From the IMG/VR virus record IMGVR_UViG_3300033069_001465: DNA of 64,000 nt. One strand, written 5' to 3'. The position numbers and the translations under genes are program-made. The notes beneath the pieces were generated by a model. It ran no database searches. It was not told the DNA's origin and was given only the letters and a program-made list of their open reading frames with translations. How positions within the stretch are numbered: the stretch's first letter is position 1; every line of letters starts with the position of its first letter. This document shows positions 1 through 64,000 of the stretch, piece after piece. This DNA is from a virus (lineage: Duplodnaviria > Caudoviricetes).

Positions 1-44
1 TCTTTATTTCCATATATTTATATATTAATTTTAATATATAAATA

Positions 45-683
45 ATGAAATATTTAAAAATATTTGAAGCATATTCTATTGAGGACTATCAAAAGGCGTT
101 GAATTCGTTGAAAGATATGGTGAAGAAGAATAAGCCCAATGAAGATATATTAGCTTTTATTAATGTATATTATAGTGATAGTGCTAAAAATCTCAATGAA
201 ATTAGAATTATGCTAGATAGGATAGAAAGAACGTATGCTCATTATAAAAATTATGTATTTTATAACAGAAAGACTAGAAGAATTCGAAAAAGAGGAGGTG
301 GATATGAAGATAAAGATGTATCTGATTATAAACAATTTTATATGTTTCAAGCTGAAAATAAGGCAATTTTAGTTTCATTTTTAGATAATCAAAAGAAAAT
401 ATATGATAAAAATATTAACGAAATAAATGATATTGATACAAAGACAATTCAATTTTTAATTAATAAATTATTTGAAATATTAGAATGGGTTAATGAAACA
501 GGTGTAGAGAAAAATAGAATAAAAACTAGTAGATATGCCGGGGAAACCCCAAAGTCAGACGAAGATATACTAAGAGAAATTGAGAGTCTTAATGATATGG
601 ACTTTGAAAATGAGACTGAGGAGGTTTCAAAAATAATCAGAAGATGTAAAATACAAATAAAAAACGCTATAAACTCAAAATGA
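45..683 (+). CDS. Hypothetical protein with N-terminal MKYLKIFE leader
   Basis: 212-aa ORF; TAATATATA at 32-40; shared leader. Confidence 0.8.
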   Translation: MKYLKIFEAYSIEDYQKALNSLKDMVKKNKPNEDILAFINVYYSDSAKNLNEIRIMLDRIERTYAHYKNYVFYNRKTRRIRKRGGGYEDKDVSDYKQFYMFQAENKAILVSFLDNQKKIYDKNINEINDIDTKTIQFLINKLFEILEWVNETGVEKNRIKTSRYAGETPKSDEDILREIESLNDMDFENETEEVSKIIRRCKIQIKNAINSK

Positions 684-1534
684 AATATCTATTAGAATTA
701 AATGAATTTGACTCTGAAAATAGAATTGATCAAATATGTAAGCGTATTGAGAATACCGGTTATATCTCCAGATCTACTGAAAAAGAACTTGGTGAATTAA
801 CAGGAATACATGATATTGTTGATCAAATTTATCGTAAGGTGAATGAGATTTATAAGTTCTATAATAAATTTTCAAAAGATTATATAGATGATATATTACT
901 TGAGTTTTTTGAATCAAGTCCCTATACATATAAAATAAATATAGGGGTCTTTTTACCGAAGAAACATTATTATTCAACTCATGGGGATATTAATACCAAT
1001 TTTTTATTTGGTGATAATTATGATAATGCTAATGATAAGCAACAATATTTATTATCATCGTTACTATCATTTGTTAAAAAAATAAACAAAAAGTCACATA
1101 GATTGGCGGATAAACAAAGAGAGGAAAGAAAGAATAACAAATTTTGGATATCACAACCAAGAAGCAGAAAAGTTCATGTTACAAATTATTTTAAGTATTT
1201 CTTATTAATGAAGCCTCTTGTAAATATTGATATTTATCACCGAGAATGGGCAAGTTATTATCAAAATGATACTGAGTATTGTTTAGCAATGAATGGATGG
1301 AATCAAAAGCAGTTTTCTGCAAATTGGGTAGATGATTCAATAGCGAGTAAAATAAAAAGAAGATTTGACTATATACATCCATGTAGTGTTGAATCTGCTT
1401 ATCACGATTCATATACTTACCGTCAATGGTATGATGGTGAAATTGAAGATGAAGATGGTAATATCATAAGAAATACTGTTAGGAATCCAAATCCCATATT
1501 ATTACATGGTATGCTAAATATCAAATTCAACTAA
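680..1534 (+). CDS. Hypothetical protein, leader-bearing (MKYLLELNEF), with IDDILLEF module
   Basis: 284-aa ORF, ATGA overlap with upstream gene. Confidence 0.8.
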   Translation: MKYLLELNEFDSENRIDQICKRIENTGYISRSTEKELGELTGIHDIVDQIYRKVNEIYKFYNKFSKDYIDDILLEFFESSPYTYKINIGVFLPKKHYYSTHGDINTNFLFGDNYDNANDKQQYLLSSLLSFVKKINKKSHRLADKQREERKNNKFWISQPRSRKVHVTNYFKYFLLMKPLVNIDIYHREWASYYQNDTEYCLAMNGWNQKQFSANWVDDSIASKIKRRFDYIHPCSVESAYHDSYTYRQWYDGEIEDEDGNIIRNTVRNPNPILLHGMLNIKFN

Positions 1535-1540
1535 TTTTCT

Positions 1541-1548
1541 TATATTTG
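1541..1548 (+). promoter_or_regulatory. Bacteroidota-type -7 promoter element TATATTTG
   Basis: Matches TAnnTTTG, 4 nt before ATG 1553. Confidence 0.6.
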
Positions 1549-1552
1549 TAAT

Positions 1553-1864
1553 ATGAGTTTAAATTTACTATCTGAACTAATAGGGAAAGAAGTCAGTTAT
1601 ATACCGAATGATGACACTGTGGTTATAAATAGATGGAATAAAAATTATACTACGATTGATAAAGAAGGAACTGATGAATTAATCAGAGTATTTATCTTGA
1701 CTTTAGATAGTGGATGCATTGAGACCAATGAAGAAAATTATGTATTAGACTACGAATATATCTCCAAAAACAAAAAAAAGATACTTGATGATATAGATAT
1801 GTCAAAGGTAAGCTTGCTATTATCACAACTAAGAGATATTAAATTGAGAAAAATATTATCTTAA
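1553..1864 (+). CDS. Hypothetical protein with C-terminal RDIKLRKIL tag
   Basis: 103-aa ORF. Confidence 0.75.
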   Translation: MSLNLLSELIGKEVSYIPNDDTVVINRWNKNYTTIDKEGTDELIRVFILTLDSGCIETNEENYVLDYEYISKNKKKILDDIDMSKVSLLLSQLRDIKLRKILS

Positions 1865-2784
1865 GAATCTGCGTATTTATCAACCATTATTGAGAAGAGA
1901 CGATAGAACTTTTTAGAAAATACCTTCTTTCTTTTATTTATTTCTAATTCAAAAGATTTTCTATATTTTTGTATTAACACTTTATCTTCTTTAGAATATA
2001 TGTTCATCTTAGTTTTTAGAATGTTTTTTAAGTCAAAATATATCTCTTTAAACATATCAGTATAAGAATATCCTGGTTTAAAATCTTTTTTAGTTATAAG
2101 ATAAAAAAGACGATTAATATCACTTTCTTTTAAATAGTTTGAAAAATTAAACTCTTTACTTACTTTTTCCCCATTAAAATATCCAACCCACCAAGTGTAT
2201 GTCATATCATCACAGGTATTTAAAAATCCTTTAATTACATCTATAATGAAATCTTTTGATACGGATTTGTCATTAGGTGATTGTTTTTTTATATCGATTA
2301 TTTTCTTTAGATAAATATCAAGATCAACATAATATCCATGATATTTCGCCTCAAATTCATCTATATCATAGACATAGAATATTTGTTTTTGAACCTTAAT
2401 TGGATCCTTATCCTTAAGATCCATATTACTAATTAACTTATGTGTTTTGTATATAAAATCATTAAAGTGACTACCCTTATTTTTAATGGCCCTTGATAAA
2501 TGCTTCATTTCATGAAGTAATGTGGAATAATCATTTCTATCTTTAAGTAGAACAGTCATTTCCTTATTATCGTCTGATATAATAAATCTACCTGATGCAG
2601 TTTTATCAAATTTACCTATGATTAATTTAAAAAAGTAATTTCCTGATGTTTCATATAATATGAAACTAAATTCATTTTTATTAGAATGCTTTATCTTCTT
2701 ATAAATTTCTTGTGCTTGTGATTCGATGTCCTTATCAATTCCTAATGCCTCTGTAATAAACTCAGAAAAGTTTCTAATTTTCAT
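1861..2784 (-). CDS. Leader-bearing protein with HExxH (possible zincin metallopeptidase)
   Basis: MKIRNFSEFITE start; LLHEMKH followed by DEFEA. Confidence 0.55.
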   Translation of the reverse strand: MKIRNFSEFITEALGIDKDIESQAQEIYKKIKHSNKNEFSFILYETSGNYFFKLIIGKFDKTASGRFIISDDNKEMTVLLKDRNDYSTLLHEMKHLSRAIKNKGSHFNDFIYKTHKLISNMDLKDKDPIKVQKQIFYVYDIDEFEAKYHGYYVDLDIYLKKIIDIKKQSPNDKSVSKDFIIDVIKGFLNTCDDMTYTWWVGYFNGEKVSKEFNFSNYLKESDINRLFYLITKKDFKPGYSYTDMFKEIYFDLKNILKTKMNIYSKEDKVLIQKYRKSFELEINKRKKVFSKKFYRLFSIMVDKYADS

Positions 2785-2796
2785 ATATGTATATAT

Positions 2797-3066
2797 TTAT
2801 AAAGAATATCCAGGATATGTATTTCTAATCTTATTGAAAATTTCTTCTGCATTCTCACCCATTTCATCAAATCGGTCATCAATTTTACTATCAAATTCTT
2901 TTTCATACCAATCTAATAATTCATTAGCTGCCCAGAAACATTCTGCAGGTGCCTCGCTTCCCCAGCTATAAAATAGTGTTTTTAAGGCTTTGATAAAATC
3001 TTCTTTATATTCACACCCCGTTTCTTTTCCAGAATATCTTTCATTAAACTTATTTAAATGTTTCAT
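2797..3066 (-). CDS. Small leader-bearing hypothetical protein
   Basis: MKHLNKFNE start; TAATATATA (reverse strand) at 3071-3079. Confidence 0.75.
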   Translation of the reverse strand: MKHLNKFNERYSGKETGCEYKEDFIKALKTLFYSWGSEAPAECFWAANELLDWYEKEFDSKIDDRFDEMGENAEEIFNKIRNTYPGYSL

Positions 3067-3090
3067 TAATTATATATTAAGATGTAAATA

Positions 3091-4200
3091 TTAAAAACCT
3101 ATATCTAAAATAGATAAAATCTCTTTTTCAATATCATTTATATAGTATGGTATTCTAAGTAGAAAAATATTATTATCATCACAATATTTTTCTTTTGCTC
3201 TATCTCTGTCCTTCCTTTTGTTAAAATTTTCCTCACCACCAAAATATTCAACTATTTCAAAATGTTGAATTCCATCATATTCTATACAAGTATTGTAATC
3301 TTGTAAATAAAAATCAAATTTTAATTTATTTATATACATACAATCATCAAATATTTTTTGAAATTCGTAATTTATATTATGTTTTTGTAATATAACAGAT
3401 ATTTTTCTTTCACCAATTGTTATATTACACTCCGGACATCCATATCCCATTTTGTGTTCATGTGGAGCTTGTTTAAACAATCCATGATTTGGGCAAATTA
3501 TATTAACCTTTGATTTAGCATTTATATATTCGACATTTGAATAATCATAAAAATTACCATGTATATTTTTTGATGATTTAATAAATTCTTCAGTCGTGAG
3601 TGTATATTTTTTTGAAAATCCTTCAAATCTACATTTTTTACATTCAACATTTGAATATAAATGATTTGAAGCTCTTATATTAAATTCTCCATGTTTTTTA
3701 CAAATGATTGTTACTTTTGAATCAGATCTAGTATACTTTACTTTTGAATAGTCATATTTTTCACCATATTTCATTTTGGCCTTCTCTATAAATAAATTGG
3801 TTCTTTTGTCTATGTCTTCATTGCTTATTTTATAATTTTCACTTTTACACTTTTTACATGAAACACCATTTAAATGTGCAATTGATGATATATAGAAATT
3901 ACCATGCTTTTTACAGGTTATTTTTATTTTAGATGTGTTATTTTTATAATTACTAATATCATATGTATATTCATTACCATATTTTTCTAAAAATTTTGAT
4001 AAAATGATTGATTTGTTTGATCGATTTTCATAGGCGCATTTTCTACATATTCCACCCTTAAGTAATACGTCACTTCTTATACTAATTACTCCATGCTTTT
4101 TGCAAATTATATCTACATATGATTTACTTTTCACCTTATCAGGCAAAAGAGAATAATCATACTCTTTAGTTAATCTATTAATAAAATTTATTTTATCCAT
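3091..4200 (-). CDS. Putative homing endonuclease: Zn-ribbon repeats plus Vsr/DUF559-like nuclease domain
   Basis: Four C-x2-HG...C-x2-C repeats; C-terminal FDFYL...IEYDGIQH...LLRIPY. Confidence 0.75.
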   Translation of the reverse strand: MDKINFINRLTKEYDYSLLPDKVKSKSYVDIICKKHGVISIRSDVLLKGGICRKCAYENRSNKSIILSKFLEKYGNEYTYDISNYKNNTSKIKITCKKHGNFYISSIAHLNGVSCKKCKSENYKISNEDIDKRTNLFIEKAKMKYGEKYDYSKVKYTRSDSKVTIICKKHGEFNIRASNHLYSNVECKKCRFEGFSKKYTLTTEEFIKSSKNIHGNFYDYSNVEYINAKSKVNIICPNHGLFKQAPHEHKMGYGCPECNITIGERKISVILQKHNINYEFQKIFDDCMYINKLKFDFYLQDYNTCIEYDGIQHFEIVEYFGGEENFNKRKDRDRAKEKYCDDNNIFLLRIPYYINDIEKEILSILDIGF

Positions 4201-4265
4201 TTAACTATATATATTAAAAAACTAAATCTAATTTTTAATATATATAATTAAAATAAACTATATAA

Positions 4266-5387
4266 ATGGGTAAAATTTTATTAATAGGCGACTCTCATCT
4301 TGGTATGTCTTTTCCAAATAATTATATAAAGTGGTTAAACACTTCTAAACAATATTTTGATGAGTTCTTAATTCCTTTAATAAAAAAGGAACTTACTAAA
4401 GATGATATAGTTATTCATCTCGGAGATTTGCTAGATAATAGGAGTTTTATTCCTATTGATGTTTTAAATTATGCACAAAAAATAGTTGAAGAAATTTCAA
4501 AAATTTGCACATTACACATACTTGTTGGTAATCATGACTGTTGGCACAAAAGTTCTAGTGAAATCAATAGTATAAGTACATTTAAATACATACCAAATGT
4601 ATTTGTATATGATAAATCTAAGGTAATAAACTATTTAGGAAAAAAAATTTTAATGATGCCTTTTATCGAAAAAAGAAATGAACAGGTTGAATTACTTAAG
4701 CAACATAAGGGTGCGGATTATTTATTTTGTCACTCTGATTTAAATGGTGCCAAAATGCACCTAACATCAGTAGCACATAAAAATACTGACAAAATAGACA
4801 TTGAAGAATTTAAAGGATATAAAAAAGTCTATAGTGGTCATATTCATATTTTAGATCGACACAAAAATTTTACTTTTGTTGGAAATAATTTTGAAATGGA
4901 TAGAAATGATAGAGAGAATCAAAAAGGTGTATTTATTTTAGATGTTATAGAAGGAACCGAAACATTCATACCAAACTTAATTTCGCCTAAGTTTAAGAGG
5001 GTTTATGTTATGAATGAGGGCGATATAGACTCTTTAGATAAGGTGTCTACAAAAGACTATATTGACTTATACATATCAAATTCACTTTTAGTTAGTAATC
5101 GTAAATTAAGAAGAAAATTAGAAATTCTTTTAGAGACAGGAAACTTTGCCTCTGTTGAATATGTTGATGATATCAATACGACGGATGCTGAGACTGATGA
5201 AGATATTAAACAAAGTATTATTAATGAAAATTTAGATGAGAGTATTCCTACAATACAACTCGAATATAAAGAAGTTATTAGAGAGTATATTTTAGCACAA
5301 TCATATGAAAATGAAAAGATTAAAAATGGTATTGTTCAAGAATACAATGAGATAATTAAAATCTATGATGAGGGGTATAAAAAATAA
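4266..5387 (+). CDS. Recombination nuclease subunit (T4 gp47/SbcD/Mre11-like metallophosphoesterase)
   Basis: GDSHLG, HLGDLLD, GNHD, SGHIH motifs. Confidence 0.85.
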   Translation: MGKILLIGDSHLGMSFPNNYIKWLNTSKQYFDEFLIPLIKKELTKDDIVIHLGDLLDNRSFIPIDVLNYAQKIVEEISKICTLHILVGNHDCWHKSSSEINSISTFKYIPNVFVYDKSKVINYLGKKILMMPFIEKRNEQVELLKQHKGADYLFCHSDLNGAKMHLTSVAHKNTDKIDIEEFKGYKKVYSGHIHILDRHKNFTFVGNNFEMDRNDRENQKGVFILDVIEGTETFIPNLISPKFKRVYVMNEGDIDSLDKVSTKDYIDLYISNSLLVSNRKLRRKLEILLETGNFASVEYVDDINTTDAETDEDIKQSIINENLDESIPTIQLEYKEVIREYILAQSYENEKIKNGIVQEYNEIIKIYDEGYKK

Positions 5388-5927
5388 TTAATTATAATAG
5401 TATCCTTCAGCACCATGTGGCATTCCAGGCATTCTAATATTTAGATTTGTTCCCCTTTCAATAATATCACAAATAAAGTTGAGTAGTCCATCAATTTGAT
5501 CACATTTGTAAAATGTTATTGGTGTAGTCCTATCTGGTATATAATAGCTATATTTAACATAGAACCATCCATCCTCATTTTGGGTAATATTCATATCTAC
5601 ATCAAAGAATACATATTTGTTATCTATAATTCCTTTCTTTTTATATTTTAGAATAATAGTATCAAATATATCAGAATTATCATAATCTCCATCATTTAAG
5701 TCATCATAGTTTAGTAATTTACCATGTCTATCCATAACTACATTTATACATTTTGTTTCACTATCTTCTATAAAGTCTGTATTTTTATAATCATTAAGTA
5801 TTTCTGATATTCTACTAGTATATTTCTTTGAGAAGTCCTGTAGACTTTTATAACTTTCCTTATATTCATTATAATCTATCTCTGTATATAATTTAGAGTG
5901 ATCTTCAAATAATTTTAAGTATTTCAT
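5388..5927 (-). CDS. Leader-bearing KCDQ-family protein
   Basis: MKYLKLFE; DGWFYV...FYKCDQIDGL. Confidence 0.75.
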   Translation of the reverse strand: MKYLKLFEDHSKLYTEIDYNEYKESYKSLQDFSKKYTSRISEILNDYKNTDFIEDSETKCINVVMDRHGKLLNYDDLNDGDYDNSDIFDTIILKYKKKGIIDNKYVFFDVDMNITQNEDGWFYVKYSYYIPDRTTPITFYKCDQIDGLLNFICDIIERGTNLNIRMPGMPHGAEGYYYN

Positions 5928-5928
5928 A

Positions 5929-6390
5929 TTAGTCGTATGTAGGATCTATCTCCCAGTTAAAAGTATAACCAGGTATTATTCGATGTATTATATCATAATA
6001 CACATCATATGAAAAATCTGCCCAATTTGTATTATCTCTATCCCTTTTATAGAATTCGGCTCCAACCGATCCGTCCGGAGATAATGCCCAATTCATATCT
6101 GAAATATTTTTACTTATCATACTGAATCCAATAATAAATATCGATCCGTCATTAAACACTAAGTGGATACCTATTGTCGGCTTCCATTCTGTATGTGGAG
6201 AATCCATACCAAAAAATTTATAATATTTATTAGCCCATTCTCTATTTAGTGGACCACCAGCCCATTGATTTACACGTTTATGCATGTATCCAATAGATAC
6301 TTCAACATTATCTAAATGCAAGTATAAAAAATCAGATAGGGATAATTTTTCTGAAATTGCCTCATTATATTGTAAAAATGTTTTAATCAT
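5929..6390 (-). CDS. Hypothetical protein, leader variant MIKTFLQYNE
   Basis: 153-aa ORF in tightly packed operon. Confidence 0.7.
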   Translation of the reverse strand: MIKTFLQYNEAISEKLSLSDFLYLHLDNVEVSIGYMHKRVNQWAGGPLNREWANKYYKFFGMDSPHTEWKPTIGIHLVFNDGSIFIIGFSMISKNISDMNWALSPDGSVGAEFYKRDRDNTNWADFSYDVYYDIIHRIIPGYTFNWEIDPTYD

Positions 6391-7474
6391 TTAGATAAGT
6401 GAGTTCAATTTTTTGAGGTGTTGCATGATGCCTCTGCTTAGCCTCTTTAAATACCTTCTCAAACTTCTCTGTATAATTACTTAGTGACTTAGGCATTCTA
6501 TCTATTATTCCGGTTGACATATAAGCCTGTATCTCATCATTTAAAACCGATTCATTATACCCAATCCCAATAATTACATCAGAGATTGCTTTTTTCTCTT
6601 CCTTTGGTAATGAATTGACTAAATTATTCATCTTTGTTCTATATTCTTTATCTGTATAATAAAATCCATGTGCTAATTCATGGTCTAATAAATCACTATT
6701 AACATCTAGTTCATCTACACCAATTATGTAATATTTATCATTTTCTCTTTCTTTAATCTCAGTGATAATAGATACCATTAGATCGTCATATCTATTTGGA
6801 TCATCAACTTCCTCCATACACTTCTCAATAGATTCTGAAGGTATATTAAATCCACTCCAATCACTTCCATAAGTGAAAACATCTTTTTCACCAGTTGGAC
6901 CTTCGGAGCTTTTATACCATTGAATATATCTATCCCATGTAAATTTATTTCCTTGAAATTCATTTGATGATGATTCATAATATTCTTGTAATCTTAAGAA
7001 GGTAAATGCTCTTAGTTGTTGTGATTCAATAACAACACAATAGATACCATCAGCGACTTTATATAATTCTACTTGTTTAAATAGATTTTCTAAATTGTAA
7101 GTTAGTAATGCTTCTTTAATAGTTTTTGATTCTGGATTATTTGATATTCCGATTTTAAAATTATCAGGAGCATTCGGATAATCATGAATTATAGTATACA
7201 TGTCAAATTTTTCTAACCTTAGTTTAAATTTTTCTAATTCTTTTAGAAAATTAGAAACATTATCTATCCCACATTTAACATCAATGACATAATCACCATG
7301 TATATTTTTGAAAATATTATAATATTTATCAATCGACTCATCAATTGTCTTATTCATGATTTCCTCGGAAGTCATTTCAGGTATATCGAATTTATCTACT
7401 ATTTCTAAGAATAAATCTGATATATCTTCTGGATTAAATGCATTAAAATTTTCAAATAGTTTTAAATATTTCAT
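6383..7474 (-). CDS. Leader-bearing two-domain protein with C-terminal HExxH zincin-like domain
   Basis: MKYLKLFENF; ISDLFLEIVD module; LLDHELAHG...DEIQAY. Confidence 0.6.
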   Translation of the reverse strand: MKYLKLFENFNAFNPEDISDLFLEIVDKFDIPEMTSEEIMNKTIDESIDKYYNIFKNIHGDYVIDVKCGIDNVSNFLKELEKFKLRLEKFDMYTIIHDYPNAPDNFKIGISNNPESKTIKEALLTYNLENLFKQVELYKVADGIYCVVIESQQLRAFTFLRLQEYYESSSNEFQGNKFTWDRYIQWYKSSEGPTGEKDVFTYGSDWSGFNIPSESIEKCMEEVDDPNRYDDLMVSIITEIKERENDKYYIIGVDELDVNSDLLDHELAHGFYYTDKEYRTKMNNLVNSLPKEEKKAISDVIIGIGYNESVLNDEIQAYMSTGIIDRMPKSLSNYTEKFEKVFKEAKQRHHATPQKIELTYLND

Positions 7475-7764
7475 ATTGATTGTAAAAAATTTTGGACCTC
7501 TATGAATTCGTCAGCTATATAATATTCTGCATCATGTTCAGTAAATATTATAAACCAACTATCACATAACTTACTTATTAAAATATTGTCTTTGATATAT
7601 ATTGAGCTCTTAGCTAATTTTATGTCTGAAAATTTTGAACATATCCATTTTATCTCGTTTTCAGATAGCTTTTCTCTTTTAAAAAAGTTCAATTTATCTG
7701 TAGCTTCTTCTTGGCTACATCTCTTTGGCATTCTATTTGATTCAAATAACTTTAGATATTTCAT
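7471..7764 (-). CDS. Leader-bearing degenerate KCDQ-family protein
   Basis: MKYLKLFES; DSWFII...YYIADE. Confidence 0.7.
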   Translation of the reverse strand: MKYLKLFESNRMPKRCSQEEATDKLNFFKREKLSENEIKWICSKFSDIKLAKSSIYIKDNILISKLCDSWFIIFTEHDAEYYIADEFIEVQNFLQSI

Positions 7765-8099
7765 AGATTATTTATTTTTTGTAATAATCTATCAATTTCG
7801 GCATTTTTAGGAATTTCTTTACATATCCAATTAATAACATCAACTGGATTCTCACCCTCTACTATCCTATGCATGAACTCTTTATATAAATCATCATCCT
7901 CATCAATTACTTCCTTTATTTCTATTTTAAGAGCATTAAAACAAGACCAAAAGCAATCATCCTCACCCATTAATCCATTAGTAACAATTTCTGAAAATTG
8001 TTTTTCTAATCGTGTTTGCTTGCCAAAATGTTGTTCGACTCTGCTTAATGGTTCATCATCATATGGATTAAATGCTTCAAATAGTTTTAAATATTTCAT
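7761..8099 (-). CDS. Leader-bearing hypothetical protein
   Basis: MKYLKLFEAF; 4-nt overlaps with neighbours. Confidence 0.75.
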   Translation of the reverse strand: MKYLKLFEAFNPYDDEPLSRVEQHFGKQTRLEKQFSEIVTNGLMGEDDCFWSCFNALKIEIKEVIDEDDDLYKEFMHRIVEGENPVDVINWICKEIPKNAEIDRLLQKINNL

Positions 8100-8470
8100 T
8101 CTATAATTTCAATTTTTATTAATATTTTGTTACCTCTCTCCACTATTCCATATAATTTAGACTTTAAACTAAATCTATTTGCAACCTTATTAACATCATT
8201 AAGAAATTCACTAACAACATTAGTATCACTATCTATGATAGATGAAACTATATATCCAGGTTTTTTTCTATAAATATAAGAGTCGGGATATCCAGAATTA
8301 TTAACACCATTTTTAATATGATATGATCTACTAACACCATCATCTTTTCTATAAACTGCATTAGTTTTTTTCACAGATACTTTCCATTTACTATCTACTA
8401 GTTCAAGAAAGTAGTCTTCTATTAAATCAACTGGAGATACCTCATTCTCAAATGTTTTAATATATTTCAT
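8096..8470 (-). CDS. Leader-bearing protein with IEDYFLELVD module
   Basis: MKYIKTFENE. Confidence 0.75.
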   Translation of the reverse strand: MKYIKTFENEVSPVDLIEDYFLELVDSKWKVSVKKTNAVYRKDDGVSRSYHIKNGVNNSGYPDSYIYRKKPGYIVSSIIDSDTNVVSEFLNDVNKVANRFSLKSKLYGIVERGNKILIKIEIIE

Positions 8471-8815
8471 TTATCTCATTAATTTTCCATCTATTATTAG
8501 ATATAATTCAAGAGTTTCTAAATAAAATTCTTGGCCATCTATTATACATCTATCTGAATTTCCATGTTCTGTCTCTTCAACATTATTAGGGGCAACAATA
8601 TTACCTGGATAATTTGGATGTTTATTTATTGAAAAGTTTCTATCAAAGTCTTCCTTATTAGTGAAATTAAAAACTTGACAATATTGATCTTCTTTTGAAA
8701 TATAGAATACGGTCCATCCTTTATAATGTTTTAACTTCTCAACAGTTATGTCAAAGAAATCAAAGCTCTCATATCTTAAATTAGATATACCTTCATTAAA
8801 TCTTCTAATTTTCAT
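8471..8815 (-). CDS. Leader-bearing hypothetical protein
   Basis: MKIRRFNE. Confidence 0.75.
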   Translation of the reverse strand: MKIRRFNEGISNLRYESFDFFDITVEKLKHYKGWTVFYISKEDQYCQVFNFTNKEDFDRNFSINKHPNYPGNIVAPNNVEETEHGNSDRCIIDGQEFYLETLELYLIIDGKLMR

Positions 8816-9238
8816 TTATATAAAAAATTTTAAGTTTCCAGATTTTGGTGGAAATTCATCAAAATCAATTTCGTCATATCCACCTTTATTCCATAATAAT
8901 GTGAATACTTCAGGATGTGTATGTCCATGTTCATTTCTTGTTATTCTTAGTGCATATGTTCCTTCAACTTGTGGATCTGGATAGACTTCTATTTTATTTG
9001 ATGGATTATTTACATTAACATACATTTCTAATTCCTTAATAGCTTCTTTTGGAAGTATTTTATCGGTATACTTGGACCAAGGAGCCTCAGCACCATCATT
9101 GCCTAAATAGTTGTTATATTTACCATCACATTCGGAACAGCAACAATCTTGGAACTTTTTCTCTGGTGTAAATTTTTTATAACACCACTTACACTCTTTT
9201 TCTTCCTCAAAATTTTCAAATAGTTTAATGTGTCTCAT
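8816..9238 (-). CDS. Leader-bearing protein with N-terminal zinc finger
   Basis: MRHIKLFENF; CKWC...CCCSEC. Confidence 0.7.
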   Translation of the reverse strand: MRHIKLFENFEEEKECKWCYKKFTPEKKFQDCCCSECDGKYNNYLGNDGAEAPWSKYTDKILPKEAIKELEMYVNVNNPSNKIEVYPDPQVEGTYALRITRNEHGHTHPEVFTLLWNKGGYDEIDFDEFPPKSGNLKFFI

Positions 9239-9239
9239 A

Positions 9240-9842
9240 TTATTTTCTAAATTTATTTGGAAATAAGTTTCTTAACTCATGTCCTTGTGGTATATCTGAT
9301 TTTCTAATTCCAAATATCTTTTCTTCTGGGCAGGTGTCTTTTCCATCTATATAAAAATTATTATTACAAGCCCATGTTTCTACGCTTCTATTTAATACCT
9401 GACCTACTAAAAATGGAAATCTAACATGAACATGATTAGGCTTCTCAATTCTTGTTATTCTTCCATCTGGAGTTTTATATACATTAAAAGCTTGGGTTTG
9501 ATTCCTTTTACTAACAAATTTAACTAATATTTCATTGGATTTGGATTCCATTAAATATCCCTCATCATCACCCTTCTCTAATATTTGTGCATCTAATGCT
9601 GCTGAGAGAGGTATTATATGTCCTTCTCCCTCATCTCCCATATATCTTTGACCTTCATCTTCGGATACAACATATCCATCTGATGTTAAAGTAACTACAT
9701 AAAGTGTTCCATACTTTTTAAAATGAACTAAATCACCAGGCCCAATATCTTCATTCTCATCAGTTTCCCAATCAGATTCGCGCATTTTACCATCCTTATC
9801 TACATATAACGCGAACTCTTTAAATAATTTAATATTTTTCAT
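9240..9842 (-). CDS. Leader-bearing hypothetical protein, probably two domains
   Basis: MKNIKLFKEF; TTATATATA upstream at 9847-9855. Confidence 0.75.
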   Translation of the reverse strand: MKNIKLFKEFALYVDKDGKMRESDWETDENEDIGPGDLVHFKKYGTLYVVTLTSDGYVVSEDEGQRYMGDEGEGHIIPLSAALDAQILEKGDDEGYLMESKSNEILVKFVSKRNQTQAFNVYKTPDGRITRIEKPNHVHVRFPFLVGQVLNRSVETWACNNNFYIDGKDTCPEEKIFGIRKSDIPQGHELRNLFPNKFRK

Positions 9843-9853
9843 AATGTATATAT

Positions 9854-9884
9854 AAAAAAAAGAGTCAGAAAAATCTGACTCTTT
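9854..9884 (-). terminator. Intrinsic terminator
   Basis: AAAGAGTCAGA-AAAA-TCTGACTCTTT hairpin with T-run on the minus strand, at the stop of 9883-10038. Confidence 0.75.
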
Positions 9885-10038
9885 ACTCCTTATCCTTATT
9901 TTGATCCATATACTTTTTAATTAGGTATTCTATTAGCTTGGATTTGTCTAAAAGTTTGATATCTATATGATTTATAAATTCTTTATATAGATCTGGATCT
10001 ATCGTAAAAAATACTTTAACTTTTTTGCTCTTTTTCAT
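9883..10038 (-). CDS. Small ribbon-helix-helix DNA-binding protein (51 aa; not in ORF track)
   Basis: Translated by hand: MKKSKKVKVFFTIDPDLYKEFINHIDIKLLDKSKLIEYLIKKYMDQNKDKE; own TAATATATA (10046-10054) and terminator. Confidence 0.7.
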   Translation of the reverse strand: MKKSKKVKVFFTIDPDLYKEFINHIDIKLLDKSKLIEYLIKKYMDQNKDKE

Positions 10039-10070
10039 ATAAGAGTATATATTAGAATATTAGTTTTCTT

Positions 10071-10106
10071 AAAGTAGAAAAAGTAGAAAAAGTAGAAAAA
10101 GTAGAA
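10071..10106. repeat. Tandem repeat, 4 x AAAGTAGAA
   Basis: Four perfect 9-bp units between divergent promoter motifs. Confidence 0.9.
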
Positions 10107-10142
10107 AATAAATTTTAATATATAGATAAAATAATATTAAAT

Positions 10143-10934
10143 ATGGCTAAAAATAAGAAGCACGAAAATGATAAGTTTTATACCAAATCACATATAGCTA
10201 AATCTTTAGTTGACAATTTAGATATATCTAAGTATGATTTAATTATAGAACCATCTGCAGGAAACGGATCCTTTTTTAATATTATTGAATCTGATAAAAA
10301 AATAGGAATGGATATATTTCCAGAGTGTGATAATATTATAAAAATGGATTGGTTTGAATATAAACCTGATACTAAATTTAAAAAAATATTAATAATTGGC
10401 AATCCACCTTTTGGAAATCAGGGATCTTTGGCTCTAAAATTTATTAAAAAGTGTGATGAAATAGAAGCTGATACAATAGCATTTATCTTACCTAAATCAT
10501 TTAAAAAGGATACTTACAAGCGAAAAATACCTAGTAACTATAATTTAATTAGTGAAATTGATTTACATGATGATTCGTTTACTTTAGAGAATAAAAACTA
10601 TAATGTGCCATGTGTCTTCCAAGTATGGGAAAGAACAAGCATTAAAAGAGTTGATGAAATTCTAAGGACAACATCACCCTATATTAGATTTGTAAAAAAA
10701 TCGGAATCTCCTGATTACGCATTTAGAAGGGTTGGATTTTATGCTGGAAAAATATATATAGATTATTTAAATAAGTCTGAACAATCTCATTATTTTATTA
10801 AATCTGACAGTCATGTTAAAAATATAATCGAGAATATATTATGGAAACATAATAATACATCAGGACCAAGAAGCATTGGTAAATCAGAACTCATTAAGGC
10901 AGTAGAGTCGATTATTTCTGCCTCTGCCAAATAA
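10143..10934 (+). CDS. N6-adenine DNA methyltransferase
   Basis: Motif I IIEPSAGNGSF, then motif IV GNPPFG. Confidence 0.85.
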   Translation: MAKNKKHENDKFYTKSHIAKSLVDNLDISKYDLIIEPSAGNGSFFNIIESDKKIGMDIFPECDNIIKMDWFEYKPDTKFKKILIIGNPPFGNQGSLALKFIKKCDEIEADTIAFILPKSFKKDTYKRKIPSNYNLISEIDLHDDSFTLENKNYNVPCVFQVWERTSIKRVDEILRTTSPYIRFVKKSESPDYAFRRVGFYAGKIYIDYLNKSEQSHYFIKSDSHVKNIIENILWKHNNTSGPRSIGKSELIKAVESIISASAK

Positions 10935-11454
10935 TTGTATTTTCCTTTAATACAGTTTCTATAAAATTAGTTCTTGATATCCCACATTGAATTCTTTTTT
11001 GCTTTTTATGGTCTCTTTTAAATCTAAGTGAGATGATAGAATCTCCATATAACTGTCCCCATTTATGACGAAAATCTCTCCATTTATTATCGTCACAATG
11101 ATCGTTCGATATATTTTTCATTTCAGAAAGCATTGATGATACTATAGTTTTATCACCGAAGTATGAAGTCCATTTTTCAGCAGATATTAATACTTTATAC
11201 TCCTCAACTATATTAGATGTTGATCCTTTCCAAAACCCAATATATAATACAAAATCATTATTTACCTCTGATTGTCTTTTAAAATCACCAAAATCAATAC
11301 TACCTTTAATACCAATACACTTAATAGATGTTGGTTTGTCCGTAGATGGATCATATGCATCCCATTTTCCGGTATAATTAGTATCTTCCATTAGTGATTC
11401 AGATTCTATTATTGAAACTTGATAGTTAAATCCATGTTTTTGTCTTTCTGCCAT
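10912..11454 (-). CDS. Putative PD-(D/E)xK-like (restriction-type) endonuclease
   Basis: RQKHGFNYQ...KWDAYD...SIK pattern; convergent overlap with MTase; TACTTTTG upstream at 11471-11478. Confidence 0.45.
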   Translation of the reverse strand: MAERQKHGFNYQVSIIESESLMEDTNYTGKWDAYDPSTDKPTSIKCIGIKGSIDFGDFKRQSEVNNDFVLYIGFWKGSTSNIVEEYKVLISAEKWTSYFGDKTIVSSMLSEMKNISNDHCDDNKWRDFRHKWGQLYGDSIISLRFKRDHKKQKRIQCGISRTNFIETVLKENTIIWQRQK

Positions 11455-11504
11455 AATTTTGATTTATCTACAAAAGTAATAAAAGTTCACGAATTCATCA
11501 AATT

Positions 11505-11531
11505 AAAAAACCGATTGATAATCAATCGGTT
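11505..11531 (-). terminator. Intrinsic terminator
   Basis: AACCGATTGA-TAA-TCAATCGGTT hairpin plus T-run on minus strand. Confidence 0.75.
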
Positions 11532-11537
11532 ATAATT

Positions 11538-11855
11538 CTATTCATCCTTTCCATCATCTGGTTCTACGTAGTACTCTAACCAAGATTCTCTCTCATCGTT
11601 ATATACTTGATCAGCTTCGTCACGATCCTCAATTTCATCTTCTTCCATTATCTCATCCACGGTTCTTAATCCGTGTAATCCTTCATAACTTTCATATTCC
11701 TCAATCGCAGCATAATAAGCTTCTTTTTCGGCCTGATCCTTTGGTCCTGTAAATGTTCTAATGTATTTGGCATTTCCAAATCCACCACCTAAACCCGCAT
11801 ATATTTTCCATTTTCTAATCTCAGAAAATTCTTCGAATAATTTAATTTTTTTCAT
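11538..11855 (-). CDS. Leader-bearing acidic hypothetical protein
   Basis: MKKIKLFEEF. Confidence 0.75.
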   Translation of the reverse strand: MKKIKLFEEFSEIRKWKIYAGLGGGFGNAKYIRTFTGPKDQAEKEAYYAAIEEYESYEGLHGLRTVDEIMEEDEIEDRDEADQVYNDERESWLEYYVEPDDGKDE

Positions 11856-11863
11856 AAAATAAT

Positions 11864-12556
11864 TTAATTTTTATACTTCCATATAAATCCATAAGCTTGC
11901 TTATATACTCCATTACAAACTTGTTTAATTGTCTTTCTGTCGAAATTTAGTTCCCTCTTAATTCTTGATACAGAGTCCCACTCTTTTATGAAGTTACCAT
12001 TCATATCAAATTGATATAATGGCCTTTTAATTTTGTTTTTTATAGTACTTAGTTTTTCTATAATTTCTATATTAGAAAATGATTTTTTAACAGCATTTGA
12101 CATTTTTTCCTTAGATTCATTCGTATGTTTTTTATCATAAAATGGATTTTTGTCACCAGTAAACATATCTCTTAGTTTTTTCTTAGTCTCCTCTTTTAAA
12201 CATTTACCAATTCTACTTTTTGATATTTTTTCCTTTACAGAATCTAATAAAGCTGGATTAGAATCTCCACCTGCTGTTATATTAGTAATATTACCAATTT
12301 CCCTATATTTTTTAATATACTCAACCTCTAATAAGAGAGACTCTTCATATGTTAGATTATCAACCAAGATTTCTATTATTGGCTTACAATTATCATTTGT
12401 TAGTTTATTTATCCAATTTGCTTTATGTGTATTTTGACTTTTGGAAGAATTGATATGTTGAGTAAGTCTATACCTCAAAGGTTTACATGTTATACCAATA
12501 TATCTTATTTCTAAGGTATATGGACATCTTAGACAATAAAGCTTGTTATTTCTCAT
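11864..12556 (-). CDS. GIY-YIG homing endonuclease with NUMOD3/NUMOD1-like DNA-binding repeats
   Basis: LYCL...RYIGIT...R..QH; NPFYDKKHTNESKEKMS; YQFDMNGNFIKEWDS. Confidence 0.85.
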   Translation of the reverse strand: MRNNKLYCLRCPYTLEIRYIGITCKPLRYRLTQHINSSKSQNTHKANWINKLTNDNCKPIIEILVDNLTYEESLLLEVEYIKKYREIGNITNITAGGDSNPALLDSVKEKISKSRIGKCLKEETKKKLRDMFTGDKNPFYDKKHTNESKEKMSNAVKKSFSNIEIIEKLSTIKNKIKRPLYQFDMNGNFIKEWDSVSRIKRELNFDRKTIKQVCNGVYKQAYGFIWKYKN

Positions 12557-12570
12557 TATTTTAGTTTATT

Positions 12571-13128
12571 TTATTTAGCTATTATTTCCATCCATTTTGC
12601 ATCCTCACCATATAGCTTACCTTCTCTTATCTTTACATCTTCAATTTCAAAAAAATTAGAAATGATCTCTTTCCATTCACTTGGAGTTAATATTATCTTA
12701 TTTGTTTTAATATTATCATTTTGAATTTTAACACTCATCAATAATTTTTTACCTATTCTTCTAATCTCCCTAAAGATTTCATTTAATTCCTCTTTTGTAA
12801 AATAGTGTAATCCTAATCTTGAATATACTAAATCAAATTCATTATCACTAAAAGGAAATTTCTTTTTAGTATCATGTTTAATACAATTTAAACCTTTGTC
12901 TATAGCATTTTTTATATACCCATCATCCAAATCAGTGCATGTTACCTTATATCCTTTTTTTTGTAGATATAATGAGTCTTCCGCATTTCCGCAAGCAATT
13001 TCTAATATAGATGATCCCGGATAAGATATGTTATCAATTACATTCATAAGTCCCTCATCTACATTATTATGAATATTTAGTAGAGAGGATATTGCCTCAA
13101 ATGTTTTATAGTTTTTAATATATCTCAT
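12571..13128 (-). CDS. Class I SAM-dependent methyltransferase, leader-bearing
   Basis: ILEIACGNAED, FPFSDNEFDLVYS; MRYIKNYKTFE. Confidence 0.8.
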   Translation of the reverse strand: MRYIKNYKTFEAISSLLNIHNNVDEGLMNVIDNISYPGSSILEIACGNAEDSLYLQKKGYKVTCTDLDDGYIKNAIDKGLNCIKHDTKKKFPFSDNEFDLVYSRLGLHYFTKEELNEIFREIRRIGKKLLMSVKIQNDNIKTNKIILTPSEWKEIISNFFEIEDVKIREGKLYGEDAKWMEIIAK

Positions 13129-13349
13129 CTTAATCTTATTTTATTAAAAAATCTTTTTACAGAAAGTATCTCATATTTAGGAAATGGATACACCTTACCG
13201 AATGTGTTTATCCACTTTTCTTCAAAATTCATTATAGCATCATCTTCTGTTCTACCTTTAACTACAAGATTATAAATATTATCTTCTATTTTATATTCAA
13301 TAATATATTTACTTTTAAAAATATTAAGAAATAAATCTATAATCTTCAT
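13125..13349 (-). CDS. Small hypothetical protein
   Basis: 74 aa; TAATATATA at 13354-13362. Confidence 0.6.
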   Translation of the reverse strand: MKIIDLFLNIFKSKYIIEYKIEDNIYNLVVKGRTEDDAIMNFEEKWINTFGKVYPFPKYEILSVKRFFNKIRLR

Positions 13350-13359
13350 AAACTATATA

Positions 13360-14691
13360 TTAATTTAAAAATTCAATTCTAACTATTGATTTAGACAGTA
13401 TATCTCCAAATAAATCTTGATCCATTATCTTAATAAGTATATTACAATTAATGTGTCTAGCGAATTTTCTAAAAAGATAGTCCATCGTATCAATTGTATA
13501 TCCTCTTATATCCAAGTTACCTTTGGCTCTCCATTTTGGTTGTAATATTTCTATTTTTAAATACGTAACATTTTCTTTTGATGTATTAATTGTTGGTGAT
13601 TCTATCTTTTTTTGATGACTATCAAATTTGTTGATTTTCACACTATTAATATAGAGATAGTCTAAATATATATTAGATCGACCTCTCCATTGACGATGTA
13701 ATTCATCTTGTTCCGATTCTACTATATTAATATCTCCGTCATCTAAAAATTCAATAAAATAGTCCTCTACCTCATCAGGTGACATTGCGCTCTCACGTAT
13801 TCTTAAATCTACCACTCCTTCATCTTCAAGTAATTCTATTAATCCATCAAATTGATCACACTTATAGTATAATTTTGTATTTTTTGTAATATTCTCTCTT
13901 TCAACTAAAAACCATTCATCATTTAATTTAAATATTCTGAAAAATATCATGTAAAACCCTACAATATCACTACCTATTTTAGTCCTAATTTCTATCTTAT
14001 AAGATGAATGAATTATTAATTTAGACCAATCCTTTTTAAGGACTTTTTCTATTTGATCTATTTCTGACCCAAAACGTTCTAAAGCATTTACATCCTTGAC
14101 CATGGATCCGAATTCATTATTATCTATTTGATGATATAATGTATTAAAAGATGCGTTCTCATTTAATGATTCTAATTTTTCTTTTATCCTTTTAACACTG
14201 TCATAAAACTTATTTACTGTATAAGACATTCCATGTTCGGTTGGCGTCAAATCTCTATTAATTGTATCAAGATGTATTCCATTTGGAGCTACTTTAGGAA
14301 TAGTTTTATCATTTCTAATGTCACCTATATTTGAATCCAATGATTGAGCAATGCTTTTGAGTATACCTATTTCATAATACTTATTTATATCACTTTGATG
14401 ACCTTTATTAAACCAATAATCTGAACCTATTCCAAAAAATGGATACCACTTTCCTGCCGCAACATCTTTTTTACCAGCATGACCAGATGATAAATAAAAT
14501 GGAATTCTTATTCCATTTATATCAAATAAAACAATTTTTCTATCTGCATAATCAATGATTTTAGATTTACCCTTGATTCTATTTTTGGTATAGTGACCAT
14601 TTGAATCTTTTTCATAAGTTTCATATGGTATTTCTACCCTAATAGCATTAATCTTAGATTCAAATAAACTAAACTCTCTTATGTGTTTCAT
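13360..14691 (-). CDS. Leader-bearing mosaic protein (unique domain + KCDQ + EDYFIE modules)
   Basis: Start reassigned to MKHIREFSLFES (ATGA overlap); DEWFLV...YYKCDQFDGL; EVEDYFIEFLD. Confidence 0.75.
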   Translation of the reverse strand: MKHIREFSLFESKINAIRVEIPYETYEKDSNGHYTKNRIKGKSKIIDYADRKIVLFDINGIRIPFYLSSGHAGKKDVAAGKWYPFFGIGSDYWFNKGHQSDINKYYEIGILKSIAQSLDSNIGDIRNDKTIPKVAPNGIHLDTINRDLTPTEHGMSYTVNKFYDSVKRIKEKLESLNENASFNTLYHQIDNNEFGSMVKDVNALERFGSEIDQIEKVLKKDWSKLIIHSSYKIEIRTKIGSDIVGFYMIFFRIFKLNDEWFLVERENITKNTKLYYKCDQFDGLIELLEDEGVVDLRIRESAMSPDEVEDYFIEFLDDGDINIVESEQDELHRQWRGRSNIYLDYLYINSVKINKFDSHQKKIESPTINTSKENVTYLKIEILQPKWRAKGNLDIRGYTIDTMDYLFRKFARHINCNILIKIMDQDLFGDILSKSIVRIEFLN

Positions 14692-15137
14692 TTGTTTGGC
14701 ACCCATGGTAGTAAACCTTCTACTAATTTTTTTAATAGATTTATTAACCCATCTATTTGGTCACACTTGTAGTATTCAAATGTATAATCATCTATTTTAT
14801 AAAATGTGGATCTTAACTCTTCATCGGTTGGTGATTTTGTAACCATTACTAAAAACCATTCATCATCAAACTTATTAATAGATATTTGAACCCCAAGATA
14901 TTTTAGAAATATAACATCACTTTTAAAGATATTTCTAATTGATTCGGGAACAATATTTTGCACCTCTTTTATCTCTTTATCTTTAAAAAAGACACTTTTA
15001 GATCTTGAAAATACATCTTGATCATCTGAATCATCTGAATCATCTAAATCAAACATATCATTATATTCATCTACACTTATTTTTTGATATAGATCATTAA
15101 TACTTTCAAATGTTTTATATTTTTTAATGTAATTCAT
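14688..15137 (-). CDS. Leader-bearing KCDQ-family protein
   Basis: MNYIKKYKTFES; DEWFLV...YYKCDQIDGL. Confidence 0.75.
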   Translation of the reverse strand: MNYIKKYKTFESINDLYQKISVDEYNDMFDLDDSDDSDDQDVFSRSKSVFFKDKEIKEVQNIVPESIRNIFKSDVIFLKYLGVQISINKFDDEWFLVMVTKSPTDEELRSTFYKIDDYTFEYYKCDQIDGLINLLKKLVEGLLPWVPNK

Positions 15138-15409
15138 TTTAATTTAATAATTTTAACAACTAGATCTTGACTACCTTTTATCACTCTATGCCAACGTTTC
15201 TTCTCAACAAATAATTTAGTTCCATTCATATCAATAGGCAACTCATTATCAAATTGGAATTTCCAATCAGTAGTTCCTATAACTTCTACTATTCTATCCT
15301 CATCATCCCAATGCCACTGTAATAATTTATCATCAGTATTCTTATTAAATGTTCTTATGTAGGCATTATCTACAATTTCTTCTTTAAAGGGGTATGGTCG
15401 TATCATCAA
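15134..15409 (-). CDS. Small cupin-like protein
   Basis: WHWDDEDR...WHRVIKG cupin-like His/Glu pattern. Confidence 0.55.
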   Translation of the reverse strand: MMIRPYPFKEEIVDNAYIRTFNKNTDDKLLQWHWDDEDRIVEVIGTTDWKFQFDNELPIDMNGTKLFVEKKRWHRVIKGSQDLVVKIIKLK

Positions 15410-16367
15410 ATTCTATTTCATCCTTATTCATTTTACAATCATCACATATTCTATCATCTGTATAAATGGATTCACCACATATATCACATTCACCTTTACT
15501 CATATTTTCAAATTTTGAAATATAAATATTTTCCTTTATTGGAAGCTTATAAACAAGTAATTTAACACTGGTTTTATTAATATCATCAACTTCTATATCC
15601 AGACCAATTCCATTGAGTCTTTTTCTAAGTTGACTTATATTACTAAAAAAACGACTAATAGTTTCAAGCTCCTTATCTAATCCATTTTTAAATCCAATAT
15701 TGACAATAAAATTTGATATCTTATCATCACTTTTTATTTGATCTATTTTAATAATAAATTTTCCACTATCAATGAGATCTAACAAATAATCTTCTATTTC
15801 TAATTCAATTTCAGATTCTATATGCATTTTATCAGTTTTAACTAAAGTAACCTGTTTTGGTGTCCTATAATATTCTTTACCCTTTACATCAATAAGTTTT
15901 AAAACTTTCATTATTTTACCCTTGTCTAAGTTAAAATTATATTTGGAAATCAAATCTGTTTTTATTTGAACTATTTTAGCATTTATGTTTAAATCTGATA
16001 TATACACCATAGATCCATTAAAAAATCCATGTTGCTTTAAACTTCTATCCATTATTGTAGTATCTATATTATAGAGTTTTTCATTTTTCCACGGTTGATA
16101 TCGAGAAACAGAAACACGTCCACTATCACTAACCGTTAGATGACCTTCCTTTTCATATGGCTCTTGATCTAATACACTTATATTACCTGATTCAAAGTTT
16201 GATTCACCACGGTCGGTGTAATGACTATATCGTTCTAAATCAGAGCTTGAATATAACAAGTCCATTTTAAAATCACAAATCCAATCTAATTTAACCGGAT
16301 TCGTAATTTTCTTTTTCTTTTTCTTTTTAAGAAAATCAAAAATATGATACTCTTTAATATATTTCAT
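15384..16367 (-). CDS. Leader-bearing mosaic protein with C-terminal zinc ribbon
   Basis: MKYIKEY; IEDYLLDLID; ISKFEN then CDIC...CDDC. Confidence 0.7.
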   Translation of the reverse strand: MKYIKEYHIFDFLKKKKKKKITNPVKLDWICDFKMDLLYSSSDLERYSHYTDRGESNFESGNISVLDQEPYEKEGHLTVSDSGRVSVSRYQPWKNEKLYNIDTTIMDRSLKQHGFFNGSMVYISDLNINAKIVQIKTDLISKYNFNLDKGKIMKVLKLIDVKGKEYYRTPKQVTLVKTDKMHIESEIELEIEDYLLDLIDSGKFIIKIDQIKSDDKISNFIVNIGFKNGLDKELETISRFFSNISQLRKRLNGIGLDIEVDDINKTSVKLLVYKLPIKENIYISKFENMSKGECDICGESIYTDDRICDDCKMNKDEIEFDDTTIPL

Positions 16368-17113
16368 CCTGAAAATTTATTGCTTTTTTTAATATTTTCG
16401 CTCCACTTCAATGGTTGAAAGTTTGTATATTTATTTAATTCATATACTTCTTTCTCATTTTTAGCCCATGATACCGGAACAATATGATCTAGTTGCCAAT
16501 ATGTGGCATAGTTATCCCAATTCATCTCAGTTGTAAATTTGGATTCAATGTGAATTTTGAACTCTTCAAAAGTGCATCCTAGTATCTCAATTGTTTTTTT
16601 AGCCTTTTTTGTATATCTAAGTTTAAATGATTGAGATATTAAAGTCCTGATTGAATATTTTAGTTTTATTAAAGGATCCTTTTTAATATTTCTTAAATAT
16701 TCATTTATCTTATTTTTATTATTTTTTTGATAATTTTTCCAATATTCCTTTCTTTCTTCGATATTATTTAAATAATATTCTCTTTGGTATTCAATCTTTT
16801 TTTCTTTGTTATCCAAATAATAGTTTTTAGATTGCTCTAAAATTTTATCACTATTTTCATAATAATATTCTAAATTGGATATCTTAAGAACTTCTTTATT
16901 TTTTATCCAATATTCCCTATTATAATTTTTTCTTTTTTCTTTATTTTTTAAAAAATATTTTTGTATTTTTTCTTTATTGTTTTTTCTATATTCAGAAGCT
17001 ATTTTATTTTCACACTCCTTACAGGAATTTCTATGAAAATCTTTTTTTGACTTATCATTAAAGAAATAAGTTATATTCTTCTCTATGTTGCACTTTTTAC
17101 AAACTTTTGTCAT
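16364..17113 (-). CDS. HNH-type homing endonuclease-like protein
   Basis: N-terminal CKKC..CKEC, Lys/Tyr-rich helix, WQLDHIVP...NFQPL...N. Confidence 0.75.
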   Translation of the reverse strand: MTKVCKKCNIEKNITYFFNDKSKKDFHRNSCKECENKIASEYRKNNKEKIQKYFLKNKEKRKNYNREYWIKNKEVLKISNLEYYYENSDKILEQSKNYYLDNKEKKIEYQREYYLNNIEERKEYWKNYQKNNKNKINEYLRNIKKDPLIKLKYSIRTLISQSFKLRYTKKAKKTIEILGCTFEEFKIHIESKFTTEMNWDNYATYWQLDHIVPVSWAKNEKEVYELNKYTNFQPLKWSENIKKSNKFSG

Positions 17114-17127
17114 ATGATATATTTAAT

Positions 17128-18477
17128 TTATCTAGATCGAACAAGGTATTTCTTCACCAAAAGTTTCCAAACCGATTCCTCTCTATCACCAATTTTAATA
17201 GTTTCCTCATTATTTGCTCTTAAATTAATAGAGTGAATTAATGTTCTAATATTCATATCAAATTTAGTTGGATAGTTATTCGTAACAAATGTTAGATATT
17301 CTAAAGCTTCTTGCTTTTTTTCCATTGTAACATCTGGGGATAATTTTCTCATAATCTCACTCATTCTAGCAAATAATTCCTTTTTACTTAAATGAACATC
17401 AACATGTAATGCCCTTGAAAGTAAAGCATCGTCAAATTTAGATTCAGGTAAATTTGAGATAAATATTATTTGACCAGTAAATTCAAATTTATTCGGAAGT
17501 TTACCACTAGCATCATATGTTTCTTGAATTTCCTTCTCATCCATTCCAGCTGAATCAAATTTATTCCCCTTTGTTAAACTAGATATTTCTCTAATTTTAT
17601 ATGTATCTAATGCACCTTTAAGTATATTTATGGATTCAGAATCTTTAAAAACTGCATCACAATCATCGAAAACTATTAACCTATGCCTATTCTTAAATAA
17701 TAACTCATATAACCCAGCAGTTGTTGCTGTGCCTGTTGCAAAGTAATAATGTATATCAGCTTGCATCCCAAGCGACTCCAAGGTATCCTTGACTGTTCTA
17801 GTTTTACCAACTCCCGCATCACCAGATATAACTAATGAATTTGATTTTCCTCTTGCTACTTGAATTGTATATAGCTCAATAGATTTGAATATATCAATTT
17901 TTAAATCGTCATCTAATTGATTAACCTTTTCACTATCTGTTTCTGCTTTTTCATCATAAGCAATTGCTGCTCTCAATTGTTCTATTTTTCTTTCTTGGGA
18001 AGCTATTGATTTAGGACTTCTTAGTTTACCCAATCTTTTAACTGCTGCTTCTAATTCTTGTCTTGGGTCGTATCCACCTTCTTCTATATCTAACTCCTCC
18101 TTAACTAAAATTGCTGGATCTTTTACAAAGTTTAATATTTGTGGTAATACTTTAGTAATTGATTTTTGTCCTAATTCTAAAGTATATTCGGGATTCTCAT
18201 CAAATTTAAAACTTGTCCATATATCTATACTATGAATTTCTGATCTAATGTCATCTTCTATCCAGTTGAATCTGATAGCTTTAGATGATCTTAATGAAAC
18301 AAATAACTGTCCACTTAGGAACAAGTCTTTCTTTTGTATATGCCATATTTCCTCATATTCATATAAATCTACATTAGAGTTTTTAGTAATGTATGATACA
18401 ATGGTATCTATAGCCTTTTTCTTATCTTCTTGTAAAAAAGCTTCGTTGAATATTTCAAATTTGTTTATATGTTTCAT
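17128..18477 (-). CDS. AAA-family ATPase, leader-bearing
   Basis: Walker A GDAGVGKT, Walker B LIVFDDCD, IFISN, LLSR; MKHINKFE. Confidence 0.85.
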   Translation of the reverse strand: MKHINKFEIFNEAFLQEDKKKAIDTIVSYITKNSNVDLYEYEEIWHIQKKDLFLSGQLFVSLRSSKAIRFNWIEDDIRSEIHSIDIWTSFKFDENPEYTLELGQKSITKVLPQILNFVKDPAILVKEELDIEEGGYDPRQELEAAVKRLGKLRSPKSIASQERKIEQLRAAIAYDEKAETDSEKVNQLDDDLKIDIFKSIELYTIQVARGKSNSLVISGDAGVGKTRTVKDTLESLGMQADIHYYFATGTATTAGLYELLFKNRHRLIVFDDCDAVFKDSESINILKGALDTYKIREISSLTKGNKFDSAGMDEKEIQETYDASGKLPNKFEFTGQIIFISNLPESKFDDALLSRALHVDVHLSKKELFARMSEIMRKLSPDVTMEKKQEALEYLTFVTNNYPTKFDMNIRTLIHSINLRANNEETIKIGDREESVWKLLVKKYLVRSR

Positions 18478-18480
18478 AAT

Positions 18481-18873
18481 CTATCTTTTTTTAAAATGAA
18501 TTTTAGCATCTTTTCTAACATAATCATAATTGGTATCTTTTTTAATATTTTTACATTTAGTCCACAATTTTTTACCAACATAATTACTACATCTTATTGG
18601 AACATCGTCTACCCATACCTTATATCTTTTACCAAAGCATTCCTCCTTATTAGAATAATGATGACCGGTATTTGGATTTCTCGGATAAATCAATCCAATT
18701 TTAATACTATATCCATCAATATCCATCCTAATAAATGGATCCCCATTCACATCAAAATGCTCTTGACTAACATCAGATGTTAAACTATCTATAATACCAT
18801 ATACTGTTTCCTCATCTTTATTAAACAACTTTCTAACACCAAATAATTCGTTGATATGTTTAATATGTTTCAT
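18481..18873 (-). CDS. Leader-bearing hypothetical protein
   Basis: MKHIKHINEL; TAATATATA at 18880-18888. Confidence 0.75.
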   Translation of the reverse strand: MKHIKHINELFGVRKLFNKDEETVYGIIDSLTSDVSQEHFDVNGDPFIRMDIDGYSIKIGLIYPRNPNTGHHYSNKEECFGKRYKVWVDDVPIRCSNYVGKKLWTKCKNIKKDTNYDYVRKDAKIHFKKR

Positions 18874-18920
18874 AATTCATATATATTAAAATATAAATCT
18901 CAAAGTAAAGTAACCAAACT

Positions 18921-18929
18921 TAATATATA
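18921..18929 (+). promoter_or_regulatory. TAATATATA putative phage late-promoter motif (representative copy)
   Basis: Same 9-mer precedes more than 12 transcription-unit starts on both strands. Confidence 0.6.
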
Positions 18930-18952
18930 AGTTAAAATATTTAATAATATTA

Positions 18953-21900
18953 ATGCAGTCTCTCGCGTTTTTTGATAAGGAAGGAAATTATCTAAACTTT
19001 AGATATGACGATATTTCACAAACATATAATGGTGATTTGATGTTTCATGAGAATAGCTCAGATACTTTTAAAACAATCGGGTTATATGTATTTGAAAAGA
19101 TACCTTCTTTTGAATACGAATCCAACATATTATCATTAGAAAAATTTCAATTATTCAATGAGTATGGGTTCAATATCACTGGTAATAGTTATCAACTACA
19201 ACCAATTTCAAGAATAGAGGCTGTAAACAATGATCCAAACTTCCGTTCAAAATGGATATATGGTGTCAATTTTGAGTCTAAATATCCAATTGGATCTGAA
19301 GTAATTTTTAATTCTTCCATATTTGAATTTTCTAGTCCATTAAAATCATATACTGTAGTTTCATCAAAGAAAGGTGCAATTATGGTTATATCAGGATTAG
19401 ATAATCAATCATTTAATATTTTATATGAAACGAGTATTGGATTAACTTCATCTTATGAGAATAAAACAATAAGTGGATTAAACTCAATAGGAATAAGTAG
19501 TTACGTTAATTCTATATTAAATGATAATTTATCATTATGGTCCGAGCCTAAATTTTATTCGATGATATATAATGGTAGGAAGTTAAATATTGTTAATACT
19601 ACTAAAAATGATAGTGTTGTTACAGTAAAGAATAGTAATGTATTAGATAAGGTTCATTATCAATATTATGTAGATAGTCTTCACCTACCAAATAATTCAG
19701 ATTTAATAATAGAAGCAATTCTTAAAACAGATTTGCCTGAAATTTATAAAGGCCCTTTAACTGTTCAAACAGATAGAATAGAATTTGGTAATGATGTTCC
19801 AAGAATATTAAAATCTGGAACACAGTTAGTCATAGGAAATTCAACAAATAATACCAATTTTATAAATGTTTCTACTATACCAACTTTCTTAGGTAATACA
19901 CAACTAACATACTATGCAACTGCCTCACAAGTATTGTATGATAATTTAATATATCAATGTGTTCAAGCGTACACACAAAGTGGCACTTCAAGTATAAATC
20001 CTGGGAGTGCTAGTTATTGGACAAGTAATATAACTTACCTACCAGTCGATGAAACATTAACAGCAGAAACGTTACTATATGGAGAAATATACCTAACAAC
20101 TAATAAGCTATACTATGGTGTAAGTGCTTCTGGATTAAGTGCATCTAATAACAATGAGCTTGTCTTAGCTTTTGCTGGAGATAAATATAAAGAAGACTTT
20201 AGCTTCTTAAATATTGATTTATATTATTATAATAAAGCATTATATGCTAATTTAAATTACTCATCAGAATATGCAACTGTTAATTTCTATCATACAAAAG
20301 TCGGTGCAACATATAGTATTGGAACAACAATCAAAACTTATGAAAAAACAATTGAAGTTGAGGAAACTCTTAAAACAGAACTTAACAAAGATATATCTGA
20401 AAGATATTCTTATAATATCGTGTTTACTGACATTGATGAATATGGAATTGTAGTTAATATAAATGGAATGGTTTATCAACAAGAAGTTCAATGGGTCTAT
20501 GCTGGACTTAATGTTGATATGGAAAGAACAGTCGATAAAACATTAAGAGCTTGGCTATCGAAACATGCTGTAACATTGCATAGGTTAGGTATAGAATGTA
20601 ACTTAGATTATTTAGTAAATTTTCCTTACATATATTTTGATTCTATTGTTTTAAAAACAGTATATCCAAATGTTCCAATTATATTTGATGTTCTTGTAGG
20701 AACAACTGCAAATTTTTATATACAGCATTCTAATGTTGTTTTTTATGAAATTGGAAATGCGTTATCATTAACTATAAACAATAGGGAATATGGTGTAACA
20801 TTTAGTACAGATATACCGACTACTTTATCTAATTGGATAGATGCTTATTCTACTACATTGGATGATTATAGAATCTATACTTCTTTTATAAATAATACAC
20901 TATATTTTAATGTTAAAGAGCAAGATAAAACTTTAGACTATACAATTACTGTTGGAAAGTCTAGCCTGCCGGGCAATGGTTCAGTTAAAATAAATAATAA
21001 AATAAAGGGTAATTTAGGAGCATTAATAACATCCAATGCTGTAATATTACTATCAACAACACAGTCAGCAACACAATCATTTTATGATGTTAATGGGGCA
21101 TCCGCTGGAGATACAGGATTTGCCACTGGGATGATAACTGGAATTAATAATACAATCTATCCATTTGATAATCAAGAATATAACTTATTAGAAGTAGAAA
21201 CTGATAGATTAGTACTTAGTTATCAGGGACCTTTTTGGGGAGGAACACCATCTCTAATATCATCCCCGTTTACTAATGTTTCATTTAGTGGTGGGTTTTC
21301 TTATAGTATAATACAAATTTCTGGAACTGGAGGAAGTTCAAGTATAGAGCTGGGAGCTTATGATCAATCCGAATTTGATTATTCGTTCGATATTATTAGA
21401 GGTGATAGTAGTACCTATACAAGTACATTTATTGGTTCAACAACCAATATGATTGATTTGGTGTATGTTAATACATCTGAATATTTATACATCTTAGGTG
21501 ATGCTATAAAAATATATGATGGTCTTAGTGGTGATTATTATGATACAATAGTACTACCTGGTTTATCACAGAGCTTAAAATTAGTTTATAACAATGTAGA
21601 TGATTACTTGTATGCATTAACCACCACACGTCTATATAAAATAGAACCAAGTACAAACTTAATTATAAATACTCATACTTATTCTGTTCCGTATACGCCA
21701 TATGATGCAGTTGTAAATACTACAAATGGTGATATCTATATCTCATATTCTGGATATACTTATTTAGAAGTTCTGGATATTTATGGTGTTAAACATGGAC
21801 TTACTTCAAGTTTTGTTGGTGCTACATATGGTACATATAGATTGGCGTATAATCAATTTGAAGATGATGTTTATGTAACTACATCAGATGATACAGTATT

Positions 21901-24900
21901 GCGGATAAATGCAACAAGTAGGACTGAATATACAAGTTATTCAATTACAGGTTTACAACACACAATGATATATGAGCCAGTCGGCAGCTCTATTTATGTA
22001 ATGGGATCAACTTTAAATCAAATTAACAATAATACGGTTACTGCAATTGTTAGTATATCAAGTGGATTATTTTCTGACATTTTATATGATAACATTAATC
22101 AAGAAATTATAATATCAAGAGATTCCTATTTCGGATCTGTTGGTTTAGATAATTCACTTATTTATAATTTAGGTAGTTTAGAATATGGACAATTAATAAT
22201 GAATCAATATGATGAAAGGATTTATATGGCTAGTCAAACTAGTAGTGAGGTTATCATAATAGATCCACTGAGTGGAAATGTTAAGAATACGATTATACTA
22301 CCAGCTTCTGCATCAAAACTAACATATAATCCATTAAGAAGATCTATATGGGGTATATTGCCTTCTATTAATCAAATAGTTGAAATACTTGTTGAGTTAT
22401 CAATTTTTATAGTTGTTTATCCACCTTCTTACAATGGTATATATGATTCACAATATGGCACACTTTCAGAAGATTATTCTCCAAAAGGAGGAATATGGTT
22501 GAAAACTCGTGATTATATTAGAAGGCCAAGAGAAAACTATATAGGTGAAAACCAAGTTCAATATGTTTGGAGATGGTTAACTGACGATGTTCCTGAGATG
22601 TTTATGTATGATTTTTCTGGTAAACAATTACCTACTACAGGGGCGTATGCTTATATAGGCGAAAAACCGTTAGAAAATATTAATCTTAATAAATATTCCA
22701 ACAAAGATATAGGTAAAACAGCTTCTTCCGCTTATCAGCAAACAATTTTTAGTGAGATTGTAGAGGATATTGATTATATCAATTCAAGTACAAATATATC
22801 ATATACTCCAGAGCCATTAGAGTTATTCTTAGGATTTAACTCACAAGATGAAGGAACTGTATTTTCTACACTTCTTTTATACAAAAGAGAAAATGTGAAC
22901 TTTTCTATTGTAACAGATTCTTCAAATCTTAATAATATAACATTTTCTGTAGTGTTAACTAATTATGGAACATCTTATGGTACAATTACATTGGATTCTA
23001 ATTCAACCGAAAATTTTTTGTATGATTCTAATGACATTTCAAGAGGATTAAAAGTTGATCAGGAAATAATAATATTTGTAAAAGATAATACAAATACTAA
23101 GAATAAATACATTTCTTTTAATAATGGAATCAGAGTAAAAATTACCGAAATATACTTAAGAGAAATTATTGTTAAGTTTATAAGTGGAGTGTTTACAGAT
23201 GAATCAACTACTGTTTCTGATTATCCAACTACTGGAAAACTAACTTATATGACTACTACGTTTAAAGTAATGGATAGAGAGATAGGTAGATTCTATGTAA
23301 ATGGTGAAACTGAAATAGAAGATATTCGTTATAAAACCGAATTAACAAATGCTGGTAAAAATATAACAGCAGATGATGCATTTATATTTAAAACATATGA
23401 TATAAATGAACAAGGAGTAGATTGGGGATTATTAAATAGAAAGCGAAAAGAAATGTTAATGGTTAAGGATGACATATTTCCATATGTTGGTTCTTATAAA
23501 GCTATAATAAACGCAATTAATTATTTTGGATATAATGATTTAGAATTATATGAATATTATAGAAATATAAATCCATATTCTAAAGATTTAGGAAAATTAT
23601 ATAAAGTAGAAATTCCTGACATTTTTGATAATAGTGTTGCTGGCTGGAATGAGAGTGATTTTATTAAGCACACCATGCCAAATCCTAACTATGAGGATAC
23701 AAATTTATTTAATCTAACCTACAATATAACTGATAAAGATGGTAATAATGTATTATTATATTCATTACCAGAAGTATTAATTAAATTACAAGGCTTAAAA
23801 TATTGGTTACAAAGAAATGTTATCCCTTTATCACATAGGATATTAGATATTACTGGTAGAGCAGACTTTGTTGGACCTAATTCAATTGTTCATAAAAGTT
23901 ATGATGCCACTATATTTAATGTTAAACAATCATTATCACCAATTGATTTTAGTGTTAATGAAGCATATTTAATGCCAGTTAATTCTGGAAGCACAGTTTA
24001 TAATGTTGTAGTTGATTTTTATAATCAAGCAATTGATTCGATAACAAATTATTTTTCTGTTAATGAAGTCCCTGATTATTTTGACTTAAGAATAAGAACA
24101 TACAAAACATATCCAGAATGGCGTCCATTTAAAACATATCAAAATGGAGATATTGTTTCTTACTATCAACAAATATATGAATCTGTCATTGATGGAAATA
24201 GAATAAATGATCCAAGAAAATATCAAAATTCAGAATCATGGAATATAAACTTTGATTATATACAAGGTCAGATTGTTGAGTATAAGAGAAATTTCTACGA
24301 GTTTATTGGAACTCAATCGGTTTTATTATCTGGAACAAGTTCAGTTAAGAGTCCTTTTACAGATGTTCTAAATTCACTAGGAAATTGGACTGATATAACT
24401 GAGTGGAGAAAATTAGATTATACCCCGGTTCAAACTATAAATGAATATAGAACTGGCACGCATTCTTTTCTTTTTACAGTTGATACAAACATTGATCCTT
24501 TTATAACATTTGAAGTAACAAGTGATAACGGATATGGTCAAATTTATACATCTAAAAAGAATTATGAGTTAAGAAGTCTACTCGATATTGATGAAGGAGT
24601 GGGTGAATTGGATGAAATAGGGCCAATTAGGGTATATAATTTATTAACAAGTACAACAACAAGTACAACAACAGTCCCAAGTGTATTAATATATGATTGG
24701 CAACCAATTGATGAAATATGCCAGGATACTGGTATTACTACTACAACTACCACGACTACCACGACAACAACTACTACGACAAGTACGACAACAACTACCA
24801 CGACAGTTGTATGTTGTGGACTAACTGTAAGTAGTGCAACCTATAGTGTCGCAAGTAATGTTGGTGTTATAGTTAGTATTTCAGGATTGGCTGATTGTGG

Positions 24901-25420
24901 ATCTTGTAGTGGTATAACTCTTGGATATAGTGCTGATGATATCACATATAACTATGTCAGCATTGGATGTACATCTTCTTATGAGCTGGCTGTATCAAAT
25001 ACTCAAGATTGGTACTTCAAGGTACTTAAATCTTGTGGTGTTGTTAGCTCTCCTTGGTCTGATGTATATCACTATTTTGCTAGACCATTAGATTGTACTC
25101 TATCTGGAACCTATAGTATTAGTAATACATATACACTTATAAATACAAGTAATACTCCTTTAAATATAACACTAATACTATTTGACTTATCAGGCACACA
25201 CACGATTTTAAATAATGTTGCATTTACAACATCAACATCTGGATCTAGTATTTACTTACCAGCTACTGATGCTTATATGTTACAATTATCTATAACTGGT
25301 GGTTTAATCAGTGGAACTCCGATTTGTAACGGATCGAATGGCGTGGTATCTGGAACATTTGACTCCTGTACTTGGGGAAATGTTTATGGACCATTAGAAA
25401 TAAACTTTATAGCTAGCTAA
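18953..25420 (+). CDS. Large virion structural protein (baseplate/tail-associated)
   Basis: 2155 aa, Ser/Thr/Tyr-rich; beta-propeller-like repeats, CBM5/12-like W...Y..GDIVSY motifs, poly-Thr linker. Confidence 0.6.
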   Translation: MQSLAFFDKEGNYLNFRYDDISQTYNGDLMFHENSSDTFKTIGLYVFEKIPSFEYESNILSLEKFQLFNEYGFNITGNSYQLQPISRIEAVNNDPNFRSKWIYGVNFESKYPIGSEVIFNSSIFEFSSPLKSYTVVSSKKGAIMVISGLDNQSFNILYETSIGLTSSYENKTISGLNSIGISSYVNSILNDNLSLWSEPKFYSMIYNGRKLNIVNTTKNDSVVTVKNSNVLDKVHYQYYVDSLHLPNNSDLIIEAILKTDLPEIYKGPLTVQTDRIEFGNDVPRILKSGTQLVIGNSTNNTNFINVSTIPTFLGNTQLTYYATASQVLYDNLIYQCVQAYTQSGTSSINPGSASYWTSNITYLPVDETLTAETLLYGEIYLTTNKLYYGVSASGLSASNNNELVLAFAGDKYKEDFSFLNIDLYYYNKALYANLNYSSEYATVNFYHTKVGATYSIGTTIKTYEKTIEVEETLKTELNKDISERYSYNIVFTDIDEYGIVVNINGMVYQQEVQWVYAGLNVDMERTVDKTLRAWLSKHAVTLHRLGIECNLDYLVNFPYIYFDSIVLKTVYPNVPIIFDVLVGTTANFYIQHSNVVFYEIGNALSLTINNREYGVTFSTDIPTTLSNWIDAYSTTLDDYRIYTSFINNTLYFNVKEQDKTLDYTITVGKSSLPGNGSVKINNKIKGNLGALITSNAVILLSTTQSATQSFYDVNGASAGDTGFATGMITGINNTIYPFDNQEYNLLEVETDRLVLSYQGPFWGGTPSLISSPFTNVSFSGGFSYSIIQISGTGGSSSIELGAYDQSEFDYSFDIIRGDSSTYTSTFIGSTTNMIDLVYVNTSEYLYILGDAIKIYDGLSGDYYDTIVLPGLSQSLKLVYNNVDDYLYALTTTRLYKIEPSTNLIINTHTYSVPYTPYDAVVNTTNGDIYISYSGYTYLEVLDIYGVKHGLTSSFVGATYGTYRLAYNQFEDDVYVTTSDDTVLRINATSRTEYTSYSITGLQHTMIYEPVGSSIYVMGSTLNQINNNTVTAIVSISSGLFSDILYDNINQEIIISRDSYFGSVGLDNSLIYNLGSLEYGQLIMNQYDERIYMASQTSSEVIIIDPLSGNVKNTIILPASASKLTYNPLRRSIWGILPSINQIVEILVELSIFIVVYPPSYNGIYDSQYGTLSEDYSPKGGIWLKTRDYIRRPRENYIGENQVQYVWRWLTDDVPEMFMYDFSGKQLPTTGAYAYIGEKPLENINLNKYSNKDIGKTASSAYQQTIFSEIVEDIDYINSSTNISYTPEPLELFLGFNSQDEGTVFSTLLLYKRENVNFSIVTDSSNLNNITFSVVLTNYGTSYGTITLDSNSTENFLYDSNDISRGLKVDQEIIIFVKDNTNTKNKYISFNNGIRVKITEIYLREIIVKFISGVFTDESTTVSDYPTTGKLTYMTTTFKVMDREIGRFYVNGETEIEDIRYKTELTNAGKNITADDAFIFKTYDINEQGVDWGLLNRKRKEMLMVKDDIFPYVGSYKAIINAINYFGYNDLELYEYYRNINPYSKDLGKLYKVEIPDIFDNSVAGWNESDFIKHTMPNPNYEDTNLFNLTYNITDKDGNNVLLYSLPEVLIKLQGLKYWLQRNVIPLSHRILDITGRADFVGPNSIVHKSYDATIFNVKQSLSPIDFSVNEAYLMPVNSGSTVYNVVVDFYNQAIDSITNYFSVNEVPDYFDLRIRTYKTYPEWRPFKTYQNGDIVSYYQQIYESVIDGNRINDPRKYQNSESWNINFDYIQGQIVEYKRNFYEFIGTQSVLLSGTSSVKSPFTDVLNSLGNWTDITEWRKLDYTPVQTINEYRTGTHSFLFTVDTNIDPFITFEVTSDNGYGQIYTSKKNYELRSLLDIDEGVGELDEIGPIRVYNLLTSTTTSTTTVPSVLIYDWQPIDEICQDTGITTTTTTTTTTTTTTTSTTTTTTTVVCCGLTVSSATYSVASNVGVIVSISGLADCGSCSGITLGYSADDITYNYVSIGCTSSYELAVSNTQDWYFKVLKSCGVVSSPWSDVYHYFARPLDCTLSGTYSISNTYTLINTSNTPLNITLILFDLSGTHTILNNVAFTTSTSGSSIYLPATDAYMLQLSITGGLISGTPICNGSNGVVSGTFDSCTWGNVYGPLEINFIAS

Positions 25421-25436
25421 AAAAAATATATAAAAT

Positions 25437-26369
25437 ATGTCATTTACAGGATATAAAATTTACTTAAATAGGAGAAGATTAATATTAGATGAGAATGGTA
25501 CCATTTTTTATAATGGTCTAACTTGGTCATCTGATTTAACTGAACCAAATTCAGATATACTTGGTAACGCAATATTATCTGGACTTGGACCCTATTTTCC
25601 AAACGTATATGATATTACATCCTGTCCGTTAGGAGGTGCATCAACAACCACAACAACCACAACAACTACGCTGCCGCCTGGATTTATTTTAAGTTTTGAA
25701 ACCATGCTGCCTGGAAGTTTTCCATCTACACAATCTTTTAGTGCAGGTTATAACTTATCTCCAATATCATCTGTATATTCATCAAATGAAAATACAATTA
25801 TATTAAATTATGGTGAAACAGAAGTGAATTTTTCATTTGAATCATTTTGGAATTCGGGATTTAATATTCCATCCGATAACCTATCGGCAATACAATTTTT
25901 AGAATCAATATTTACTGCACCTGGATGCACAACCATATTAAATTATTATACACAAGATTCGACTCTATTATGGAATGTTACAATCACAGGTATAACTGAA
26001 AATAAAACTGTGACATTTAGAGAGACGTTACCAATAGAATTTGTGGTAAGTCAACCTGATTTACAAATAAACAGTTTTGGTATATATGACGGGGTTACCT
26101 ATTTTAGTGATTACACTGTTAATGCAAATAATTCAAACTCACCAGTGCAATACGGTATTTACTATAATAGATTTCTATATCAAATGTTTAGTACTGCTGA
26201 CATATTTGTAAATTGTACAAATACTTCAGGTGCATCAACTGATTGTTATAACAATTATTTTGATTTTAATGTATCTATACCAATTGGTACTAGTGAGTAT
26301 ATATTTGGTGGGTTTAATCCAAGTTATTCTACAACAATGCAAATATCAATGCCAGGTACACCTCCTTAA
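25437..26369 (+). CDS. Putative structural protein with poly-Thr linker
   Basis: 310 aa, STTTTTTTTT tract, beta-rich composition. Confidence 0.55.
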   Translation: MSFTGYKIYLNRRRLILDENGTIFYNGLTWSSDLTEPNSDILGNAILSGLGPYFPNVYDITSCPLGGASTTTTTTTTTLPPGFILSFETMLPGSFPSTQSFSAGYNLSPISSVYSSNENTIILNYGETEVNFSFESFWNSGFNIPSDNLSAIQFLESIFTAPGCTTILNYYTQDSTLLWNVTITGITENKTVTFRETLPIEFVVSQPDLQINSFGIYDGVTYFSDYTVNANNSNSPVQYGIYYNRFLYQMFSTADIFVNCTNTSGASTDCYNNYFDFNVSIPIGTSEYIFGGFNPSYSTTMQISMPGTPP

Positions 26370-26402
26370 CTATGAAAATTAATAAAAAATTTATAAACTA
26401 AA

Positions 26403-27017
26403 ATGCCACAAACAACAAGAAAGATATTTGTACAACTAACATCAGCTGGATCTGATACTGGACCTTTTGATGTAAGTGATTCATTTGCGAATATTATTGA
26501 TACAAATGTTCCAAAAGCGGATTTATTATCCCCTGGATATGGAAAAACATATAGTGTAAATTTAAGCGCAACTTATGTTAGATTACAATCTAATGGATTA
26601 TGTTCTGGATATACGGATATAAATTTAGATCCTGTTACGATAGTTTCCACAAGTGTAAATTTAAATTGGAATCTTGGAACAACTATTGGTGGTAGATTAG
26701 TTGTCATAAATAATACAACAAGTACGACTATGCTAACTAAAGATACCAATGGTACTTCTACATTAAGTGGGTCGATAGTATTGTCTTTTGGAAATTCATA
26801 TACAATATCCGGAAGATGGACTAGTGGAAGCGGAAATACTATTCGATATAGAGTCTGTGATATGGATAATTCAACGGAGTTATTTTATACCCCTGTGGAT
26901 ATATCGTCTACTAATACTATAGTGGATCACACATTCACACTTCCGTTAACATCATCATCAAATAATATAAGTGTTACACTAAGAAGTGGTGGATCAATAG
27001 TACCACCTTGTGTTTAA
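26403..27017 (+). CDS. Putative structural protein
   Basis: 204 aa Ser/Thr/Gly-rich, same unit as above. Confidence 0.55.
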   Translation: MPQTTRKIFVQLTSAGSDTGPFDVSDSFANIIDTNVPKADLLSPGYGKTYSVNLSATYVRLQSNGLCSGYTDINLDPVTIVSTSVNLNWNLGTTIGGRLVVINNTTSTTMLTKDTNGTSTLSGSIVLSFGNSYTISGRWTSGSGNTIRYRVCDMDNSTELFYTPVDISSTNTIVDHTFTLPLTSSSNNISVTLRSGGSIVPPCV

Positions 27018-27991
27018 ATTTGAGGTCCAACTAATTCAGTGGAAATTCTCAAACAACTATTTTCTTTAGATTCAAGTATTTCTTTAAAATAATTGTAAGA
27101 TGCAAAATTTTTATTAAATGTATCCTCAATAAAATAAGGAAGAGTGTTTATATAATCACCTTTATAAAATAATTCACCAGGTCCAACCACTCCAGCATTA
27201 TGATAAATAACATTATCATTCCATCTCTCAATTGGATCGGTAGCCCATGTGAAATTAAAATATGGATCTACTTTAGTCTCATGTTCGAAATACCATGCAT
27301 TCCACAATACTGCCCACATATCAGAGGTCCATTTTTGAATTGGATGATATGATGGATTTTTAGCCATTTTTATAGGTTCATCTTCTAAAAAATATCTATA
27401 TAGATCTTCAGAATCTTTTTCAACCTTTTCCCAAAAGTCTGAATCTACTCCTTTTAATAAATATTGAGCTCCACCAGAATTAGATTCCATCAACTTAGGT
27501 ATTTTTGAATCTATTCCAACAATTTCACACATCTTTAGATAAATATCTTCACCTTTACTTAGAACATATCTTGATCCAATATATCCTTCAGTATTGCTCA
27601 TATACCAGATTTTATTATTTAAAAATGGAGTAAAATCTGGTGTTTTACTAAACACAATATCACAATCGTGATAAAAAATATTTGATTTTTTTAATTCGGG
27701 AAAATATTTAAAATGTTGTTTTAGTATATTAGGCCTGACAGATGAAATATAACAGGGGTTAACTCTGGTGTCTTTATAGAAATAGAATCCAACAGTTGAA
27801 TATTTCTGCATTAGTTTAGAATATAAATCCACCACATCAGAATGATTTGTTCTATCATTCTGATCTGGGCTATAGGCAACTAATATTTGAATATCATTTG
27901 GATTTATGCTGTGCTTAAGGAAGTTATTTATCATAACTTCCAGTTGCCAGGCATAATAAACTAATCTAGGTTGTACACAAATATATTTCAT
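27014..27991 (-). CDS. GT-A fold glycosyltransferase-like protein
   Basis: FYHDCDIVF DxD motif; YYAWQ, GGAQYLL, WTSDMWA, IYHNAG. Confidence 0.55.
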   Translation of the reverse strand: MKYICVQPRLVYYAWQLEVMINNFLKHSINPNDIQILVAYSPDQNDRTNHSDVVDLYSKLMQKYSTVGFYFYKDTRVNPCYISSVRPNILKQHFKYFPELKKSNIFYHDCDIVFSKTPDFTPFLNNKIWYMSNTEGYIGSRYVLSKGEDIYLKMCEIVGIDSKIPKLMESNSGGAQYLLKGVDSDFWEKVEKDSEDLYRYFLEDEPIKMAKNPSYHPIQKWTSDMWAVLWNAWYFEHETKVDPYFNFTWATDPIERWNDNVIYHNAGVVGPGELFYKGDYINTLPYFIEDTFNKNFASYNYFKEILESKENSCLRISTELVGPQI

Positions 27992-27993
27992 AA

Positions 27994-28695
27994 TTAGATT
28001 GTTTCTTCTCTCTTCTTTTTGGGAGCTAGTTTTTTTGCTTTAACTGATTCTTCAGTTGTTGCGTGTTCTGTTGGAGCTTCTTCTCTTGGTTCAAAGTTTG
28101 CAACCCATTCTTGAATTTCCTTAGAAAGATTTTTAGCAGCTGTATCATAGTAACTGATAATTTTACTAATATCACCAATTTTTCTTAAAGTATACGCAAA
28201 TGTGTAAGTATCTTTTGTAAGACCTTTTATTTTATGCTTAGCAATTAAGTGATAGATATAAGTAATTTCCGTAGCATCAACCATAAATCCTTTAACATCA
28301 TCATCACCTTTATGCTTTTCTGATTGTACCCACTCACCTAACATATTAGTTAATTCAATTGCTAAGAAAACTGTATTAACATCATATTCTAATTTATCTT
28401 TTAATAAAGTAACTAAAAATCTATATTCGTCTCTATTTAAGTAGAAAGTGAATGAAGCGTCCCTTAAAGCTGCTGCATACTTATTCCATAAGCTTTTTGC
28501 ATCTGCATATAATAAATCTTTAACTGCATCAGTTTCTCCAAACCCGTGATTATTAGCTATAAATTTTTCAATCTCTGCAATACCAGAATCTAATTGTGTT
28601 TCTGTTTCAGGTGTAATAATTCTATACTCAACTTCTTCTACGAAGATAGAAAGTTTAGGTTTTATCACGTTTGTTTCTATTGTTTGTTTTTCCAT
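27994..28695 (-). CDS. Hypothetical protein
   Basis: 233-aa ORF. Confidence 0.75.
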   Translation of the reverse strand: MEKQTIETNVIKPKLSIFVEEVEYRIITPETETQLDSGIAEIEKFIANNHGFGETDAVKDLLYADAKSLWNKYAAALRDASFTFYLNRDEYRFLVTLLKDKLEYDVNTVFLAIELTNMLGEWVQSEKHKGDDDVKGFMVDATEITYIYHLIAKHKIKGLTKDTYTFAYTLRKIGDISKIISYYDTAAKNLSKEIQEWVANFEPREEAPTEHATTEESVKAKKLAPKKKREETI

Positions 28696-28714
28696 TTTAT
28701 TTTTATTTTTATTT

Positions 28715-29149
28715 TTATACTATAAATTCATCATCAGCACCATCTTTCTTTTGCTGATCATATAATTCTTCTACTTGATTAGCCTTTGATACCTTTTCGA
28801 TACCATATTTAGTTATTAATCCGGAGAAAGTTGTTAAATCTGGCTTAATTAATTTGATTTTTCCATTATCAATGTTGATAGAAATTTTATCAATTTCCTG
28901 CTCAATCAATATCTGAACTGATTCTTCGTCAAATACTGTCATTAAATCTTCATTAATACTAATAGTTAACTCTTTTCCTAAGGCATTATCTGCTGCATAG
29001 ATATCAGGAATCTTAGATACTTTTATTAGGTTTTTTTGTTTAGAATCTCCAGTAAAGTGAAATTTAACATCTACAGGAAAAGCTTTTTTCTTAAAGATGT
29101 CATTAAATGTTTTAATTGCATCTTCAGATAAATCGTAATATTTACTCAT
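28715..29149 (-). CDS. Hypothetical protein (possibly a degenerate phage metallopeptidase-like fold)
   Basis: 144 aa; ILIEQEIDKI in place of HExxH, then KPDL. Confidence 0.5.
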   Translation of the reverse strand: MSKYYDLSEDAIKTFNDIFKKKAFPVDVKFHFTGDSKQKNLIKVSKIPDIYAADNALGKELTISINEDLMTVFDEESVQILIEQEIDKISINIDNGKIKLIKPDLTTFSGLITKYGIEKVSKANQVEELYDQQKKDGADDEFIV

Positions 29150-29188
29150 GTGATTTTTTATTTTTATAAATTAAAATATCTTAAAAGT

Positions 29189-29623
29189 TTATAACAGTTT
29201 CAAAATTAAAAAGGTTAATATAGATAAAATAAAGATTGTTGGTATAAATCTTAGGAAGATGTTTCTGGATAATTTAGCAGTATCAAATAAAGAAAATCCT
29301 ATTATTACTAAGTAGCTATACTTGTCTATTTTTTGAATATCATACAATCTGTATAATTCTCCTAGTTCTTTAGAATCTAATAATCCAGAAATTTGCTTTA
29401 TATATGCTGTTATATAAGGCTCGGAAATTTTATTGATATCAGCGGTTCTTAAATTATAAGGCTCCTCAAACATTTCGGCTGGTATGTTTATTACAGTGTA
29501 TATTCTATTTGCTCTATCTATTCTAAGACCGTAAGTAGATTCAAACTCATTTTTATTTTTTAGAACAATTTTTCTATAAGTTCTATAGATAGATAGCTTT
29601 TTCCAAAAAGAAAGTTTTTTCAT
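29189..29623 (-). CDS. Membrane-anchored hypothetical protein
   Basis: C-terminal hydrophobic segment FIPTIFILSILTFLIL. Confidence 0.7.
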   Translation of the reverse strand: MKKLSFWKKLSIYRTYRKIVLKNKNEFESTYGLRIDRANRIYTVINIPAEMFEEPYNLRTADINKISEPYITAYIKQISGLLDSKELGELYRLYDIQKIDKYSYLVIIGFSLFDTAKLSRNIFLRFIPTIFILSILTFLILKLL

Positions 29624-29653
29624 ATCATTTATATAAAAGAGTATAATATTTGT

Positions 29654-32600
29654 TTATTTACCTTTTATACCTTTATTGGTTTTTATTTCGTTAATCTTTA
29701 ATGAAATGCTACTACTATATGATACTAACTGGCCAAGTTTAGCATCCATTCTAGACATAACATTAACAACATCTTGCATTGTTGGACCACTTTGTTTAGC
29801 ACCCCCAGCATTAATTGATATTTCTTTCCCACTTACCCCATTTTCCATATCATTAATAACATCAACAAATATTTTAGCTTTACTTTCTAATGAATCCATC
29901 ATTGAATTAAATTGATCAGAATCCATTAGTGACATTAATACAATACTTCCGGTTAGTGTTTTAAGTGCGGTTATTCTTTCTACATCAATTGATTGAATAG
30001 CCCCTGATAAATTTTGAATGCTATTTGCTAATTTATCATAATCACTAGCCATTCTTGTTATATCACTGGCCCTACTAATAGTCACAAGTCCAAGTAGCTT
30101 AGTCTCTGATTCATTTGTTCCTTTTAAATAAGATAATAATTTAGAATATTGAATTATATTACTTGTTAAGTTAGTCATATAATCCAATGGTATTAATTTA
30201 TAATTTCCTTTACTTAAAATTATACTTGTATTTGAAATCGATCCAGCCATTGCATAAAAAACTCCAAAGTTATCACTATCGAGACTAGCTATTTTTTTAT
30301 CACTAACTAATTTATAAAATGAACTATATAATGATGTTAATGTTTGTGTATAATTATCTGGTATTATATTATTGTAATTAGGTTTTCCTCTAGATCCTTC
30401 ATAGTTACCAGATAATATATTTGCTGTTTCAACCATTGCTTTCGCAAAGAATGTAATATTCTTATACAACCAATCAGAACTAACATTGCTTGTTATTCCT
30501 GATATTGAAGCTGCATATTCAATAACTGGATTAAATGCCCTAATAGCTAATCCGACACCCTCAGCCCATTCTACACTTGGATAAGTTCCACCAAATATGG
30601 TTCTATTTTGATTGAAAATTTCAGCAGAAGTGATTATACCTTGTGATATTCCATGAACTGCATTTACCATTTCGTCCATATCAAGGCCACTACTGAACCA
30701 GCTTTTGTTCTTAGCTAATGATTCAAATACTGGAGTAAATGCTCTAATTGATAATCCAACTCCTTCAGCCCATTCCACAGGCGGACCATTTTTAAATGAA
30801 ACTGTATTCTTAGAGAAGAATTGAGCAGCGGTAATAATACCTTCTGATATTGTAACTATAGCTTGTTTCATTTTAGCTGGTGATGATCCACCACCGCCAA
30901 ATATTGCTCCTAATAGTCCTTTTGATGTTAATGTTTTATATACTGGTGCAAATGCTCCAATTGATAACGCAACCCCTTCAGCCCATTCTTTTGTTGGTCC
31001 ATCTTTATAATTACCACTTGATAATATGTATGAGGCATCGACTATAGATTGGGCAACTACATTAACAGCAGAAGCACCCGCTAATAAAGCAAGATATCCT
31101 AATCCAAACGTACCTCCTATAAATGCACCAAGAGTCATTAATGCGGCACCATATGTAGCTATTAATACTGATGTTCCTACTGCCCATCCAATTGATGGAC
31201 CACCTGTAAAATTACCAGTAGATAAAATATTAGATGTAGAAACAATAGCATTTGCAATTAATCTAATACTTATTGCACCGAGAGCTATTGCTATTATTCC
31301 AAATCCAGCAACCGCCATTACTGCCCCAAATGCAACGATGGATGCTCCAACTCCCATTGACCATGGTAATGATGGGTATTTTTCATATGTTCCACTAGAT
31401 AGTATTGAATCAGTTGCTAGTATTGTGGCTGCAATTATTGCTATTCCTATTGCCCCTATAACTAAAGCTGGGATTCCTATACCACTCACACCAATTAATG
31501 GGATTCCTATACCACTCACACCAATTAATGCCATGCCTATTCCAAATGCTAACATGGATGCTGCTGTTCCAATAGTCCATGTTAATGATGGATATTTCTC
31601 ATAAGTACCCATTGATAGTATTAAAGAGGATAACATTACTGTTGTAGCTATTATAATAATAGATAGACCACCCATTGTAGCTTTTATTGGGTCAATTTTT
31701 AATTTATCTAATGCCCATATTGCAGCTCCCATTACAACAGATGCCACTGCTAAAACTACAGCTTGTACAGCAATATTTAATAAGGTCATAAATGGTATTA
31801 CTTTAACTTCAGCAAATAAATATGAGGATGCTGTTATAGCAGCAGCTATAGCGACTAATACGATAGGCATTAAGGCCGCCTCAACCAACCCAATATTTTT
31901 TACTGCTTGAGCTATTCTAGGTAATCCATATGATATAATAGTAAATGTTGCTGCTATAAAAATTGTTGTTAAAGCTTGTGTAAATGATATTGGTTTAACT
32001 GTAGATAATATGTGTGAAGACGCAGCAATAGCGATTGAAACACCTACTAAAACAAGTGGCATCATTGCTACACCCTTTAAACTGACATCACTAACTGCCT
32101 TCGCCAATTTTCCTAATCCAAATGATAGTAGAGTAAATGCTCCGGCTATAAATATAACTGTTAATAATTGTAAAAATCCAACAGGTTTAACAAATTGTAG
32201 AATCCATGAAGAGGCGGTTATAGCAGCAGATGCGGCAACTAACACAAGAGGTAATTTCCAAAGGTCTTTAACACTAACTTCACTCACACCTTTTGCTAAT
32301 TTACCTATACTATATGCTAGTGTGGCAAATGCTCCTGCTATAAATACAACAGTTAGCAATTGTAAAAATCCAACAGGCTTAACAAGTTGTAAAATCCATG
32401 AGGATGCGGTTATTGCTACTGATGCGGCCACCAATACGATTGGTAATTTCCAAAGATTTTTGATATCAACTCCTTCGATTCCATTTACCATTTTTTTAAT
32501 ACTAAATGATAGGGCAACAAATGCTGCACCTATAAATAGGACTGTAAATAATTTACCAGCACTAATAGGAGTTACATTATTTAATATTTTAGATACAACT

Positions 32601-33202
32601 ACTAATGCACCTGCCATCATTATGAGACCTAATATTGATGTACCCAAATCTTTTAGATTAGTCTTAATATTAGCAACTTTTTCAAATGCAAATGCTAATA
32701 GTGGCATTGCTATAGCAAGAGCTATTACAGTTTTAAAATCAACTTGTCCAAGTATTTTAAAAGCAGCTCCTATCGCTAATACACCAACTGCTATCAACAA
32801 TATCATTTTTACTCCATCTGTTATGGTTTTTTTCTTAGATGGGTCACCTAAACTACCAATTTTATCACCTTCTGTTGTTGTAGTTGATTTCTTTTTTAAA
32901 GCATCCTTAAGCTGTTGTATAAGAGTCATTCTTTCTTTTCTATCCGCATCGGTTACTGTTGGACTTTGTGCAATAGATAAAGTTTGTTTTTGTGTTTTAA
33001 TTATCTCTTTATTATCAGCTTGTATTTTCTTAATTCCTTCGTCGATGGATTTTAATTGCTCTGTTATATCTAAACTCTTAAACGCCTCTGTTATAGAAGA
33101 AGAAGTCGTCTCTTTAGTTCTATTTGATTCATCTAAGGAGTCCGATATTGCTTGTAATGCTACTGATAAGTTATTTAAGGCGTCAAGTAACTTTTTATCC
33201 AT
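29654..33202 (-). CDS. Tape-measure-like protein
   Basis: 1182 aa; long Ala/Gly hydrophobic helical repeats (KLPxVLVAAS, PSxEWAEGV). Confidence 0.6.
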   Translation of the reverse strand: MDKKLLDALNNLSVALQAISDSLDESNRTKETTSSSITEAFKSLDITEQLKSIDEGIKKIQADNKEIIKTQKQTLSIAQSPTVTDADRKERMTLIQQLKDALKKKSTTTTEGDKIGSLGDPSKKKTITDGVKMILLIAVGVLAIGAAFKILGQVDFKTVIALAIAMPLLAFAFEKVANIKTNLKDLGTSILGLIMMAGALVVVSKILNNVTPISAGKLFTVLFIGAAFVALSFSIKKMVNGIEGVDIKNLWKLPIVLVAASVAITASSWILQLVKPVGFLQLLTVVFIAGAFATLAYSIGKLAKGVSEVSVKDLWKLPLVLVAASAAITASSWILQFVKPVGFLQLLTVIFIAGAFTLLSFGLGKLAKAVSDVSLKGVAMMPLVLVGVSIAIAASSHILSTVKPISFTQALTTIFIAATFTIISYGLPRIAQAVKNIGLVEAALMPIVLVAIAAAITASSYLFAEVKVIPFMTLLNIAVQAVVLAVASVVMGAAIWALDKLKIDPIKATMGGLSIIIIATTVMLSSLILSMGTYEKYPSLTWTIGTAASMLAFGIGMALIGVSGIGIPLIGVSGIGIPALVIGAIGIAIIAATILATDSILSSGTYEKYPSLPWSMGVGASIVAFGAVMAVAGFGIIAIALGAISIRLIANAIVSTSNILSTGNFTGGPSIGWAVGTSVLIATYGAALMTLGAFIGGTFGLGYLALLAGASAVNVVAQSIVDASYILSSGNYKDGPTKEWAEGVALSIGAFAPVYKTLTSKGLLGAIFGGGGSSPAKMKQAIVTISEGIITAAQFFSKNTVSFKNGPPVEWAEGVGLSIRAFTPVFESLAKNKSWFSSGLDMDEMVNAVHGISQGIITSAEIFNQNRTIFGGTYPSVEWAEGVGLAIRAFNPVIEYAASISGITSNVSSDWLYKNITFFAKAMVETANILSGNYEGSRGKPNYNNIIPDNYTQTLTSLYSSFYKLVSDKKIASLDSDNFGVFYAMAGSISNTSIILSKGNYKLIPLDYMTNLTSNIIQYSKLLSYLKGTNESETKLLGLVTISRASDITRMASDYDKLANSIQNLSGAIQSIDVERITALKTLTGSIVLMSLMDSDQFNSMMDSLESKAKIFVDVINDMENGVSGKEISINAGGAKQSGPTMQDVVNVMSRMDAKLGQLVSYSSSISLKINEIKTNKGIKGK
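31471..31530. repeat. Perfect 30-bp tandem duplication, in frame
   Basis: GGATTCCTATACCACTCACACCAATTAATG x2. Confidence 0.9.
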
Positions 33203-33268
33203 CTATTTTTGTAAATATTTATAATACTATATATAAAATAATCTTTGTCTTTTAATATATAATAAAAA

Positions 33269-33739
33269 ATGGTGAAACCAATGCGAATTATGAATTTTGA
33301 AACCTGGATAAGTCAAATGAATGAGTCAGTTAAGGATGATGAATTAAATAGAATCTTAGATAAGATGTCTGAGGGAAAGCCTTTGAATGATGTAGAAAAA
33401 AGGTTCTTAAGTATGTTTGATAAGTCCAATGAAGATGACTATAAGGATTTTTCTTACTTAACTAAGAATGATGCGTTTGATAGAATCAAAGATATTCTGT
33501 CAGAGGGAAGAAAAGTTATCTGTGATTTATATGAAAAGAATAAAGTCGGTATAGAAATCGTCTCTGTTTTTAATCAATTTGAAAGTGAGTCATGTTTTAT
33601 AGTTTTAAAAGATGGTGAAAGAATTGAGTTAAAAGATAACTATCTATATAATATCGTTTATGATATTAAAAAGGACGAATATTCACTACAATCGCAAGAT
33701 CAGTATTATGAAAAAATACCTATAAAAGATGAGAATTAA
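33269..33739 (+). CDS. Hypothetical protein, leader variant MRIMNFE
   Basis: 156 aa; TAATATATA at 33253-33261. Confidence 0.75.
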   Translation: MVKPMRIMNFETWISQMNESVKDDELNRILDKMSEGKPLNDVEKRFLSMFDKSNEDDYKDFSYLTKNDAFDRIKDILSEGRKVICDLYEKNKVGIEIVSVFNQFESESCFIVLKDGERIELKDNYLYNIVYDIKKDEYSLQSQDQYYEKIPIKDEN

Positions 33740-34385
33740 AAAATTTAAATATTTTGAATCGATTGATGAGGATTTCTATACAGAAATAAGCGAGATGGAA
33801 TATGTGAATAACTTTGATGTAGATAGTAATATTTGCTTTTGTCCCTTTACAGATGAGGATATAAATTATATAGAAAATTTCTTAAAAAAGGAATATCCAA
33901 TGTATGTGATAACTATTGATATGTCAGATTGTTTAAGCATTAAACATACCAATGGTTATTCAAACCTCTTATCACTAAGTAAATTAAAAGACGATTGGTT
34001 TCTTATAGTTCTATTTTATCCTGATTGTAAATATTACAAATGTGATAGATTAGATGGATTCGAAAAATGTTTTAAAGAAAAATGTATATCGGGAAACGAA
34101 AAAGGAACAAAGAAATTTAAAAAATTTATAGAGTCAATCAGTGGTACTGAACTTATGAATATAGGTGGTTCATTTGGACCAGGATATGGACAAGAAAAAC
34201 TTCCCGTTACTTTAACTTCAACAGATACAAGAGTTGTCTTTTCTGATCTAAATAATCAATTTTATACACAAGATGAGTATGATCAAGTTTATGGTGATTA
34301 TCTCAAAAAAGGTGGAGAACCATTAGATGGATTTTCCAAAGAAAATTTGGAAAGAGTTTTAGATTATCTAAAAAATGCAATGTAA
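33729..34385 (+). CDS. Leader-bearing KCDQ-family protein with a second internal leader
   Basis: MRIKKFKYFES; DDWFLI...YYKCDRLDGF; internal KKFKKFIES. Confidence 0.75.
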   Translation: MRIKKFKYFESIDEDFYTEISEMEYVNNFDVDSNICFCPFTDEDINYIENFLKKEYPMYVITIDMSDCLSIKHTNGYSNLLSLSKLKDDWFLIVLFYPDCKYYKCDRLDGFEKCFKEKCISGNEKGTKKFKKFIESISGTELMNIGGSFGPGYGQEKLPVTLTSTDTRVVFSDLNNQFYTQDEYDQVYGDYLKKGGEPLDGFSKENLERVLDYLKNAM

Positions 34386-34828
34386 TAGTCAAATATAGTT
34401 CCATTGCTTAATACATCATCTACAGAAGTTTCTACCTCAAATGGCCAATTATTAAGTGATCTGGTTTTATCTGAAATTCTAGCCTCTGCTGCAAAATTTA
34501 CACTATCACAAAATCTATTAATAAAAGATATCATATCTTTATTAAATTCGTCTTCGATATCTTTAGGTCGAAAGAAAAAAGTTATGGTTACTAAATACCC
34601 ACTTTTATTATTTGGAAATCCTTTAACTTTAAAATACTTAGTAGATACCTCTTTAATGGAATAAAATCCTTTATATTGACTTCTTTTCCAATGATTAGAA
34701 TTGGTATCGAGTTCAAAATATTTATCTTTTTCTATTAATTTATACTTATCAAAGTATTCTAATAGATAATCATCTAGCAATTCTATTTCTTCTTCAGAAG
34801 ATTCATTAAACTTTCTTAAATATTTCAT
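34364..34828 (-). CDS. Leader-bearing protein with LDDYLLEYFD module
   Basis: Start reassigned to MKYLRKFNES. Confidence 0.7.
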   Translation of the reverse strand: MKYLRKFNESSEEEIELLDDYLLEYFDKYKLIEKDKYFELDTNSNHWKRSQYKGFYSIKEVSTKYFKVKGFPNNKSGYLVTITFFFRPKDIEDEFNKDMISFINRFCDSVNFAAEARISDKTRSLNNWPFEVETSVDDVLSNGTIFDYYIAFFR

Positions 34829-34829
34829 A

Positions 34830-35243
34830 TTAAAAATTCTTTTCATCTAATATATATCTTACTGCCTCTAATTGATCACATTTGAATGTTTTACAAATCA
34901 TTATATTATCAAATTCACCAAAATTAGTATCTTTTTGTGAAGTAGGTATTCTAACCATGTACCATTCATCTATCATTTTAAAAATTTCCATCTCTACATA
35001 ATCATGATAATAAACTACAATTCTTGGCACATCTCCCCAGTATATTAATCCTTCAGATGATTTTTCTAGCTCAACTCTCATTGTAGGTAAATATGATTTA
35101 ATCTTTGATACTTCTTCACTATTAAATTCTTCCAAAGAAGAATGGAATTTTTCCATATTTTCAATAGTAGGTGTGTGAAACGGGTCTGGTACTTCCTTAT
35201 AAAAGTTATTTTCAAAATATTCAAACATTTTAATATATTTCAT
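34830..35243 (-). CDS. Leader-bearing KCDQ-family protein
   Basis: MKYIKMFEYFE; DEWYMV...FKCDQLEA. Confidence 0.75.
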   Translation of the reverse strand: MKYIKMFEYFENNFYKEVPDPFHTPTIENMEKFHSSLEEFNSEEVSKIKSYLPTMRVELEKSSEGLIYWGDVPRIVVYYHDYVEMEIFKMIDEWYMVRIPTSQKDTNFGEFDNIMICKTFKCDQLEAVRYILDEKNF

Positions 35244-35261
35244 ATATTTATATATTAATAT

Positions 35262-36059
35262 TTACTCACCTGTTTTACAAGATTTTGATATTTTTGATCT
35301 ATTTAATGTACTATCGAATCTTTCTATTTCTCTCAAGCTGTTCCACTCTTTTATATAATTCATACTATCATCATATTGAATTATTTTATTTCTTCTAATT
35401 TTTGTTCCTTTTATTTTATTTCTAATTTTTTCTTTTTGCTCCTCTGTTCTAGGCTTTGTATTTCCTATATTTTTTGGGTTATTTATATGTGATAATCTTA
35501 ACTTCTCATTGTAATCTGCTGTCATTTTTTTTCCATATGCCCAGTGGTTATTCTTATCTTTAAAATACTCCTTTAGTGTATTACTTATTTTATCTTTTAC
35601 TAATGGATCATTCGATCTATTTGGATTATTATCACTCATCCTTTCTGAGTAATATTTTCGTAATTTTATAGACTTCTTTTTTCCAACAATTTCTTCTAAT
35701 TTTTTTCCTTTTTTTGCTAATGACATTTTTGATTTAGTTATAATAGAGAATTCTGTCACATCCTCAGATTTTGAATTCGTTAATTTGTACCCTTCTTTTT
35801 GATATTTTTCAATATAATATCTTTCCATAATATTAGATTCAATTAATGAATTACATTCTTCTACTATTTTTACAATAGGTATTTGGCCATTCCTTATAAC
35901 CCTCCTTATCCAACAAGACTTATGTGTTCGGTATGAATAAGAATTTTTATTTGTAGATGTGCTTATATGATCTTTTAATCTCCTTTCTATATTAGAAGAC
36001 TGACCAACATATCTAATATTGTTATCAAAGGGGTCTATTAGTATGTATATATACCTCAT
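35262..36059 (-). CDS. GIY-YIG homing endonuclease
   Basis: YIYILID...RYVGQS...RRLKDH; NUMOD-like C-terminus. Confidence 0.85.
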   Translation of the reverse strand: MRYIYILIDPFDNNIRYVGQSSNIERRLKDHISTSTNKNSYSYRTHKSCWIRRVIRNGQIPIVKIVEECNSLIESNIMERYYIEKYQKEGYKLTNSKSEDVTEFSIITKSKMSLAKKGKKLEEIVGKKKSIKLRKYYSERMSDNNPNRSNDPLVKDKISNTLKEYFKDKNNHWAYGKKMTADYNEKLRLSHINNPKNIGNTKPRTEEQKEKIRNKIKGTKIRRNKIIQYDDSMNYIKEWNSLREIERFDSTLNRSKISKSCKTGE

Positions 36060-36102
36060 ATTATTATGTATTAAAAATATATTTGTTCCTTGGTCAATAC
36101 CA

Positions 36103-36147
36103 ATTTTGTCATTTTGTCACTTCTTGTAAACTTGGCATATAAATTGA
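36103..36147 (+). promoter_or_regulatory. Putative dnaK control region: ATTTTGTC direct repeat and sigma54-like TGGCA-N6-TTGA
   Basis: ATTTTGTC x2 at 36103-36118; TGGCATATAAATTGA at 36133-36147. Confidence 0.45.
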
Positions 36148-36178
36148 CATATAAAATAAAAATAAAATATATTAAATT

Positions 36179-38044
36179 ATGAGTAAAAAAGAATATGTTA
36201 TAGGTGTGGACCTTGGAACCACAAACAGTTGTGTCTCTGTTGTTGAAGGCGGTGAGCCAGTAATTATTCCAAATAACGAAGGTAAAAGAACAACTCCTTC
36301 TGTAGTTGGATTTACTGATGCTGATAGAAAAGTTGGTGATCCGGCTAAGCGTCAAGCAGTTACAAATCCAAGTAAAACCGTTTATTCAATTAAAAGGTTT
36401 ATTGGTAAGAATTATAAGGATGTTGGTTCAGAAATGAAAAGAGTTCCTTATAAGGTTAAAAGTAATAGCAACAACGTCCCTGTTGTTGAAATTGGAGATA
36501 GAGACTATACTCCACAAGAAGTATCAGCTATGATACTTCAGAAAATGAAAAAAACCGCTGAAGATTTCTTGGGACAAGAAGTTACAAAGGCTGTAATTAC
36601 TGTTCCCGCCTATTTTGGTGATGCTGAAAGAACTGCTACAATGGAAGCTGGTAAAATTGCTGGTCTTCAAGTAGAAAGAATTATTAACGAACCTACTGCT
36701 GCTGCGTTGGCCTATGGTTTAGACAAAAAAGAAAAAGAACAAAAAATTATTGTATTTGACTTAGGTGGTGGTACATTTGATATTTCTGTTCTCGAAATTG
36801 GTGATGGTGTATTTGAAGTTAAATCTACTGATGGTGATACCCACCTTGGTGGTGATGACTTTGATAACCAAATTATCACTTGGATGATTGATGAGTTTAA
36901 ATCTGATCAATCTATGGATCTTTCAAAGGATCCAATGGCTCTACAAAGATTAAAAGAGGCTGCTGAGAAGGCTAAGATTGAATTATCTTCAACTACTCAA
37001 ACTGAAATTAACCTTCCTTATATTACGGCAAGAGATGGTGCTCCCTTACACTTTGTTAAGACACTAACTAGGGCTAAATTTGAGCAAATGATTAGCAAGT
37101 ATATTGATAAAACAATTGCTTGTTGCAAATCAGCCCTTAAAGGTGCAAAATTAAAAATAACTGATATTGATGAAGTTATCCTTGTTGGTGGTTCTACAAG
37201 AATCCCGGCAGTTCAAGAAGCAGTTGAAAAATTCTTCAATAAGAAGCCTAATAAATCAGTTAATCCTGATGAAGTAGTTGCTATTGGAGCTGCGATTCAA
37301 GGAGCTGTGTTAAGTGGTGAAATTACAGATGTTCTTCTTTTAGATGTAACACCTTTATCACTTGGTATTGAAACAATGGGTGGTGTGTTTACAAAATTAA
37401 TTGAAGCTAACACAACTATTCCTACAAGAAAGTCCGAAACATTTTCTACGGCTTCTGATAATCAACCAAGTGTTGAAATTCATATCTTACAGGGTGAAAG
37501 ACCAATGGCTAGAGATAACCGCTCTTTAGGTAGATTTCATTTGGATGGTATCATGCCTTCTCCAAGAGGTGTTCCTCAAATTGAGGTTACATTAGATATT
37601 GACTCTAATGGTGTTCTTTCAGTTCACGCAAAAGATAAAGCAACTGGTAAAGAAAATAAAATCAGAATCGAAGGTGGATCACAACTTACTAAAGATGAGA
37701 TTGAAAAAATGAAACAGGAAGCTGAAGCACATGCCGAAGAAGATCGTAAAGAAAAAGAAGCAGTTGATAAGGTTAATCAGGCAGATTCTATGATTTTTCA
37801 AACCGAAAAACAAATCAAAGAATTTTCTGATAAACTAACTGAAGAAAATAAAACTCAACTTAATGAATCACTTGATAAGTTAAAAGAAGCTCATAAAATG
37901 AGGGATCTTATTAAGATTGATGAAAGTATGAGTAATCTTAATGAAACCTGGAATAAAATAAGTACTAATTTGTACCAAAATACAAATCCAGATGATACAG
38001 TAGAAACTCAAACAGAGGATACTCCTTTTGAAGAAGTTAAATAA
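36179..38044 (+). CDS. dnaK: Molecular chaperone DnaK (Hsp70)
   Basis: [39 protein letters not shown]; ends FEEVK. Confidence 0.97.
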
Positions 38045-38058
38045 GTATTGTAAATATT

Positions 38059-38084
38059 AAGGGGAGAAATTTCTCCCCTTTTTT
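38059..38084 (+). terminator. Intrinsic terminator of dnaK
   Basis: AAGGGGAGAAATTTCTCCCCTT followed by T-run. Confidence 0.8.
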
Positions 38085-41000
38085 TATACTATTCCATATC
38101 CTACTGGATTTACTAAATACTCAATAACTCCAATATCATAAGAGCTTCCATATATATACAGATTGCTAGTAGTAGTATTTGGGAATGTATATAATGTATT
38201 CCAAGTTCCCCTATAATACTTTGCATATAGTGTACTTCCTATTCTTTCCGTCCTTATTTTATCACCAGATGATGCAGTAATTCCTGTATCTAAGTACCCA
38301 GCTATAGGATCATAGGTCTTGTAATGCTCATTAGCCCCATCTATATAAAGTAAATAATCATAAGAATAATCTGGAGTTAGTGAGTTACTTAAAGCAAATC
38401 CCATACCTATATTAAAATTATTAATTGTTCCAGCATTATCAGTTATATCACTTTCAATATATCCATCAGTTGATGATGGTAAATATTTTGTTGACTTTCC
38501 GCTGCCGTTAGCGCCAGTTGCAATAGGTCTCCATGATCCTGCTGGATTTTCTTGCCAGTTGGTTACATTACTAAATGTTATAGTTATCAATGATGATGGT
38601 GGCGCATTATAAGAAAATGATAGTATTCCTATCATATGTTTAAGAACTACTGTCATGTAGTGGATTGATGCATCATATGTTGTGATATTAACACTATCAG
38701 ATGAGGTTGCACCAGCATCATCAGTAGCAATTAATGTAAATGTTCTTATTCCGGTTGAGGTTAGCCCAGTAACTACTGTTGTATATAATGAGGGAGAAAC
38801 AATTGTTGATAATACTCCACCGGTCTGCACCCATTGATATGCTGCTATAGATCCATCTGAATCACTGGCGGTTCCAACTAATGTAGCACTTGTTGTAGGT
38901 AGAGTTATAACCTGGTCTGTCCCAGCGTTTACGATTGGAGATGAATTAGTTCCACTGCTAGTTCCACCAGAATCACCAGAAAAAAAAGATCTTAATAATC
39001 CATATTCAAAAGCTCCTCTATCAGGCGCGGAACCTGCATATGTTAATCCAACATATGTTCCAGAATCTATTTTATTACTACCTTCGGTTAAATTTAAAAA
39101 TGTTATAATAGGTAAATTACCATCAATATCTCTTGATGAAGTAACACCAGTTGGTGTTATACTAACAAAATCGGAAGATGAAACATTGTTTGTCCAACCT
39201 GATAGAGCATCACTAGTTCCAGCAACCCCATAACTACAATTTGATGATATACTATTAGTGCTTACTTCTACGTCTTTACTTCCATTATTAAATGAAATTA
39301 CATTTCTAAATATGTGCGGTTGATTGTCAAAGTGAAAGTTCATTCCGGTAATTCCATTATCAAAAAATGTACAATTAAAAATTTCGGCAAGATGGTCAGC
39401 TTCATTAATATGAACACCTGCAGCACCTCCAGAAGCATTAGGATGTCCATTATCCCAAGCAACACAGTTTTGCATTCTTCTCTTTAGTGTGCCCCTAGTA
39501 GGAGTTGGTTGTGGAAAATTTGATCCTAACTTAAATCCACATCCATTACCGGCTTGAGTTGTTCCACCATACAAAAATCCATTATGCCAAGACCAACAAT
39601 TATCATATAGAACATATCCCAAACACTGAAAACTATCGAATCCGTCATCACCATTATTCCATGCTCTGCATCCTCTAACTGTATTGACACTAGCGGTATT
39701 TGAGTTATAGCTATATCCTATCCCATCACTATTTCCACCATTTGTACCATCATAATTAGAATAATTATCATGAAAATCGGAATTAAGAAATAAAAGTCCA
39801 TTATAGCTGCCTTCACAAAAAACACCCTGTACATTATTATCACATTCTAGTTTTTCAAATGTACTGTTATTAGTGTCAAAGAGATATAATCCAGCGTCCA
39901 CTTGATTGTCGTCGGTATACATACCGGTAAATCTAATTCCCCTAAAGTGTGTATAATTAGCTCTTAAAAACACCATACCTTTGTGATGTCCTCCACTTTT
40001 ATCAAAAGTCACCCCTCTTGTTATTATTGGAGATTCATCAAGATATGAGTATACTTTTAATAAATTTCCTGAAGATCCACTATTTCCAACTAAATATTGT
40101 TGTATTGTATATGTATAAGTTCCACCTCTTAGATAAATAGTATCTCCTCCGGTTGGACCAATAGACCAAACTTTATTTAACGAAAACCATGATGAGGTGA
40201 GTGATCCATATCCGAGTGTGTCACTTCCAGTTGGTGATATAAAATAATATCTACCAGTTGATTCAAAATATCCAATATCTGGTCCTGTACCAGAGTATGT
40301 AAGACCAACAGAAGTTCCAGCATTTCTAAGTGGTGAACTATTTGAAAGCTTTAGGAATACATTTTCGGGCAAATTGTTATTATTGTGCCGTTGTCTTGTT
40401 AAAACACTACTATCAATACTAATAAAATCAGAAGTGCTTACAGTAAATCCTGGATCCCACGTATTATTGCTATGTACATAATCTGCACCAAATGTGTGCC
40501 ATACATCTCCAAATAGTGTACCAGAATCATATGAGATGTTATTCCTAAAAGTTTTAGGTTGTGCTGCCCATGCACCAAACCAAAAATTTAACCCCCCACC
40601 AATACCATTTTGAACAGCCGTGTTGTTAACAAGGGTCATATTACTAGGATTATCATTCTCCACAAATCCCCAACTTCTATTCTTAAAGGCCAGGCAATTA
40701 TGTACATATCGTTTAACGGTTGTTGTTGATGTAACAGCACTACCTAACTTAAATCCACTGCCATTGCCCGCCGTTGTAAATGTATCTGGTATGTATCCAT
40801 TATAAAAAGACCAACAATTATCAAATTCAACATATCCTTCATTTTGCCATGTGTCAAACCCGTCATCCGCACACCACCAAGCTCTACAATTTCTTACGGT
40901 ATTAACAGAAGCTGTGTTAGGGTTGTAAGTAATGCCTAATCCATCTGCTCCATCATATGGAGAATCGCTATATGGATCTTGCATATGATGGAAATCACAG

Positions 41001-41470
41001 TTTAAAAATAGATTACCTGTGCCACTACCTCGAACTGTAAATGCTGCCCCATTATGATGATAATTAATATTTTCAACTATACAGTTGCTCATATCACCTG
41101 AACGAAATCCAAACCAATTAGATTGATCTGGCTGTTGTTCAAAATATGATATTTCTATATCTTTAAAATGTACATAGTTTCCACTAAAACTAATAAGATC
41201 TTGATCAGTTGATACGTTAAAAACATAACTTTCCCCTCTTATATTTGCTGTTTCTCCGGGATATCCCCAGACTTTAATTAAATTACCACTAGTTCCATTT
41301 TTACCGTTCAAATCTTGTTGAGTTGTATATTGATAAATACCTCCCCTCATATAAACTGTATCACCAGCAGATACAACGGTCCAGGCTTTTTCAAGCGTAA
41401 ACCAAGGGTTAGTTATTGTTCCATCACCACCTCCATCACTACCAGTAGCGGATAAAAAATATATTGCCAT
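38084..41470 (-). CDS. Tandem right-handed beta-helix (PL9 pectate-lyase-like) protein with PKD/Ig-like domain; candidate depolymerase
   Basis: Two repeats of G.D..G....PW/GDT.Y.RGG.Y, ADG/SDG, DDGFD, GNG.GFKLG, PD.G.FE; NAGTDQ PKD motif; start likely MAIYF. Confidence 0.75.
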   Translation of the reverse strand: MAIYFLSATGSDGGGDGTITNPWFTLEKAWTVVSAGDTVYMRGGIYQYTTQQDLNGKNGTSGNLIKVWGYPGETANIRGESYVFNVSTDQDLISFSGNYVHFKDIEISYFEQQPDQSNWFGFRSGDMSNCIVENINYHHNGAAFTVRGSGTGNLFLNCDFHHMQDPYSDSPYDGADGLGITYNPNTASVNTVRNCRAWWCADDGFDTWQNEGYVEFDNCWSFYNGYIPDTFTTAGNGSGFKLGSAVTSTTTVKRYVHNCLAFKNRSWGFVENDNPSNMTLVNNTAVQNGIGGGLNFWFGAWAAQPKTFRNNISYDSGTLFGDVWHTFGADYVHSNNTWDPGFTVSTSDFISIDSSVLTRQRHNNNNLPENVFLKLSNSSPLRNAGTSVGLTYSGTGPDIGYFESTGRYYFISPTGSDTLGYGSLTSSWFSLNKVWSIGPTGGDTIYLRGGTYTYTIQQYLVGNSGSSGNLLKVYSYLDESPIITRGVTFDKSGGHHKGMVFLRANYTHFRGIRFTGMYTDDNQVDAGLYLFDTNNSTFEKLECDNNVQGVFCEGSYNGLLFLNSDFHDNYSNYDGTNGGNSDGIGYSYNSNTASVNTVRGCRAWNNGDDGFDSFQCLGYVLYDNCWSWHNGFLYGGTTQAGNGCGFKLGSNFPQPTPTRGTLKRRMQNCVAWDNGHPNASGGAAGVHINEADHLAEIFNCTFFDNGITGMNFHFDNQPHIFRNVISFNNGSKDVEVSTNSISSNCSYGVAGTSDALSGWTNNVSSSDFVSITPTGVTSSRDIDGNLPIITFLNLTEGSNKIDSGTYVGLTYAGSAPDRGAFEYGLLRSFFSGDSGGTSSGTNSSPIVNAGTDQVITLPTTSATLVGTASDSDGSIAAYQWVQTGGVLSTIVSPSLYTTVVTGLTSTGIRTFTLIATDDAGATSSDSVNITTYDASIHYMTVVLKHMIGILSFSYNAPPSSLITITFSNVTNWQENPAGSWRPIATGANGSGKSTKYLPSSTDGYIESDITDNAGTINNFNIGMGFALSNSLTPDYSYDYLLYIDGANEHYKTYDPIAGYLDTGITASSGDKIRTERIGSTLYAKYYRGTWNTLYTFPNTTTSNLYIYGSSYDIGVIEYLVNPVGYGIV

Positions 41471-41472
41471 AT

Positions 41473-42906
41473 TTATGTAGTTATATCTCCTATTAATATC
41501 CAAGTATTGGTGTCGTCTTTTCTTATAAAGGCTGAACCATACTGGTCAGTTATTTTATTTGCCCCACCAATACTATTCATAGTTACACTGCTAGTTGGTG
41601 AAATTGTAACTACTCCCGTTCCCCAATGTTCAAAAAAGACTACTGCTCCTGTTTGAATTGGTACACTTGCATTAGTTGGAATTATTATATAAATAGAATT
41701 TGTTCCTGTTATTTTTAATGTTTTATATGCATCTGAAAGAACTATACTATAACTAGCTGTAATTTGATTTACAATAATAGGACTTGAATTATTTCCAGTT
41801 GGACCTTGGAATCCTTGAGATCCACTGCCAGTTCCTCCACTACTAGGACCTTGAAGGCCTTGGAAACCCTGAAGTCCTTGAAGTCCTTGGAAGCCTTGTC
41901 TACCAGTCGCTCCTGTAAAGCCTTGAACACCCTGAAGACCTTGGAATCCCTGAGCACCAGTTGTGCCTATAAATCCTTGGAATCCTTGAAGACCTTGGAA
42001 TCCTTGAAGACCTTGGAATCCTTGTCTACCAGTTGCTCCTGTAAAGCCTTGAAGACCTTGGAATCCTTGAAGACCTTGGAATCCTTGTAAACCTTGAAGA
42101 CCTTGAAATCCTTGAGTTCCACTACCGGTTCCACCACCACTAGGCCCTTGTAAACCAGTTGTACCTATAAATCCTTGAGCACCCTGAACACCAGTTGTAC
42201 CTATAAATCCTTGAGGGCCTTGAAGACCTTGGAAGCCTTGAAAGCCTTGAGTACCCTGGAGTCCCTGAAATCCTTGTCTACCAGTTGCTCCTGTAAACCC
42301 CTGAAGACCCTGAGCACCAGTTGTGCCTATAAATCCTTGAGTGCCTTGAAGACCCTGAACACCCTGAACACCAGTTGTACCTATAAATCCTTGAGTCCCT
42401 TGAACACCTTGAGGTCCAGTAGGCCCCTGAGCACCACCACCTGGTCCAGTTGGTCCAAGATTACCTTGAGGCCCCTGTGAACCTGTTATACCATTTCCTT
42501 GTATACCTTGGAAGCCTTGGAGACCTTGAACCCCTTGGAGACCTTGAACCCCTTGGAGACCTTGAAACCCTTGCAATCCTTGCCTGCCAGTCGCACCAGT
42601 AAATCCTTGATATCCTTGCAATCCTTGTAAACCTTGGTTGCCAATTATACCCTGAAACCCCTGTTTGCCTTGCAATCCTTGAAATCCTTGTATACCAGTC
42701 GATCCTATTGGCCCCTGTGCACCACCGCCAGCACCAGTTGGCCCTATTGCTCCTTGAAATCCAGCAAATGATTGAGTCCCAATATTAAGATCAGCTAATG
42801 TTGTTTTATATAATGTTCCAGTATTTGGATCACCAACGGCTATTAGTAAACTTGAACTTAAACCAGAAGCTGAAGGAAAATCTTTAATTAATTTGGGTCC
42901 GGCCAT
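41473..42906 (-). CDS. Collagen-like fibre protein
   Basis: Long G-X-Q repeats (GFQGLQ); start moved to MAGPK, downstream of TAATATATA 42927-42935. Confidence 0.85.
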   Translation of the reverse strand: MAGPKLIKDFPSASGLSSSLLIAVGDPNTGTLYKTTLADLNIGTQSFAGFQGAIGPTGAGGGAQGPIGSTGIQGFQGLQGKQGFQGIIGNQGLQGLQGYQGFTGATGRQGLQGFQGLQGVQGLQGVQGLQGFQGIQGNGITGSQGPQGNLGPTGPGGGAQGPTGPQGVQGTQGFIGTTGVQGVQGLQGTQGFIGTTGAQGLQGFTGATGRQGFQGLQGTQGFQGFQGLQGPQGFIGTTGVQGAQGFIGTTGLQGPSGGGTGSGTQGFQGLQGLQGFQGLQGFQGLQGFTGATGRQGFQGLQGFQGLQGFQGFIGTTGAQGFQGLQGVQGFTGATGRQGFQGLQGLQGFQGLQGPSSGGTGSGSQGFQGPTGNNSSPIIVNQITASYSIVLSDAYKTLKITGTNSIYIIIPTNASVPIQTGAVVFFEHWGTGVVTISPTSSVTMNSIGGANKITDQYGSAFIRKDDTNTWILIGDITT

Positions 42907-42975
42907 ATTATCATTTTTATTTTTATTATATATTAATTTTTTCAATTACGAATATGATGATATAATATATAAGTC

Positions 42976-43320
42976 ATGTATAATGTGTATATAGTATCGT
43001 CAGAAATTAATAATAAGAAGTTGTATAAAATAGGATATACTAAAAGGGAAGTATATAAAAGAATAAAAGAGTTTAGAACAGGTAATGCATCTGAATTTGA
43101 AATTGTTGATACATTTACCTCAAAGTGGGGAACGAAAATAGAAAGAAACCTACATAAACATTTTAAGTTTAGTAAAATTAATGGAGAATGGTTTGATCTG
43201 ACTATTGATCAAGTGAAAGATTTTAGAGAGATATGTGAAAAATCTCATAACAACTTTGAATTATTGGAACGATATAACACCTATATTATAGATAGAGGAG
43301 GACTATCTAAAATAAAATAA
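42976..43320 (+). CDS. GIY-YIG superfamily protein (T5orf172-like)
   Basis: VYIV...YKIGYT...R....TGN...E..LH.....GEWF. Confidence 0.8.
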   Translation: MYNVYIVSSEINNKKLYKIGYTKREVYKRIKEFRTGNASEFEIVDTFTSKWGTKIERNLHKHFKFSKINGEWFDLTIDQVKDFREICEKSHNNFELLERYNTYIIDRGGLSKIK

Positions 43321-43330
43321 TCAAAAAAAA

Positions 43331-43591
43331 ATGGAATCATTAAAAGTGACCGCAATTAAAGAATATCTATCCAAGATAGACTTTAAGAATGACGATTGGT
43401 CAATTCACAAAATCACACAAGATATGCAAAAGTTCTTAGGAGAAACACCAGCTGTTGATATACTCTATAAAAAAGATGTTATGGTAACTGAAATTTCAGG
43501 CGAGTCAAGAGAAATTAAAAAACTTAATAAAGTAAGTATTGTTTTTACAGATACCGATGATAAGATCAAAAAATTAGAAATATTAATATGA
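43331..43591 (+). CDS. Hypothetical protein
   Basis: 86-aa ORF in operon. Confidence 0.7.
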   Translation: MESLKVTAIKEYLSKIDFKNDDWSIHKITQDMQKFLGETPAVDILYKKDVMVTEISGESREIKKLNKVSIVFTDTDDKIKKLEILI

Positions 43592-43809
43592 AATTTGGTG
43601 ACTACTATTTGGATATGGATTTGGTATTTAAACTTGATAAAGACCAAGCTAACTTAATAGTTGAATTCTATAATAGAATGATGGATATATACCCACATGA
43701 TATACAATCTTCTACTTCCTTTTTTAATACACTTATTAAAAGTGGATATTTAAAAAATAAAAATGCAGAAGAAAGGGATGAAAAATTAGGCGATTTAATA
43801 AATGGATAA
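43588..43809 (+). CDS. Small protein with C-terminal RDEKLGDLI tag
   Basis: 73 aa; overlaps both neighbours. Confidence 0.7.
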   Translation: MKFGDYYLDMDLVFKLDKDQANLIVEFYNRMMDIYPHDIQSSTSFFNTLIKSGYLKNKNAEERDEKLGDLING

Positions 43810-44128
43810 ATTTCAAGTATCAATATTAGAATATTTGGGTAAATTAGAAGATGGTGTATTGATATTGTTATCAATAGTTTATGATGATACCTATTATGAA
43901 GCTACTTATTTTTATACTTCTGAAGAATTGGTGCTAACTGTTCCCGAAGAATTAGAAGAAGTTCTTGGACACAAAATTACGGAAGATGAATTATACCCTG
44001 ATTTACTAAGAGTAATAATTAAAAAGGTAGTTCCTTATAACGAGATATATGGTAGAATTGATGATATTGATTTTACCAGATGGATAAAAGAGGGTGAGGT
44101 AGAAGAAGATCGAGATGAGGAAAATTAA
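43802..44128 (+). CDS. Acidic hypothetical protein
   Basis: 108-aa ORF. Confidence 0.7.
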   Translation: MDKFQVSILEYLGKLEDGVLILLSIVYDDTYYEATYFYTSEELVLTVPEELEEVLGHKITEDELYPDLLRVIIKKVVPYNEIYGRIDDIDFTRWIKEGEVEEDRDEEN

Positions 44129-44480
44129 ATTTCGATACCATAGATATATTCCGCAATACCATCAAATGTACAATATTTATCATCAGTTAAGTCCATGAAT
44201 TTTGGATCATTATTCCAAAATTTAATTAATATATCTGATTGTCTGAAGTCATCCTGAATTTGCAGAGGAATAGAGGAATTTCAAATTCATCCTCTAATTT
44301 TTTAATAAAATTTATATAATCATTGTCATTAAACCCCGTACGAAGTATGATATCATCATTATCTGTAATTGAAGACATATCATATTCATCTATATTAGTA
44401 ACGGTAGAATATACCTTTCTAATTCTTTTAATAATTGATTTATATCTATTCAAATCTTCCCAACTTTTAATATTATTCAT
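44125..44480 (-). pseudogene. Acyl-carrier-protein-like gene frameshifted by an 8-bp duplication
   Basis: AGAGGAAT x2 at 44264-44279; removing one copy gives 115 aa with LEDEFEIPL...TFDGIAEYI, stop at 44125. Confidence 0.6.
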
Positions 44481-44490
44481 AATAATTTAT

Positions 44491-45951
44491 TTAATTGTCT
44501 TCCTCATTTTCAATTGGATTTCTAAAAAACATTTCAGGATCCATTTTCTTAATCCAGTTTCTTGCTAACAATAATCTTTTTGTAGAGTCTTTTATCCAAG
44601 ATTTTATTAATTCATATTTATCTAATCTATTAAGTAGTGTTTCATAGCTTTCAATATTAACATATCTATCAGCTATTTCTTCTTTAGTTAATTTTTTTAA
44701 ATCATCTGCTTTAACTAGCTCCATAACAATAGCAAAATCTTTATGTCTTGAATACTTAATGGCAAAATCTCTCTTACTTCTATTCATCTTCACAAACTCT
44801 GCATATAATTTATCTACATCATGTGATTTTTCAGCAATTGCCTTCTTAACTATATCTACCAACTTATAGATTCTATCACGAGCTTCTTTTTCATCTTCTG
44901 GAATTTGTCCAAGAATGTCATCAATCTTATCATCAAGAATATATCCTAAGATAATATTCTCTTTGTATAAGTCTTCAGTTAATAATCCATGTCTTTCACA
45001 ATACCAAGGTGTCTTTAACTTAAAGAAAAAGTCTTTACCATTTTCATCAACTGCTTGGACAACATATCCTTCTTTATCAACTTCTGTTCCAGTTAGTTCA
45101 ATTAAACTATCTAAGTCAACGAAATCATCTTTAAATGGAGCAATTTTAATTGATCCTAGCTTGTCTACATGATTTTTAATGTCTATGTGTTTACCAGTCT
45201 TATTATCTCTTAATCTTAATAAAATTAACTCCTCTTTTGAATATTTCAATACAACACGATTATGTGGAGCAACATATTCAAAAATTGGAACAATATCATT
45301 TTCCATGCACCAATCAACAAATTGATTAACATCTGAATTTTCATTATAGATATTTGATATGCCTTTAGCCTGCTCACTTTCAAAAGACATTTTTGATTTA
45401 CCGTATACTTTACCATTAGGTAATTGAATAAATGATGCAATTGAACCATCCTCTTTATTATTAACGAATCTTATTTTATAGTTTTTAACTATAGAATACA
45501 TGGATTCTGGAACTTGATTTAAGTTAAAGAATTTCTCAAGTAGAATAAATCTTTTATATAATGATCCATCAGTATTGAATACGAATGTCAATCCTCTCAT
45601 TTCATAAGCGGTGATATTTGGTTTTCCCTCAACTGGGGTAACAAAGTCTTTATATTGAGCTAGACGATAATTGAATAAACTAACTGAATATCCATCTAAT
45701 GTTAATTTTGTTTCATAGAAAGGAGATTCTTCATCAGCACACATTTCAACACAATCTTCATAAGAAGGAATATATTTTCCTTGAGGTACAGGTCCCACGT
45801 TAATAGTTGCATTTTCAAAATACTTTCGAGCAGCCTCTGTCTTACGAGGAAATAAATCTCGACCCTTTAACTTTTCAGCCACTGATTCTAATAATTCCTT
45901 TTCGGATTTAAAATCACCATATTTTAATATTTTCTTATTCATAAATTTCAA
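44491..45951 (-). CDS. RNA ligase, T4 Rnl1-like
   Basis: EMRGLTF, KFFNLNQ, motif I KEDGS, FEY, EGYV, KLK. Confidence 0.85.
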   Translation of the reverse strand: MKFMNKKILKYGDFKSEKELLESVAEKLKGRDLFPRKTEAARKYFENATINVGPVPQGKYIPSYEDCVEMCADEESPFYETKLTLDGYSVSLFNYRLAQYKDFVTPVEGKPNITAYEMRGLTFVFNTDGSLYKRFILLEKFFNLNQVPESMYSIVKNYKIRFVNNKEDGSIASFIQLPNGKVYGKSKMSFESEQAKGISNIYNENSDVNQFVDWCMENDIVPIFEYVAPHNRVVLKYSKEELILLRLRDNKTGKHIDIKNHVDKLGSIKIAPFKDDFVDLDSLIELTGTEVDKEGYVVQAVDENGKDFFFKLKTPWYCERHGLLTEDLYKENIILGYILDDKIDDILGQIPEDEKEARDRIYKLVDIVKKAIAEKSHDVDKLYAEFVKMNRSKRDFAIKYSRHKDFAIVMELVKADDLKKLTKEEIADRYVNIESYETLLNRLDKYELIKSWIKDSTKRLLLARNWIKKMDPEMFFRNPIENEEDN

Positions 45952-46534
45952 AATTCTTTGGTTCTAAACTTGCTACCAATCCATAGACTTGATTACCACT
46001 TGGTAATCCGAACCTATTCATTAGAACACCGTTTTGTCTTAAATCTTTTATATTAAAGTCTTTAGATAATATATCAAACATTGGTTCTAAATCTTTATTA
46101 GATTCTCTATAAAAGTTAATCTTTATACTATTACTTTTTTGGTCATACTTCATTCTAATTACTCCACCTAAAGCTTTGGTATTAAATTCTTTAATAATTT
46201 TTACTAGAGAGCCAATGTTTTTTAACACAACTAATTCCTCCTTAAGATTAATTATTATCCTATTACAATCTAGTTTTACTTCTTTTTCAATTCCCTTCTG
46301 ATTCATCCTACTTAATGCAGTTTTGATTGTAATATTTATCCAACTCCATTCTTCAAATGATAATACTGGCTTAGGCTTAATTTTACTAATAGTCACACCA
46401 ACAGATATTCCAACCGGTGTAGGTACATCCACCTTTGTATTTAATCCCCATATAGATGGATCAGATACGGTTATAGAATATCCTGCTTCTTCAAAATGAA
46501 TTAAAATATCTTTGATATCATCTTTACTTATCAT
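45935..46534 (-). CDS. Hypothetical protein with DIKDILIHF module
   Basis: 199 aa; TTATATATA upstream. Confidence 0.7.
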   Translation of the reverse strand: MISKDDIKDILIHFEEAGYSITVSDPSIWGLNTKVDVPTPVGISVGVTISKIKPKPVLSFEEWSWINITIKTALSRMNQKGIEKEVKLDCNRIIINLKEELVVLKNIGSLVKIIKEFNTKALGGVIRMKYDQKSNSIKINFYRESNKDLEPMFDILSKDFNIKDLRQNGVLMNRFGLPSGNQVYGLVASLEPKNFEIYE

Positions 46535-46563
46535 ATGTTATATATAAAAAAAAGTCCAATAAA

Positions 46564-46929
46564 TTATTGGACGCTATCAATTTTAGATTTAACCCATTTT
46601 GATTTTTCCCTATAATAATATACCTTTCTTTCTAAAGAGTCGATAATTTTCTCATAACTTGACTTATCAATTAATAACTGGCTATTGGTAAGATCTTTAG
46701 TAGTATTGTCCTTTTTTAATTGCATTATCTCCTTTTGAAAGTATTTTACAGTGTCTTCCACAGACATTCTTTTAATGGAGTCTATACTAAGATAATCATT
46801 TGATTTAATTTTACTAACTACATTTTTATTACTATACTTATAAAAAGCATATGTCAAAAAACAAATAGCGAATAGGGAAGATGCGATAAGAACTATTACT
46901 GCAGTTGATATGGTTGTTTTCTTTTTCAT
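46564..46929 (-). CDS. Membrane-anchored coiled-coil protein
   Basis: N-terminal hydrophobic segment then heptad-like region. Confidence 0.65.
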   Translation of the reverse strand: MKKKTTISTAVIVLIASSLFAICFLTYAFYKYSNKNVVSKIKSNDYLSIDSIKRMSVEDTVKYFQKEIMQLKKDNTTKDLTNSQLLIDKSSYEKIIDSLERKVYYYREKSKWVKSKIDSVQ

Positions 46930-47339
46930 TCTAAGAGTTTATCTAAATTAGATTTTCTATTGATTTGACTATCTCCGCCTAGTTTCTTTCTCACTTGGTC
47001 AATTGGAAATTTATAACTTGCCCCAGTAGATAATTCGGTTGTTATAACTGGATATTTTCTATTTGCTGTTTTAAACCCAACTATTCTATGAATAGTTAGT
47101 TTCCCATTTCTAGAGTTTTCAAATTCCATTCCAACAATATTCTGAGTAAATCCATAACTTAATGACATTCTTTTATTTCTGGCATTAAGTTCTTGTAATT
47201 TACCAATCTCAACTCCACTCACATCAATTTTAAACCCAAATTCACTATTCTTAGAAAGGCTAACATCAACCTTAATATCATATCCTTTTAAAGCATCTTG
47301 AATTTTACTAACAATTTCGTCTATTATTTTAATATCCAT
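46926..47339 (-). CDS. Hypothetical protein with C-terminal RKSNLDKLL tag
   Basis: 137 aa; TATATTTGT (reverse strand) at 47356-47364. Confidence 0.75.
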   Translation of the reverse strand: MDIKIIDEIVSKIQDALKGYDIKVDVSLSKNSEFGFKIDVSGVEIGKLQELNARNKRMSLSYGFTQNIVGMEFENSRNGKLTIHRIVGFKTANRKYPVITTELSTGASYKFPIDQVRKKLGGDSQINRKSNLDKLLE

Positions 47340-47375
47340 ATTGATATGTATTTATACAAATATACTAAAAAACTA

Positions 47376-49226
47376 TTACAAAACCAAACCATCATCACCA
47401 ACTGATTGATTTTCAGGATAGTATGTATAGTTGACTGATCCTTCTTCATCCCCGAATCTACTAGGTACCAACAGTGGATTAGCTTGGTTTCCTTTATATG
47501 CCCAATCTTCTATACCTAGCTCTTCAAATCTTTTATAAATTTTATAGTTGTAAAAATCAGCAATTGACCTGACTCTTCTTTGTATATCAGCTCTTGATAA
47601 CTCATGTGTATTGGATGATGCAGTTGAGTTATAAATAAACTGCAGATAACAATTCTTGACAATTCTTACAAACTTTGTTTCTAAAAATGTTCTAATTATT
47701 AATTCATAATCATCAGCAATTGATAGTCTTCTATTGTGGCCACCAATTTTTAAATATGTTTCTCTCTTCCAGCATCTTATGTGATTAGGAATTCCAACAA
47801 TGTGCCTTATTGTTTTAGGATTAATATTTGGTGACTCATTAACATCCATCTCTATTCCCATATGCATTTCCTTTCTATATTTTCCATATCCAAAACAAAA
47901 CCCATCACCATATGTTAATGTTTTCCAATCTTCGGTTATTTCAACACAATCAGTATATACAAATCCAGCATCTGGATATTTATCAAATGCTTTTAATAAA
48001 ATTTCAGCACTATCGGGAGTAATATAATCATCATGATCAAGTTCAGCTAATATGTATCCTCTACATAACATAGCAGCTCTATATTTTGATTCACCAATAA
48101 TTCCCTTGCTCTTCTCTCTAAAGTCGTAAACTTTAACTCTTGGATCTTTTGCTGCCAATCCTTCTGCAACTTTAAGTGTTTTGCCCCCATCGGATGAATC
48201 ATTTACTAATACCCACTCCCAATTAGTATGCGTTTGGGCAGCTATTGATTCATATAATCTTACTAATTTGTCAGTAATATTATAAATTGGAGTGAAGAAA
48301 GAAACTAACTTTTTATTATTATTTTCCAAGATATAATTCATTGAAGAATTATATACAATCTCACCTATCTGATCAAGACTATTTAAATTGATCCATCTTT
48401 TTTTAATATCTAAATTTGAATTAACTAAATTTTTATTCTCTTTATTTCCAACAGTAACAATAAAATCAGGATCAAAGTTATAAATATCTTTATTTAAAGA
48501 AGTATCATCATTTCTATACAATATATCTAAAGCATCAGATTCCCACCAAGCTCTTTGATTTGATTTTATTTCTGGTTGACCTTCACCAATGTATAATATT
48601 TTTGGAACACTTGCTCCTCTTTTACCTTGTAGATAATTATAATAGCACATTATTTTGTTAATGAAATAAAAGTCATTAGGATTATTTCTATTATATACTT
48701 CTTCAATATAAATTGAATCAGCTATATAGTTCATTGGATTAAGTCGTATACTACCAATTAAACCTCTTTCAAATACAACTTGAGCCATGTCTACCTGACT
48801 AACCTTCATTCTTTCGGGTGCACAATATCTAATTTCTTGACCAGTGAAATCTTTACCATCGATTCTTTGATTAAAGACAAATCCTCTTTTATCGGGATTA
48901 TTTCTGATGGATGTGTATAGATTTTCATAGAAATCTTCGTGTATAATATTATCATCATCTAAAACAAAAATAAATCCCTCTTGAATATCAGAAATAGCTT
49001 TGTTTATCATTTGATGACCAAAGTCACCAGGAATACTTTTTATGAAAAATATTTTGCTTTGCTTTTCTTGTATTTCTGCTAATATTTCTGCATCAACATC
49101 TTTTAATACTGTGGAATCAAACATTACATACCATGTAATATCAAACTTATCAGTTGTGAATATAGAATCTTTAACCTTTCTTAAATTGTTAAGGCGGGAG
49201 CACCTTGTTATAATACTTAACTTCAT
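47376..49226 (-). CDS. Glycosyltransferase with two GT2 domains
   Basis: LSIITR...VLDDDN; VSFFTPIYN...VNDSSD...ELDHDD...ADDYEL. Confidence 0.85.
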   Translation of the reverse strand: MKLSIITRCSRLNNLRKVKDSIFTTDKFDITWYVMFDSTVLKDVDAEILAEIQEKQSKIFFIKSIPGDFGHQMINKAISDIQEGFIFVLDDDNIIHEDFYENLYTSIRNNPDKRGFVFNQRIDGKDFTGQEIRYCAPERMKVSQVDMAQVVFERGLIGSIRLNPMNYIADSIYIEEVYNRNNPNDFYFINKIMCYYNYLQGKRGASVPKILYIGEGQPEIKSNQRAWWESDALDILYRNDDTSLNKDIYNFDPDFIVTVGNKENKNLVNSNLDIKKRWINLNSLDQIGEIVYNSSMNYILENNNKKLVSFFTPIYNITDKLVRLYESIAAQTHTNWEWVLVNDSSDGGKTLKVAEGLAAKDPRVKVYDFREKSKGIIGESKYRAAMLCRGYILAELDHDDYITPDSAEILLKAFDKYPDAGFVYTDCVEITEDWKTLTYGDGFCFGYGKYRKEMHMGIEMDVNESPNINPKTIRHIVGIPNHIRCWKRETYLKIGGHNRRLSIADDYELIIRTFLETKFVRIVKNCYLQFIYNSTASSNTHELSRADIQRRVRSIADFYNYKIYKRFEELGIEDWAYKGNQANPLLVPSRFGDEEGSVNYTYYPENQSVGDDGLVL

Positions 49227-49267
49227 TTATAAATTCAGAATTTATAATTTTATATAATTAATCCATA

Positions 49268-49741
49268 TTAGTTTAGTAGTTTATCTAATTGTAACTCTCT
49301 TCTTTTCATTTTTAATTTATTATAATACACATTATCGAAAAAGAATGCATTTTCCCTAATTTCTTCGAAATATGCCTTGCCATCAGTTGGTATATGATTG
49401 ATATGCTCAATTGGTAGTATATATTTTAGTTTATATATCATACCCTCATTTAATATTCTTTCAACAAAATCATGATCTATTTTAGCAAGATGATCAAAAT
49501 CATCTTCATGTAGAATAGGATCTTTTTCATTTCTGTTAATAAAGTAGGCAAACATTTCATTATCTATAAAGATATAGTCCTCCCATATAAATGGACGGTA
49601 CGTATTATTAAGCCACAATACATCCATAGCATATACATACTTTATAAACGTATCAATATCTTCACAACATTCTCTATGTTTAATAGTAATTAATCTAAAT
49701 AGAGCATATAGTTTATTCCGTAATGATTCTTCACTAAGCAT
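49268..49741 (-). CDS. Hypothetical protein with C-terminal RELQLDKLL tag
   Basis: 157-aa ORF. Confidence 0.7.
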   Translation of the reverse strand: MLSEESLRNKLYALFRLITIKHRECCEDIDTFIKYVYAMDVLWLNNTYRPFIWEDYIFIDNEMFAYFINRNEKDPILHEDDFDHLAKIDHDFVERILNEGMIYKLKYILPIEHINHIPTDGKAYFEEIRENAFFFDNVYYNKLKMKRRELQLDKLLN

Positions 49742-50201
49742 ATTTTATAAGATATTTAATAACTTTATCCCAATTTTCAAATGGTGATTTACCAAATTGA
49801 ATTTGTTCTCCTTTGAATTTATCCCATAGAATATCATCTATTAAATAGTCACCCATTAGTATATTTTTATTTGGTGATATAATAAGCTTTTGACAAAAGT
49901 CTAAATCAAAATGCCGTTCAATCCATATTCTCTTTTCAGTATAACAAAGTGGATTTTTATATGATGGACTTGTTAAAATATAAACGTCAAATATCTCTCT
50001 TAATTTATTTACTGCCTCAATTGCTCCTTGTAAAGGTTTTAAGCTAAGAAAAAATCCCTCTTTAGATTGTGGATACTTTACATCTGGATTTAATTGACTC
50101 ATTTCCTTATAGTGAGTTGTATAATCACAAATAGTATCATCCATATCGATATAGACAATTGGTTTAGTATTAACACTTTCGTTAAATTTTCTAATTTTCA
50201 T
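49734..50201 (-). CDS. 5'(3')-deoxyribonucleotidase (NT5C-type HAD), leader-bearing
   Basis: YIDMDDTICD, ILTSP, EKRIW, GDYLIDD; MKIRKFNES. Confidence 0.85.
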   Translation of the reverse strand: MKIRKFNESVNTKPIVYIDMDDTICDYTTHYKEMSQLNPDVKYPQSKEGFFLSLKPLQGAIEAVNKLREIFDVYILTSPSYKNPLCYTEKRIWIERHFDLDFCQKLIISPNKNILMGDYLIDDILWDKFKGEQIQFGKSPFENWDKVIKYLIKYA

Positions 50202-50205
50202 TATT

Positions 50206-50853
50206 CTATTTATTACTATTTATTTTCGCTTTTTTCCAATTTCTAGTCCAATGGTCGCTAGTTTGAACATGGCCCGATCTAACCCATTTCATAACATTAG
50301 ATGAGAAATCATCGTTGTGAAACATTTCTGCATTTCTAACTACAACTCCCTCAATTGGTCCACCTAATTTTGAAGGTTGACTTACTAATGATTCAGTAAT
50401 CTTTTGTAATTCTTTTTCAGAATTAACAATTCCCTTAAATAAAACCGGAACAGTTGGTAGGTCCAATAGATAAGCATACTCTTCAACTTCATCCCAGGAA
50501 ATCCATATGTTATTATCTCTAACTCCAAATATATAAAAGTAAGATTCTAAATTAGAATATTCAATACTATGTATGCCTTCCATATTTTCACCAAATAAAA
50601 AAACATCTTCTGATAAATCAGAGGAAATTCTTTGTTGAATTTGTCTAACTTCCTTTGACCAATTTGATGTAGTATAAGCCCCATGTGACCGAGCATATAC
50701 TCCGCCTTTGGTCATTCCTGTGTTTTCACCGTCTAACTTTTCAGTAATTACAATATCTATTCCGATTAATGACTCAGCAGAATCTGCAATTCTATCATCG
50801 TTAGTAGATCCTGGGCTAAAAAATAAATGTGATGTTCTTGGATATTTTGACAT
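50206..50853 (-). CDS. RNA ligase-family nucleotidyltransferase (Rnl2-like adenylation domain)
   Basis: KYPRTSH, TEKLDGEN, FGE, EGVVVR, KWVR; TATATTTGT upstream at 50870-50878. Confidence 0.8.
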   Translation of the reverse strand: MSKYPRTSHLFFSPGSTNDDRIADSAESLIGIDIVITEKLDGENTGMTKGGVYARSHGAYTTSNWSKEVRQIQQRISSDLSEDVFLFGENMEGIHSIEYSNLESYFYIFGVRDNNIWISWDEVEEYAYLLDLPTVPVLFKGIVNSEKELQKITESLVSQPSKLGGPIEGVVVRNAEMFHNDDFSSNVMKWVRSGHVQTSDHWTRNWKKAKINSNK

Positions 50854-50898
50854 TTTAAATTTAATATATACAAATATACAAAATTATATATTAAAAAA

Positions 50899-51639
50899 AT
50901 GAAAGGATTTATTTATGGTTTAATTTGTCCAATTAGAAATGAGATTAGATACATCGGATTAACTAAAAAGACACCAGAAAAAAGACTATCCCAACACTTA
51001 ATGGAATCTAAATACTACAAAAGGAAAGGAAAATACCTTAACAAAAAGCATAACTGGTTAAATAAACTTATAGAAATGAATATAGAGAAGGAAATTAAAG
51101 TAGTTGTATTAGAGGAAATTGAATATGGAAATAATATTGATATTTTATCCGAAAGAGAGATTTATTGGATATCAGTGTATAAAAATCTATCTAACTCGAC
51201 AGATGGTGGAGAAGGAGTATTGAACTTAAGTGAAGATGCTAGAAAAAGAATATCAATTACAAATTCAGGTGAAAAAAATGGTATGTATGGAAAAAGAATT
51301 AAAAGAACCAAAGAGCAAAAGAAAAAATTAAGCCTATCATTAAAAAATTCAAATAAGCTTAAAGAATCTAGATCATCAAATGAATACCGAAAAAAGATAT
51401 CTAATTACCGTTCAAAACCTGTCTTCTTGTTAAATGATAAGTTGGAAATTGTAATGGAGTTTAAAAATTCAACAATATGTGCTGATTACTTTGGATTTAC
51501 AAGGGGAAATATTAAAAATGCAATTAGTTCACTAAGGAAGGTGGGAAAATCTATGAAAAATAAATATTGGGTCATTAGAAAAGAAAACTATGAGGAGTCT
51601 ATTAATAAAATAAGAGAAAAAATAAATCTTTATAACTAA
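50899..51639 (+). CDS. GIY-YIG homing endonuclease
   Basis: FIYGL...RYIGLT...RLSQH; N.TDGGEG; NGMYGK. Confidence 0.85.
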   Translation: MKGFIYGLICPIRNEIRYIGLTKKTPEKRLSQHLMESKYYKRKGKYLNKKHNWLNKLIEMNIEKEIKVVVLEEIEYGNNIDILSEREIYWISVYKNLSNSTDGGEGVLNLSEDARKRISITNSGEKNGMYGKRIKRTKEQKKKLSLSLKNSNKLKESRSSNEYRKKISNYRSKPVFLLNDKLEIVMEFKNSTICADYFGFTRGNIKNAISSLRKVGKSMKNKYWVIRKENYEESINKIREKINLYN

Positions 51640-51651
51640 TATATACAAAAT

Positions 51652-52266
51652 ATGAATCACATTTTAATATTAGTGATAACTTCCCAGGATTAGAAAAAGA
51701 AGAGGGAGTCAAAAATGTTTTTATCATATTTAGGATGAATATAATTAAAAAATTTTTAAATTTCAAAAAAGATAAATTTCTAAATCGATCAAATTCATGG
51801 AAAAAAATATTGACCAATGATATTGAACTTTCAGTACAGCCAGGATTTATTCCTAACGAAGATACGGAAGAATTAGTTAATCTTGCTTTTAAAAAAATAT
51901 CAAAATTATCAAAAAAATATCATCTCGTAAATAATAAAGCAGAGTTATATCTTAAAAAATATGATCCCGATCCCGATACTATCAATAGGGATCTATTTCA
52001 AAAAAAATTTCTTGGTCAAAGAGATTTCTATTTTCAAGATGGAAAAAAATTTAATTTACCTAAAAAAATATTCACATCACATAAAATTCAGATTATCTGA
52101 CTCAGAAGATCTTACACCCAACATACCAAATAATATAAAGTCCGAAATAATAAATGATATTAAAATTGAATTTGAAAAAACAAGTAAGAGTATTTCTATT
52201 GATGAATTTCCAGACAGAGGATATATATTATTTGACATTATGATATTTTTAGATCCCCGTGTTTAA
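51652..52266 (+). pseudogene. Probably fragmented gene (ORFs 51735-52100 and 51961-52266)
   Basis: TAATATATA 51637-51645, out-of-frame ATG 51652 (MNHIL), then two overlapping same-strand frames. Confidence 0.4.
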
Positions 52267-53516
52267 TACAAACTTCTAACTTCTTTAATAACATTGAAGT
52301 ATCTTTCAGCACTTTTCTTCCATGTATTTTCTTCAATATAGTCATGTGCTTTATCTATGAACTGTTTTCTATAATCTTCGCTACTAAATAATTTATCGAT
52401 CTCAGTTGCTAATTCTTTATAATCACCAATTCTTATTGCATATCCTTCTATATCATCAAATAAATGTGATTTAGATGCAATGACAGGCATATTATATGAC
52501 ATTGCTATTTTAATTGCTCCTGATGATCCAAACACACTATTAGTAGGATCAGATACATATGGAAATATAACCATCTTAACTGTTTTTAAATAAATATCAA
52601 GCATCTCATCTTCTAAGAAACCTCTAATTAAAAGAACATTATCTTCTAATCCCTCCTTTTCAACCTTTTCGGATAATGTGTTATAGTAATATTCATGTAT
52701 TCCCTTATTAGTATCACTTTCAGAACAAACGTAAACATATAGAATATCTTTAAATTTTTCGTCAGTTTCTTTTAAGTATTTAATAGCATCTATTGCTATA
52801 TCCACTCCTTTATACTTAAACCCAAATCCAAATCCAAAAATTAAATAAGGAGTTTGGAAGATGTTCCAAACTTCTTCATATTTTTTAACCTCAGGACATC
52901 CGTGTGGAATTACAAATACATTACCTTTAAATTTAAGCCTTTTTAATAATCCTTTAGCATTATCCGAATGCACGATGACATTATCCAATACAGATAGTGG
53001 AATTATTTTATCTAAATGATCATATACACTATGTAACGCAACTATAACTGGAATATGTAATCTTTTTAATTCAGTAATAAAGGACATAAAAAATCCAGCC
53101 TTTGGAAATATTCCCCACTCATGCTGAATTAATATAAAATTAGGATTGTATTCTTTAATCTCATTTAATAGTTTTTTAAGATGTTCTCCTCTTTTCCAGC
53201 AATAAACAATATTTTCTTTAGTATCTTCCTCTTGACCAAAAGGAAGTTCGGAGAATATTTTATACTCATCAACAAGTAATTTTAATTCATCAAATATAAA
53301 CTTTGAATAGGTTGATATACCGCACTGTTGATTCCAATTACAAACATACCCTATTTTAATAGGGATGTCCTTGTCTTCTTTTTTAATAAACCTTTGATAT
53401 AGGCTTATAGGATCATCTGTATTTGTAACATGGCCTTTTGAATCCACTAATTCAAAATCAGATGTTGAGATAACCTTAACTGACTTGTCCTTTCCATAAG
53501 AAATGTACTTTTTCAC
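52263..53516 (-). CDS. GT-B (GT4-like) glycosyltransferase
   Basis: CGISTYS, IQHEWGIF, IPHG, FGF...YKG, FPY...SSGA. Confidence 0.85.
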   Translation of the reverse strand: MKKYISYGKDKSVKVISTSDFELVDSKGHVTNTDDPISLYQRFIKKEDKDIPIKIGYVCNWNQQCGISTYSKFIFDELKLLVDEYKIFSELPFGQEEDTKENIVYCWKRGEHLKKLLNEIKEYNPNFILIQHEWGIFPKAGFFMSFITELKRLHIPVIVALHSVYDHLDKIIPLSVLDNVIVHSDNAKGLLKRLKFKGNVFVIPHGCPEVKKYEEVWNIFQTPYLIFGFGFGFKYKGVDIAIDAIKYLKETDEKFKDILYVYVCSESDTNKGIHEYYYNTLSEKVEKEGLEDNVLLIRGFLEDEMLDIYLKTVKMVIFPYVSDPTNSVFGSSGAIKIAMSYNMPVIASKSHLFDDIEGYAIRIGDYKELATEIDKLFSSEDYRKQFIDKAHDYIEENTWKKSAERYFNVIKEVRSLY

Positions 53517-54465
53517 GATATTCTTCTTTAATTTTTTCTCTATCTATATTCATCACTTCAGAGTTATTAATATGTTTATTCAACTCTGAAGCTGAAAAAT
53601 TCCAATAATCTATATAACCTTTTCCTATTGTATCACAAAATCCGCTCATTTTATCATGAAAGCTGATTGTAACAGTTGGGATATTATTTCCTAATCCAAA
53701 TATTAATCCATGAAACCTACTAGAAATAATCATATCGCTTGCAGATATAATATCTATTGAATCACTAACTGATAAGCTATCGTATATTACACAATTTTTT
53801 TTATAAAATTTAGAATATGAGTTAACCAATCCATTAGATATTCTATCATCCCAAGGCAATGACGTTGAAAATGGTAAAAATAAAAATGACGCAGATGTAC
53901 TATCTATACATTCAACCGTATCGTTTATCATTTTAAAAAACATTATTTTATCCTTAAAAGATGTATTAGAGTTCCCGACTAAATGTGAATTAACAACAAT
54001 AGTATAAACTTTATTATATTTATCACATTTATTTTTTTCAAATAATTGTGATATTAATTTATTACCGTTTTCTTTATCTCCTCCTAGAATAATGGAAATA
54101 TCTGGAATATATGTTACCTTATTATATCCAAATTTAACTAAATTATCATATGATGACATATCGCGTACATATATATGATCTAATATATGAATATCTGGGA
54201 ATAGTGATAAGGAGGTTATGGTTACTGATATTGATATTTTAGGACAATTGAGTCTGGAAATATGCTTAAGGCTCTTTTCTCTTATAACATCACCACCTCC
54301 TATAATACATAGATCATACTTATTTACATCCTCATCTAAAACCTTATCTGAAAATGTAAATTCATGTTCTGGCCATGTCTTCTTAAATGAAGATTTATAG
54401 CTTTCGTCCCCTAAGTTATCATGGTTGTACCAACCATAAACGAAAATAATCATTTTATAAACCAA
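53476..54465 (-). CDS. Polysaccharide pyruvyl transferase-family protein
   Basis: GWYNHDNLGD, IIGGGD, VRD..S, PD, SSRFHGLI. Confidence 0.85.
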   Translation of the reverse strand: MVYKMIIFVYGWYNHDNLGDESYKSSFKKTWPEHEFTFSDKVLDEDVNKYDLCIIGGGDVIREKSLKHISRLNCPKISISVTITSLSLFPDIHILDHIYVRDMSSYDNLVKFGYNKVTYIPDISIILGGDKENGNKLISQLFEKNKCDKYNKVYTIVVNSHLVGNSNTSFKDKIMFFKMINDTVECIDSTSASFLFLPFSTSLPWDDRISNGLVNSYSKFYKKNCVIYDSLSVSDSIDIISASDMIISSRFHGLIFGLGNNIPTVTISFHDKMSGFCDTIGKGYIDYWNFSASELNKHINNSEVMNIDREKIKEEYREKVHFLWKGQVS

Positions 54466-54734
54466 TAGACTTTTCTACTATTTGACTCGATGTGAGCTAG
54501 TATAATGAACCCATGACGAACTTCTTTATCTTTAACAGTAAACATGTCGTTATCTAAATAACTACAAGTCGGGTCTGAATCATCTACAATGTGTATCCAC
54601 ACTTTTTCGTGCGATTCGCATTTAGTTCTAACGAATACTTCATGGTCTCCTGTTGTGAATTCAATGATTCCCTTTTTTGTTATGAATTCTTCAAATAGTT
54701 TTTTCTGGATTTTTTTAAAAAAATTGTCTGACAT
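54450..54734 (-). CDS. Hypothetical protein
   Basis: ORF track gives 54450-54869; likely start MSDNFF. Confidence 0.5.
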   Translation of the reverse strand: MSDNFFKKIQKKLFEEFITKKGIIEFTTGDHEVFVRTKCESHEKVWIHIVDDSDPTCSYLDNDMFTVKDKEVRHGFIILAHIESNSRKVYWFIK

Positions 54735-54966
54735 TTTAATTATTTTTTTATTTATTTTATACATTAGGCCAAATAGCTTAAAAGTATAATAATAAAAAAG
54801 AATACGTAAGACGCTTTTCTTTTTTGTCTGGCGAGTATTATGCACCTCATATCTATTTTTTACTAACATATTAAATTACTTTTTCTTATATATTAATAAA
54901 ATAATTAGAAATCACACGAATACCTTAAAAAACAATAAAATTTTTTGAATTAATATTAATTTAACA

Positions 54967-55632
54967 TTACTTTCTTTTAGAAATAATTTCATCAATCATA
55001 CCATATCTTTTTGCTTCAGTAGCATTCATCCAATAATCTCTGTCTCCATCTTGAGAAACCTTATCATATGCTTGACCTGTCATTTCAGAAATGATTTCAT
55101 ATAAGTCTTTTTTAAGATTGTTTATTTGTCTAGCATCAATCTCGATATCAGATGCTTGTGCAAATCCAGTGTAACCTAATGGCTGATGTATCATTGTTCT
55201 TGATCTTTTTAAAGCCTTTCTTTTGCCTTTTGTTCCACTACATAATATAAGTGCTGCCATAGAAGCCGCTAATCCTGTGTTAATTGTAATTATATCCGGC
55301 TTAACAAACTCAATTGTATCTAGTAACCCTAGTCCCGAATAAACAGATCCTCCGGGTGAATCAATGTATATTTTAATATCATCATCTCCTATCTGTTCTA
55401 AATAGAGTAGTTGTGCTTTTATTAAATTACAAACGTCTGACTCCATTTCGGTAGATAAAAATATGATTCGACTTTCTACCAGTTTAGAATAAACATCTAC
55501 TATAACTCCATTTATGTTATCATCTATTATATGGTGAGTATTGTTTTGATAGTTATAATAGTCGTCTACTACAAGGCTATTTATTCTATGATGTTTGGTG
55601 AGGTAATTTCTAAAATCTTTTTGATTGTTCAT
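54967..55632 (-). CDS. clpP: ATP-dependent Clp protease proteolytic subunit
   Basis: YIDSPGGSV, AASMAA (Ser), MIHQP (His), DRDYWM (Asp). Confidence 0.95.
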   Translation of the reverse strand: MNNQKDFRNYLTKHHRINSLVVDDYYNYQNNTHHIIDDNINGVIVDVYSKLVESRIIFLSTEMESDVCNLIKAQLLYLEQIGDDDIKIYIDSPGGSVYSGLGLLDTIEFVKPDIITINTGLAASMAALILCSGTKGKRKALKRSRTMIHQPLGYTGFAQASDIEIDARQINNLKKDLYEIISEMTGQAYDKVSQDGDRDYWMNATEAKRYGMIDEIISKRK

Positions 55633-55711
55633 GTAGTATATATATATCTTTTTGAATTTTACAAAATACGAAAATAAAAGTTTAATATATAAAAGAAAAT
55701 AATAAAAAAGT

Positions 55712-56056
55712 ATGAAAACAACAATTGAAATTCATGGTTACCAAATAGTAATTGAAGAATCTGAAGGTAATATATCAGTTAGTGCGTTGAAAGATGACGA
55801 AACTGTTGAGGAATTTACTTTAGAAGGTGAAGAAGGTGAAGAAGTAGAAGGTGAGGAAGGATTACACGCTTTTGGTGATGAAGAAGCTCAAGAGGGTGAC
55901 TTCGATGATGCAGAAGATTTTGAAGGTGAAGAGGGAGAAGTAGGAGAGATGGAAGAACCTTCAGAAGGGGACGAAGATTATGAAGAAGACCTTGAAGATG
56001 TTGAAGAAGAAGGTAAATTAGAATCCTTTAATTCATTCATCCAAAAAAGAAAATAA
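55712..56056 (+). CDS. Highly acidic protein ending in a leader-like motif
   Basis: Glu/Asp-rich; KLESFNSF at C-terminus; TAATATATA 55683-55691. Confidence 0.75.
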   Translation: MKTTIEIHGYQIVIEESEGNISVSALKDDETVEEFTLEGEEGEEVEGEEGLHAFGDEEAQEGDFDDAEDFEGEEGEVGEMEEPSEGDEDYEEDLEDVEEEGKLESFNSFIQKRK

Positions 56057-56063
56057 TTATTAA

Positions 56064-57140
56064 ATGATTAGAAGATATTACGAGTATCTTTTGGAAAGTT
56101 CACCTGGCATAGATCTAAAGTATTTAGCACTAGATTGGGATGATAATATTCTACATATGCCAACCTTTATTCACTTAGACCATCTAGTAGATGGTGAATG
56201 GGTGCATGAGCCTGTTTCCACTGCGAAGTTTGCGACTGTTAGAAATGATAAAGTAAACTGGAGGTACAGAGATGATTCATTTTCCGAATTTAGAGATTTT
56301 GGGCCTAGAGGTGAAACAGCTTTCCTTGAAGACACCATTTCTGCTATAAATAATGGAGATTTTGGACCTAGTTGGGATGCATTTATTGAATATTTATCTC
56401 AAGGCACTATCTTTGCTATAATTACAGCAAGAGGGCATGAACCAAATGCAATTAAAATGGCAGTAGAATATATTATAGATAATATATTAACTGAAAATCA
56501 AAAACATAGTTTATATGCACATTGTTTAAAGTTTGCATATTTATTTGGAGCTGATTATGACTCATATGATAGAATACCAAGAGGACAGCTTAGTAAAACC
56601 AAACTAATTCAAGACTATTTAAATAGTTGTGATTATTATGGAGTTTCCTCTAATTTCTGTATTAAGAAATTTGGATTAGGCGATGCTGGCAATCCAGAAA
56701 AAGGAAAAGAAATGGCAATTAAAGAATTTACTAAACAAGTAAATGAATTTGGTCAAAAAATTGGTGCTAAAAGTGTTTCCCTAGGATTCTCTGATGATGA
56801 TGTTAAAAATGTTAAACACATTGAAAAACTATTTAGAGATGAATTATCATTAAAATATTTAATCAATTATAATATTTATGATACATCCAAAAGAGAAATA
56901 AAAGGTGGGGTTAGAACTAAAATAGATCCTCAAGTAGTAGAATCAACAACATCTTGGGGGAATGGTGCTGGAACTTGGGGAACAGATAGTAGTGTTATTC
57001 CATTCACAAAATGGAACAACATGACTCAAAATCTTTATCCAAATAGCAAAGATTTTTCAAATGATGATTATCATAATCAATTTAAAAATCAGATAGGTCA
57101 ATTAAAAGATCTAACCGTTGTAGATAAAAAAAAAGTATAA
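56064..57140 (+). CDS. HAD-superfamily phosphatase-like protein, leader variant
   Basis: LDWDDNIL, IITARGH, K, GFSDDD; MIRRYYEYLLES. Confidence 0.7.
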   Translation: MIRRYYEYLLESSPGIDLKYLALDWDDNILHMPTFIHLDHLVDGEWVHEPVSTAKFATVRNDKVNWRYRDDSFSEFRDFGPRGETAFLEDTISAINNGDFGPSWDAFIEYLSQGTIFAIITARGHEPNAIKMAVEYIIDNILTENQKHSLYAHCLKFAYLFGADYDSYDRIPRGQLSKTKLIQDYLNSCDYYGVSSNFCIKKFGLGDAGNPEKGKEMAIKEFTKQVNEFGQKIGAKSVSLGFSDDDVKNVKHIEKLFRDELSLKYLINYNIYDTSKREIKGGVRTKIDPQVVESTTSWGNGAGTWGTDSSVIPFTKWNNMTQNLYPNSKDFSNDDYHNQFKNQIGQLKDLTVVDKKKV

Positions 57141-57143
57141 GAG

Positions 57144-57425
57144 ATGAGAAACATTCTAAAATTCGAAGGTTTCGTAAAAGAAAATTACGAAATAAAAGAG
57201 GAACTAAACGTGGATGAAACAAAAGTTTCACATTCTTCTTTAGATGATTTAATTAAACAACTTTCTGAATTACAGAATGTTTATGATATAAATGATTTAA
57301 AATCAATGAATGATACACAATTAAAGAATTTATATAGTGAGGTTTTAAATGCTAAAGAAGAAGATTCTAAATCCGAAATTGAACCAACTTCTGAGTTAGA
57401 ATATGAGTCTAAAAATTGGAAATAA
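57144..57425 (+). CDS. Small leader-bearing acidic protein
   Basis: MRNILKFEGFVKE. Confidence 0.7.
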   Translation: MRNILKFEGFVKENYEIKEELNVDETKVSHSSLDDLIKQLSELQNVYDINDLKSMNDTQLKNLYSEVLNAKEEDSKSEIEPTSELEYESKNWK

Positions 57426-57437
57426 ATTTGATTAAAT

Positions 57438-57467
57438 AAAAAACCCTTCCAATCAGAAGGGTTTTTT
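57438..57467. terminator. Bidirectional intrinsic terminator
   Basis: AAAAAACCCTTC-CAATCA-GAAGGGTTTTTT between convergent genes. Confidence 0.85.
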
Positions 57468-57469
57468 AT

Positions 57470-59419
57470 TTATAATATTCTATATTTGTTTGTCGCTAAA
57501 TCTTTTTTAAGTTCATTAAGTAATCCTGCACATTCAGGGCAAAGTTCTTTATCACTTCCTTTAGGTCTATCTCCGGTACCATTACAAACATCACATTTAA
57601 CTTTACCGCCTTTACAAGTTTTACATTTGCCAAGTTTTCCACTCCCTTTACAATCTTTACACTCTCCCTTGCTTCCACTTCCATTACAATCTTTACACTC
57701 TATACTACCCCAATTACATTTTGTACATCTTTTAGTACCTTGTCCTTTACATGTCCTACATTCAATTTGCCCGGGGTCGTCTTCATCTTTACAAGTTTTA
57801 CAAAGTATTACTCCTTCTCCATCACATTGTTTACACGGTACCTCAAGTCTATTAGTCCATGTTCTATTCCATCCTATTACAGAACATGATTTACAACGAC
57901 ATCCTTCTTTCCCAATTTCGCCGCTTGTTGTTTTTCTTGCCCCACCACAATCAGGACACTTAACTCTTCTAGTTCCTTTACCCCATTTTCTTACTATTTC
58001 ACCAACACCTTTACATCCAGTACAAGTAATTGGCTCTCCTTTACAATCAGCACAAGTAACATATGAGTGGCCATCACACGCCTTACATTCACCCATATCA
58101 CCTTCACCATGACAGGTATTACATTCTTTGTGTCCATTCCCATCACAATCAGCACAATTTATATCTCCCTCCCCGTTACAGTCTGTACAATTAACATCTC
58201 CATCTCCATCACAAGTAATACATTTTATATCTCCGCCTCCATCACACTTTGTGCATATTATATTACCACCACCTCGACATATTGTACAGACCACCTCACC
58301 ATCTCCATCACATTTTTTACATTCCGTCCCATCATCATCATCATATCCTGTTCCATCACAATTGCTACAAGGTTCATGATCTCCTTCTGTATCACACATA
58401 ATAAATCCTTCATCAGCATCATCGTCATCATCATCAATAGTAAACCCAACATTACTTATCATTGAATCACCATCTGAAAAAGATAGTGTATCTACAAATG
58501 GGTATTTACTAAAATGTAATCTATGAAGTTTAACTATTAATTTACCAAAAATTATTTGATCTCCATATTTAAATATTAATCCTAATCTTTCATCTGAAGT
58601 CATTTTTTGTTTATAAATCCATCCTTTTTCTTTAGCATAATTTATAAATTTAATAACATCAGAATCATTAGCAGTGTATACTCTATCCATAAAATATTCT
58701 GATTCACACTCAAATTTAGTTTGATCAGGTGTTTTATATAATTCTTTTTTGAAAATTTTCCATACAAGAGCTCTTCCCAATACTTTACCTTGTTCATCAA
58801 GATAAACTAATAATTGGCAAGCTTCTGGATTCTTTGTGTAAATTTTAAAGTATCTCTGACAATCATTACCTCTCATACAAGATCCACCCAATGATCCAGT
58901 ATTTTTCGAATAGTTGCTATATAAATAATATTTCTTAATTAGTGATCCACTAACTAATTCAAATTTTTTAGATGTGTCTACTTTTGATGATTTATAGATA
59001 TTAACGAAGTTTTCAATATCCTTATCACTAACTGTTTTACCTAACTCAGTTAGAATTGCTCTTGCAAATCTACCAACTTTAACTTCATTTCTACTTTTAG
59101 ACGTAAATATTAACTCTGGATCACCGCCCGCATGCATTATCTTATTAGCTCCCCTATCTGCCATAAAGCTAACGGTATCCTCTTTATCTGTTATATCAAC
59201 CCAGTTTTGTGGTAGATCCTTATCAATAAATGTTTTATCGGAAAATGCTTTTAAAAGGTCAATAGCGATATGATTATTATTTATACCTGATAATCGGGTA
59301 AGAAACTTATCAGATGCCATTAAATTTCCTTCAAGTAATAATTTAGCAATTTTACTTTCTAATAAGAAATTGTCAAATTTTAATATACTCTCATGAGTAT
59401 GATTGGTATTTTTACACAT
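57470..59419 (-). CDS. Protein with globular N-domain and about 22 DnaJ-type CxxCxGxG zinc-finger repeats
   Basis: Repeats from CSNCDGTG to CPECAG; no HPD J-domain; ILKFDNFLLES near N-terminus. Confidence 0.75.
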   Translation of the reverse strand: MCKNTNHTHESILKFDNFLLESKIAKLLLEGNLMASDKFLTRLSGINNNHIAIDLLKAFSDKTFIDKDLPQNWVDITDKEDTVSFMADRGANKIMHAGGDPELIFTSKSRNEVKVGRFARAILTELGKTVSDKDIENFVNIYKSSKVDTSKKFELVSGSLIKKYYLYSNYSKNTGSLGGSCMRGNDCQRYFKIYTKNPEACQLLVYLDEQGKVLGRALVWKIFKKELYKTPDQTKFECESEYFMDRVYTANDSDVIKFINYAKEKGWIYKQKMTSDERLGLIFKYGDQIIFGKLIVKLHRLHFSKYPFVDTLSFSDGDSMISNVGFTIDDDDDDADEGFIMCDTEGDHEPCSNCDGTGYDDDDGTECKKCDGDGEVVCTICRGGGNIICTKCDGGGDIKCITCDGDGDVNCTDCNGEGDINCADCDGNGHKECNTCHGEGDMGECKACDGHSYVTCADCKGEPITCTGCKGVGEIVRKWGKGTRRVKCPDCGGARKTTSGEIGKEGCRCKSCSVIGWNRTWTNRLEVPCKQCDGEGVILCKTCKDEDDPGQIECRTCKGQGTKRCTKCNWGSIECKDCNGSGSKGECKDCKGSGKLGKCKTCKGGKVKCDVCNGTGDRPKGSDKELCPECAGLLNELKKDLATNKYRIL

Positions 59420-59456
59420 ATAATTATATATATTAAAAATACCATCGAAAAAAAAA

Positions 59457-59813
59457 TTATTTTAAAATTTCTTTTAACTTATTATCTCTATCTACATCAG
59501 TTGGTGGAGATAGCCAATAAATATTTTTATTTTCTGTCCATACTGGAAAATATTTACTTTCTAAAATTCGTCTTCTACTGTAATCTGACTTATTAAATGG
59601 TGTAGTTATAACTTTTATTTTTGATAATAACTTATCACAATAAACCTCCTTTACTTCAATAATTACATTATAGTTTCCATAATTTCCGTTATTTGGTGTT
59701 ATTACGGTAATTGCTGGTTTTGTTGATGTATCATAGCCTACTTTTAGAAAAAGAAGTCCAATTCTTTTATCTTTAATATTATCGACAAATCCACTTCGTC
59801 TAAATAAACTCAT
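59457..59813 (-). CDS. Hypothetical protein with C-terminal RDNKLKEIL tag
   Basis: 118-aa ORF. Confidence 0.75.
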   Translation of the reverse strand: MSLFRRSGFVDNIKDKRIGLLFLKVGYDTSTKPAITVITPNNGNYGNYNVIIEVKEVYCDKLLSKIKVITTPFNKSDYSRRRILESKYFPVWTENKNIYWLSPPTDVDRDNKLKEILK

Positions 59814-60121
59814 TTTAAAATAATTTTAATTTTTTCATCCCTTTCATCTTCTAATGTAACTATTTTATATATAGAGTTTCTTGTTTTAAATGTTCTATCA
59901 TCAATTATTTCTTTAACCTCAGTAGTAAATATAGGAAATACTGGAGCAGGTGAACTATTAATATCTTCTGGTGAACATGTATATATAACAAAACTTTTTC
60001 CTACAACAGGCCATTCAAAAAAATATCCATTAAGGATATCACCTTTTTTAACTTGTAGTACTTTACCTTCTTGAAATGATTCAATTTTAATAGCCTTGGC
60101 TATTACTCTTTGATCCGACAT
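59810..60121 (-). CDS. Hypothetical protein with C-terminal RDEKIKIIL tag
   Basis: 103 aa; T..V..I.....FKTRNSIY. Confidence 0.75.
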   Translation of the reverse strand: MSDQRVIAKAIKIESFQEGKVLQVKKGDILNGYFFEWPVVGKSFVIYTCSPEDINSSPAPVFPIFTTEVKEIIDDRTFKTRNSIYKIVTLEDERDEKIKIILK

Positions 60122-61017
60122 ATTTGGTTATTATTATATTTTTCTAAAAAGTCTACAACGTAGTTATCATTAACAAACTCTTTTATTTTAAAGAAATAAT
60201 CGGTTGCAAATTGTCGAAACCATCCAGAACATAAGTTAGTGCATATCCTCATTAATGCCCATTCTAATGCTTCGTTTGATGAAACCCAACTTGCTTTCCC
60301 AAAGATACCAGGTAACACTTTTCTTTCAAGTGCAATGACATAGGCTTCTTCTAATACACATTTACATTTGTTTTCAAATGAAAATCTATTCCACATATCT
60401 TTTTCACATTTAGCAATAGTTATATCCCTCTGCATATTTAAATACAGTGGTTTATCATAATGTGCAACTGCTTTATGAATATCATCGTGAATGAAATAAG
60501 ATTTAACAAACCCCTTTGATTGTCCGAAAAATTCAGTAATTGGTTTATTTAAAGATGGCGTTTTTAACTTACCAAGCCTTTCTTCGGTTTCTTTATAACG
60601 TAGTTTAGTAATATTATCTAAATAATCTCCTCCTAATTTTTCATTTAAAAAGGTATAGTCAACAATATGCTTATTAAATTTAATAGGGAAATGTATATGA
60701 CTTTTCTTTAGAGAAAGTAAAACCTCTAAGGAAGCCCATTTTAATCCACGATCACTAGAATCAAAATCAAGGTATAACCGGAGTGAGCTGGACTCATCTG
60801 CAATTAGAACCTCTACATTTTCAGTATCGTAGAATGCTGACTTATTTTGAATTCCAATTAGTGAGGTGATACCATCTCCTTCCTTAATTTTTGATGGGTT
60901 TAATGTGCTAATCAAATATTGTAAATCAGATTTATATCCGATTAAATCAATATCCTTAACCTTCCTATTTAAAGATGGATAATGGTATGTAAGTGCTTTT
61001 GATCCAATAATTAACAT
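60103..61017 (-). CDS. Phage nucleotidyltransferase-like protein
   Basis: IIGSKAL...KDIDL (GS...DxD) at N-terminus; HDDIH. Confidence 0.55.
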   Translation of the reverse strand: MLIIGSKALTYHYPSLNRKVKDIDLIGYKSDLQYLISTLNPSKIKEGDGITSLIGIQNKSAFYDTENVEVLIADESSSLRLYLDFDSSDRGLKWASLEVLLSLKKSHIHFPIKFNKHIVDYTFLNEKLGGDYLDNITKLRYKETEERLGKLKTPSLNKPITEFFGQSKGFVKSYFIHDDIHKAVAHYDKPLYLNMQRDITIAKCEKDMWNRFSFENKCKCVLEEAYVIALERKVLPGIFGKASWVSSNEALEWALMRICTNLCSGWFRQFATDYFFKIKEFVNDNYVVDFLEKYNNNQICRIKE

Positions 61018-61028
61018 AATATTATTTT

Positions 61029-61292
61029 TTAATCATAAGATGATTCTTCACCATCCTCATAAGAAGACTCATATGAATCATAGGATTGTTCCTCATATGA
61101 CATTTCATCATCATAATTTAGAAGATTATCAATATTGAGAATTTTATCAGATACATCAACATCCAAATTTGACTTCGCAGCTTCTTCTAATAACTGTGAT
61201 AATTGAAATTGAGCATCACTGTGTGAAATGCTTTTTTCCCGGCACATTTCTAATATACGGGATAGTTTTTTGTAGAAATCTACTATATTCAT
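61029..61292 (-). CDS. Small protein with acidic Ser/Tyr tail
   Basis: 87 aa; SYEEQSYDSYESSYE. Confidence 0.65.
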   Translation of the reverse strand: MNIVDFYKKLSRILEMCREKSISHSDAQFQLSQLLEEAAKSNLDVDVSDKILNIDNLLNYDDEMSYEEQSYDSYESSYEDGEESSYD

Positions 61293-61298
61293 ATTTAT

Positions 61299-61544
61299 TT
61301 ATTTTAAAATATCATCAATTATATGTTTTCTAAAATCTCCTTTGCTTATGAATCGACTATAATGATATGCTTGCCCGACTTTTATATCATTTATGACACA
61401 TATCCAAAAATTTTCATCACCTGAATATACTTCAAGTGAATCAATTATATACTCTTTACCAACCGTTAAACTAGAACGATTATTTAAAATACAAATAACC
61501 TTTTCTCCTACGACAAATCCCTTATGTTCTTTTATTTCACCCAT
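61299..61544 (-). CDS. Small SH3-like protein with C-terminal RKHIIDDIL tag
   Basis: GEKVICI...LTVGKEY; TATATTTGT upstream at 61551-61559. Confidence 0.7.
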   Translation of the reverse strand: MGEIKEHKGFVVGEKVICILNNRSSLTVGKEYIIDSLEVYSGDENFWICVINDIKVGQAYHYSRFISKGDFRKHIIDDILK

Positions 61545-61619
61545 ATAAACACAAATATAATAACTTTTTGTAAAATTACAAAATCAAACTTACAATAATA
61601 TATTCACTATATGAATTAG

Positions 61620-62774
61620 ATGGATAAAGTTTATATAAAAAATATAATTCGAAATATTTTAAACAATGAGTTTAAATCTGCCGAAAGGAGAAAGATACAT
61701 GAATATCATGATCGTATTAATTTCTGTTGTTTTTATTGTGGTGATGGTAAAAGTGATCATAAAAAAAGAGGTAATTTATACTTCAATAAGTTAGTGTATG
61801 TATGTTTTAACTGTGGTAAGAAAACAAACTTTGACCGAGTTGCCAAAGACTATCATCAACAATTAGATCCTGATAAGAAAATGGAAATAATAAAGCATTT
61901 AGAAAATGCTGTTTCTTATAAAGACTATGAAGATGACATAATGGAAACATCTTTGGATAAGATGTTGAACATAAAAGAAATAGAAGATATATTTACAAGT
62001 GGTGATTATGCAATAACAGATTTCCAACCAATACAAAAAAATAGTATCATTTTTAACTATTTAGTTGGTAGGGGAATATCACCACAATATCATAGGGATA
62101 TTTACGAAGCAAAATATTGGTATAATTCAGATAGGTATGAACCAATTATGTGCTTCCTAAACCGAAGAGGTGATAAGGTTCTCGGAGCTCAGGTTAGGAA
62201 TATTAAAGAGGGCAAACGAAGAATGTTTAAAATCTACAACTATGAAACACTATATAAGTGGATTCATAATGTTGAGGAAATTATAGATATAGATATTAAT
62301 CAACTTGTTATTTATAATAAATTAAGTTATTATTTTAATATTCTGAATGTTGACTTTGGACATATGATAACTATTTTTGAGGGGTATCTTGATTCACTTT
62401 TTTATCCAAATAGCATTGGGGTTGTGGGTGTTAATACAGATTTTAAATTCTTGGAAAACAATAACTTAGAGATACAATTTTTTCTTGATAATGATAGTGC
62501 GGGATATGAACAATCTGAAAAGAAATTAAGAGAAGGATATCCGGTATTTCTATGGAAGAAATTGTTTGAAGATATTGTAAAGAAGAAAGGATCTGAGGAT
62601 CCCTATAAACTAATGCATAGAATAAGTAAGATTAAAGATTTGAACAAACTTTCAGAATTAGCAAACGATCCTTATAGAAAGCTGCATTTAGATCAATATT
62701 TTAGTAAGGATGAAATGGATATGAAATATATCCCTAAGAAAGAAAAAAAATATTATAAGAAATTAACTAAGTAA
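61620..62774 (+). CDS. DNA primase (T4 gp61-like)
   Basis: Zn finger CFYCGD...CFNCG; TOPRIM FEGYLDS...DND; KDLN. Confidence 0.85.
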   Translation: MDKVYIKNIIRNILNNEFKSAERRKIHEYHDRINFCCFYCGDGKSDHKKRGNLYFNKLVYVCFNCGKKTNFDRVAKDYHQQLDPDKKMEIIKHLENAVSYKDYEDDIMETSLDKMLNIKEIEDIFTSGDYAITDFQPIQKNSIIFNYLVGRGISPQYHRDIYEAKYWYNSDRYEPIMCFLNRRGDKVLGAQVRNIKEGKRRMFKIYNYETLYKWIHNVEEIIDIDINQLVIYNKLSYYFNILNVDFGHMITIFEGYLDSLFYPNSIGVVGVNTDFKFLENNNLEIQFFLDNDSAGYEQSEKKLREGYPVFLWKKLFEDIVKKKGSEDPYKLMHRISKIKDLNKLSELANDPYRKLHLDQYFSKDEMDMKYIPKKEKKYYKKLTK

Positions 62775-63149
62775 TTCGTTTATTTTTCTGTCACGATAGT
62801 AGTTTTTATATAAATTCTCAGAGGTCCTCTCATAGTAATCACAACCGATTATTACCTCTGACTCTCCTTTTTGTATTGAATTATATGACTTTAAATAACA
62901 TCCATATAACATTAAGTTATATGATTCAACGTGTATCTTCTTTTTATACATATTTGAATATCCTTGCTTATCAAATTGAGTTGAGAACCAATCTGATGCC
63001 CACACGAAACTATCATCACTTACAATCATTGTAACTTCAACACTGTTTCTCTCAAAAGCTAGATATCCACTATTGGTAAGTAACGATACATTAATAGTGT
63101 GAGATACTATAATTTTATCTTCACTAAAATCGTATATTAATTCCTTCAT
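62763..63149 (-). CDS. Hypothetical protein with C-terminal RDRKINELL tag
   Basis: 128-aa ORF. Confidence 0.7.
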   Translation of the reverse strand: MKELIYDFSEDKIIVSHTINVSLLTNSGYLAFERNSVEVTMIVSDDSFVWASDWFSTQFDKQGYSNMYKKKIHVESYNLMLYGCYLKSYNSIQKGESEVIIGCDYYERTSENLYKNYYRDRKINELLS

Positions 63150-63625
63150 TAAACAAAAGGGTGTTTTTGACCCTTGTAGTTTATATTCTTCATTTTCAAA
63201 TATGTTTCAAAATCTAAATTACCTCTTTCGTTATTACAATCTGTGCAACAAATAACAATATTTACTTGACAATTATTTCCACCATTAGATATTGGAACAA
63301 TGTGATCTGAGGTTGCATTTTTTGTAGTCAGTGGTACATTACAATAGATACAATCTATTCCTTGATTTTCTTCAAGATATTCTTTTGCGTACCCATTAGT
63401 TCTTCGTTTAACGTTTTTTCCGTTCCATTTTAATCCAATGATAACCAGATTCTCATGTATTTTGTATTTCTTTCTAAATATTTCACATGATACATATTTT
63501 TTATTCATCAAGACAGCAATACGAATTATCCATTTCCATTTTTTGTAAAATGAAAAGTCTACGAATAGAAAGTGTAAATGCTCAGCCTTGTAAATTTCTT
63601 TGATTTTTCTTATCAATTTAATCAT
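63149..63625 (-). CDS. HNH endonuclease
   Basis: CIYC...DHIVPISNGG...N....C..CN..RG. Confidence 0.85.
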   Translation of the reverse strand: MIKLIRKIKEIYKAEHLHFLFVDFSFYKKWKWIIRIAVLMNKKYVSCEIFRKKYKIHENLVIIGLKWNGKNVKRRTNGYAKEYLEENQGIDCIYCNVPLTTKNATSDHIVPISNGGNNCQVNIVICCTDCNNERGNLDFETYLKMKNINYKGQKHPFV

Positions 63626-63635
63626 AACCAGAAAT

Positions 63636-63665
63636 AAAAAAGGAGGATATGTCTCCTCCTTTTTT
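63636..63665. terminator. Intrinsic terminator
   Basis: AAAAAAGGAGGA-TATGTC-TCCTCCTTTTTT. Confidence 0.85.
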
Positions 63666-63666
63666 A

Positions 63667-63999
63667 TTAAAATCTTTTTATATATTTTCTGGATTCCCCT
63701 ACTCCTTCCAATTCTTCTCCTCTAATAACTTCAGGAGTTTCTTCCGCAACATCAGTCTGTGGGTTTAAAAAGTCCATAACTTCTTCAATAGTTTCAAATT
63801 TTTCTCTTCCTATGTGAAATTTTTCTGTTTCTGAGTAATAATTGATCTTTTGACCGTTATAATTTATTTGATTATTAACTACTTCTTCTCCTAATGCATC
63901 AGCTAGTTGTTGCATTAGTAAATTTCCTTTATACTCATGACCTTCTTCTTCCTCCTCTACTTCGAAATCATCATCATCATCATCTTCGAAATCATCATC
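63667..63999 (-). CDS. Acidic protein, 5' end outside the window
   Basis: Frame stays open to window edge (DDDFEDDDDDDFEVEEEEG...); ends ESRKYIKRF. Confidence 0.7.
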   Translation of the reverse strand, partial: DDDFEDDDDDDFEVEEEEEGHEYKGNLLMQQLADALGEEVVNNQINYNGQKINYYSETEKFHIGREKFETIEEVMDFLNPQTDVAEETPEVIRGEELEGVGESRKYIKRF

Positions 64000-64000
64000 A

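Follow-up and report, generated by a model that had tools for sequence, protein, structure and literature searches.

The window analysed here, a 64-kb stretch of phage DNA (64,000 nucleotides), is from a low-GC huge phage that is related to T4 and kin to the 642-735 kb genomes LR756502 and LR756501, a lineage of huge T4-related phages whose hosts are probably Bacteroidota. Simple ORF calling yielded 79 non-overlapping ORFs of at least 50 aa, 23 of which open with a clear M-K-x-[IL]-K-x-F-E-type N-terminus (the tag) and about 6 more of which carry weaker or shifted variants, in good agreement with the some 27 leader-bearing genes of the original prediction. Tags were scored with an HMM of 14 positions, trained solely on the tags of the related genome LR756502, at a threshold of at least 11 bits. 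The motif is N-terminus-specific and nearly confined to gene starts: among 813 ATG-initiated open stretches of the window, 26 reached the threshold (23 gene starts, 2 alternative starts of those genes and 1 internal Met), and the regular expression M[KR].[ILV][KRN].[FY][ENK] matched 14 times over six frames, 13 times at a called gene start and once at an in-frame second ATG lying six codons into a gene. Stripped of its leading M, the expression occurred 16 times, only 2 of them inside proteins (20,769 aa in total). The window's tags take several interchangeable sub-forms, including a short and a long one.

Two tagged ORFans without Pfam or PHROG matches lie on the plus strand at the start of the window, one of 212 aa (45-683; 13.2 bits) with a promoter-like TAATATATA motif ending about 4 nt 5' of its ATG, and one of 284 aa (680-1534; 11.3 bits) whose tag is a variant with Leu-Glu-Leu-Asn-Glu. 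They are followed on the minus strand by a 307-aa ORFan (1861-2784; 12.8 bits; promoter-like motif 5 nt upstream) with the short form M-K-I-R-N-F-S-E, and by an 89-aa ORFan (2797-3066; 13.6 bits; promoter-like motif 4 nt upstream). Positions 5388-9842, minus strand, hold a tandem array of tagged genes, the first of which encodes a 200-aa ORFan (9240-9842; 14.5 bits; promoter-like motif 4 nt upstream). Behind it come a small Cys-rich protein of 140 aa with a faint HNH PHROG match (8816-9238; 18.1 bits), ORFans of 114 aa (8471-8815; 12.2 bits; short tag form), 124 aa (8096-8470; 16.6 bits), 112 aa (7761-8099; 15.9 bits) and 97 aa (7471-7764; 12.3 bits), a 363-aa protein (6383-7474; 16.9 bits), a doubtful 153-aa member with a weak or variant tag (5929-6390; only 7.8 bits) and, as the last gene with the lowest coordinates, a 179-aa ORFan without families (5388-5927; 13.7 bits). 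The 363-aa protein has a tagged orthologue in LR756502 (221232-222002; 45% identity), two genes upstream of the portal gene; it carries an HExxH motif at residue 265, as the 307-aa ORFan does at residue 91, in neither case with family support.

Further along the minus strand stand a tagged 105-aa ORFan (11538-11855; 17.5 bits), a SAM-dependent methyltransferase of 185 aa with the long tag form (12571-13128; 14.4 bits; Methyltransf_25, E 2e-14) whose LR756502 orthologue is likewise tagged, an ORFan of 443 aa counted from the tag Met (13360-14691; 17.5 bits; an in-frame ATG five codons upstream extends the ORF to 14706), a 149-aa ORFan with the long form (14688-15137; 14.2 bits), a 327-aa protein in which eight consecutive Lys come after a weak tag (15384-16367; 9.4 bits), and a tagged P-loop ATPase of 449 aa (17128-18477; 18.6 bits; phrog_1250, E 8e-39). 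Residues ~141-415 of the ATPase are homologous to T4 NrdC.10, with matches in T4-like phages; its N-terminal 140 residues, tag included, are extra relative to NrdC.10, and its LR756502 orthologue is also tagged. This series ends with a 130-aa ORFan (18481-18873; 16.9 bits; promoter-like motif 6 nt upstream). A second group comprises a doubtful plus-strand variant whose tag-like start is at an internal Met, 33281 (33269-33739; 1.2 bits), included solely because the original prediction counted that gene, and ORFans of 218 aa (33729-34385, plus; 11.4 bits), 154 aa counted from the tag Met (34364-34828, minus; 19.0 bits; an in-frame ATG six codons upstream extends the ORF to 34846) and 137 aa (34830-35243, minus; 15.5 bits; promoter-like motif 5 nt upstream). 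Next come, on the minus strand, a T4 Rnl1/gp63-type RNA ligase (44491-45951; 9.8 bits; RNA_lig_T4_1, E 5e-20; phrog_562), whose tag is weak or shifted here and clear in its LR756502 orthologue, and a tagged NT5C-type 5'(3')-deoxyribonucleotidase of 155 aa (49734-50201; 13.4 bits; NT5C, E 4e-13). On the plus strand, a 358-aa protein has the variant tag aromatic-x-x-aromatic-L-L-E-S (56064-57140; 6.2 bits), with a tag like the T4 capsid-targeting sequence (CTS) on its LR756502 orthologue, and is followed by a 93-aa tagged ORFan (57144-57425; 12.2 bits). In a DnaJ-type zinc-finger protein of 649 aa (57470-59419, minus) a tag-like peptide at residues 12-22 is preceded by a Cys/His-rich start that is conserved in the LR756502 orthologue; this position away from the extreme N-terminus counts against reading the tag as a CTS.

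The bodies behind the tag are as dissimilar as had been claimed, with most lacking any Pfam or PHROG family and those in the window that have one (methyltransferase, NT5C/HAD nucleotidase, P-loop ATPase and RNA ligase) being of different folds. Pfam and PHROG matches bear out the ATPase, SAM methyltransferase and nucleotidase named by the original prediction, and of the genes it listed as leaderless, the gp47-like phosphoesterase, DnaK, the ClpP-type protease, the glycosyltransferases, the beta-helix and collagen fibre proteins and three GIY-YIG-type endonuclease genes recognised by eye do lack the tag. Known domains among tagged proteins are lysozyme, RNA ligase, NUDIX, DHH, SET, GNAT, methyltransferase and nucleotidase, and it is plausible that such proteins are take-over or counter-defence enzymes. 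Membrane proteins made up 1.3% of the tagged set versus 10.6% of the comparison set.

The tag is a detachable, portable add-on, and to judge from an AlphaFold model an unstructured one. In the NT5C protein, homologue N-termini and the model (mean pLDDT 95) place the start of the fold at residue 15, the tag and linker forming residues 1-14, which are modelled as coil with pLDDT 60 over the first ten residues. Tag plus a freely variable linker of roughly 6-19 residues recur in 11 of the 21 closest homologues (P0001-P0009 and P0021, 63-98% identity), plus P0039; no tag was seen among ~105 other listed NT5C homologues, most of which begin 2-6 residues ahead of the first strand and some of which have other N-terminal extensions, and the more distant and named bacterial nucleotidase homologues have neither tag nor linker. 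Between the window and LR756502, orthologues keep the tag despite sequence drift.

Selection on the tag is at the level of amino acids, not of DNA. Synonymous codons occur in ordinary ratios (Lys5 AAA 33, AAG 27; Glu9 GAA 17, GAG 14), position 4 uses four Leu codons and two Ile codons, and the DNA upstream of tagged genes is not conserved. The original prediction had named conserved DNA rather than conserved amino acids as the finding that would speak against it; codon choice inside the tags proved ordinary, and a portable N-terminal tag, added on to unrelated bodies, is what we find. The promoter-like motif [AT]ATATATA stands upstream of 51% of tagged versus 18% of untagged genes (Fisher p 1e-16), and also upstream of portal, protease, capsid and large structural genes and mostly not of replication genes. 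Where tagged genes have it, it ends just 4-6 nt before the ATG, such that many transcripts may be leaderless; together with the A/T-rich N-terminal codons, this invites the explanation that the motif is a constraint on transcription or translation start, e.g. on late mRNAs that lack a leader in a host that does not use Shine-Dalgarno pairing. We regard this as very improbable, since about half of the tagged genes lack this promoter and are embedded in operons whose stop and start codons overlap, untagged genes with an equally close promoter-like motif have unrelated N-termini, tag codon choice equals that of untagged N-termini, exchanges such as Leu/Ile, Lys/Arg and Phe/Tyr need several base changes and yet keep the residue class, and we know of no role in initiation for the Phe/Tyr and Glu positions.

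Scanning the window and its relatives with the motif and HMM, the check proposed with the original prediction, found tags in the window, in LR756502 (about 156 of 976 ORFs, 16%, reached at least 11 bits, the scores being bimodally distributed) and in LR756501 (15 of 546 ORFs at that threshold). At the same threshold T4 had none among 280 ORFs, and the 484-kb huge phage LR756508 none among 562 ORFs in the first 400 kb scanned. Tandem arrays, such as that at 5388-9842 and a row of nine tagged genes in LR756502, would fit a shared start that is a functionless relic, left by one ancestor or by recombination shuffling at a common 5' end; in T-even phages, gene exchange at the internal-protein locus is probably favoured by its conserved flanks. 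Against such a relic stand the unrelated folds of the bodies, among which detectable paralogy is mostly absent (in LR756502, a comparison at E<1e-4 gave no paralogue for 65 of 80 tagged bodies), the survival of the tag in drifting orthologues and across phages of 20-45% GC, and the freely variable linker behind it. That the tag is kept while the linker varies and the bodies are unrelated indicates purifying selection on the peptide itself, and we give the relic hardly any credence.

The evidence on head machinery comes wholly from relatives (DnaK 63-78% identical). LR756502 encodes a T4-like portal (E 3e-25), a gp23-like capsid protein and a head maturation protease (phrog_207, E 5e-28). With S77, the Pfam model of gp21, the relative's protease scores 22.7 bits, short of the 27-bit cut-off, a point against a T4-type tag. 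In the N-terminal region of the capsid protein a conserved Q-[IM]-N-E-N aligns to K-I-F-E-N of the T4 gp23 propeptide. The gp21-type protease of LR756502 is fused to a scaffold with 11 Y-S-E-Y-I-A-E-N repeats, and a protease with 11-13 repeats of Y-S-E-Y-[IL]-A-E-N occurs in LR756502, LR756501, LR756504 and three tag-bearing IMG/VR genomes; the protease ORF of LR756508 has no Y-S-E-Y-type repeats. The scaffold repeats mirror both the tags and T4's CTS. An 8-residue motif in LR756502, made up of seven residues plus the residue after Glu, was observed 46 times against 7.3 expected, 19 times at N-termini and 10 times in the protease-scaffold protein. Moreover, a hydrophobic-x-Glu site ending at residues 6-15 is present in 87% of the tags in the window and 78% of those in LR756502, versus 25-27% of untagged starts, and gp21-family proteases have all been described as cutting after Glu. 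The residue at P3 of the putative cut site is often Phe, Tyr or Thr, versus Leu or Ile in T4, which is counted against a CTS.

That site, its placement and the relatives' gp21-type protease would equally suit a mere pro-peptide, removed by a Glu-specific phage protease for activation or timing, with neither head retention nor injection. We consider this unlikely: 8-13 unstructured residues lying beyond the fold would hardly block activity, gp21-family proteases are described as working within proheads, and the conserved basic and aromatic part on the N-terminal side of the cut site suggests a docking role as well. A doubtful but somewhat stronger candidate is an address or recognition peptide for non-capsid phage machinery, such as a DnaK/DnaJ-like/ClpP-type set, some modifying enzyme, or a pathway that sorts proteins to a phage compartment inside the cell. 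DnaK, the DnaJ-type zinc-finger protein and a ClpP-type protease are all encoded in the window, a basic-hydrophobic-basic stretch broadly resembles Hsp70-binding sequences and certain N-terminal ClpX signals, and so large a tagged set with ordinary enzymes suits a cytoplasmic system better than capsid cargo. However, LR756508 encodes DnaK although its first 400 kb contain no tags, and a search of the first 400 kb of LR756501, which does bear tags, turned up no ClpP homologue. The only radical-SAM gene of LR756502 was not seen next to a cluster of tagged genes. These alternatives would also leave unexplained why the tag resembles the T4 CTS, why it has a site ending in Glu and why its motif recurs in the protease-scaffold protein.

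We favour, with a probability of roughly 0.55, a T4-type capsid-targeting and cleavage tag that has been hugely expanded in this lineage. When the HMM trained on the relative was run on the 280 T4 ORFs, IpI and two genes opening with the published CTS ranked 2, 4 and 6; on our own reckoning, all three T4 internal proteins would land among the first 6 by chance with a probability of about 5e-6. The top match was gp61.1, a hypothetical protein that to our knowledge is not known to be packaged, which counts against this reading. Further points against it are the PQ-loop membrane domain of one tagged protein of a relative; the acidic cargo bodies (median pI 5.1), T4 internal proteins being described as highly basic; the T4 homologues of the tagged RNA ligase, lysozyme and NrdC.10-like ATPase, none of which we know to be head-packaged; and the scale, about 16% of ORFs or roughly 150 proteins in the relative, which is unprecedented. 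Mimicry of the scaffold by the tag would also be without precedent because T4's own scaffold showed no CTS-like motif.

For a T4-type tag, we infer docking, cleavage, head retention and injection of the tagged proteins. Tagged genes would be expressed late, many from near-leaderless transcripts, with the promoter-like motif shared with head genes. The tag of 8-13 residues (basic/hydrophobic/basic/aromatic ... hydrophobic-x-Glu) would dock each protein on a prohead scaffold core built from repeats that bear the tag motif, whereupon the scaffold-fused gp21-type head protease would cleave behind the Glu. The tag would then depart, the soluble, mostly acidic cargo would be retained in the head, and it would probably enter the host with the DNA, for take-over or counter-defence.

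The closest known system is the T4 CTS of IPI, IPII, IPIII and Alt, removed by the prohead protease gp21, which likewise sits as a short peptide at the N-terminus of unrelated proteins and has basic and aromatic residues ahead of hydrophobic-x-Glu; the cargo loci here are fast-evolving as in T-even phages. The likeness to T4 tagging that the original prediction proposed stands, but its word "analogous" is probably too weak, since the relatives' T4-type portal, capsid protein and protease make homology to T4's system probable. Unlike T4, which tags a handful of proteins, the huge phages have ~27 in 64 kb here and ~150 per genome in the relative, use several interchangeable sub-forms, and have a predicted cargo that is mostly acidic and includes enzymes; their scaffold is fused to the protease with the tag motif as tandem repeats, and many of their tagged genes have a promoter-like motif nearly touching the ATG. 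The giant phages phiKZ, 201phi2-1 and SPN3US also have a gp21-related protease that cuts after Glu, at (S/A/G)-x-Glu, many different head-carried, ejected proteins and conserved N-termini in some paralogues, whereas their propeptides are mostly >100 residues with no common short tag, processing affects only 8-19 proteins, and P3 is small rather than hydrophobic. Polyvalent proteins, phage P1 Dar and the injected proteins of N4 and T7 similarly deliver ready-made counter-defence or take-over enzymes with the DNA, but as many domains in one giant protein or with dedicated assembly partners, in contrast to the separate small proteins with a common address tag predicted here. The encapsulation peptides of bacterial microcompartments and the cargo-loading peptides of encapsulins are short portable terminal peptides with a flexible linker that send unrelated enzymes into a protein shell, as proposed for the tag, although those shells are unrelated or only distantly related to the phage head and the peptides involve neither proteolytic removal nor delivery into another cell. 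If the tag does act as a T4-type capsid-targeting sequence, such phages may pack and inject at least 100 different proteins.

The window is densely coding over its 64 kb at 25-36% G+C, with a stretch of higher G+C (34-36%) at 38084-42945 (-), where two probable fibre or depolymerase genes encode a Pel9A-like beta-helix/PKD protein of 1139 aa and a 490-aa collagen-repeat protein. Simple ORF calling gave 79 non-overlapping ORFs, and among these we recovered the leader on unrelated proteins that the original prediction had described: 23 ORFs carry a strong tag, that is, an N-terminal peptide of the M-K-x-[IL]-K-x-F-E type scoring at least 11 bits with a 14-position HMM trained only on tags of the huge phage genome LR756502, and about six further genes carry weak or shifted versions. 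The pattern M[KR].[ILV][KRN].[FY][ENK] matched 14 times in the six frames, each time at the start of a gene or at its second in-frame ATG, and the same pattern without Met occurred only twice inside the 20,769 protein residues of the window. Across 813 ATG-initiated open stretches, the HMM returned 26 matches of at least 11 bits, comprising 23 gene starts, two alternative starts of the same genes and a single internal Met (35363). The latter falls within one of a set of untagged genes (11864-12556 (-), 35262-36059 (-) and 50899-51639 (+)) whose N-termini look GIY-YIG-like by eye, suggesting homing-endonuclease genes. The tag takes several sub-forms, with a seven-residue spacing to Phe-Glu, with a spacing one residue shorter or three residues longer, or with the ending Leu-Leu-Glu-Ser, and for three weak cases (an RNA ligase at 44491-45951, and the genes at 56064-57140 and 57470-59419) the tag is clearer in the LR756502 orthologue. 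Near the 5' end of the gene at 15384-16367 (-), eight Lys codons directly follow a weak tag, a run that may form either a slippery homopolymer or a strongly basic linker.

The comparison covered LR756502.1 (642 kb) in full, 400 kb each of LR756501.1 (735 kb) and LR756508.1 (484 kb), and phage T4. The window DnaK (36179-38044 (+)) is 78% identical to that of LR756502.1 and 63% identical to that of LR756501.1, both uncultured huge phages. Since BLAST detects homologues of T4 portal gp20, capsid protein gp23, DNA polymerase, helicase, gp46/47, RNA ligase and others in LR756502, the window lineage is T4-related. The tag reaches at least 11 bits in 156 of the 976 LR756502 ORFs, with a bimodal score distribution, and these genes are spread all over the genome with dense arrays near one end. 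Farther afield, the DNA pattern of one tag form matches at least 117 IMG/VR stretches; across 80 of these loci, which ranged from 20% to 45% G+C, 195 of 992 ORFs were tagged.

What is conserved in these starts is the peptide. The original prediction had allowed that nucleotide-level bias in translation initiation might explain the leader, with the DNA conserved in place of the amino acids, and this did not hold up. DNA upstream of tagged genes is not conserved, the starts of many tagged genes overlap the preceding gene's stop codon, and the 80 strict LR756502 tags use synonymous codons in ordinary proportions, with four Leu and two Ile codons alternating at position 4 and AAA, AAG and AGA at position 5. 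Unconserved upstream DNA and ordinary codon use thus rule out conservation at the DNA level, and constraints on the start site in general strike us as a highly improbable source of the tag. Paralogy is likewise ruled out as the explanation of the shared start, by a search in which 65 of 80 LR756502 tagged proteins, trimmed by 15 residues, had no paralogue. The tagged window bodies that belong to families have unrelated folds (methyltransferase, NT5C nucleotidase, a P-loop ATPase related to T4 NrdC.10, RNA ligase), and lysozyme, NUDIX, SET, GNAT, HNH and DHH families are added in the relative. More than 90% of tagged bodies belong to no family; Pfam and PHROG searches of the tagged ORFans gave almost no matches, and the cargo therefore offers no readable function.

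The NT5C gene (49734-50201 (-)) illustrates the portability of the tag within one family. The tag, in varied sub-forms and followed by a linker of about 6-19 residues, is present in 11 of the 21 closest metagenomic homologues (P0001-P0009, P0021), plus P0039, and was not seen in the approximately 105 other NT5C homologues listed, named bacterial ones included. In most of those, 2-6 residues precede the first strand; a few have other N-terminal extensions. The AlphaFold model of the window protein (mean pLDDT 95) shows coil over residues 1-14, with a pLDDT of 60 for the first ten, and the fold begins at residue 15. As modelled, the NT5C fold would be complete by itself, with the tag and its variable linker attached as an unstructured extension, and this lends indirect support to the idea that the tag may suffice to load a foreign protein. 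That the tag is a functionless relic we regard as very improbable. Together with NT5C, two different RNA-ligase-type genes lie within 7 kb (44491-45951 (-) and 50206-50853 (-)), and these may form an RNA-repair or nucleotide module.

[quoted passage not shown] When the tag HMM was run on 280 T4 ORFs, IpI ranked second and two genes starting with the published CTS ranked fourth and sixth, a ranking with a chance of about 5e-6 by our own count. These three scored 7.4-8.8 bits versus 11-20 bits for huge-phage tags, and since none of the 280 T4 ORFs reached 11 bits, the two families are alike but not identical. Some tag forms in LR756502 and LR756501 match the T4 CTS at all but a few positions. 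The best T4 match, above the internal proteins, was the hypothetical gp61.1 (gene 61.1, T4 18966-19130, 54 aa), whose N-terminal peptide is very like the T4 CTS. A hydrophobic-x-Glu ending lies at residues 6-15 in 87% of window tags versus 27% of untagged starts, and gp21-family proteases cut after Glu; read from sequence, the tag thus ends in a putative cut site of the head-protease type, after Glu and with a hydrophobic P3. Such an ending would also suit a pro-peptide that is removed without any packaging, a reading that we consider improbable.

Head machinery of the T4 type is present in the relatives. Between the portal and capsid genes of LR756502 lies a 699-residue protein that matches the phrog_207 head maturation protease (E = 5e-28) and, weakly and below the cut-off, the Pfam gp21 family (S77). 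Eleven tandem repeats of 14 residues, sharing the core Y-S-E-Y-I-A-E-N, make up its second half, and the same protease-repeat fusion occurs in LR756501, in LR756504 and in three IMG/VR genomes (436-482 kb) that were found through their tags. The motif aromatic-x-x-aromatic-[ILV]-x-Glu plus the next residue occurs 46 times in LR756502 versus 7.3 expected, with 19 copies N-terminal and 10 in the protease-scaffold protein. A search for a CTS-like motif in the scaffold of T4 itself found none, so the idea that tags mimic a scaffold is drawn solely from the huge phages. In the N-terminal region of the capsid protein, a conserved Q-[IM]-N-E-N aligns with K-I-F-E-N of the T4 gp23 propeptide; the gp23 maturation site (after Glu65) is not conserved in the relative's protein, and another conserved Glu site farther upstream is the likelier cut site. 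The protease ORF of LR756508 has none of these repeats, and no tag was found among 562 ORFs in the first 400 kb of that genome. In this huge phage, a more distant one, the LR756508.1 head protease gene (156324-159698) appears to be split by an insertion of some 400 residues that resembles an intein, placed right after the conserved G-E-L-D-H-P-D. The nearest record to the window (185 kb, without the tagged array region) gave no head protease match.

Evaluating upstream regions, we found [AT]ATATATA before 51% of tagged versus 18% of untagged LR756502 genes (p = 1e-16). The motif ends 4-6 nt short of the start codon in tagged genes, and 4-7 nt short of it in many small genes (in the window at 2790-2797, 3071-3078, 9847-9854, 18880-18887 and 35249-35256), a closeness that suggests near-leaderless transcripts. 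Shine-Dalgarno sequences were not evident. It lies 17-31 nt before large, presumably structural genes, including the two largest of the window (18922-18929 and 33228-33235, 23-25 nt from the ATG), and 19-29 nt upstream of the genes for portal, protease and capsid in the relative, and is mostly missing before replication genes. We infer that it is probably a phage late promoter, comparable to the TATAAATA of T4. A different box, TAnnTTTG, which we take to be the -7 box of Bacteroidota promoters, stands at about 1530-1552 and 61545-61565 before the untagged genes 1553-1864 and 61299-61544, and points to early promoters read by the host polymerase and to a host among the Bacteroidota. Tagged proteins are also more acidic than the rest (median pI 5.1 versus 5.9) and are almost never membrane proteins.

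The reading best supported by these observations, to which we assign a probability of roughly 0.55, is that the tag is an expanded capsid-targeting and cleavage tag of the T4 type, through which tagged proteins would dock on the scaffold, be cleaved, be retained in the head and be injected. A fuller version is somewhat more doubtful than an even bet: huge T4-related Bacteroidota phages would bring well over 100 soluble proteins (about one sixth of the proteome) into the prohead by interchangeable T4-CTS-like tags that dock through imitation of the 14-residue repeat of the protease-scaffold fusion and are clipped after Glu. Caution is called for by the very large number of tagged proteins, by their acidity and by head-machinery evidence that comes from relatives rather than from the window's own genome; the T4 homologues of some tagged enzymes are also not known to be head-packaged. 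The tag might instead be a signal for another destination or recognition system, which we hold to be unlikely, though less so than a mere pro-peptide. Co-occurrence with phage ClpP/DnaK, which would have pointed that way, did not emerge in this small sample of partial genomes: LR756508 has DnaK yet no tags in its first 400 kb, and the first 400 kb of the tag-bearing LR756501 showed no ClpP homologue. Nor did a radical-SAM link appear, as the one such gene of LR756502 was not seen beside a tagged-gene cluster. The window itself encodes a ClpP-type protease (phrog_94; 54967-55632 (-)), the DnaK at 36179-38044 (+) and a protein of 649 aa containing a DnaJ-type zinc-finger domain (57470-59419 (-)), which look like a phage-borne protein quality-control set. 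The literature searched yielded no paper linking CTS-like tags to huge phages.

Should the tag indeed load proteins into the head, the virion of a huge phage would carry a large and fast-changing set of enzymes and ORFans, compared with few internal proteins, and tagged proteins would be in the cell from the very onset of infection. This would be by far the largest known pre-made effector arsenal among viruses of bacteria, and could help to explain the large size of these genomes. Because the T4 CTS already packages foreign proteins, the tags would also constitute a family of short natural capsid-loading tags, and they would supply a simple sequence rule for candidate injected effectors, a handle by which novel proteins for take-over and counter-defence could be found in metagenomes by the thousand. 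Even with another destination, one address peptide shared by about 16% of the proteins of a virus would represent an undescribed sorting system.

Follow-up and report, generated by a model that had tools for sequence, protein, structure and literature searches.

The question raised by this locus is why eight small, unrelated proteins should all end in the same short peptide. The window, that is, the whole stretch of 64,000 nucleotides that was analysed, comes from an uncultured huge phage of Bacteroidota, and in huge phages the orphan genes, which resist annotation, number in the hundreds. An earlier note on this DNA had proposed that the eight C-termini form a shared tag, which is never combined with the N-terminal leader found on other proteins of the phage. 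Literature searches on huge and jumbo phages found no relevant description of a C-terminal tag.

The tagged genes of the window

Each of the eight proteins has R-[DEK]-x-x-[LI]-x-x-[LI]-[LI] at its C-terminus, with one or two further residues after it, and the translations of the eight reading frames agree with the C-termini quoted in the earlier note. The tails were scored with a matrix of 14 columns, trained on those of the related genome LR756502.1 only. Two of the genes lie on the plus strand, an orphan of 103 aa (1553..1864; tag at 1832-1861, 24.9 bits) and one of 73 aa (43588..43809; tag at 43774-43806), in which two residues follow the motif and the score, at 11.3 bits, is the weakest of the eight. 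The minus strand carries orphans of 137 aa (46926..47339; tag at 46929-46958, 13.6 bits), 157 aa (49268..49741; tag at 49271-49300, 17.5 bits), 118 aa (59457..59813; tag at 59460-59489, 21.6 bits), and 128 aa (62763..63149; tag at 62766-62795, 24.1 bits), together with two proteins for which a fold was modelled, one of 103 aa with an all-beta body and a C-terminal helix (59810..60121; tag at 59813-59842, 18.4 bits), and one of 81 aa with an SH3/KOW-like barrel and a C-terminal helix (61299..61544; tag at 61302-61331, 16.0 bits). The 1553 gene has a distant homologue in LR756502.1 that is also tagged, as is the LR756502.1 homologue of the 46926 gene. Searches of the eight proteins against Pfam and PHROGs returned sub-threshold noise only, so that none of them matched a PHROG or exceeded the cut-off of a Pfam family; GenBank phages contained no tblastn match to the 59810 protein, and an ESM Atlas search with one tail gave no usable result.

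The window genes were called with an in-house greedy picker of open reading frames rather than a trained gene finder, which yielded 79 genes and 20,594 aa. The loose pattern R-x3-[LI]-x2-[LI]-[LI] has nine matches in this set, eight of which end one or two residues ahead of the stop. The ninth is the family-typical C-terminal helix of ClpP itself, which fits the loose pattern but scores only 0.3 bits with the matrix, and was treated as a coincidence. The eight tags score between 11.3 and 24.9 bits, the next-highest C-terminus in the window reaches 4.3 bits, and scores above 8 bits were limited to one of the 18,856 internal positions and one of 162 discarded overlapping reading frames (8.4 bits). 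Because the matrix separates exactly these eight, the original list is complete for the window. Six of the genes stop at TAA and two at TGA, and both TGA codons form an ATGA overlap with the start of the next gene. False C-termini created by an alternative genetic code were rejected as an explanation, given that code 11 provides 96.5% coding coverage of the window.

Abundance, selection, and modularity of the tag

The tag is not a peculiarity of the window. It was found on 105 of the approximately 1005 proteins of LR756502.1 (642 kb), on 31 of 263 proteins of a near-identical IMG/VR contig of 185 kb (0.35 expected), and on 42 of 550 in a relative of 464 kb (0.25 expected), where chance would provide about 0.3 tagged proteins per genome. 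Roughly one tenth of the phage proteins thus carry the tag, and these are mostly small orphans outside the late-gene units. Neither tag nor leader occurs in two outgroup phages with complete genomes (217 and 169 kb) that share the DUF7275 gene.

The comparison of C-termini with the background, which had been suggested as a check, found the tag enriched at protein ends and internal matches near chance. In LR756502.1, 105 of the 174 pattern matches lie within 6 aa of the protein end, a further 17 at 7-17 aa, and 52 at 20 aa or more, the last figure being close to chance, for which a rough estimate from residue frequencies is about 46. The terminal occurrences are more than 100-fold above chance. 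Among the 137 proteins ending in [LI]xx[LI][LIV], 89 have an arginine four residues ahead of the first hydrophobic position, against a background of 3.7%, and discarded reading frames in the comparison genomes are, as in the window, almost never tagged.

Selection on the tag operates at the peptide level, to judge from the variable codons of its Arg, Leu, and Ile residues and the unrelated DNA downstream; the same codon variation and differing downstream sequences rule out a DNA-level element at the gene ends. The 105 tagged proteins of LR756502.1 fall into 103 BLAST clusters, their lengths lie between 40 and 622 aa, and the ten largest include one riboflavin kinase, the others being orphans. 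The position of the pattern, the codons, and the number of clusters all support the original claim of a C-terminus-specific peptide motif shared by unrelated small proteins.

Close homologues of the 59810 protein retain the tag in all 32 non-chimeric sequences (33 aligned rows), whereas in the wider body family of 149 representatives, 38 are tagged, 35 of them forming one clade, and 111 stop just past the last strand. The helix is an add-on, since these 111 distant relatives do without it. One untagged member of the family lies within an ordinary small-phage replication module, in which there are no tags. In the 61299 family (15 homologues), the arginine of the tag is invariant, two hydrophobic positions are conserved at 93%, and the last one at 87%. 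Conservation reaches 0.76 in the tag core, against 0.58-0.63 in the body.

The consensus of the tag is h-R-[DNE]-x-K-[LI]-[NDS]-x-[IL]-[LI], followed by 0-6 residues, most commonly one, which are chiefly K, N, D, G, S, or E, and it is preceded by a short linker of polar or acidic character. On a helical wheel, the conserved K3, I7, R0, L4, L8, D1, and N5 share one side, with the variable residues opposite. The two bodies modelled with AF2 have unlike beta folds, and in both the terminal helix is of low confidence, at residues 90-102 in the 59810 protein (pLDDT 56-60) and at 68-80 in the 61299 protein (pLDDT 46-55, compared with about 90 in the barrel). The tag is thus a predicted helix of about 10-14 residues, and its one-sided conservation is the reason for reading it as a docking helix. 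Membrane helices of the MinD/FtsA type present a wide hydrophobic face that is often aromatic and has no conserved acidic positions; the tag logo, by contrast, contains zero aromatic residues, three or four aliphatic positions, and conserved Asp/Asn at +1 and +5, and the share of proteins with transmembrane-like segments is equal in the tagged and untagged sets. The variation of 0-6 residues in the spacing to the C-terminus implies that the free carboxylate is not strictly read, and this loose spacing counts against both docking to a protease ring of the HslU/HbYX type and classical C-terminal degrons.

Leader, promoters, and expression class

The eight tagged proteins of the window lack the MKYLKLFE-type N-leader, as had been reported, and this mutual exclusivity proved to be strict in three genomes, none of which has a protein combining the MK[YH]LKxFE leader with the C-terminal tag, although 13.4, 3.5, and 3.5 would be expected (P 3e-7 for 0 against 13.4). 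The two sets of genes also differ in their promoters. The element TAATATATA, which is identified from its motif as a phage-type, late-type promoter element heading the structural and N-leader genes, precedes 113 of 128 N-leader genes (odds ratio 10.9), whereas the tagged genes are depleted behind it (20 of 105, odds ratio 0.23). In the proposal that leader and tag represent a two-address code linked to the timing of expression, the split between promoter types is thus upheld, and the timing is read from promoter-like motifs only.

Bacteroidota-type promoters have the consensus TAnnTTTG at the -7 element, with a TTTG at -33 (PMC7366714). Four TATATTTG elements of the -7 kind are found in the window, and these head the units of six of the eight tagged genes, in agreement with the earlier description. 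The first (1541-1548, plus strand) lies ahead of the 1553 gene, and the other three are on the minus strand, at 47357-47364, ahead of the gene that starts at 47339 and with a TTTG about 20 nt upstream; at 50871-50878, heading the unit from 50853 to 49268; and at 61552-61559, with a TTTG 19 nt upstream, heading the unit from 61544 to 59457, which contains three tagged genes. The unit of the 43588 gene has the phage-type TAATATATA element, and no recognisable promoter was found for the 62763 gene. The operon from 50853 to 49268 contains one N-leader gene and one tagged gene (49268), the latter being the last in the unit.

The suggestion that host-type promoters mark the tagged proteins as an early class depends on how the promoter is defined. 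With the simple -7 element, 30 of the 105 tagged genes of LR756502.1 are in such units, compared with 161 of all 1005 genes, which favors the suggestion, but under a stricter -33/-7 definition, the figures are 13 of 105 and 106 of 900, and the enrichment is gone.

Candidate readers and competing explanations

The demonstrated properties of the tag (its motif, C-terminal restriction, peptide-level selection, modularity, exclusivity with the leader, promoter bias, and clade distribution) are read here, with a probability of roughly 0.55, as those of a portable C-terminal address label, a docking helix for one common reader. Through the helix, on its short linker, roughly a tenth of all the phage proteins would plug into one groove on this reader, and the tagged proteins would be small accessory proteins expressed from promoters other than the late type. 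A single reader would serve all the tags, and it is probably encoded by the phage, given that the tag is confined to the huge-phage clade and uniform within it. The first candidate would be the proteostasis kit of the clade, which comprises a ClpC-like unfoldase without its N-domain, ClpP, and DnaK, in which case the tag may lead to the timed clearance of non-late proteins or to the adaptor-type delivery of their targets. Other candidates would be highly conserved, unannotated proteins of the clade, encoded in LR756502.1 at 217128-217493, 142953-143918, 215521-216804, 466406-467014, and 180251-180868.

Such a label would sort a tenth of the orphans into one functional class, and the leader another eighth, providing a first handle on the dark matter of these genomes, and the identity of a single reader could account for about 100 genes per genome together. 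If the reader were a viral protease or chaperone, it would represent a new viral means of timing or targeting bacterial protein turnover. The tag could also be of use as a small portable handle in engineering, and the exact terminal motif as a simple marker for members of the clade and a check on gene ends in metagenomic assemblies. A broader and still tentative view is that huge phages have two-label, proteome-wide addressing, with an N-leader on approximately 12% of the proteins (behind late-type promoters, and probably directed to the capsid) and a C-terminal helix on another 10% (small accessory proteins from non-late units, directed to a dedicated reader encoded by the phage), that pairs of tag and reader have evolved clade by clade, and that the reader here may be the phage's ClpC-ClpP machine without the N-domain. 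The tagged proteins would then be early proteins that are timed out, or else a library of adaptors supplying host proteins to a viral protease.

The docking model has one more specific form, rather unlikely, in which the tag is a handle read by the phage's ClpC-like unfoldase and ClpP. As a degron, it would remove the non-late proteins when late development sets in; in an adaptor, comparable to the tail of SspB, each body would deliver to the protease the host protein that it has bound. Pfam confirms that the phage encodes ClpP (54967-55632) and Hsp70/DnaK (36179-38044), as the earlier note had stated, and each of the four genomes that bear the tag encodes ClpP, LR756502.1 in three copies. Of the tagless outgroups, one has no ClpP and the other only a weak partial match, but this co-occurrence of tag and Clp kit comes from a few, related genomes, and does not constitute independent evidence. 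The ClpC-like ATPase is very strongly conserved, with identity above 82% among metagenome proteins that number in the hundreds, some of which are encoded on contigs as long as 481 kb; it lacks the usual N-domain, which is the part of ClpC used by adaptors, and has kept a VGF loop of the type that docks ClpP. The phage also encodes a tmRNA, and the presence of the tag on proteins outside the late-type units, never with the N-leader, would fit a handle for clearance.

The tag itself, however, looks helical and has a conserved polar rim, unlike the known Clp degrons. Degrons of the ssrA type, which are recognized by ClpX, end in non-polar residues whose distance from the free carboxylate is constant, and the phage's own tmRNA tag likewise has a classical non-polar end, but the final residues of the C-terminal tag are polar and their spacing varies. 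The HslU tail and HbYX motifs are strictly terminal and have an HslV or 20S partner, whereas no member of that family (PF00227) was matched in the four genomes. The likeness to adaptor tails is one of logic. In SspB, a peptide tail (XB) tethers the adaptor to ClpX, and F-box-like adaptors similarly have a common handle, so that variable bodies bear a constant C-terminal handle, as they do here in a phage that encodes a degradation machine. The XB tail binds a ClpX with a zinc-binding N-domain, and this domain (PF06689) had no match in the four genomes, in which the Clp ATPase is ClpC-like; there is also no sequence likeness to SspB. No sequence evidence linking the tag to Clp or DnaK was found.

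Self-association, in which the tails pair or bundle into oligomers or one mixed assembly, is a doubtful alternative to docking on a separate reader. The helix is amphipathic, with hydrophobic residues at -4, -1, +4, +7, and +8, its charges are self-complementary (Arg/Lys next to Asp/Asn), and the tail has low confidence in monomer models. The core, however, spans only about two heptads, the pattern upstream has no heptad register, and the same tail on about 100 different proteins would result in indiscriminate mixing.

Very little probability is assigned to a second capsid-loading signal, a C-terminal counterpart of the leader that would bind the interior of the capsid or scaffold, so that the cargo is packaged and injected. 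HK97-fold shells are bound by C-terminal helices in encapsulins and by those of P22 and herpesvirus scaffolds, and in encapsulins and microcompartments, unrelated cargo is brought to one shell protein by a short peptide or amphipathic helix, often C-terminal, that is joined to it by a flexible linker. The tag resembles these peptides in being appended to unrelated bodies, and the phage has T4-like head genes, including a T4-type portal, and very many proteins with the leader. But the consensus is different, each genome has about 100 clients rather than a few, these are orphans from non-late units, and no shell family was matched among the window proteins scanned against Pfam. The capsid targeting sequence of T4, found on the internal proteins IPI-III and Alt (PMC3012670), offers a further parallel, as a short terminal peptide with an address role that is the sole common part of diverse small accessory proteins, in a phage which the present one resembles in its head and replication genes and its CTS-like leader. 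The T4 sequence is N-terminal, made with the head genes, and removed by the prohead protease, whereas the tag lies 0-6 residues from the C-terminus, is never found on leader proteins, has no cleavage-site pattern alongside it, and, as far as promoter motifs can tell, avoids the TAATATATA element of the structural and N-leader genes.

It is highly improbable that the tag is a sliding-clamp peptide, similar to the PIP motifs of PCNA and gp45-type clamps, despite the h-x-x-h-h core formed by [LI]-[NDS]-x-[IL]-[LI] near the C-terminus. The h-[DN]-x-h-h spacing, the extreme terminal position, and the basic flanks recall the PIP box and the tails of T4 gp43 and gp55, which likewise bring many different clients to one hub, and a gp44-like clamp loader is present. 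The tag has neither an aromatic pair, nor indeed any aromatic residue, nor the T4 consensus S-L-D-F-L-[FY], and its carriers, as seen in the eight window proteins and the ten largest tagged relatives, are orphans and a riboflavin kinase rather than enzymes of replication, repair, or late transcription. A clade-conserved protein of 133 aa has a separate LDFLF-like tail of the T4 type, so that the T4 motif seemingly serves the clamp of the clade. The Pfam models of gp45 (both domains) and the beta clamp had no match in the four genomes.

The least probable reading, that the tag has no function of its own and reflects AT-rich composition (the genome has 27% G+C, which favors Lys, Ile, Leu, Asn, and Asp), a DNA-level gene-end element, or the inherited structural helix of one fast-evolving superfamily (both modelled bodies being a small beta domain followed by a helix), is already largely refuted by the controls, in that internal matches stay at chance and terminal ones far exceed it, discarded reading frames lack the tag almost entirely, codons and flanking DNA vary, most members of the 59810 body family have no helix, and the tagged proteins span a wide range of sizes and include one known enzyme fold.

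Occurrence and composition of the tag

The C-terminal tag, a shared R-x3-[LI]-x2-[LI]-[LI] helix, is carried by eight small proteins of the window, named here by their start coordinates (1553, 43588, 46926, 49268, 59457, 59810, 61299, and 62763), and the C-termini quoted for these proteins in an earlier note were all confirmed by translation. The window, which has a G+C content of 27% and 79 genes in the standard code, with a coding coverage of 96.5%, contains nine matches to this loose pattern in its 20,594 residues. In eight of them, only one or two residues separate the motif from the stop codon; the ninth match is the last helix of ClpP, a feature typical of that family. The closest public relative is LR756502.1, the complete genome of an uncultured phage of 642,428 bp (62% protein identity in an AAA protein), and the relatives in IMG/VR are a near-identical contig of 185 kb and sequences of 464 kb and 270 kb.

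In LR756502.1, the pattern lies no more than six residues from the end in 105 of about 1005 proteins, with 17 other matches at 7–17 residues and 52 at 20 residues or more, compared with approximately 46 chance matches, a rough estimate from residue frequencies. When the arginine is not presupposed, 137 proteins of this genome end in [LI]xx[LI][LIV], and 89 of them carry Arg four positions ahead of the first of these hydrophobic residues, against a background of 3.7%. The logo of the tag reads h(-1), R, D/N/E, x, K, I/L, N/D/S, x, I/L, L/I, and is most often followed by exactly one polar residue; position -4 is K or hydrophobic, and an acidic or Ser-rich stretch precedes.

A scoring matrix trained on LR756502.1, which is circular there but independent for the other genomes, assigns 11–25 bits to the eight window carriers and 4.3 bits or less to all other C-termini of the window, where only one internal position exceeds 8 bits. 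The C-terminal enrichment implied by the earlier note was recovered in genome-wide scans, with 31 of the 263 genes of the near-identical contig and 42 of the 550 of the 464-kb relative being tagged, against 0.35 and 0.25 expected from the matrix scores at internal positions (the gene calls, like the leader pattern and promoter classes below, follow simple rules of the authors' own). Discarded overlapping reading frames almost never carry the tag by this matrix. The tagged genes are grouped in long arrays of small genes, such as the 620–640 kb region of LR756502.1, where 19 of the 56 genes starting there are tagged.

A tag-like peptide is also found inside the Rnl1-type RNA ligase encoded at 44491-45942 (-) of the window, at residues 336–345 approximately, directly after the ligase domain. 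This peptide scores 13.5 bits, with Leu replacing the Arg, and may be the relic of a former C-terminus that predates a domain fusion.

Addition of the tag to unrelated proteins

The tag is conserved as a peptide. The Arg, Leu, and Ile codons vary between the eight window genes, and the DNA 3' of their stop codons is unrelated, with some genes overlapping the next start and others being convergent with their neighbor. Pairwise comparison of the tagged bodies of the window returned no significant match, and the 105 tagged bodies of LR756502.1 fall into 103 BLAST clusters, no different from a random set of untagged proteins; these tagged proteins are 40–622 residues long and include one with a riboflavin kinase body. 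Within families, the tag Arg is invariant in 15 homologues of the 61299 protein, with the hydrophobic positions kept in 87–93% of the rows, and the tag is present in all rows except one, chimeric, of the alignment of 33 of the 48 close homologues of the 59810 protein. Conservation in these two families is 0.76 in the tag core versus 0.58–0.63 in the body.

The AlphaFold models contain an SH3/KOW-like barrel (61299) and a beta domain of six to seven strands (59810), each followed by a low-confidence terminal helix (pLDDT of 46–60), which suggests that the position of the helix on the body is not fixed. In the PH/EVH1 fold, a C-terminal helix caps the sandwich, and the 59810 helix was checked for belonging to the fold because weak PH/EVH1-like matches were seen with its model. 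Profile searching across 1.8 billion representatives recovered 314 relatives of this protein, and 111 of the best 149 lack the helix, with only a few residues beyond the last strand. The tag is found on 38 of these best 149 relatives, 35 of them within one clade of the body tree, on which the tag label changes nine times versus 33 in shuffles. Since most relatives of the body have no helix and the tagged ones cluster in the tree, the helix is a later addition to a pre-existing domain in the tagged lineage. One untagged relative sits in an ordinary small phage replication module, in which there is no tag.

Two labelled classes and their promoters

In LR756502.1, 128 of the 1005 proteins start with an N-terminal leader of the MK[YH]LKx[FY]xE type. 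The earlier note considered the tag and the leader to be mutually exclusive, and this held in LR756502.1, where none of the 128 leader proteins is tagged (13.4 expected, P 2.6e-7), as well as in the other two genomes, with no overlap in either and 3.5 expected in each. It is concluded that the tag and the leader label two distinct, non-overlapping classes of protein. The window has about 27 leader proteins, within 45-57425 (e.g., 45, 5388, 6383, 7471, 7761, and 8096).

A promoter-like element, TAATATATA, is found 8–30 nt ahead of many start codons, and heads structural genes, such as that of a collagen-like fiber. In LR756502.1, this element precedes 113 of the 128 leader genes (odds ratio 10.9) and 20 of the 105 tagged genes (odds ratio 0.23). 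It also lies ahead of the leader genes of the window, and is probably a late promoter, resembling the TATAAATA of T4, and one of the two labelled classes is concluded, on sequence grounds, to be late-like.

A clean TTTG-N19-20-TAnnTTTG promoter is found at the start of many tagged units. The promoter-like elements point to a Bacteroidota host, because they match the consensus of this phylum (-33 TTTG and -7 TAnnTTTG; PMC7366714). Host-type elements do lie ahead of six of the eight tagged window genes, as had been noted, with four elements heading the six. The proposed link between the tag and this promoter stood only in part, given that the -7 element alone is modestly enriched (30 of 105 tagged genes versus 161 of 1005 genes overall), but the enrichment is not significant under a strict two-box definition. 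An early class remains a plausible description of the tagged proteins.

Candidate readers of the tag and the phage clade

On a helical wheel, R0, L4, I7, and L8 of the tag form a hydrophobic stripe between K3 and D1/N5, and the variable positions face away, a pattern that marks the tag as a putative docking helix, rather than a pore-threaded degron or membrane anchor. Readers that hold on to the free carboxylate are made less likely by the variable distance of the tag from the C-terminus. The closest known systems are the T4 capsid targeting sequence, the cargo peptides of encapsulins and microcompartments, clamp-binding tails, and adaptor tethers, although the tag lacks a defining feature of the first and of the last two; a literature search found no paper describing the tag.

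The first candidate for a common binding partner would be the Clp machine, because it co-occurs with the tag, a co-occurrence that covers few, related genomes. All four tag-bearing genomes encode ClpP, and two complete outgroup phages have neither tag nor leader, with no ClpP found in one and only a weak partial match in the other. A ClpC-like unfoldase of 707 residues has no N-domain, but retains the ClpC-type UVR motif and a VGF loop, the type of loop through which other Clp unfoldases dock ClpP. It is more than 82% identical across hundreds of metagenome proteins, some from contigs as long as 481 kb. No other protein of the window is as conserved as DnaK. The tmRNA tag of the clade differs from the C-terminal tag in having a classical non-polar degron at its end.

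The sliding clamp might instead read the tag as a PIP-like motif, given its similar residue spacing, but the carriers are not DNA enzymes, and the clamp probably uses a motif of its own, because a T4-type LDFLF-like tail, like those of gp43 and gp55 in the T4 record, is found on a conserved 133-residue clade protein (LR756502.1 267443-267844, or L006:22443-22844:+ on a piece of that sequence; 220159-220560 in G003, the 464,605-bp relative). This protein is a candidate gp33-like late co-activator. A 121-residue protein (LR756502.1 217128-217493) is 79% conserved and weakly matches T4 gp55.

The unfoldase gene of G003 is in two parts, 169694-171184 (+) and 120909-122081 (-), 48 kb apart, broken at the second Walker A motif, with an intact copy of the gene at L030:238-2361:+. 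After G-K, the N-part has approximately 32 residues starting with Cys, and the C-part begins with approximately 125 extra residues, ending in H-N ahead of a Thr, an arrangement resembling that of a naturally split intein whose N-fragment is short. In the window, a 649-residue protein (57470-59419, -), whose gene adjoins a tagged operon, matches the DnaJ-type CxxCxGxG zinc-finger repeat weakly, below the cut-off, has no J-domain match, and may form an unusual chaperone pair with the phage DnaK (36179-38044, +).

The clade has a T4-type portal, a family-B polymerase, a UvsX-like recombinase, and a gp44-like clamp loader, together with numerous tRNAs, and a tmRNA in two relatives. Homing-endonuclease-like genes are dispersed in the window (11864-12556, 35262-36059, 50899-51639, and 63149-63625), which fits the interrupted genes of the relatives; Pfam identifies a GIY-YIG type with NUMOD domains, a second GIY-YIG gene, and an HNH gene, and 50899-51639, recognized by BLAST only, shares its matching gene in a relative with both GIY-YIG genes. 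Gene order differs between the window and G002, the near-identical contig, where the 49268 and 43588 genes lie at 178717 and 183719, distant from the counterpart of the 59457-63149 block (124932-128624), through either rearrangement or an assembly difference. At 10039-10142 of the window, between divergent genes, a 9-nt unit is present in four tandem copies (CTACTTTTT on one strand).
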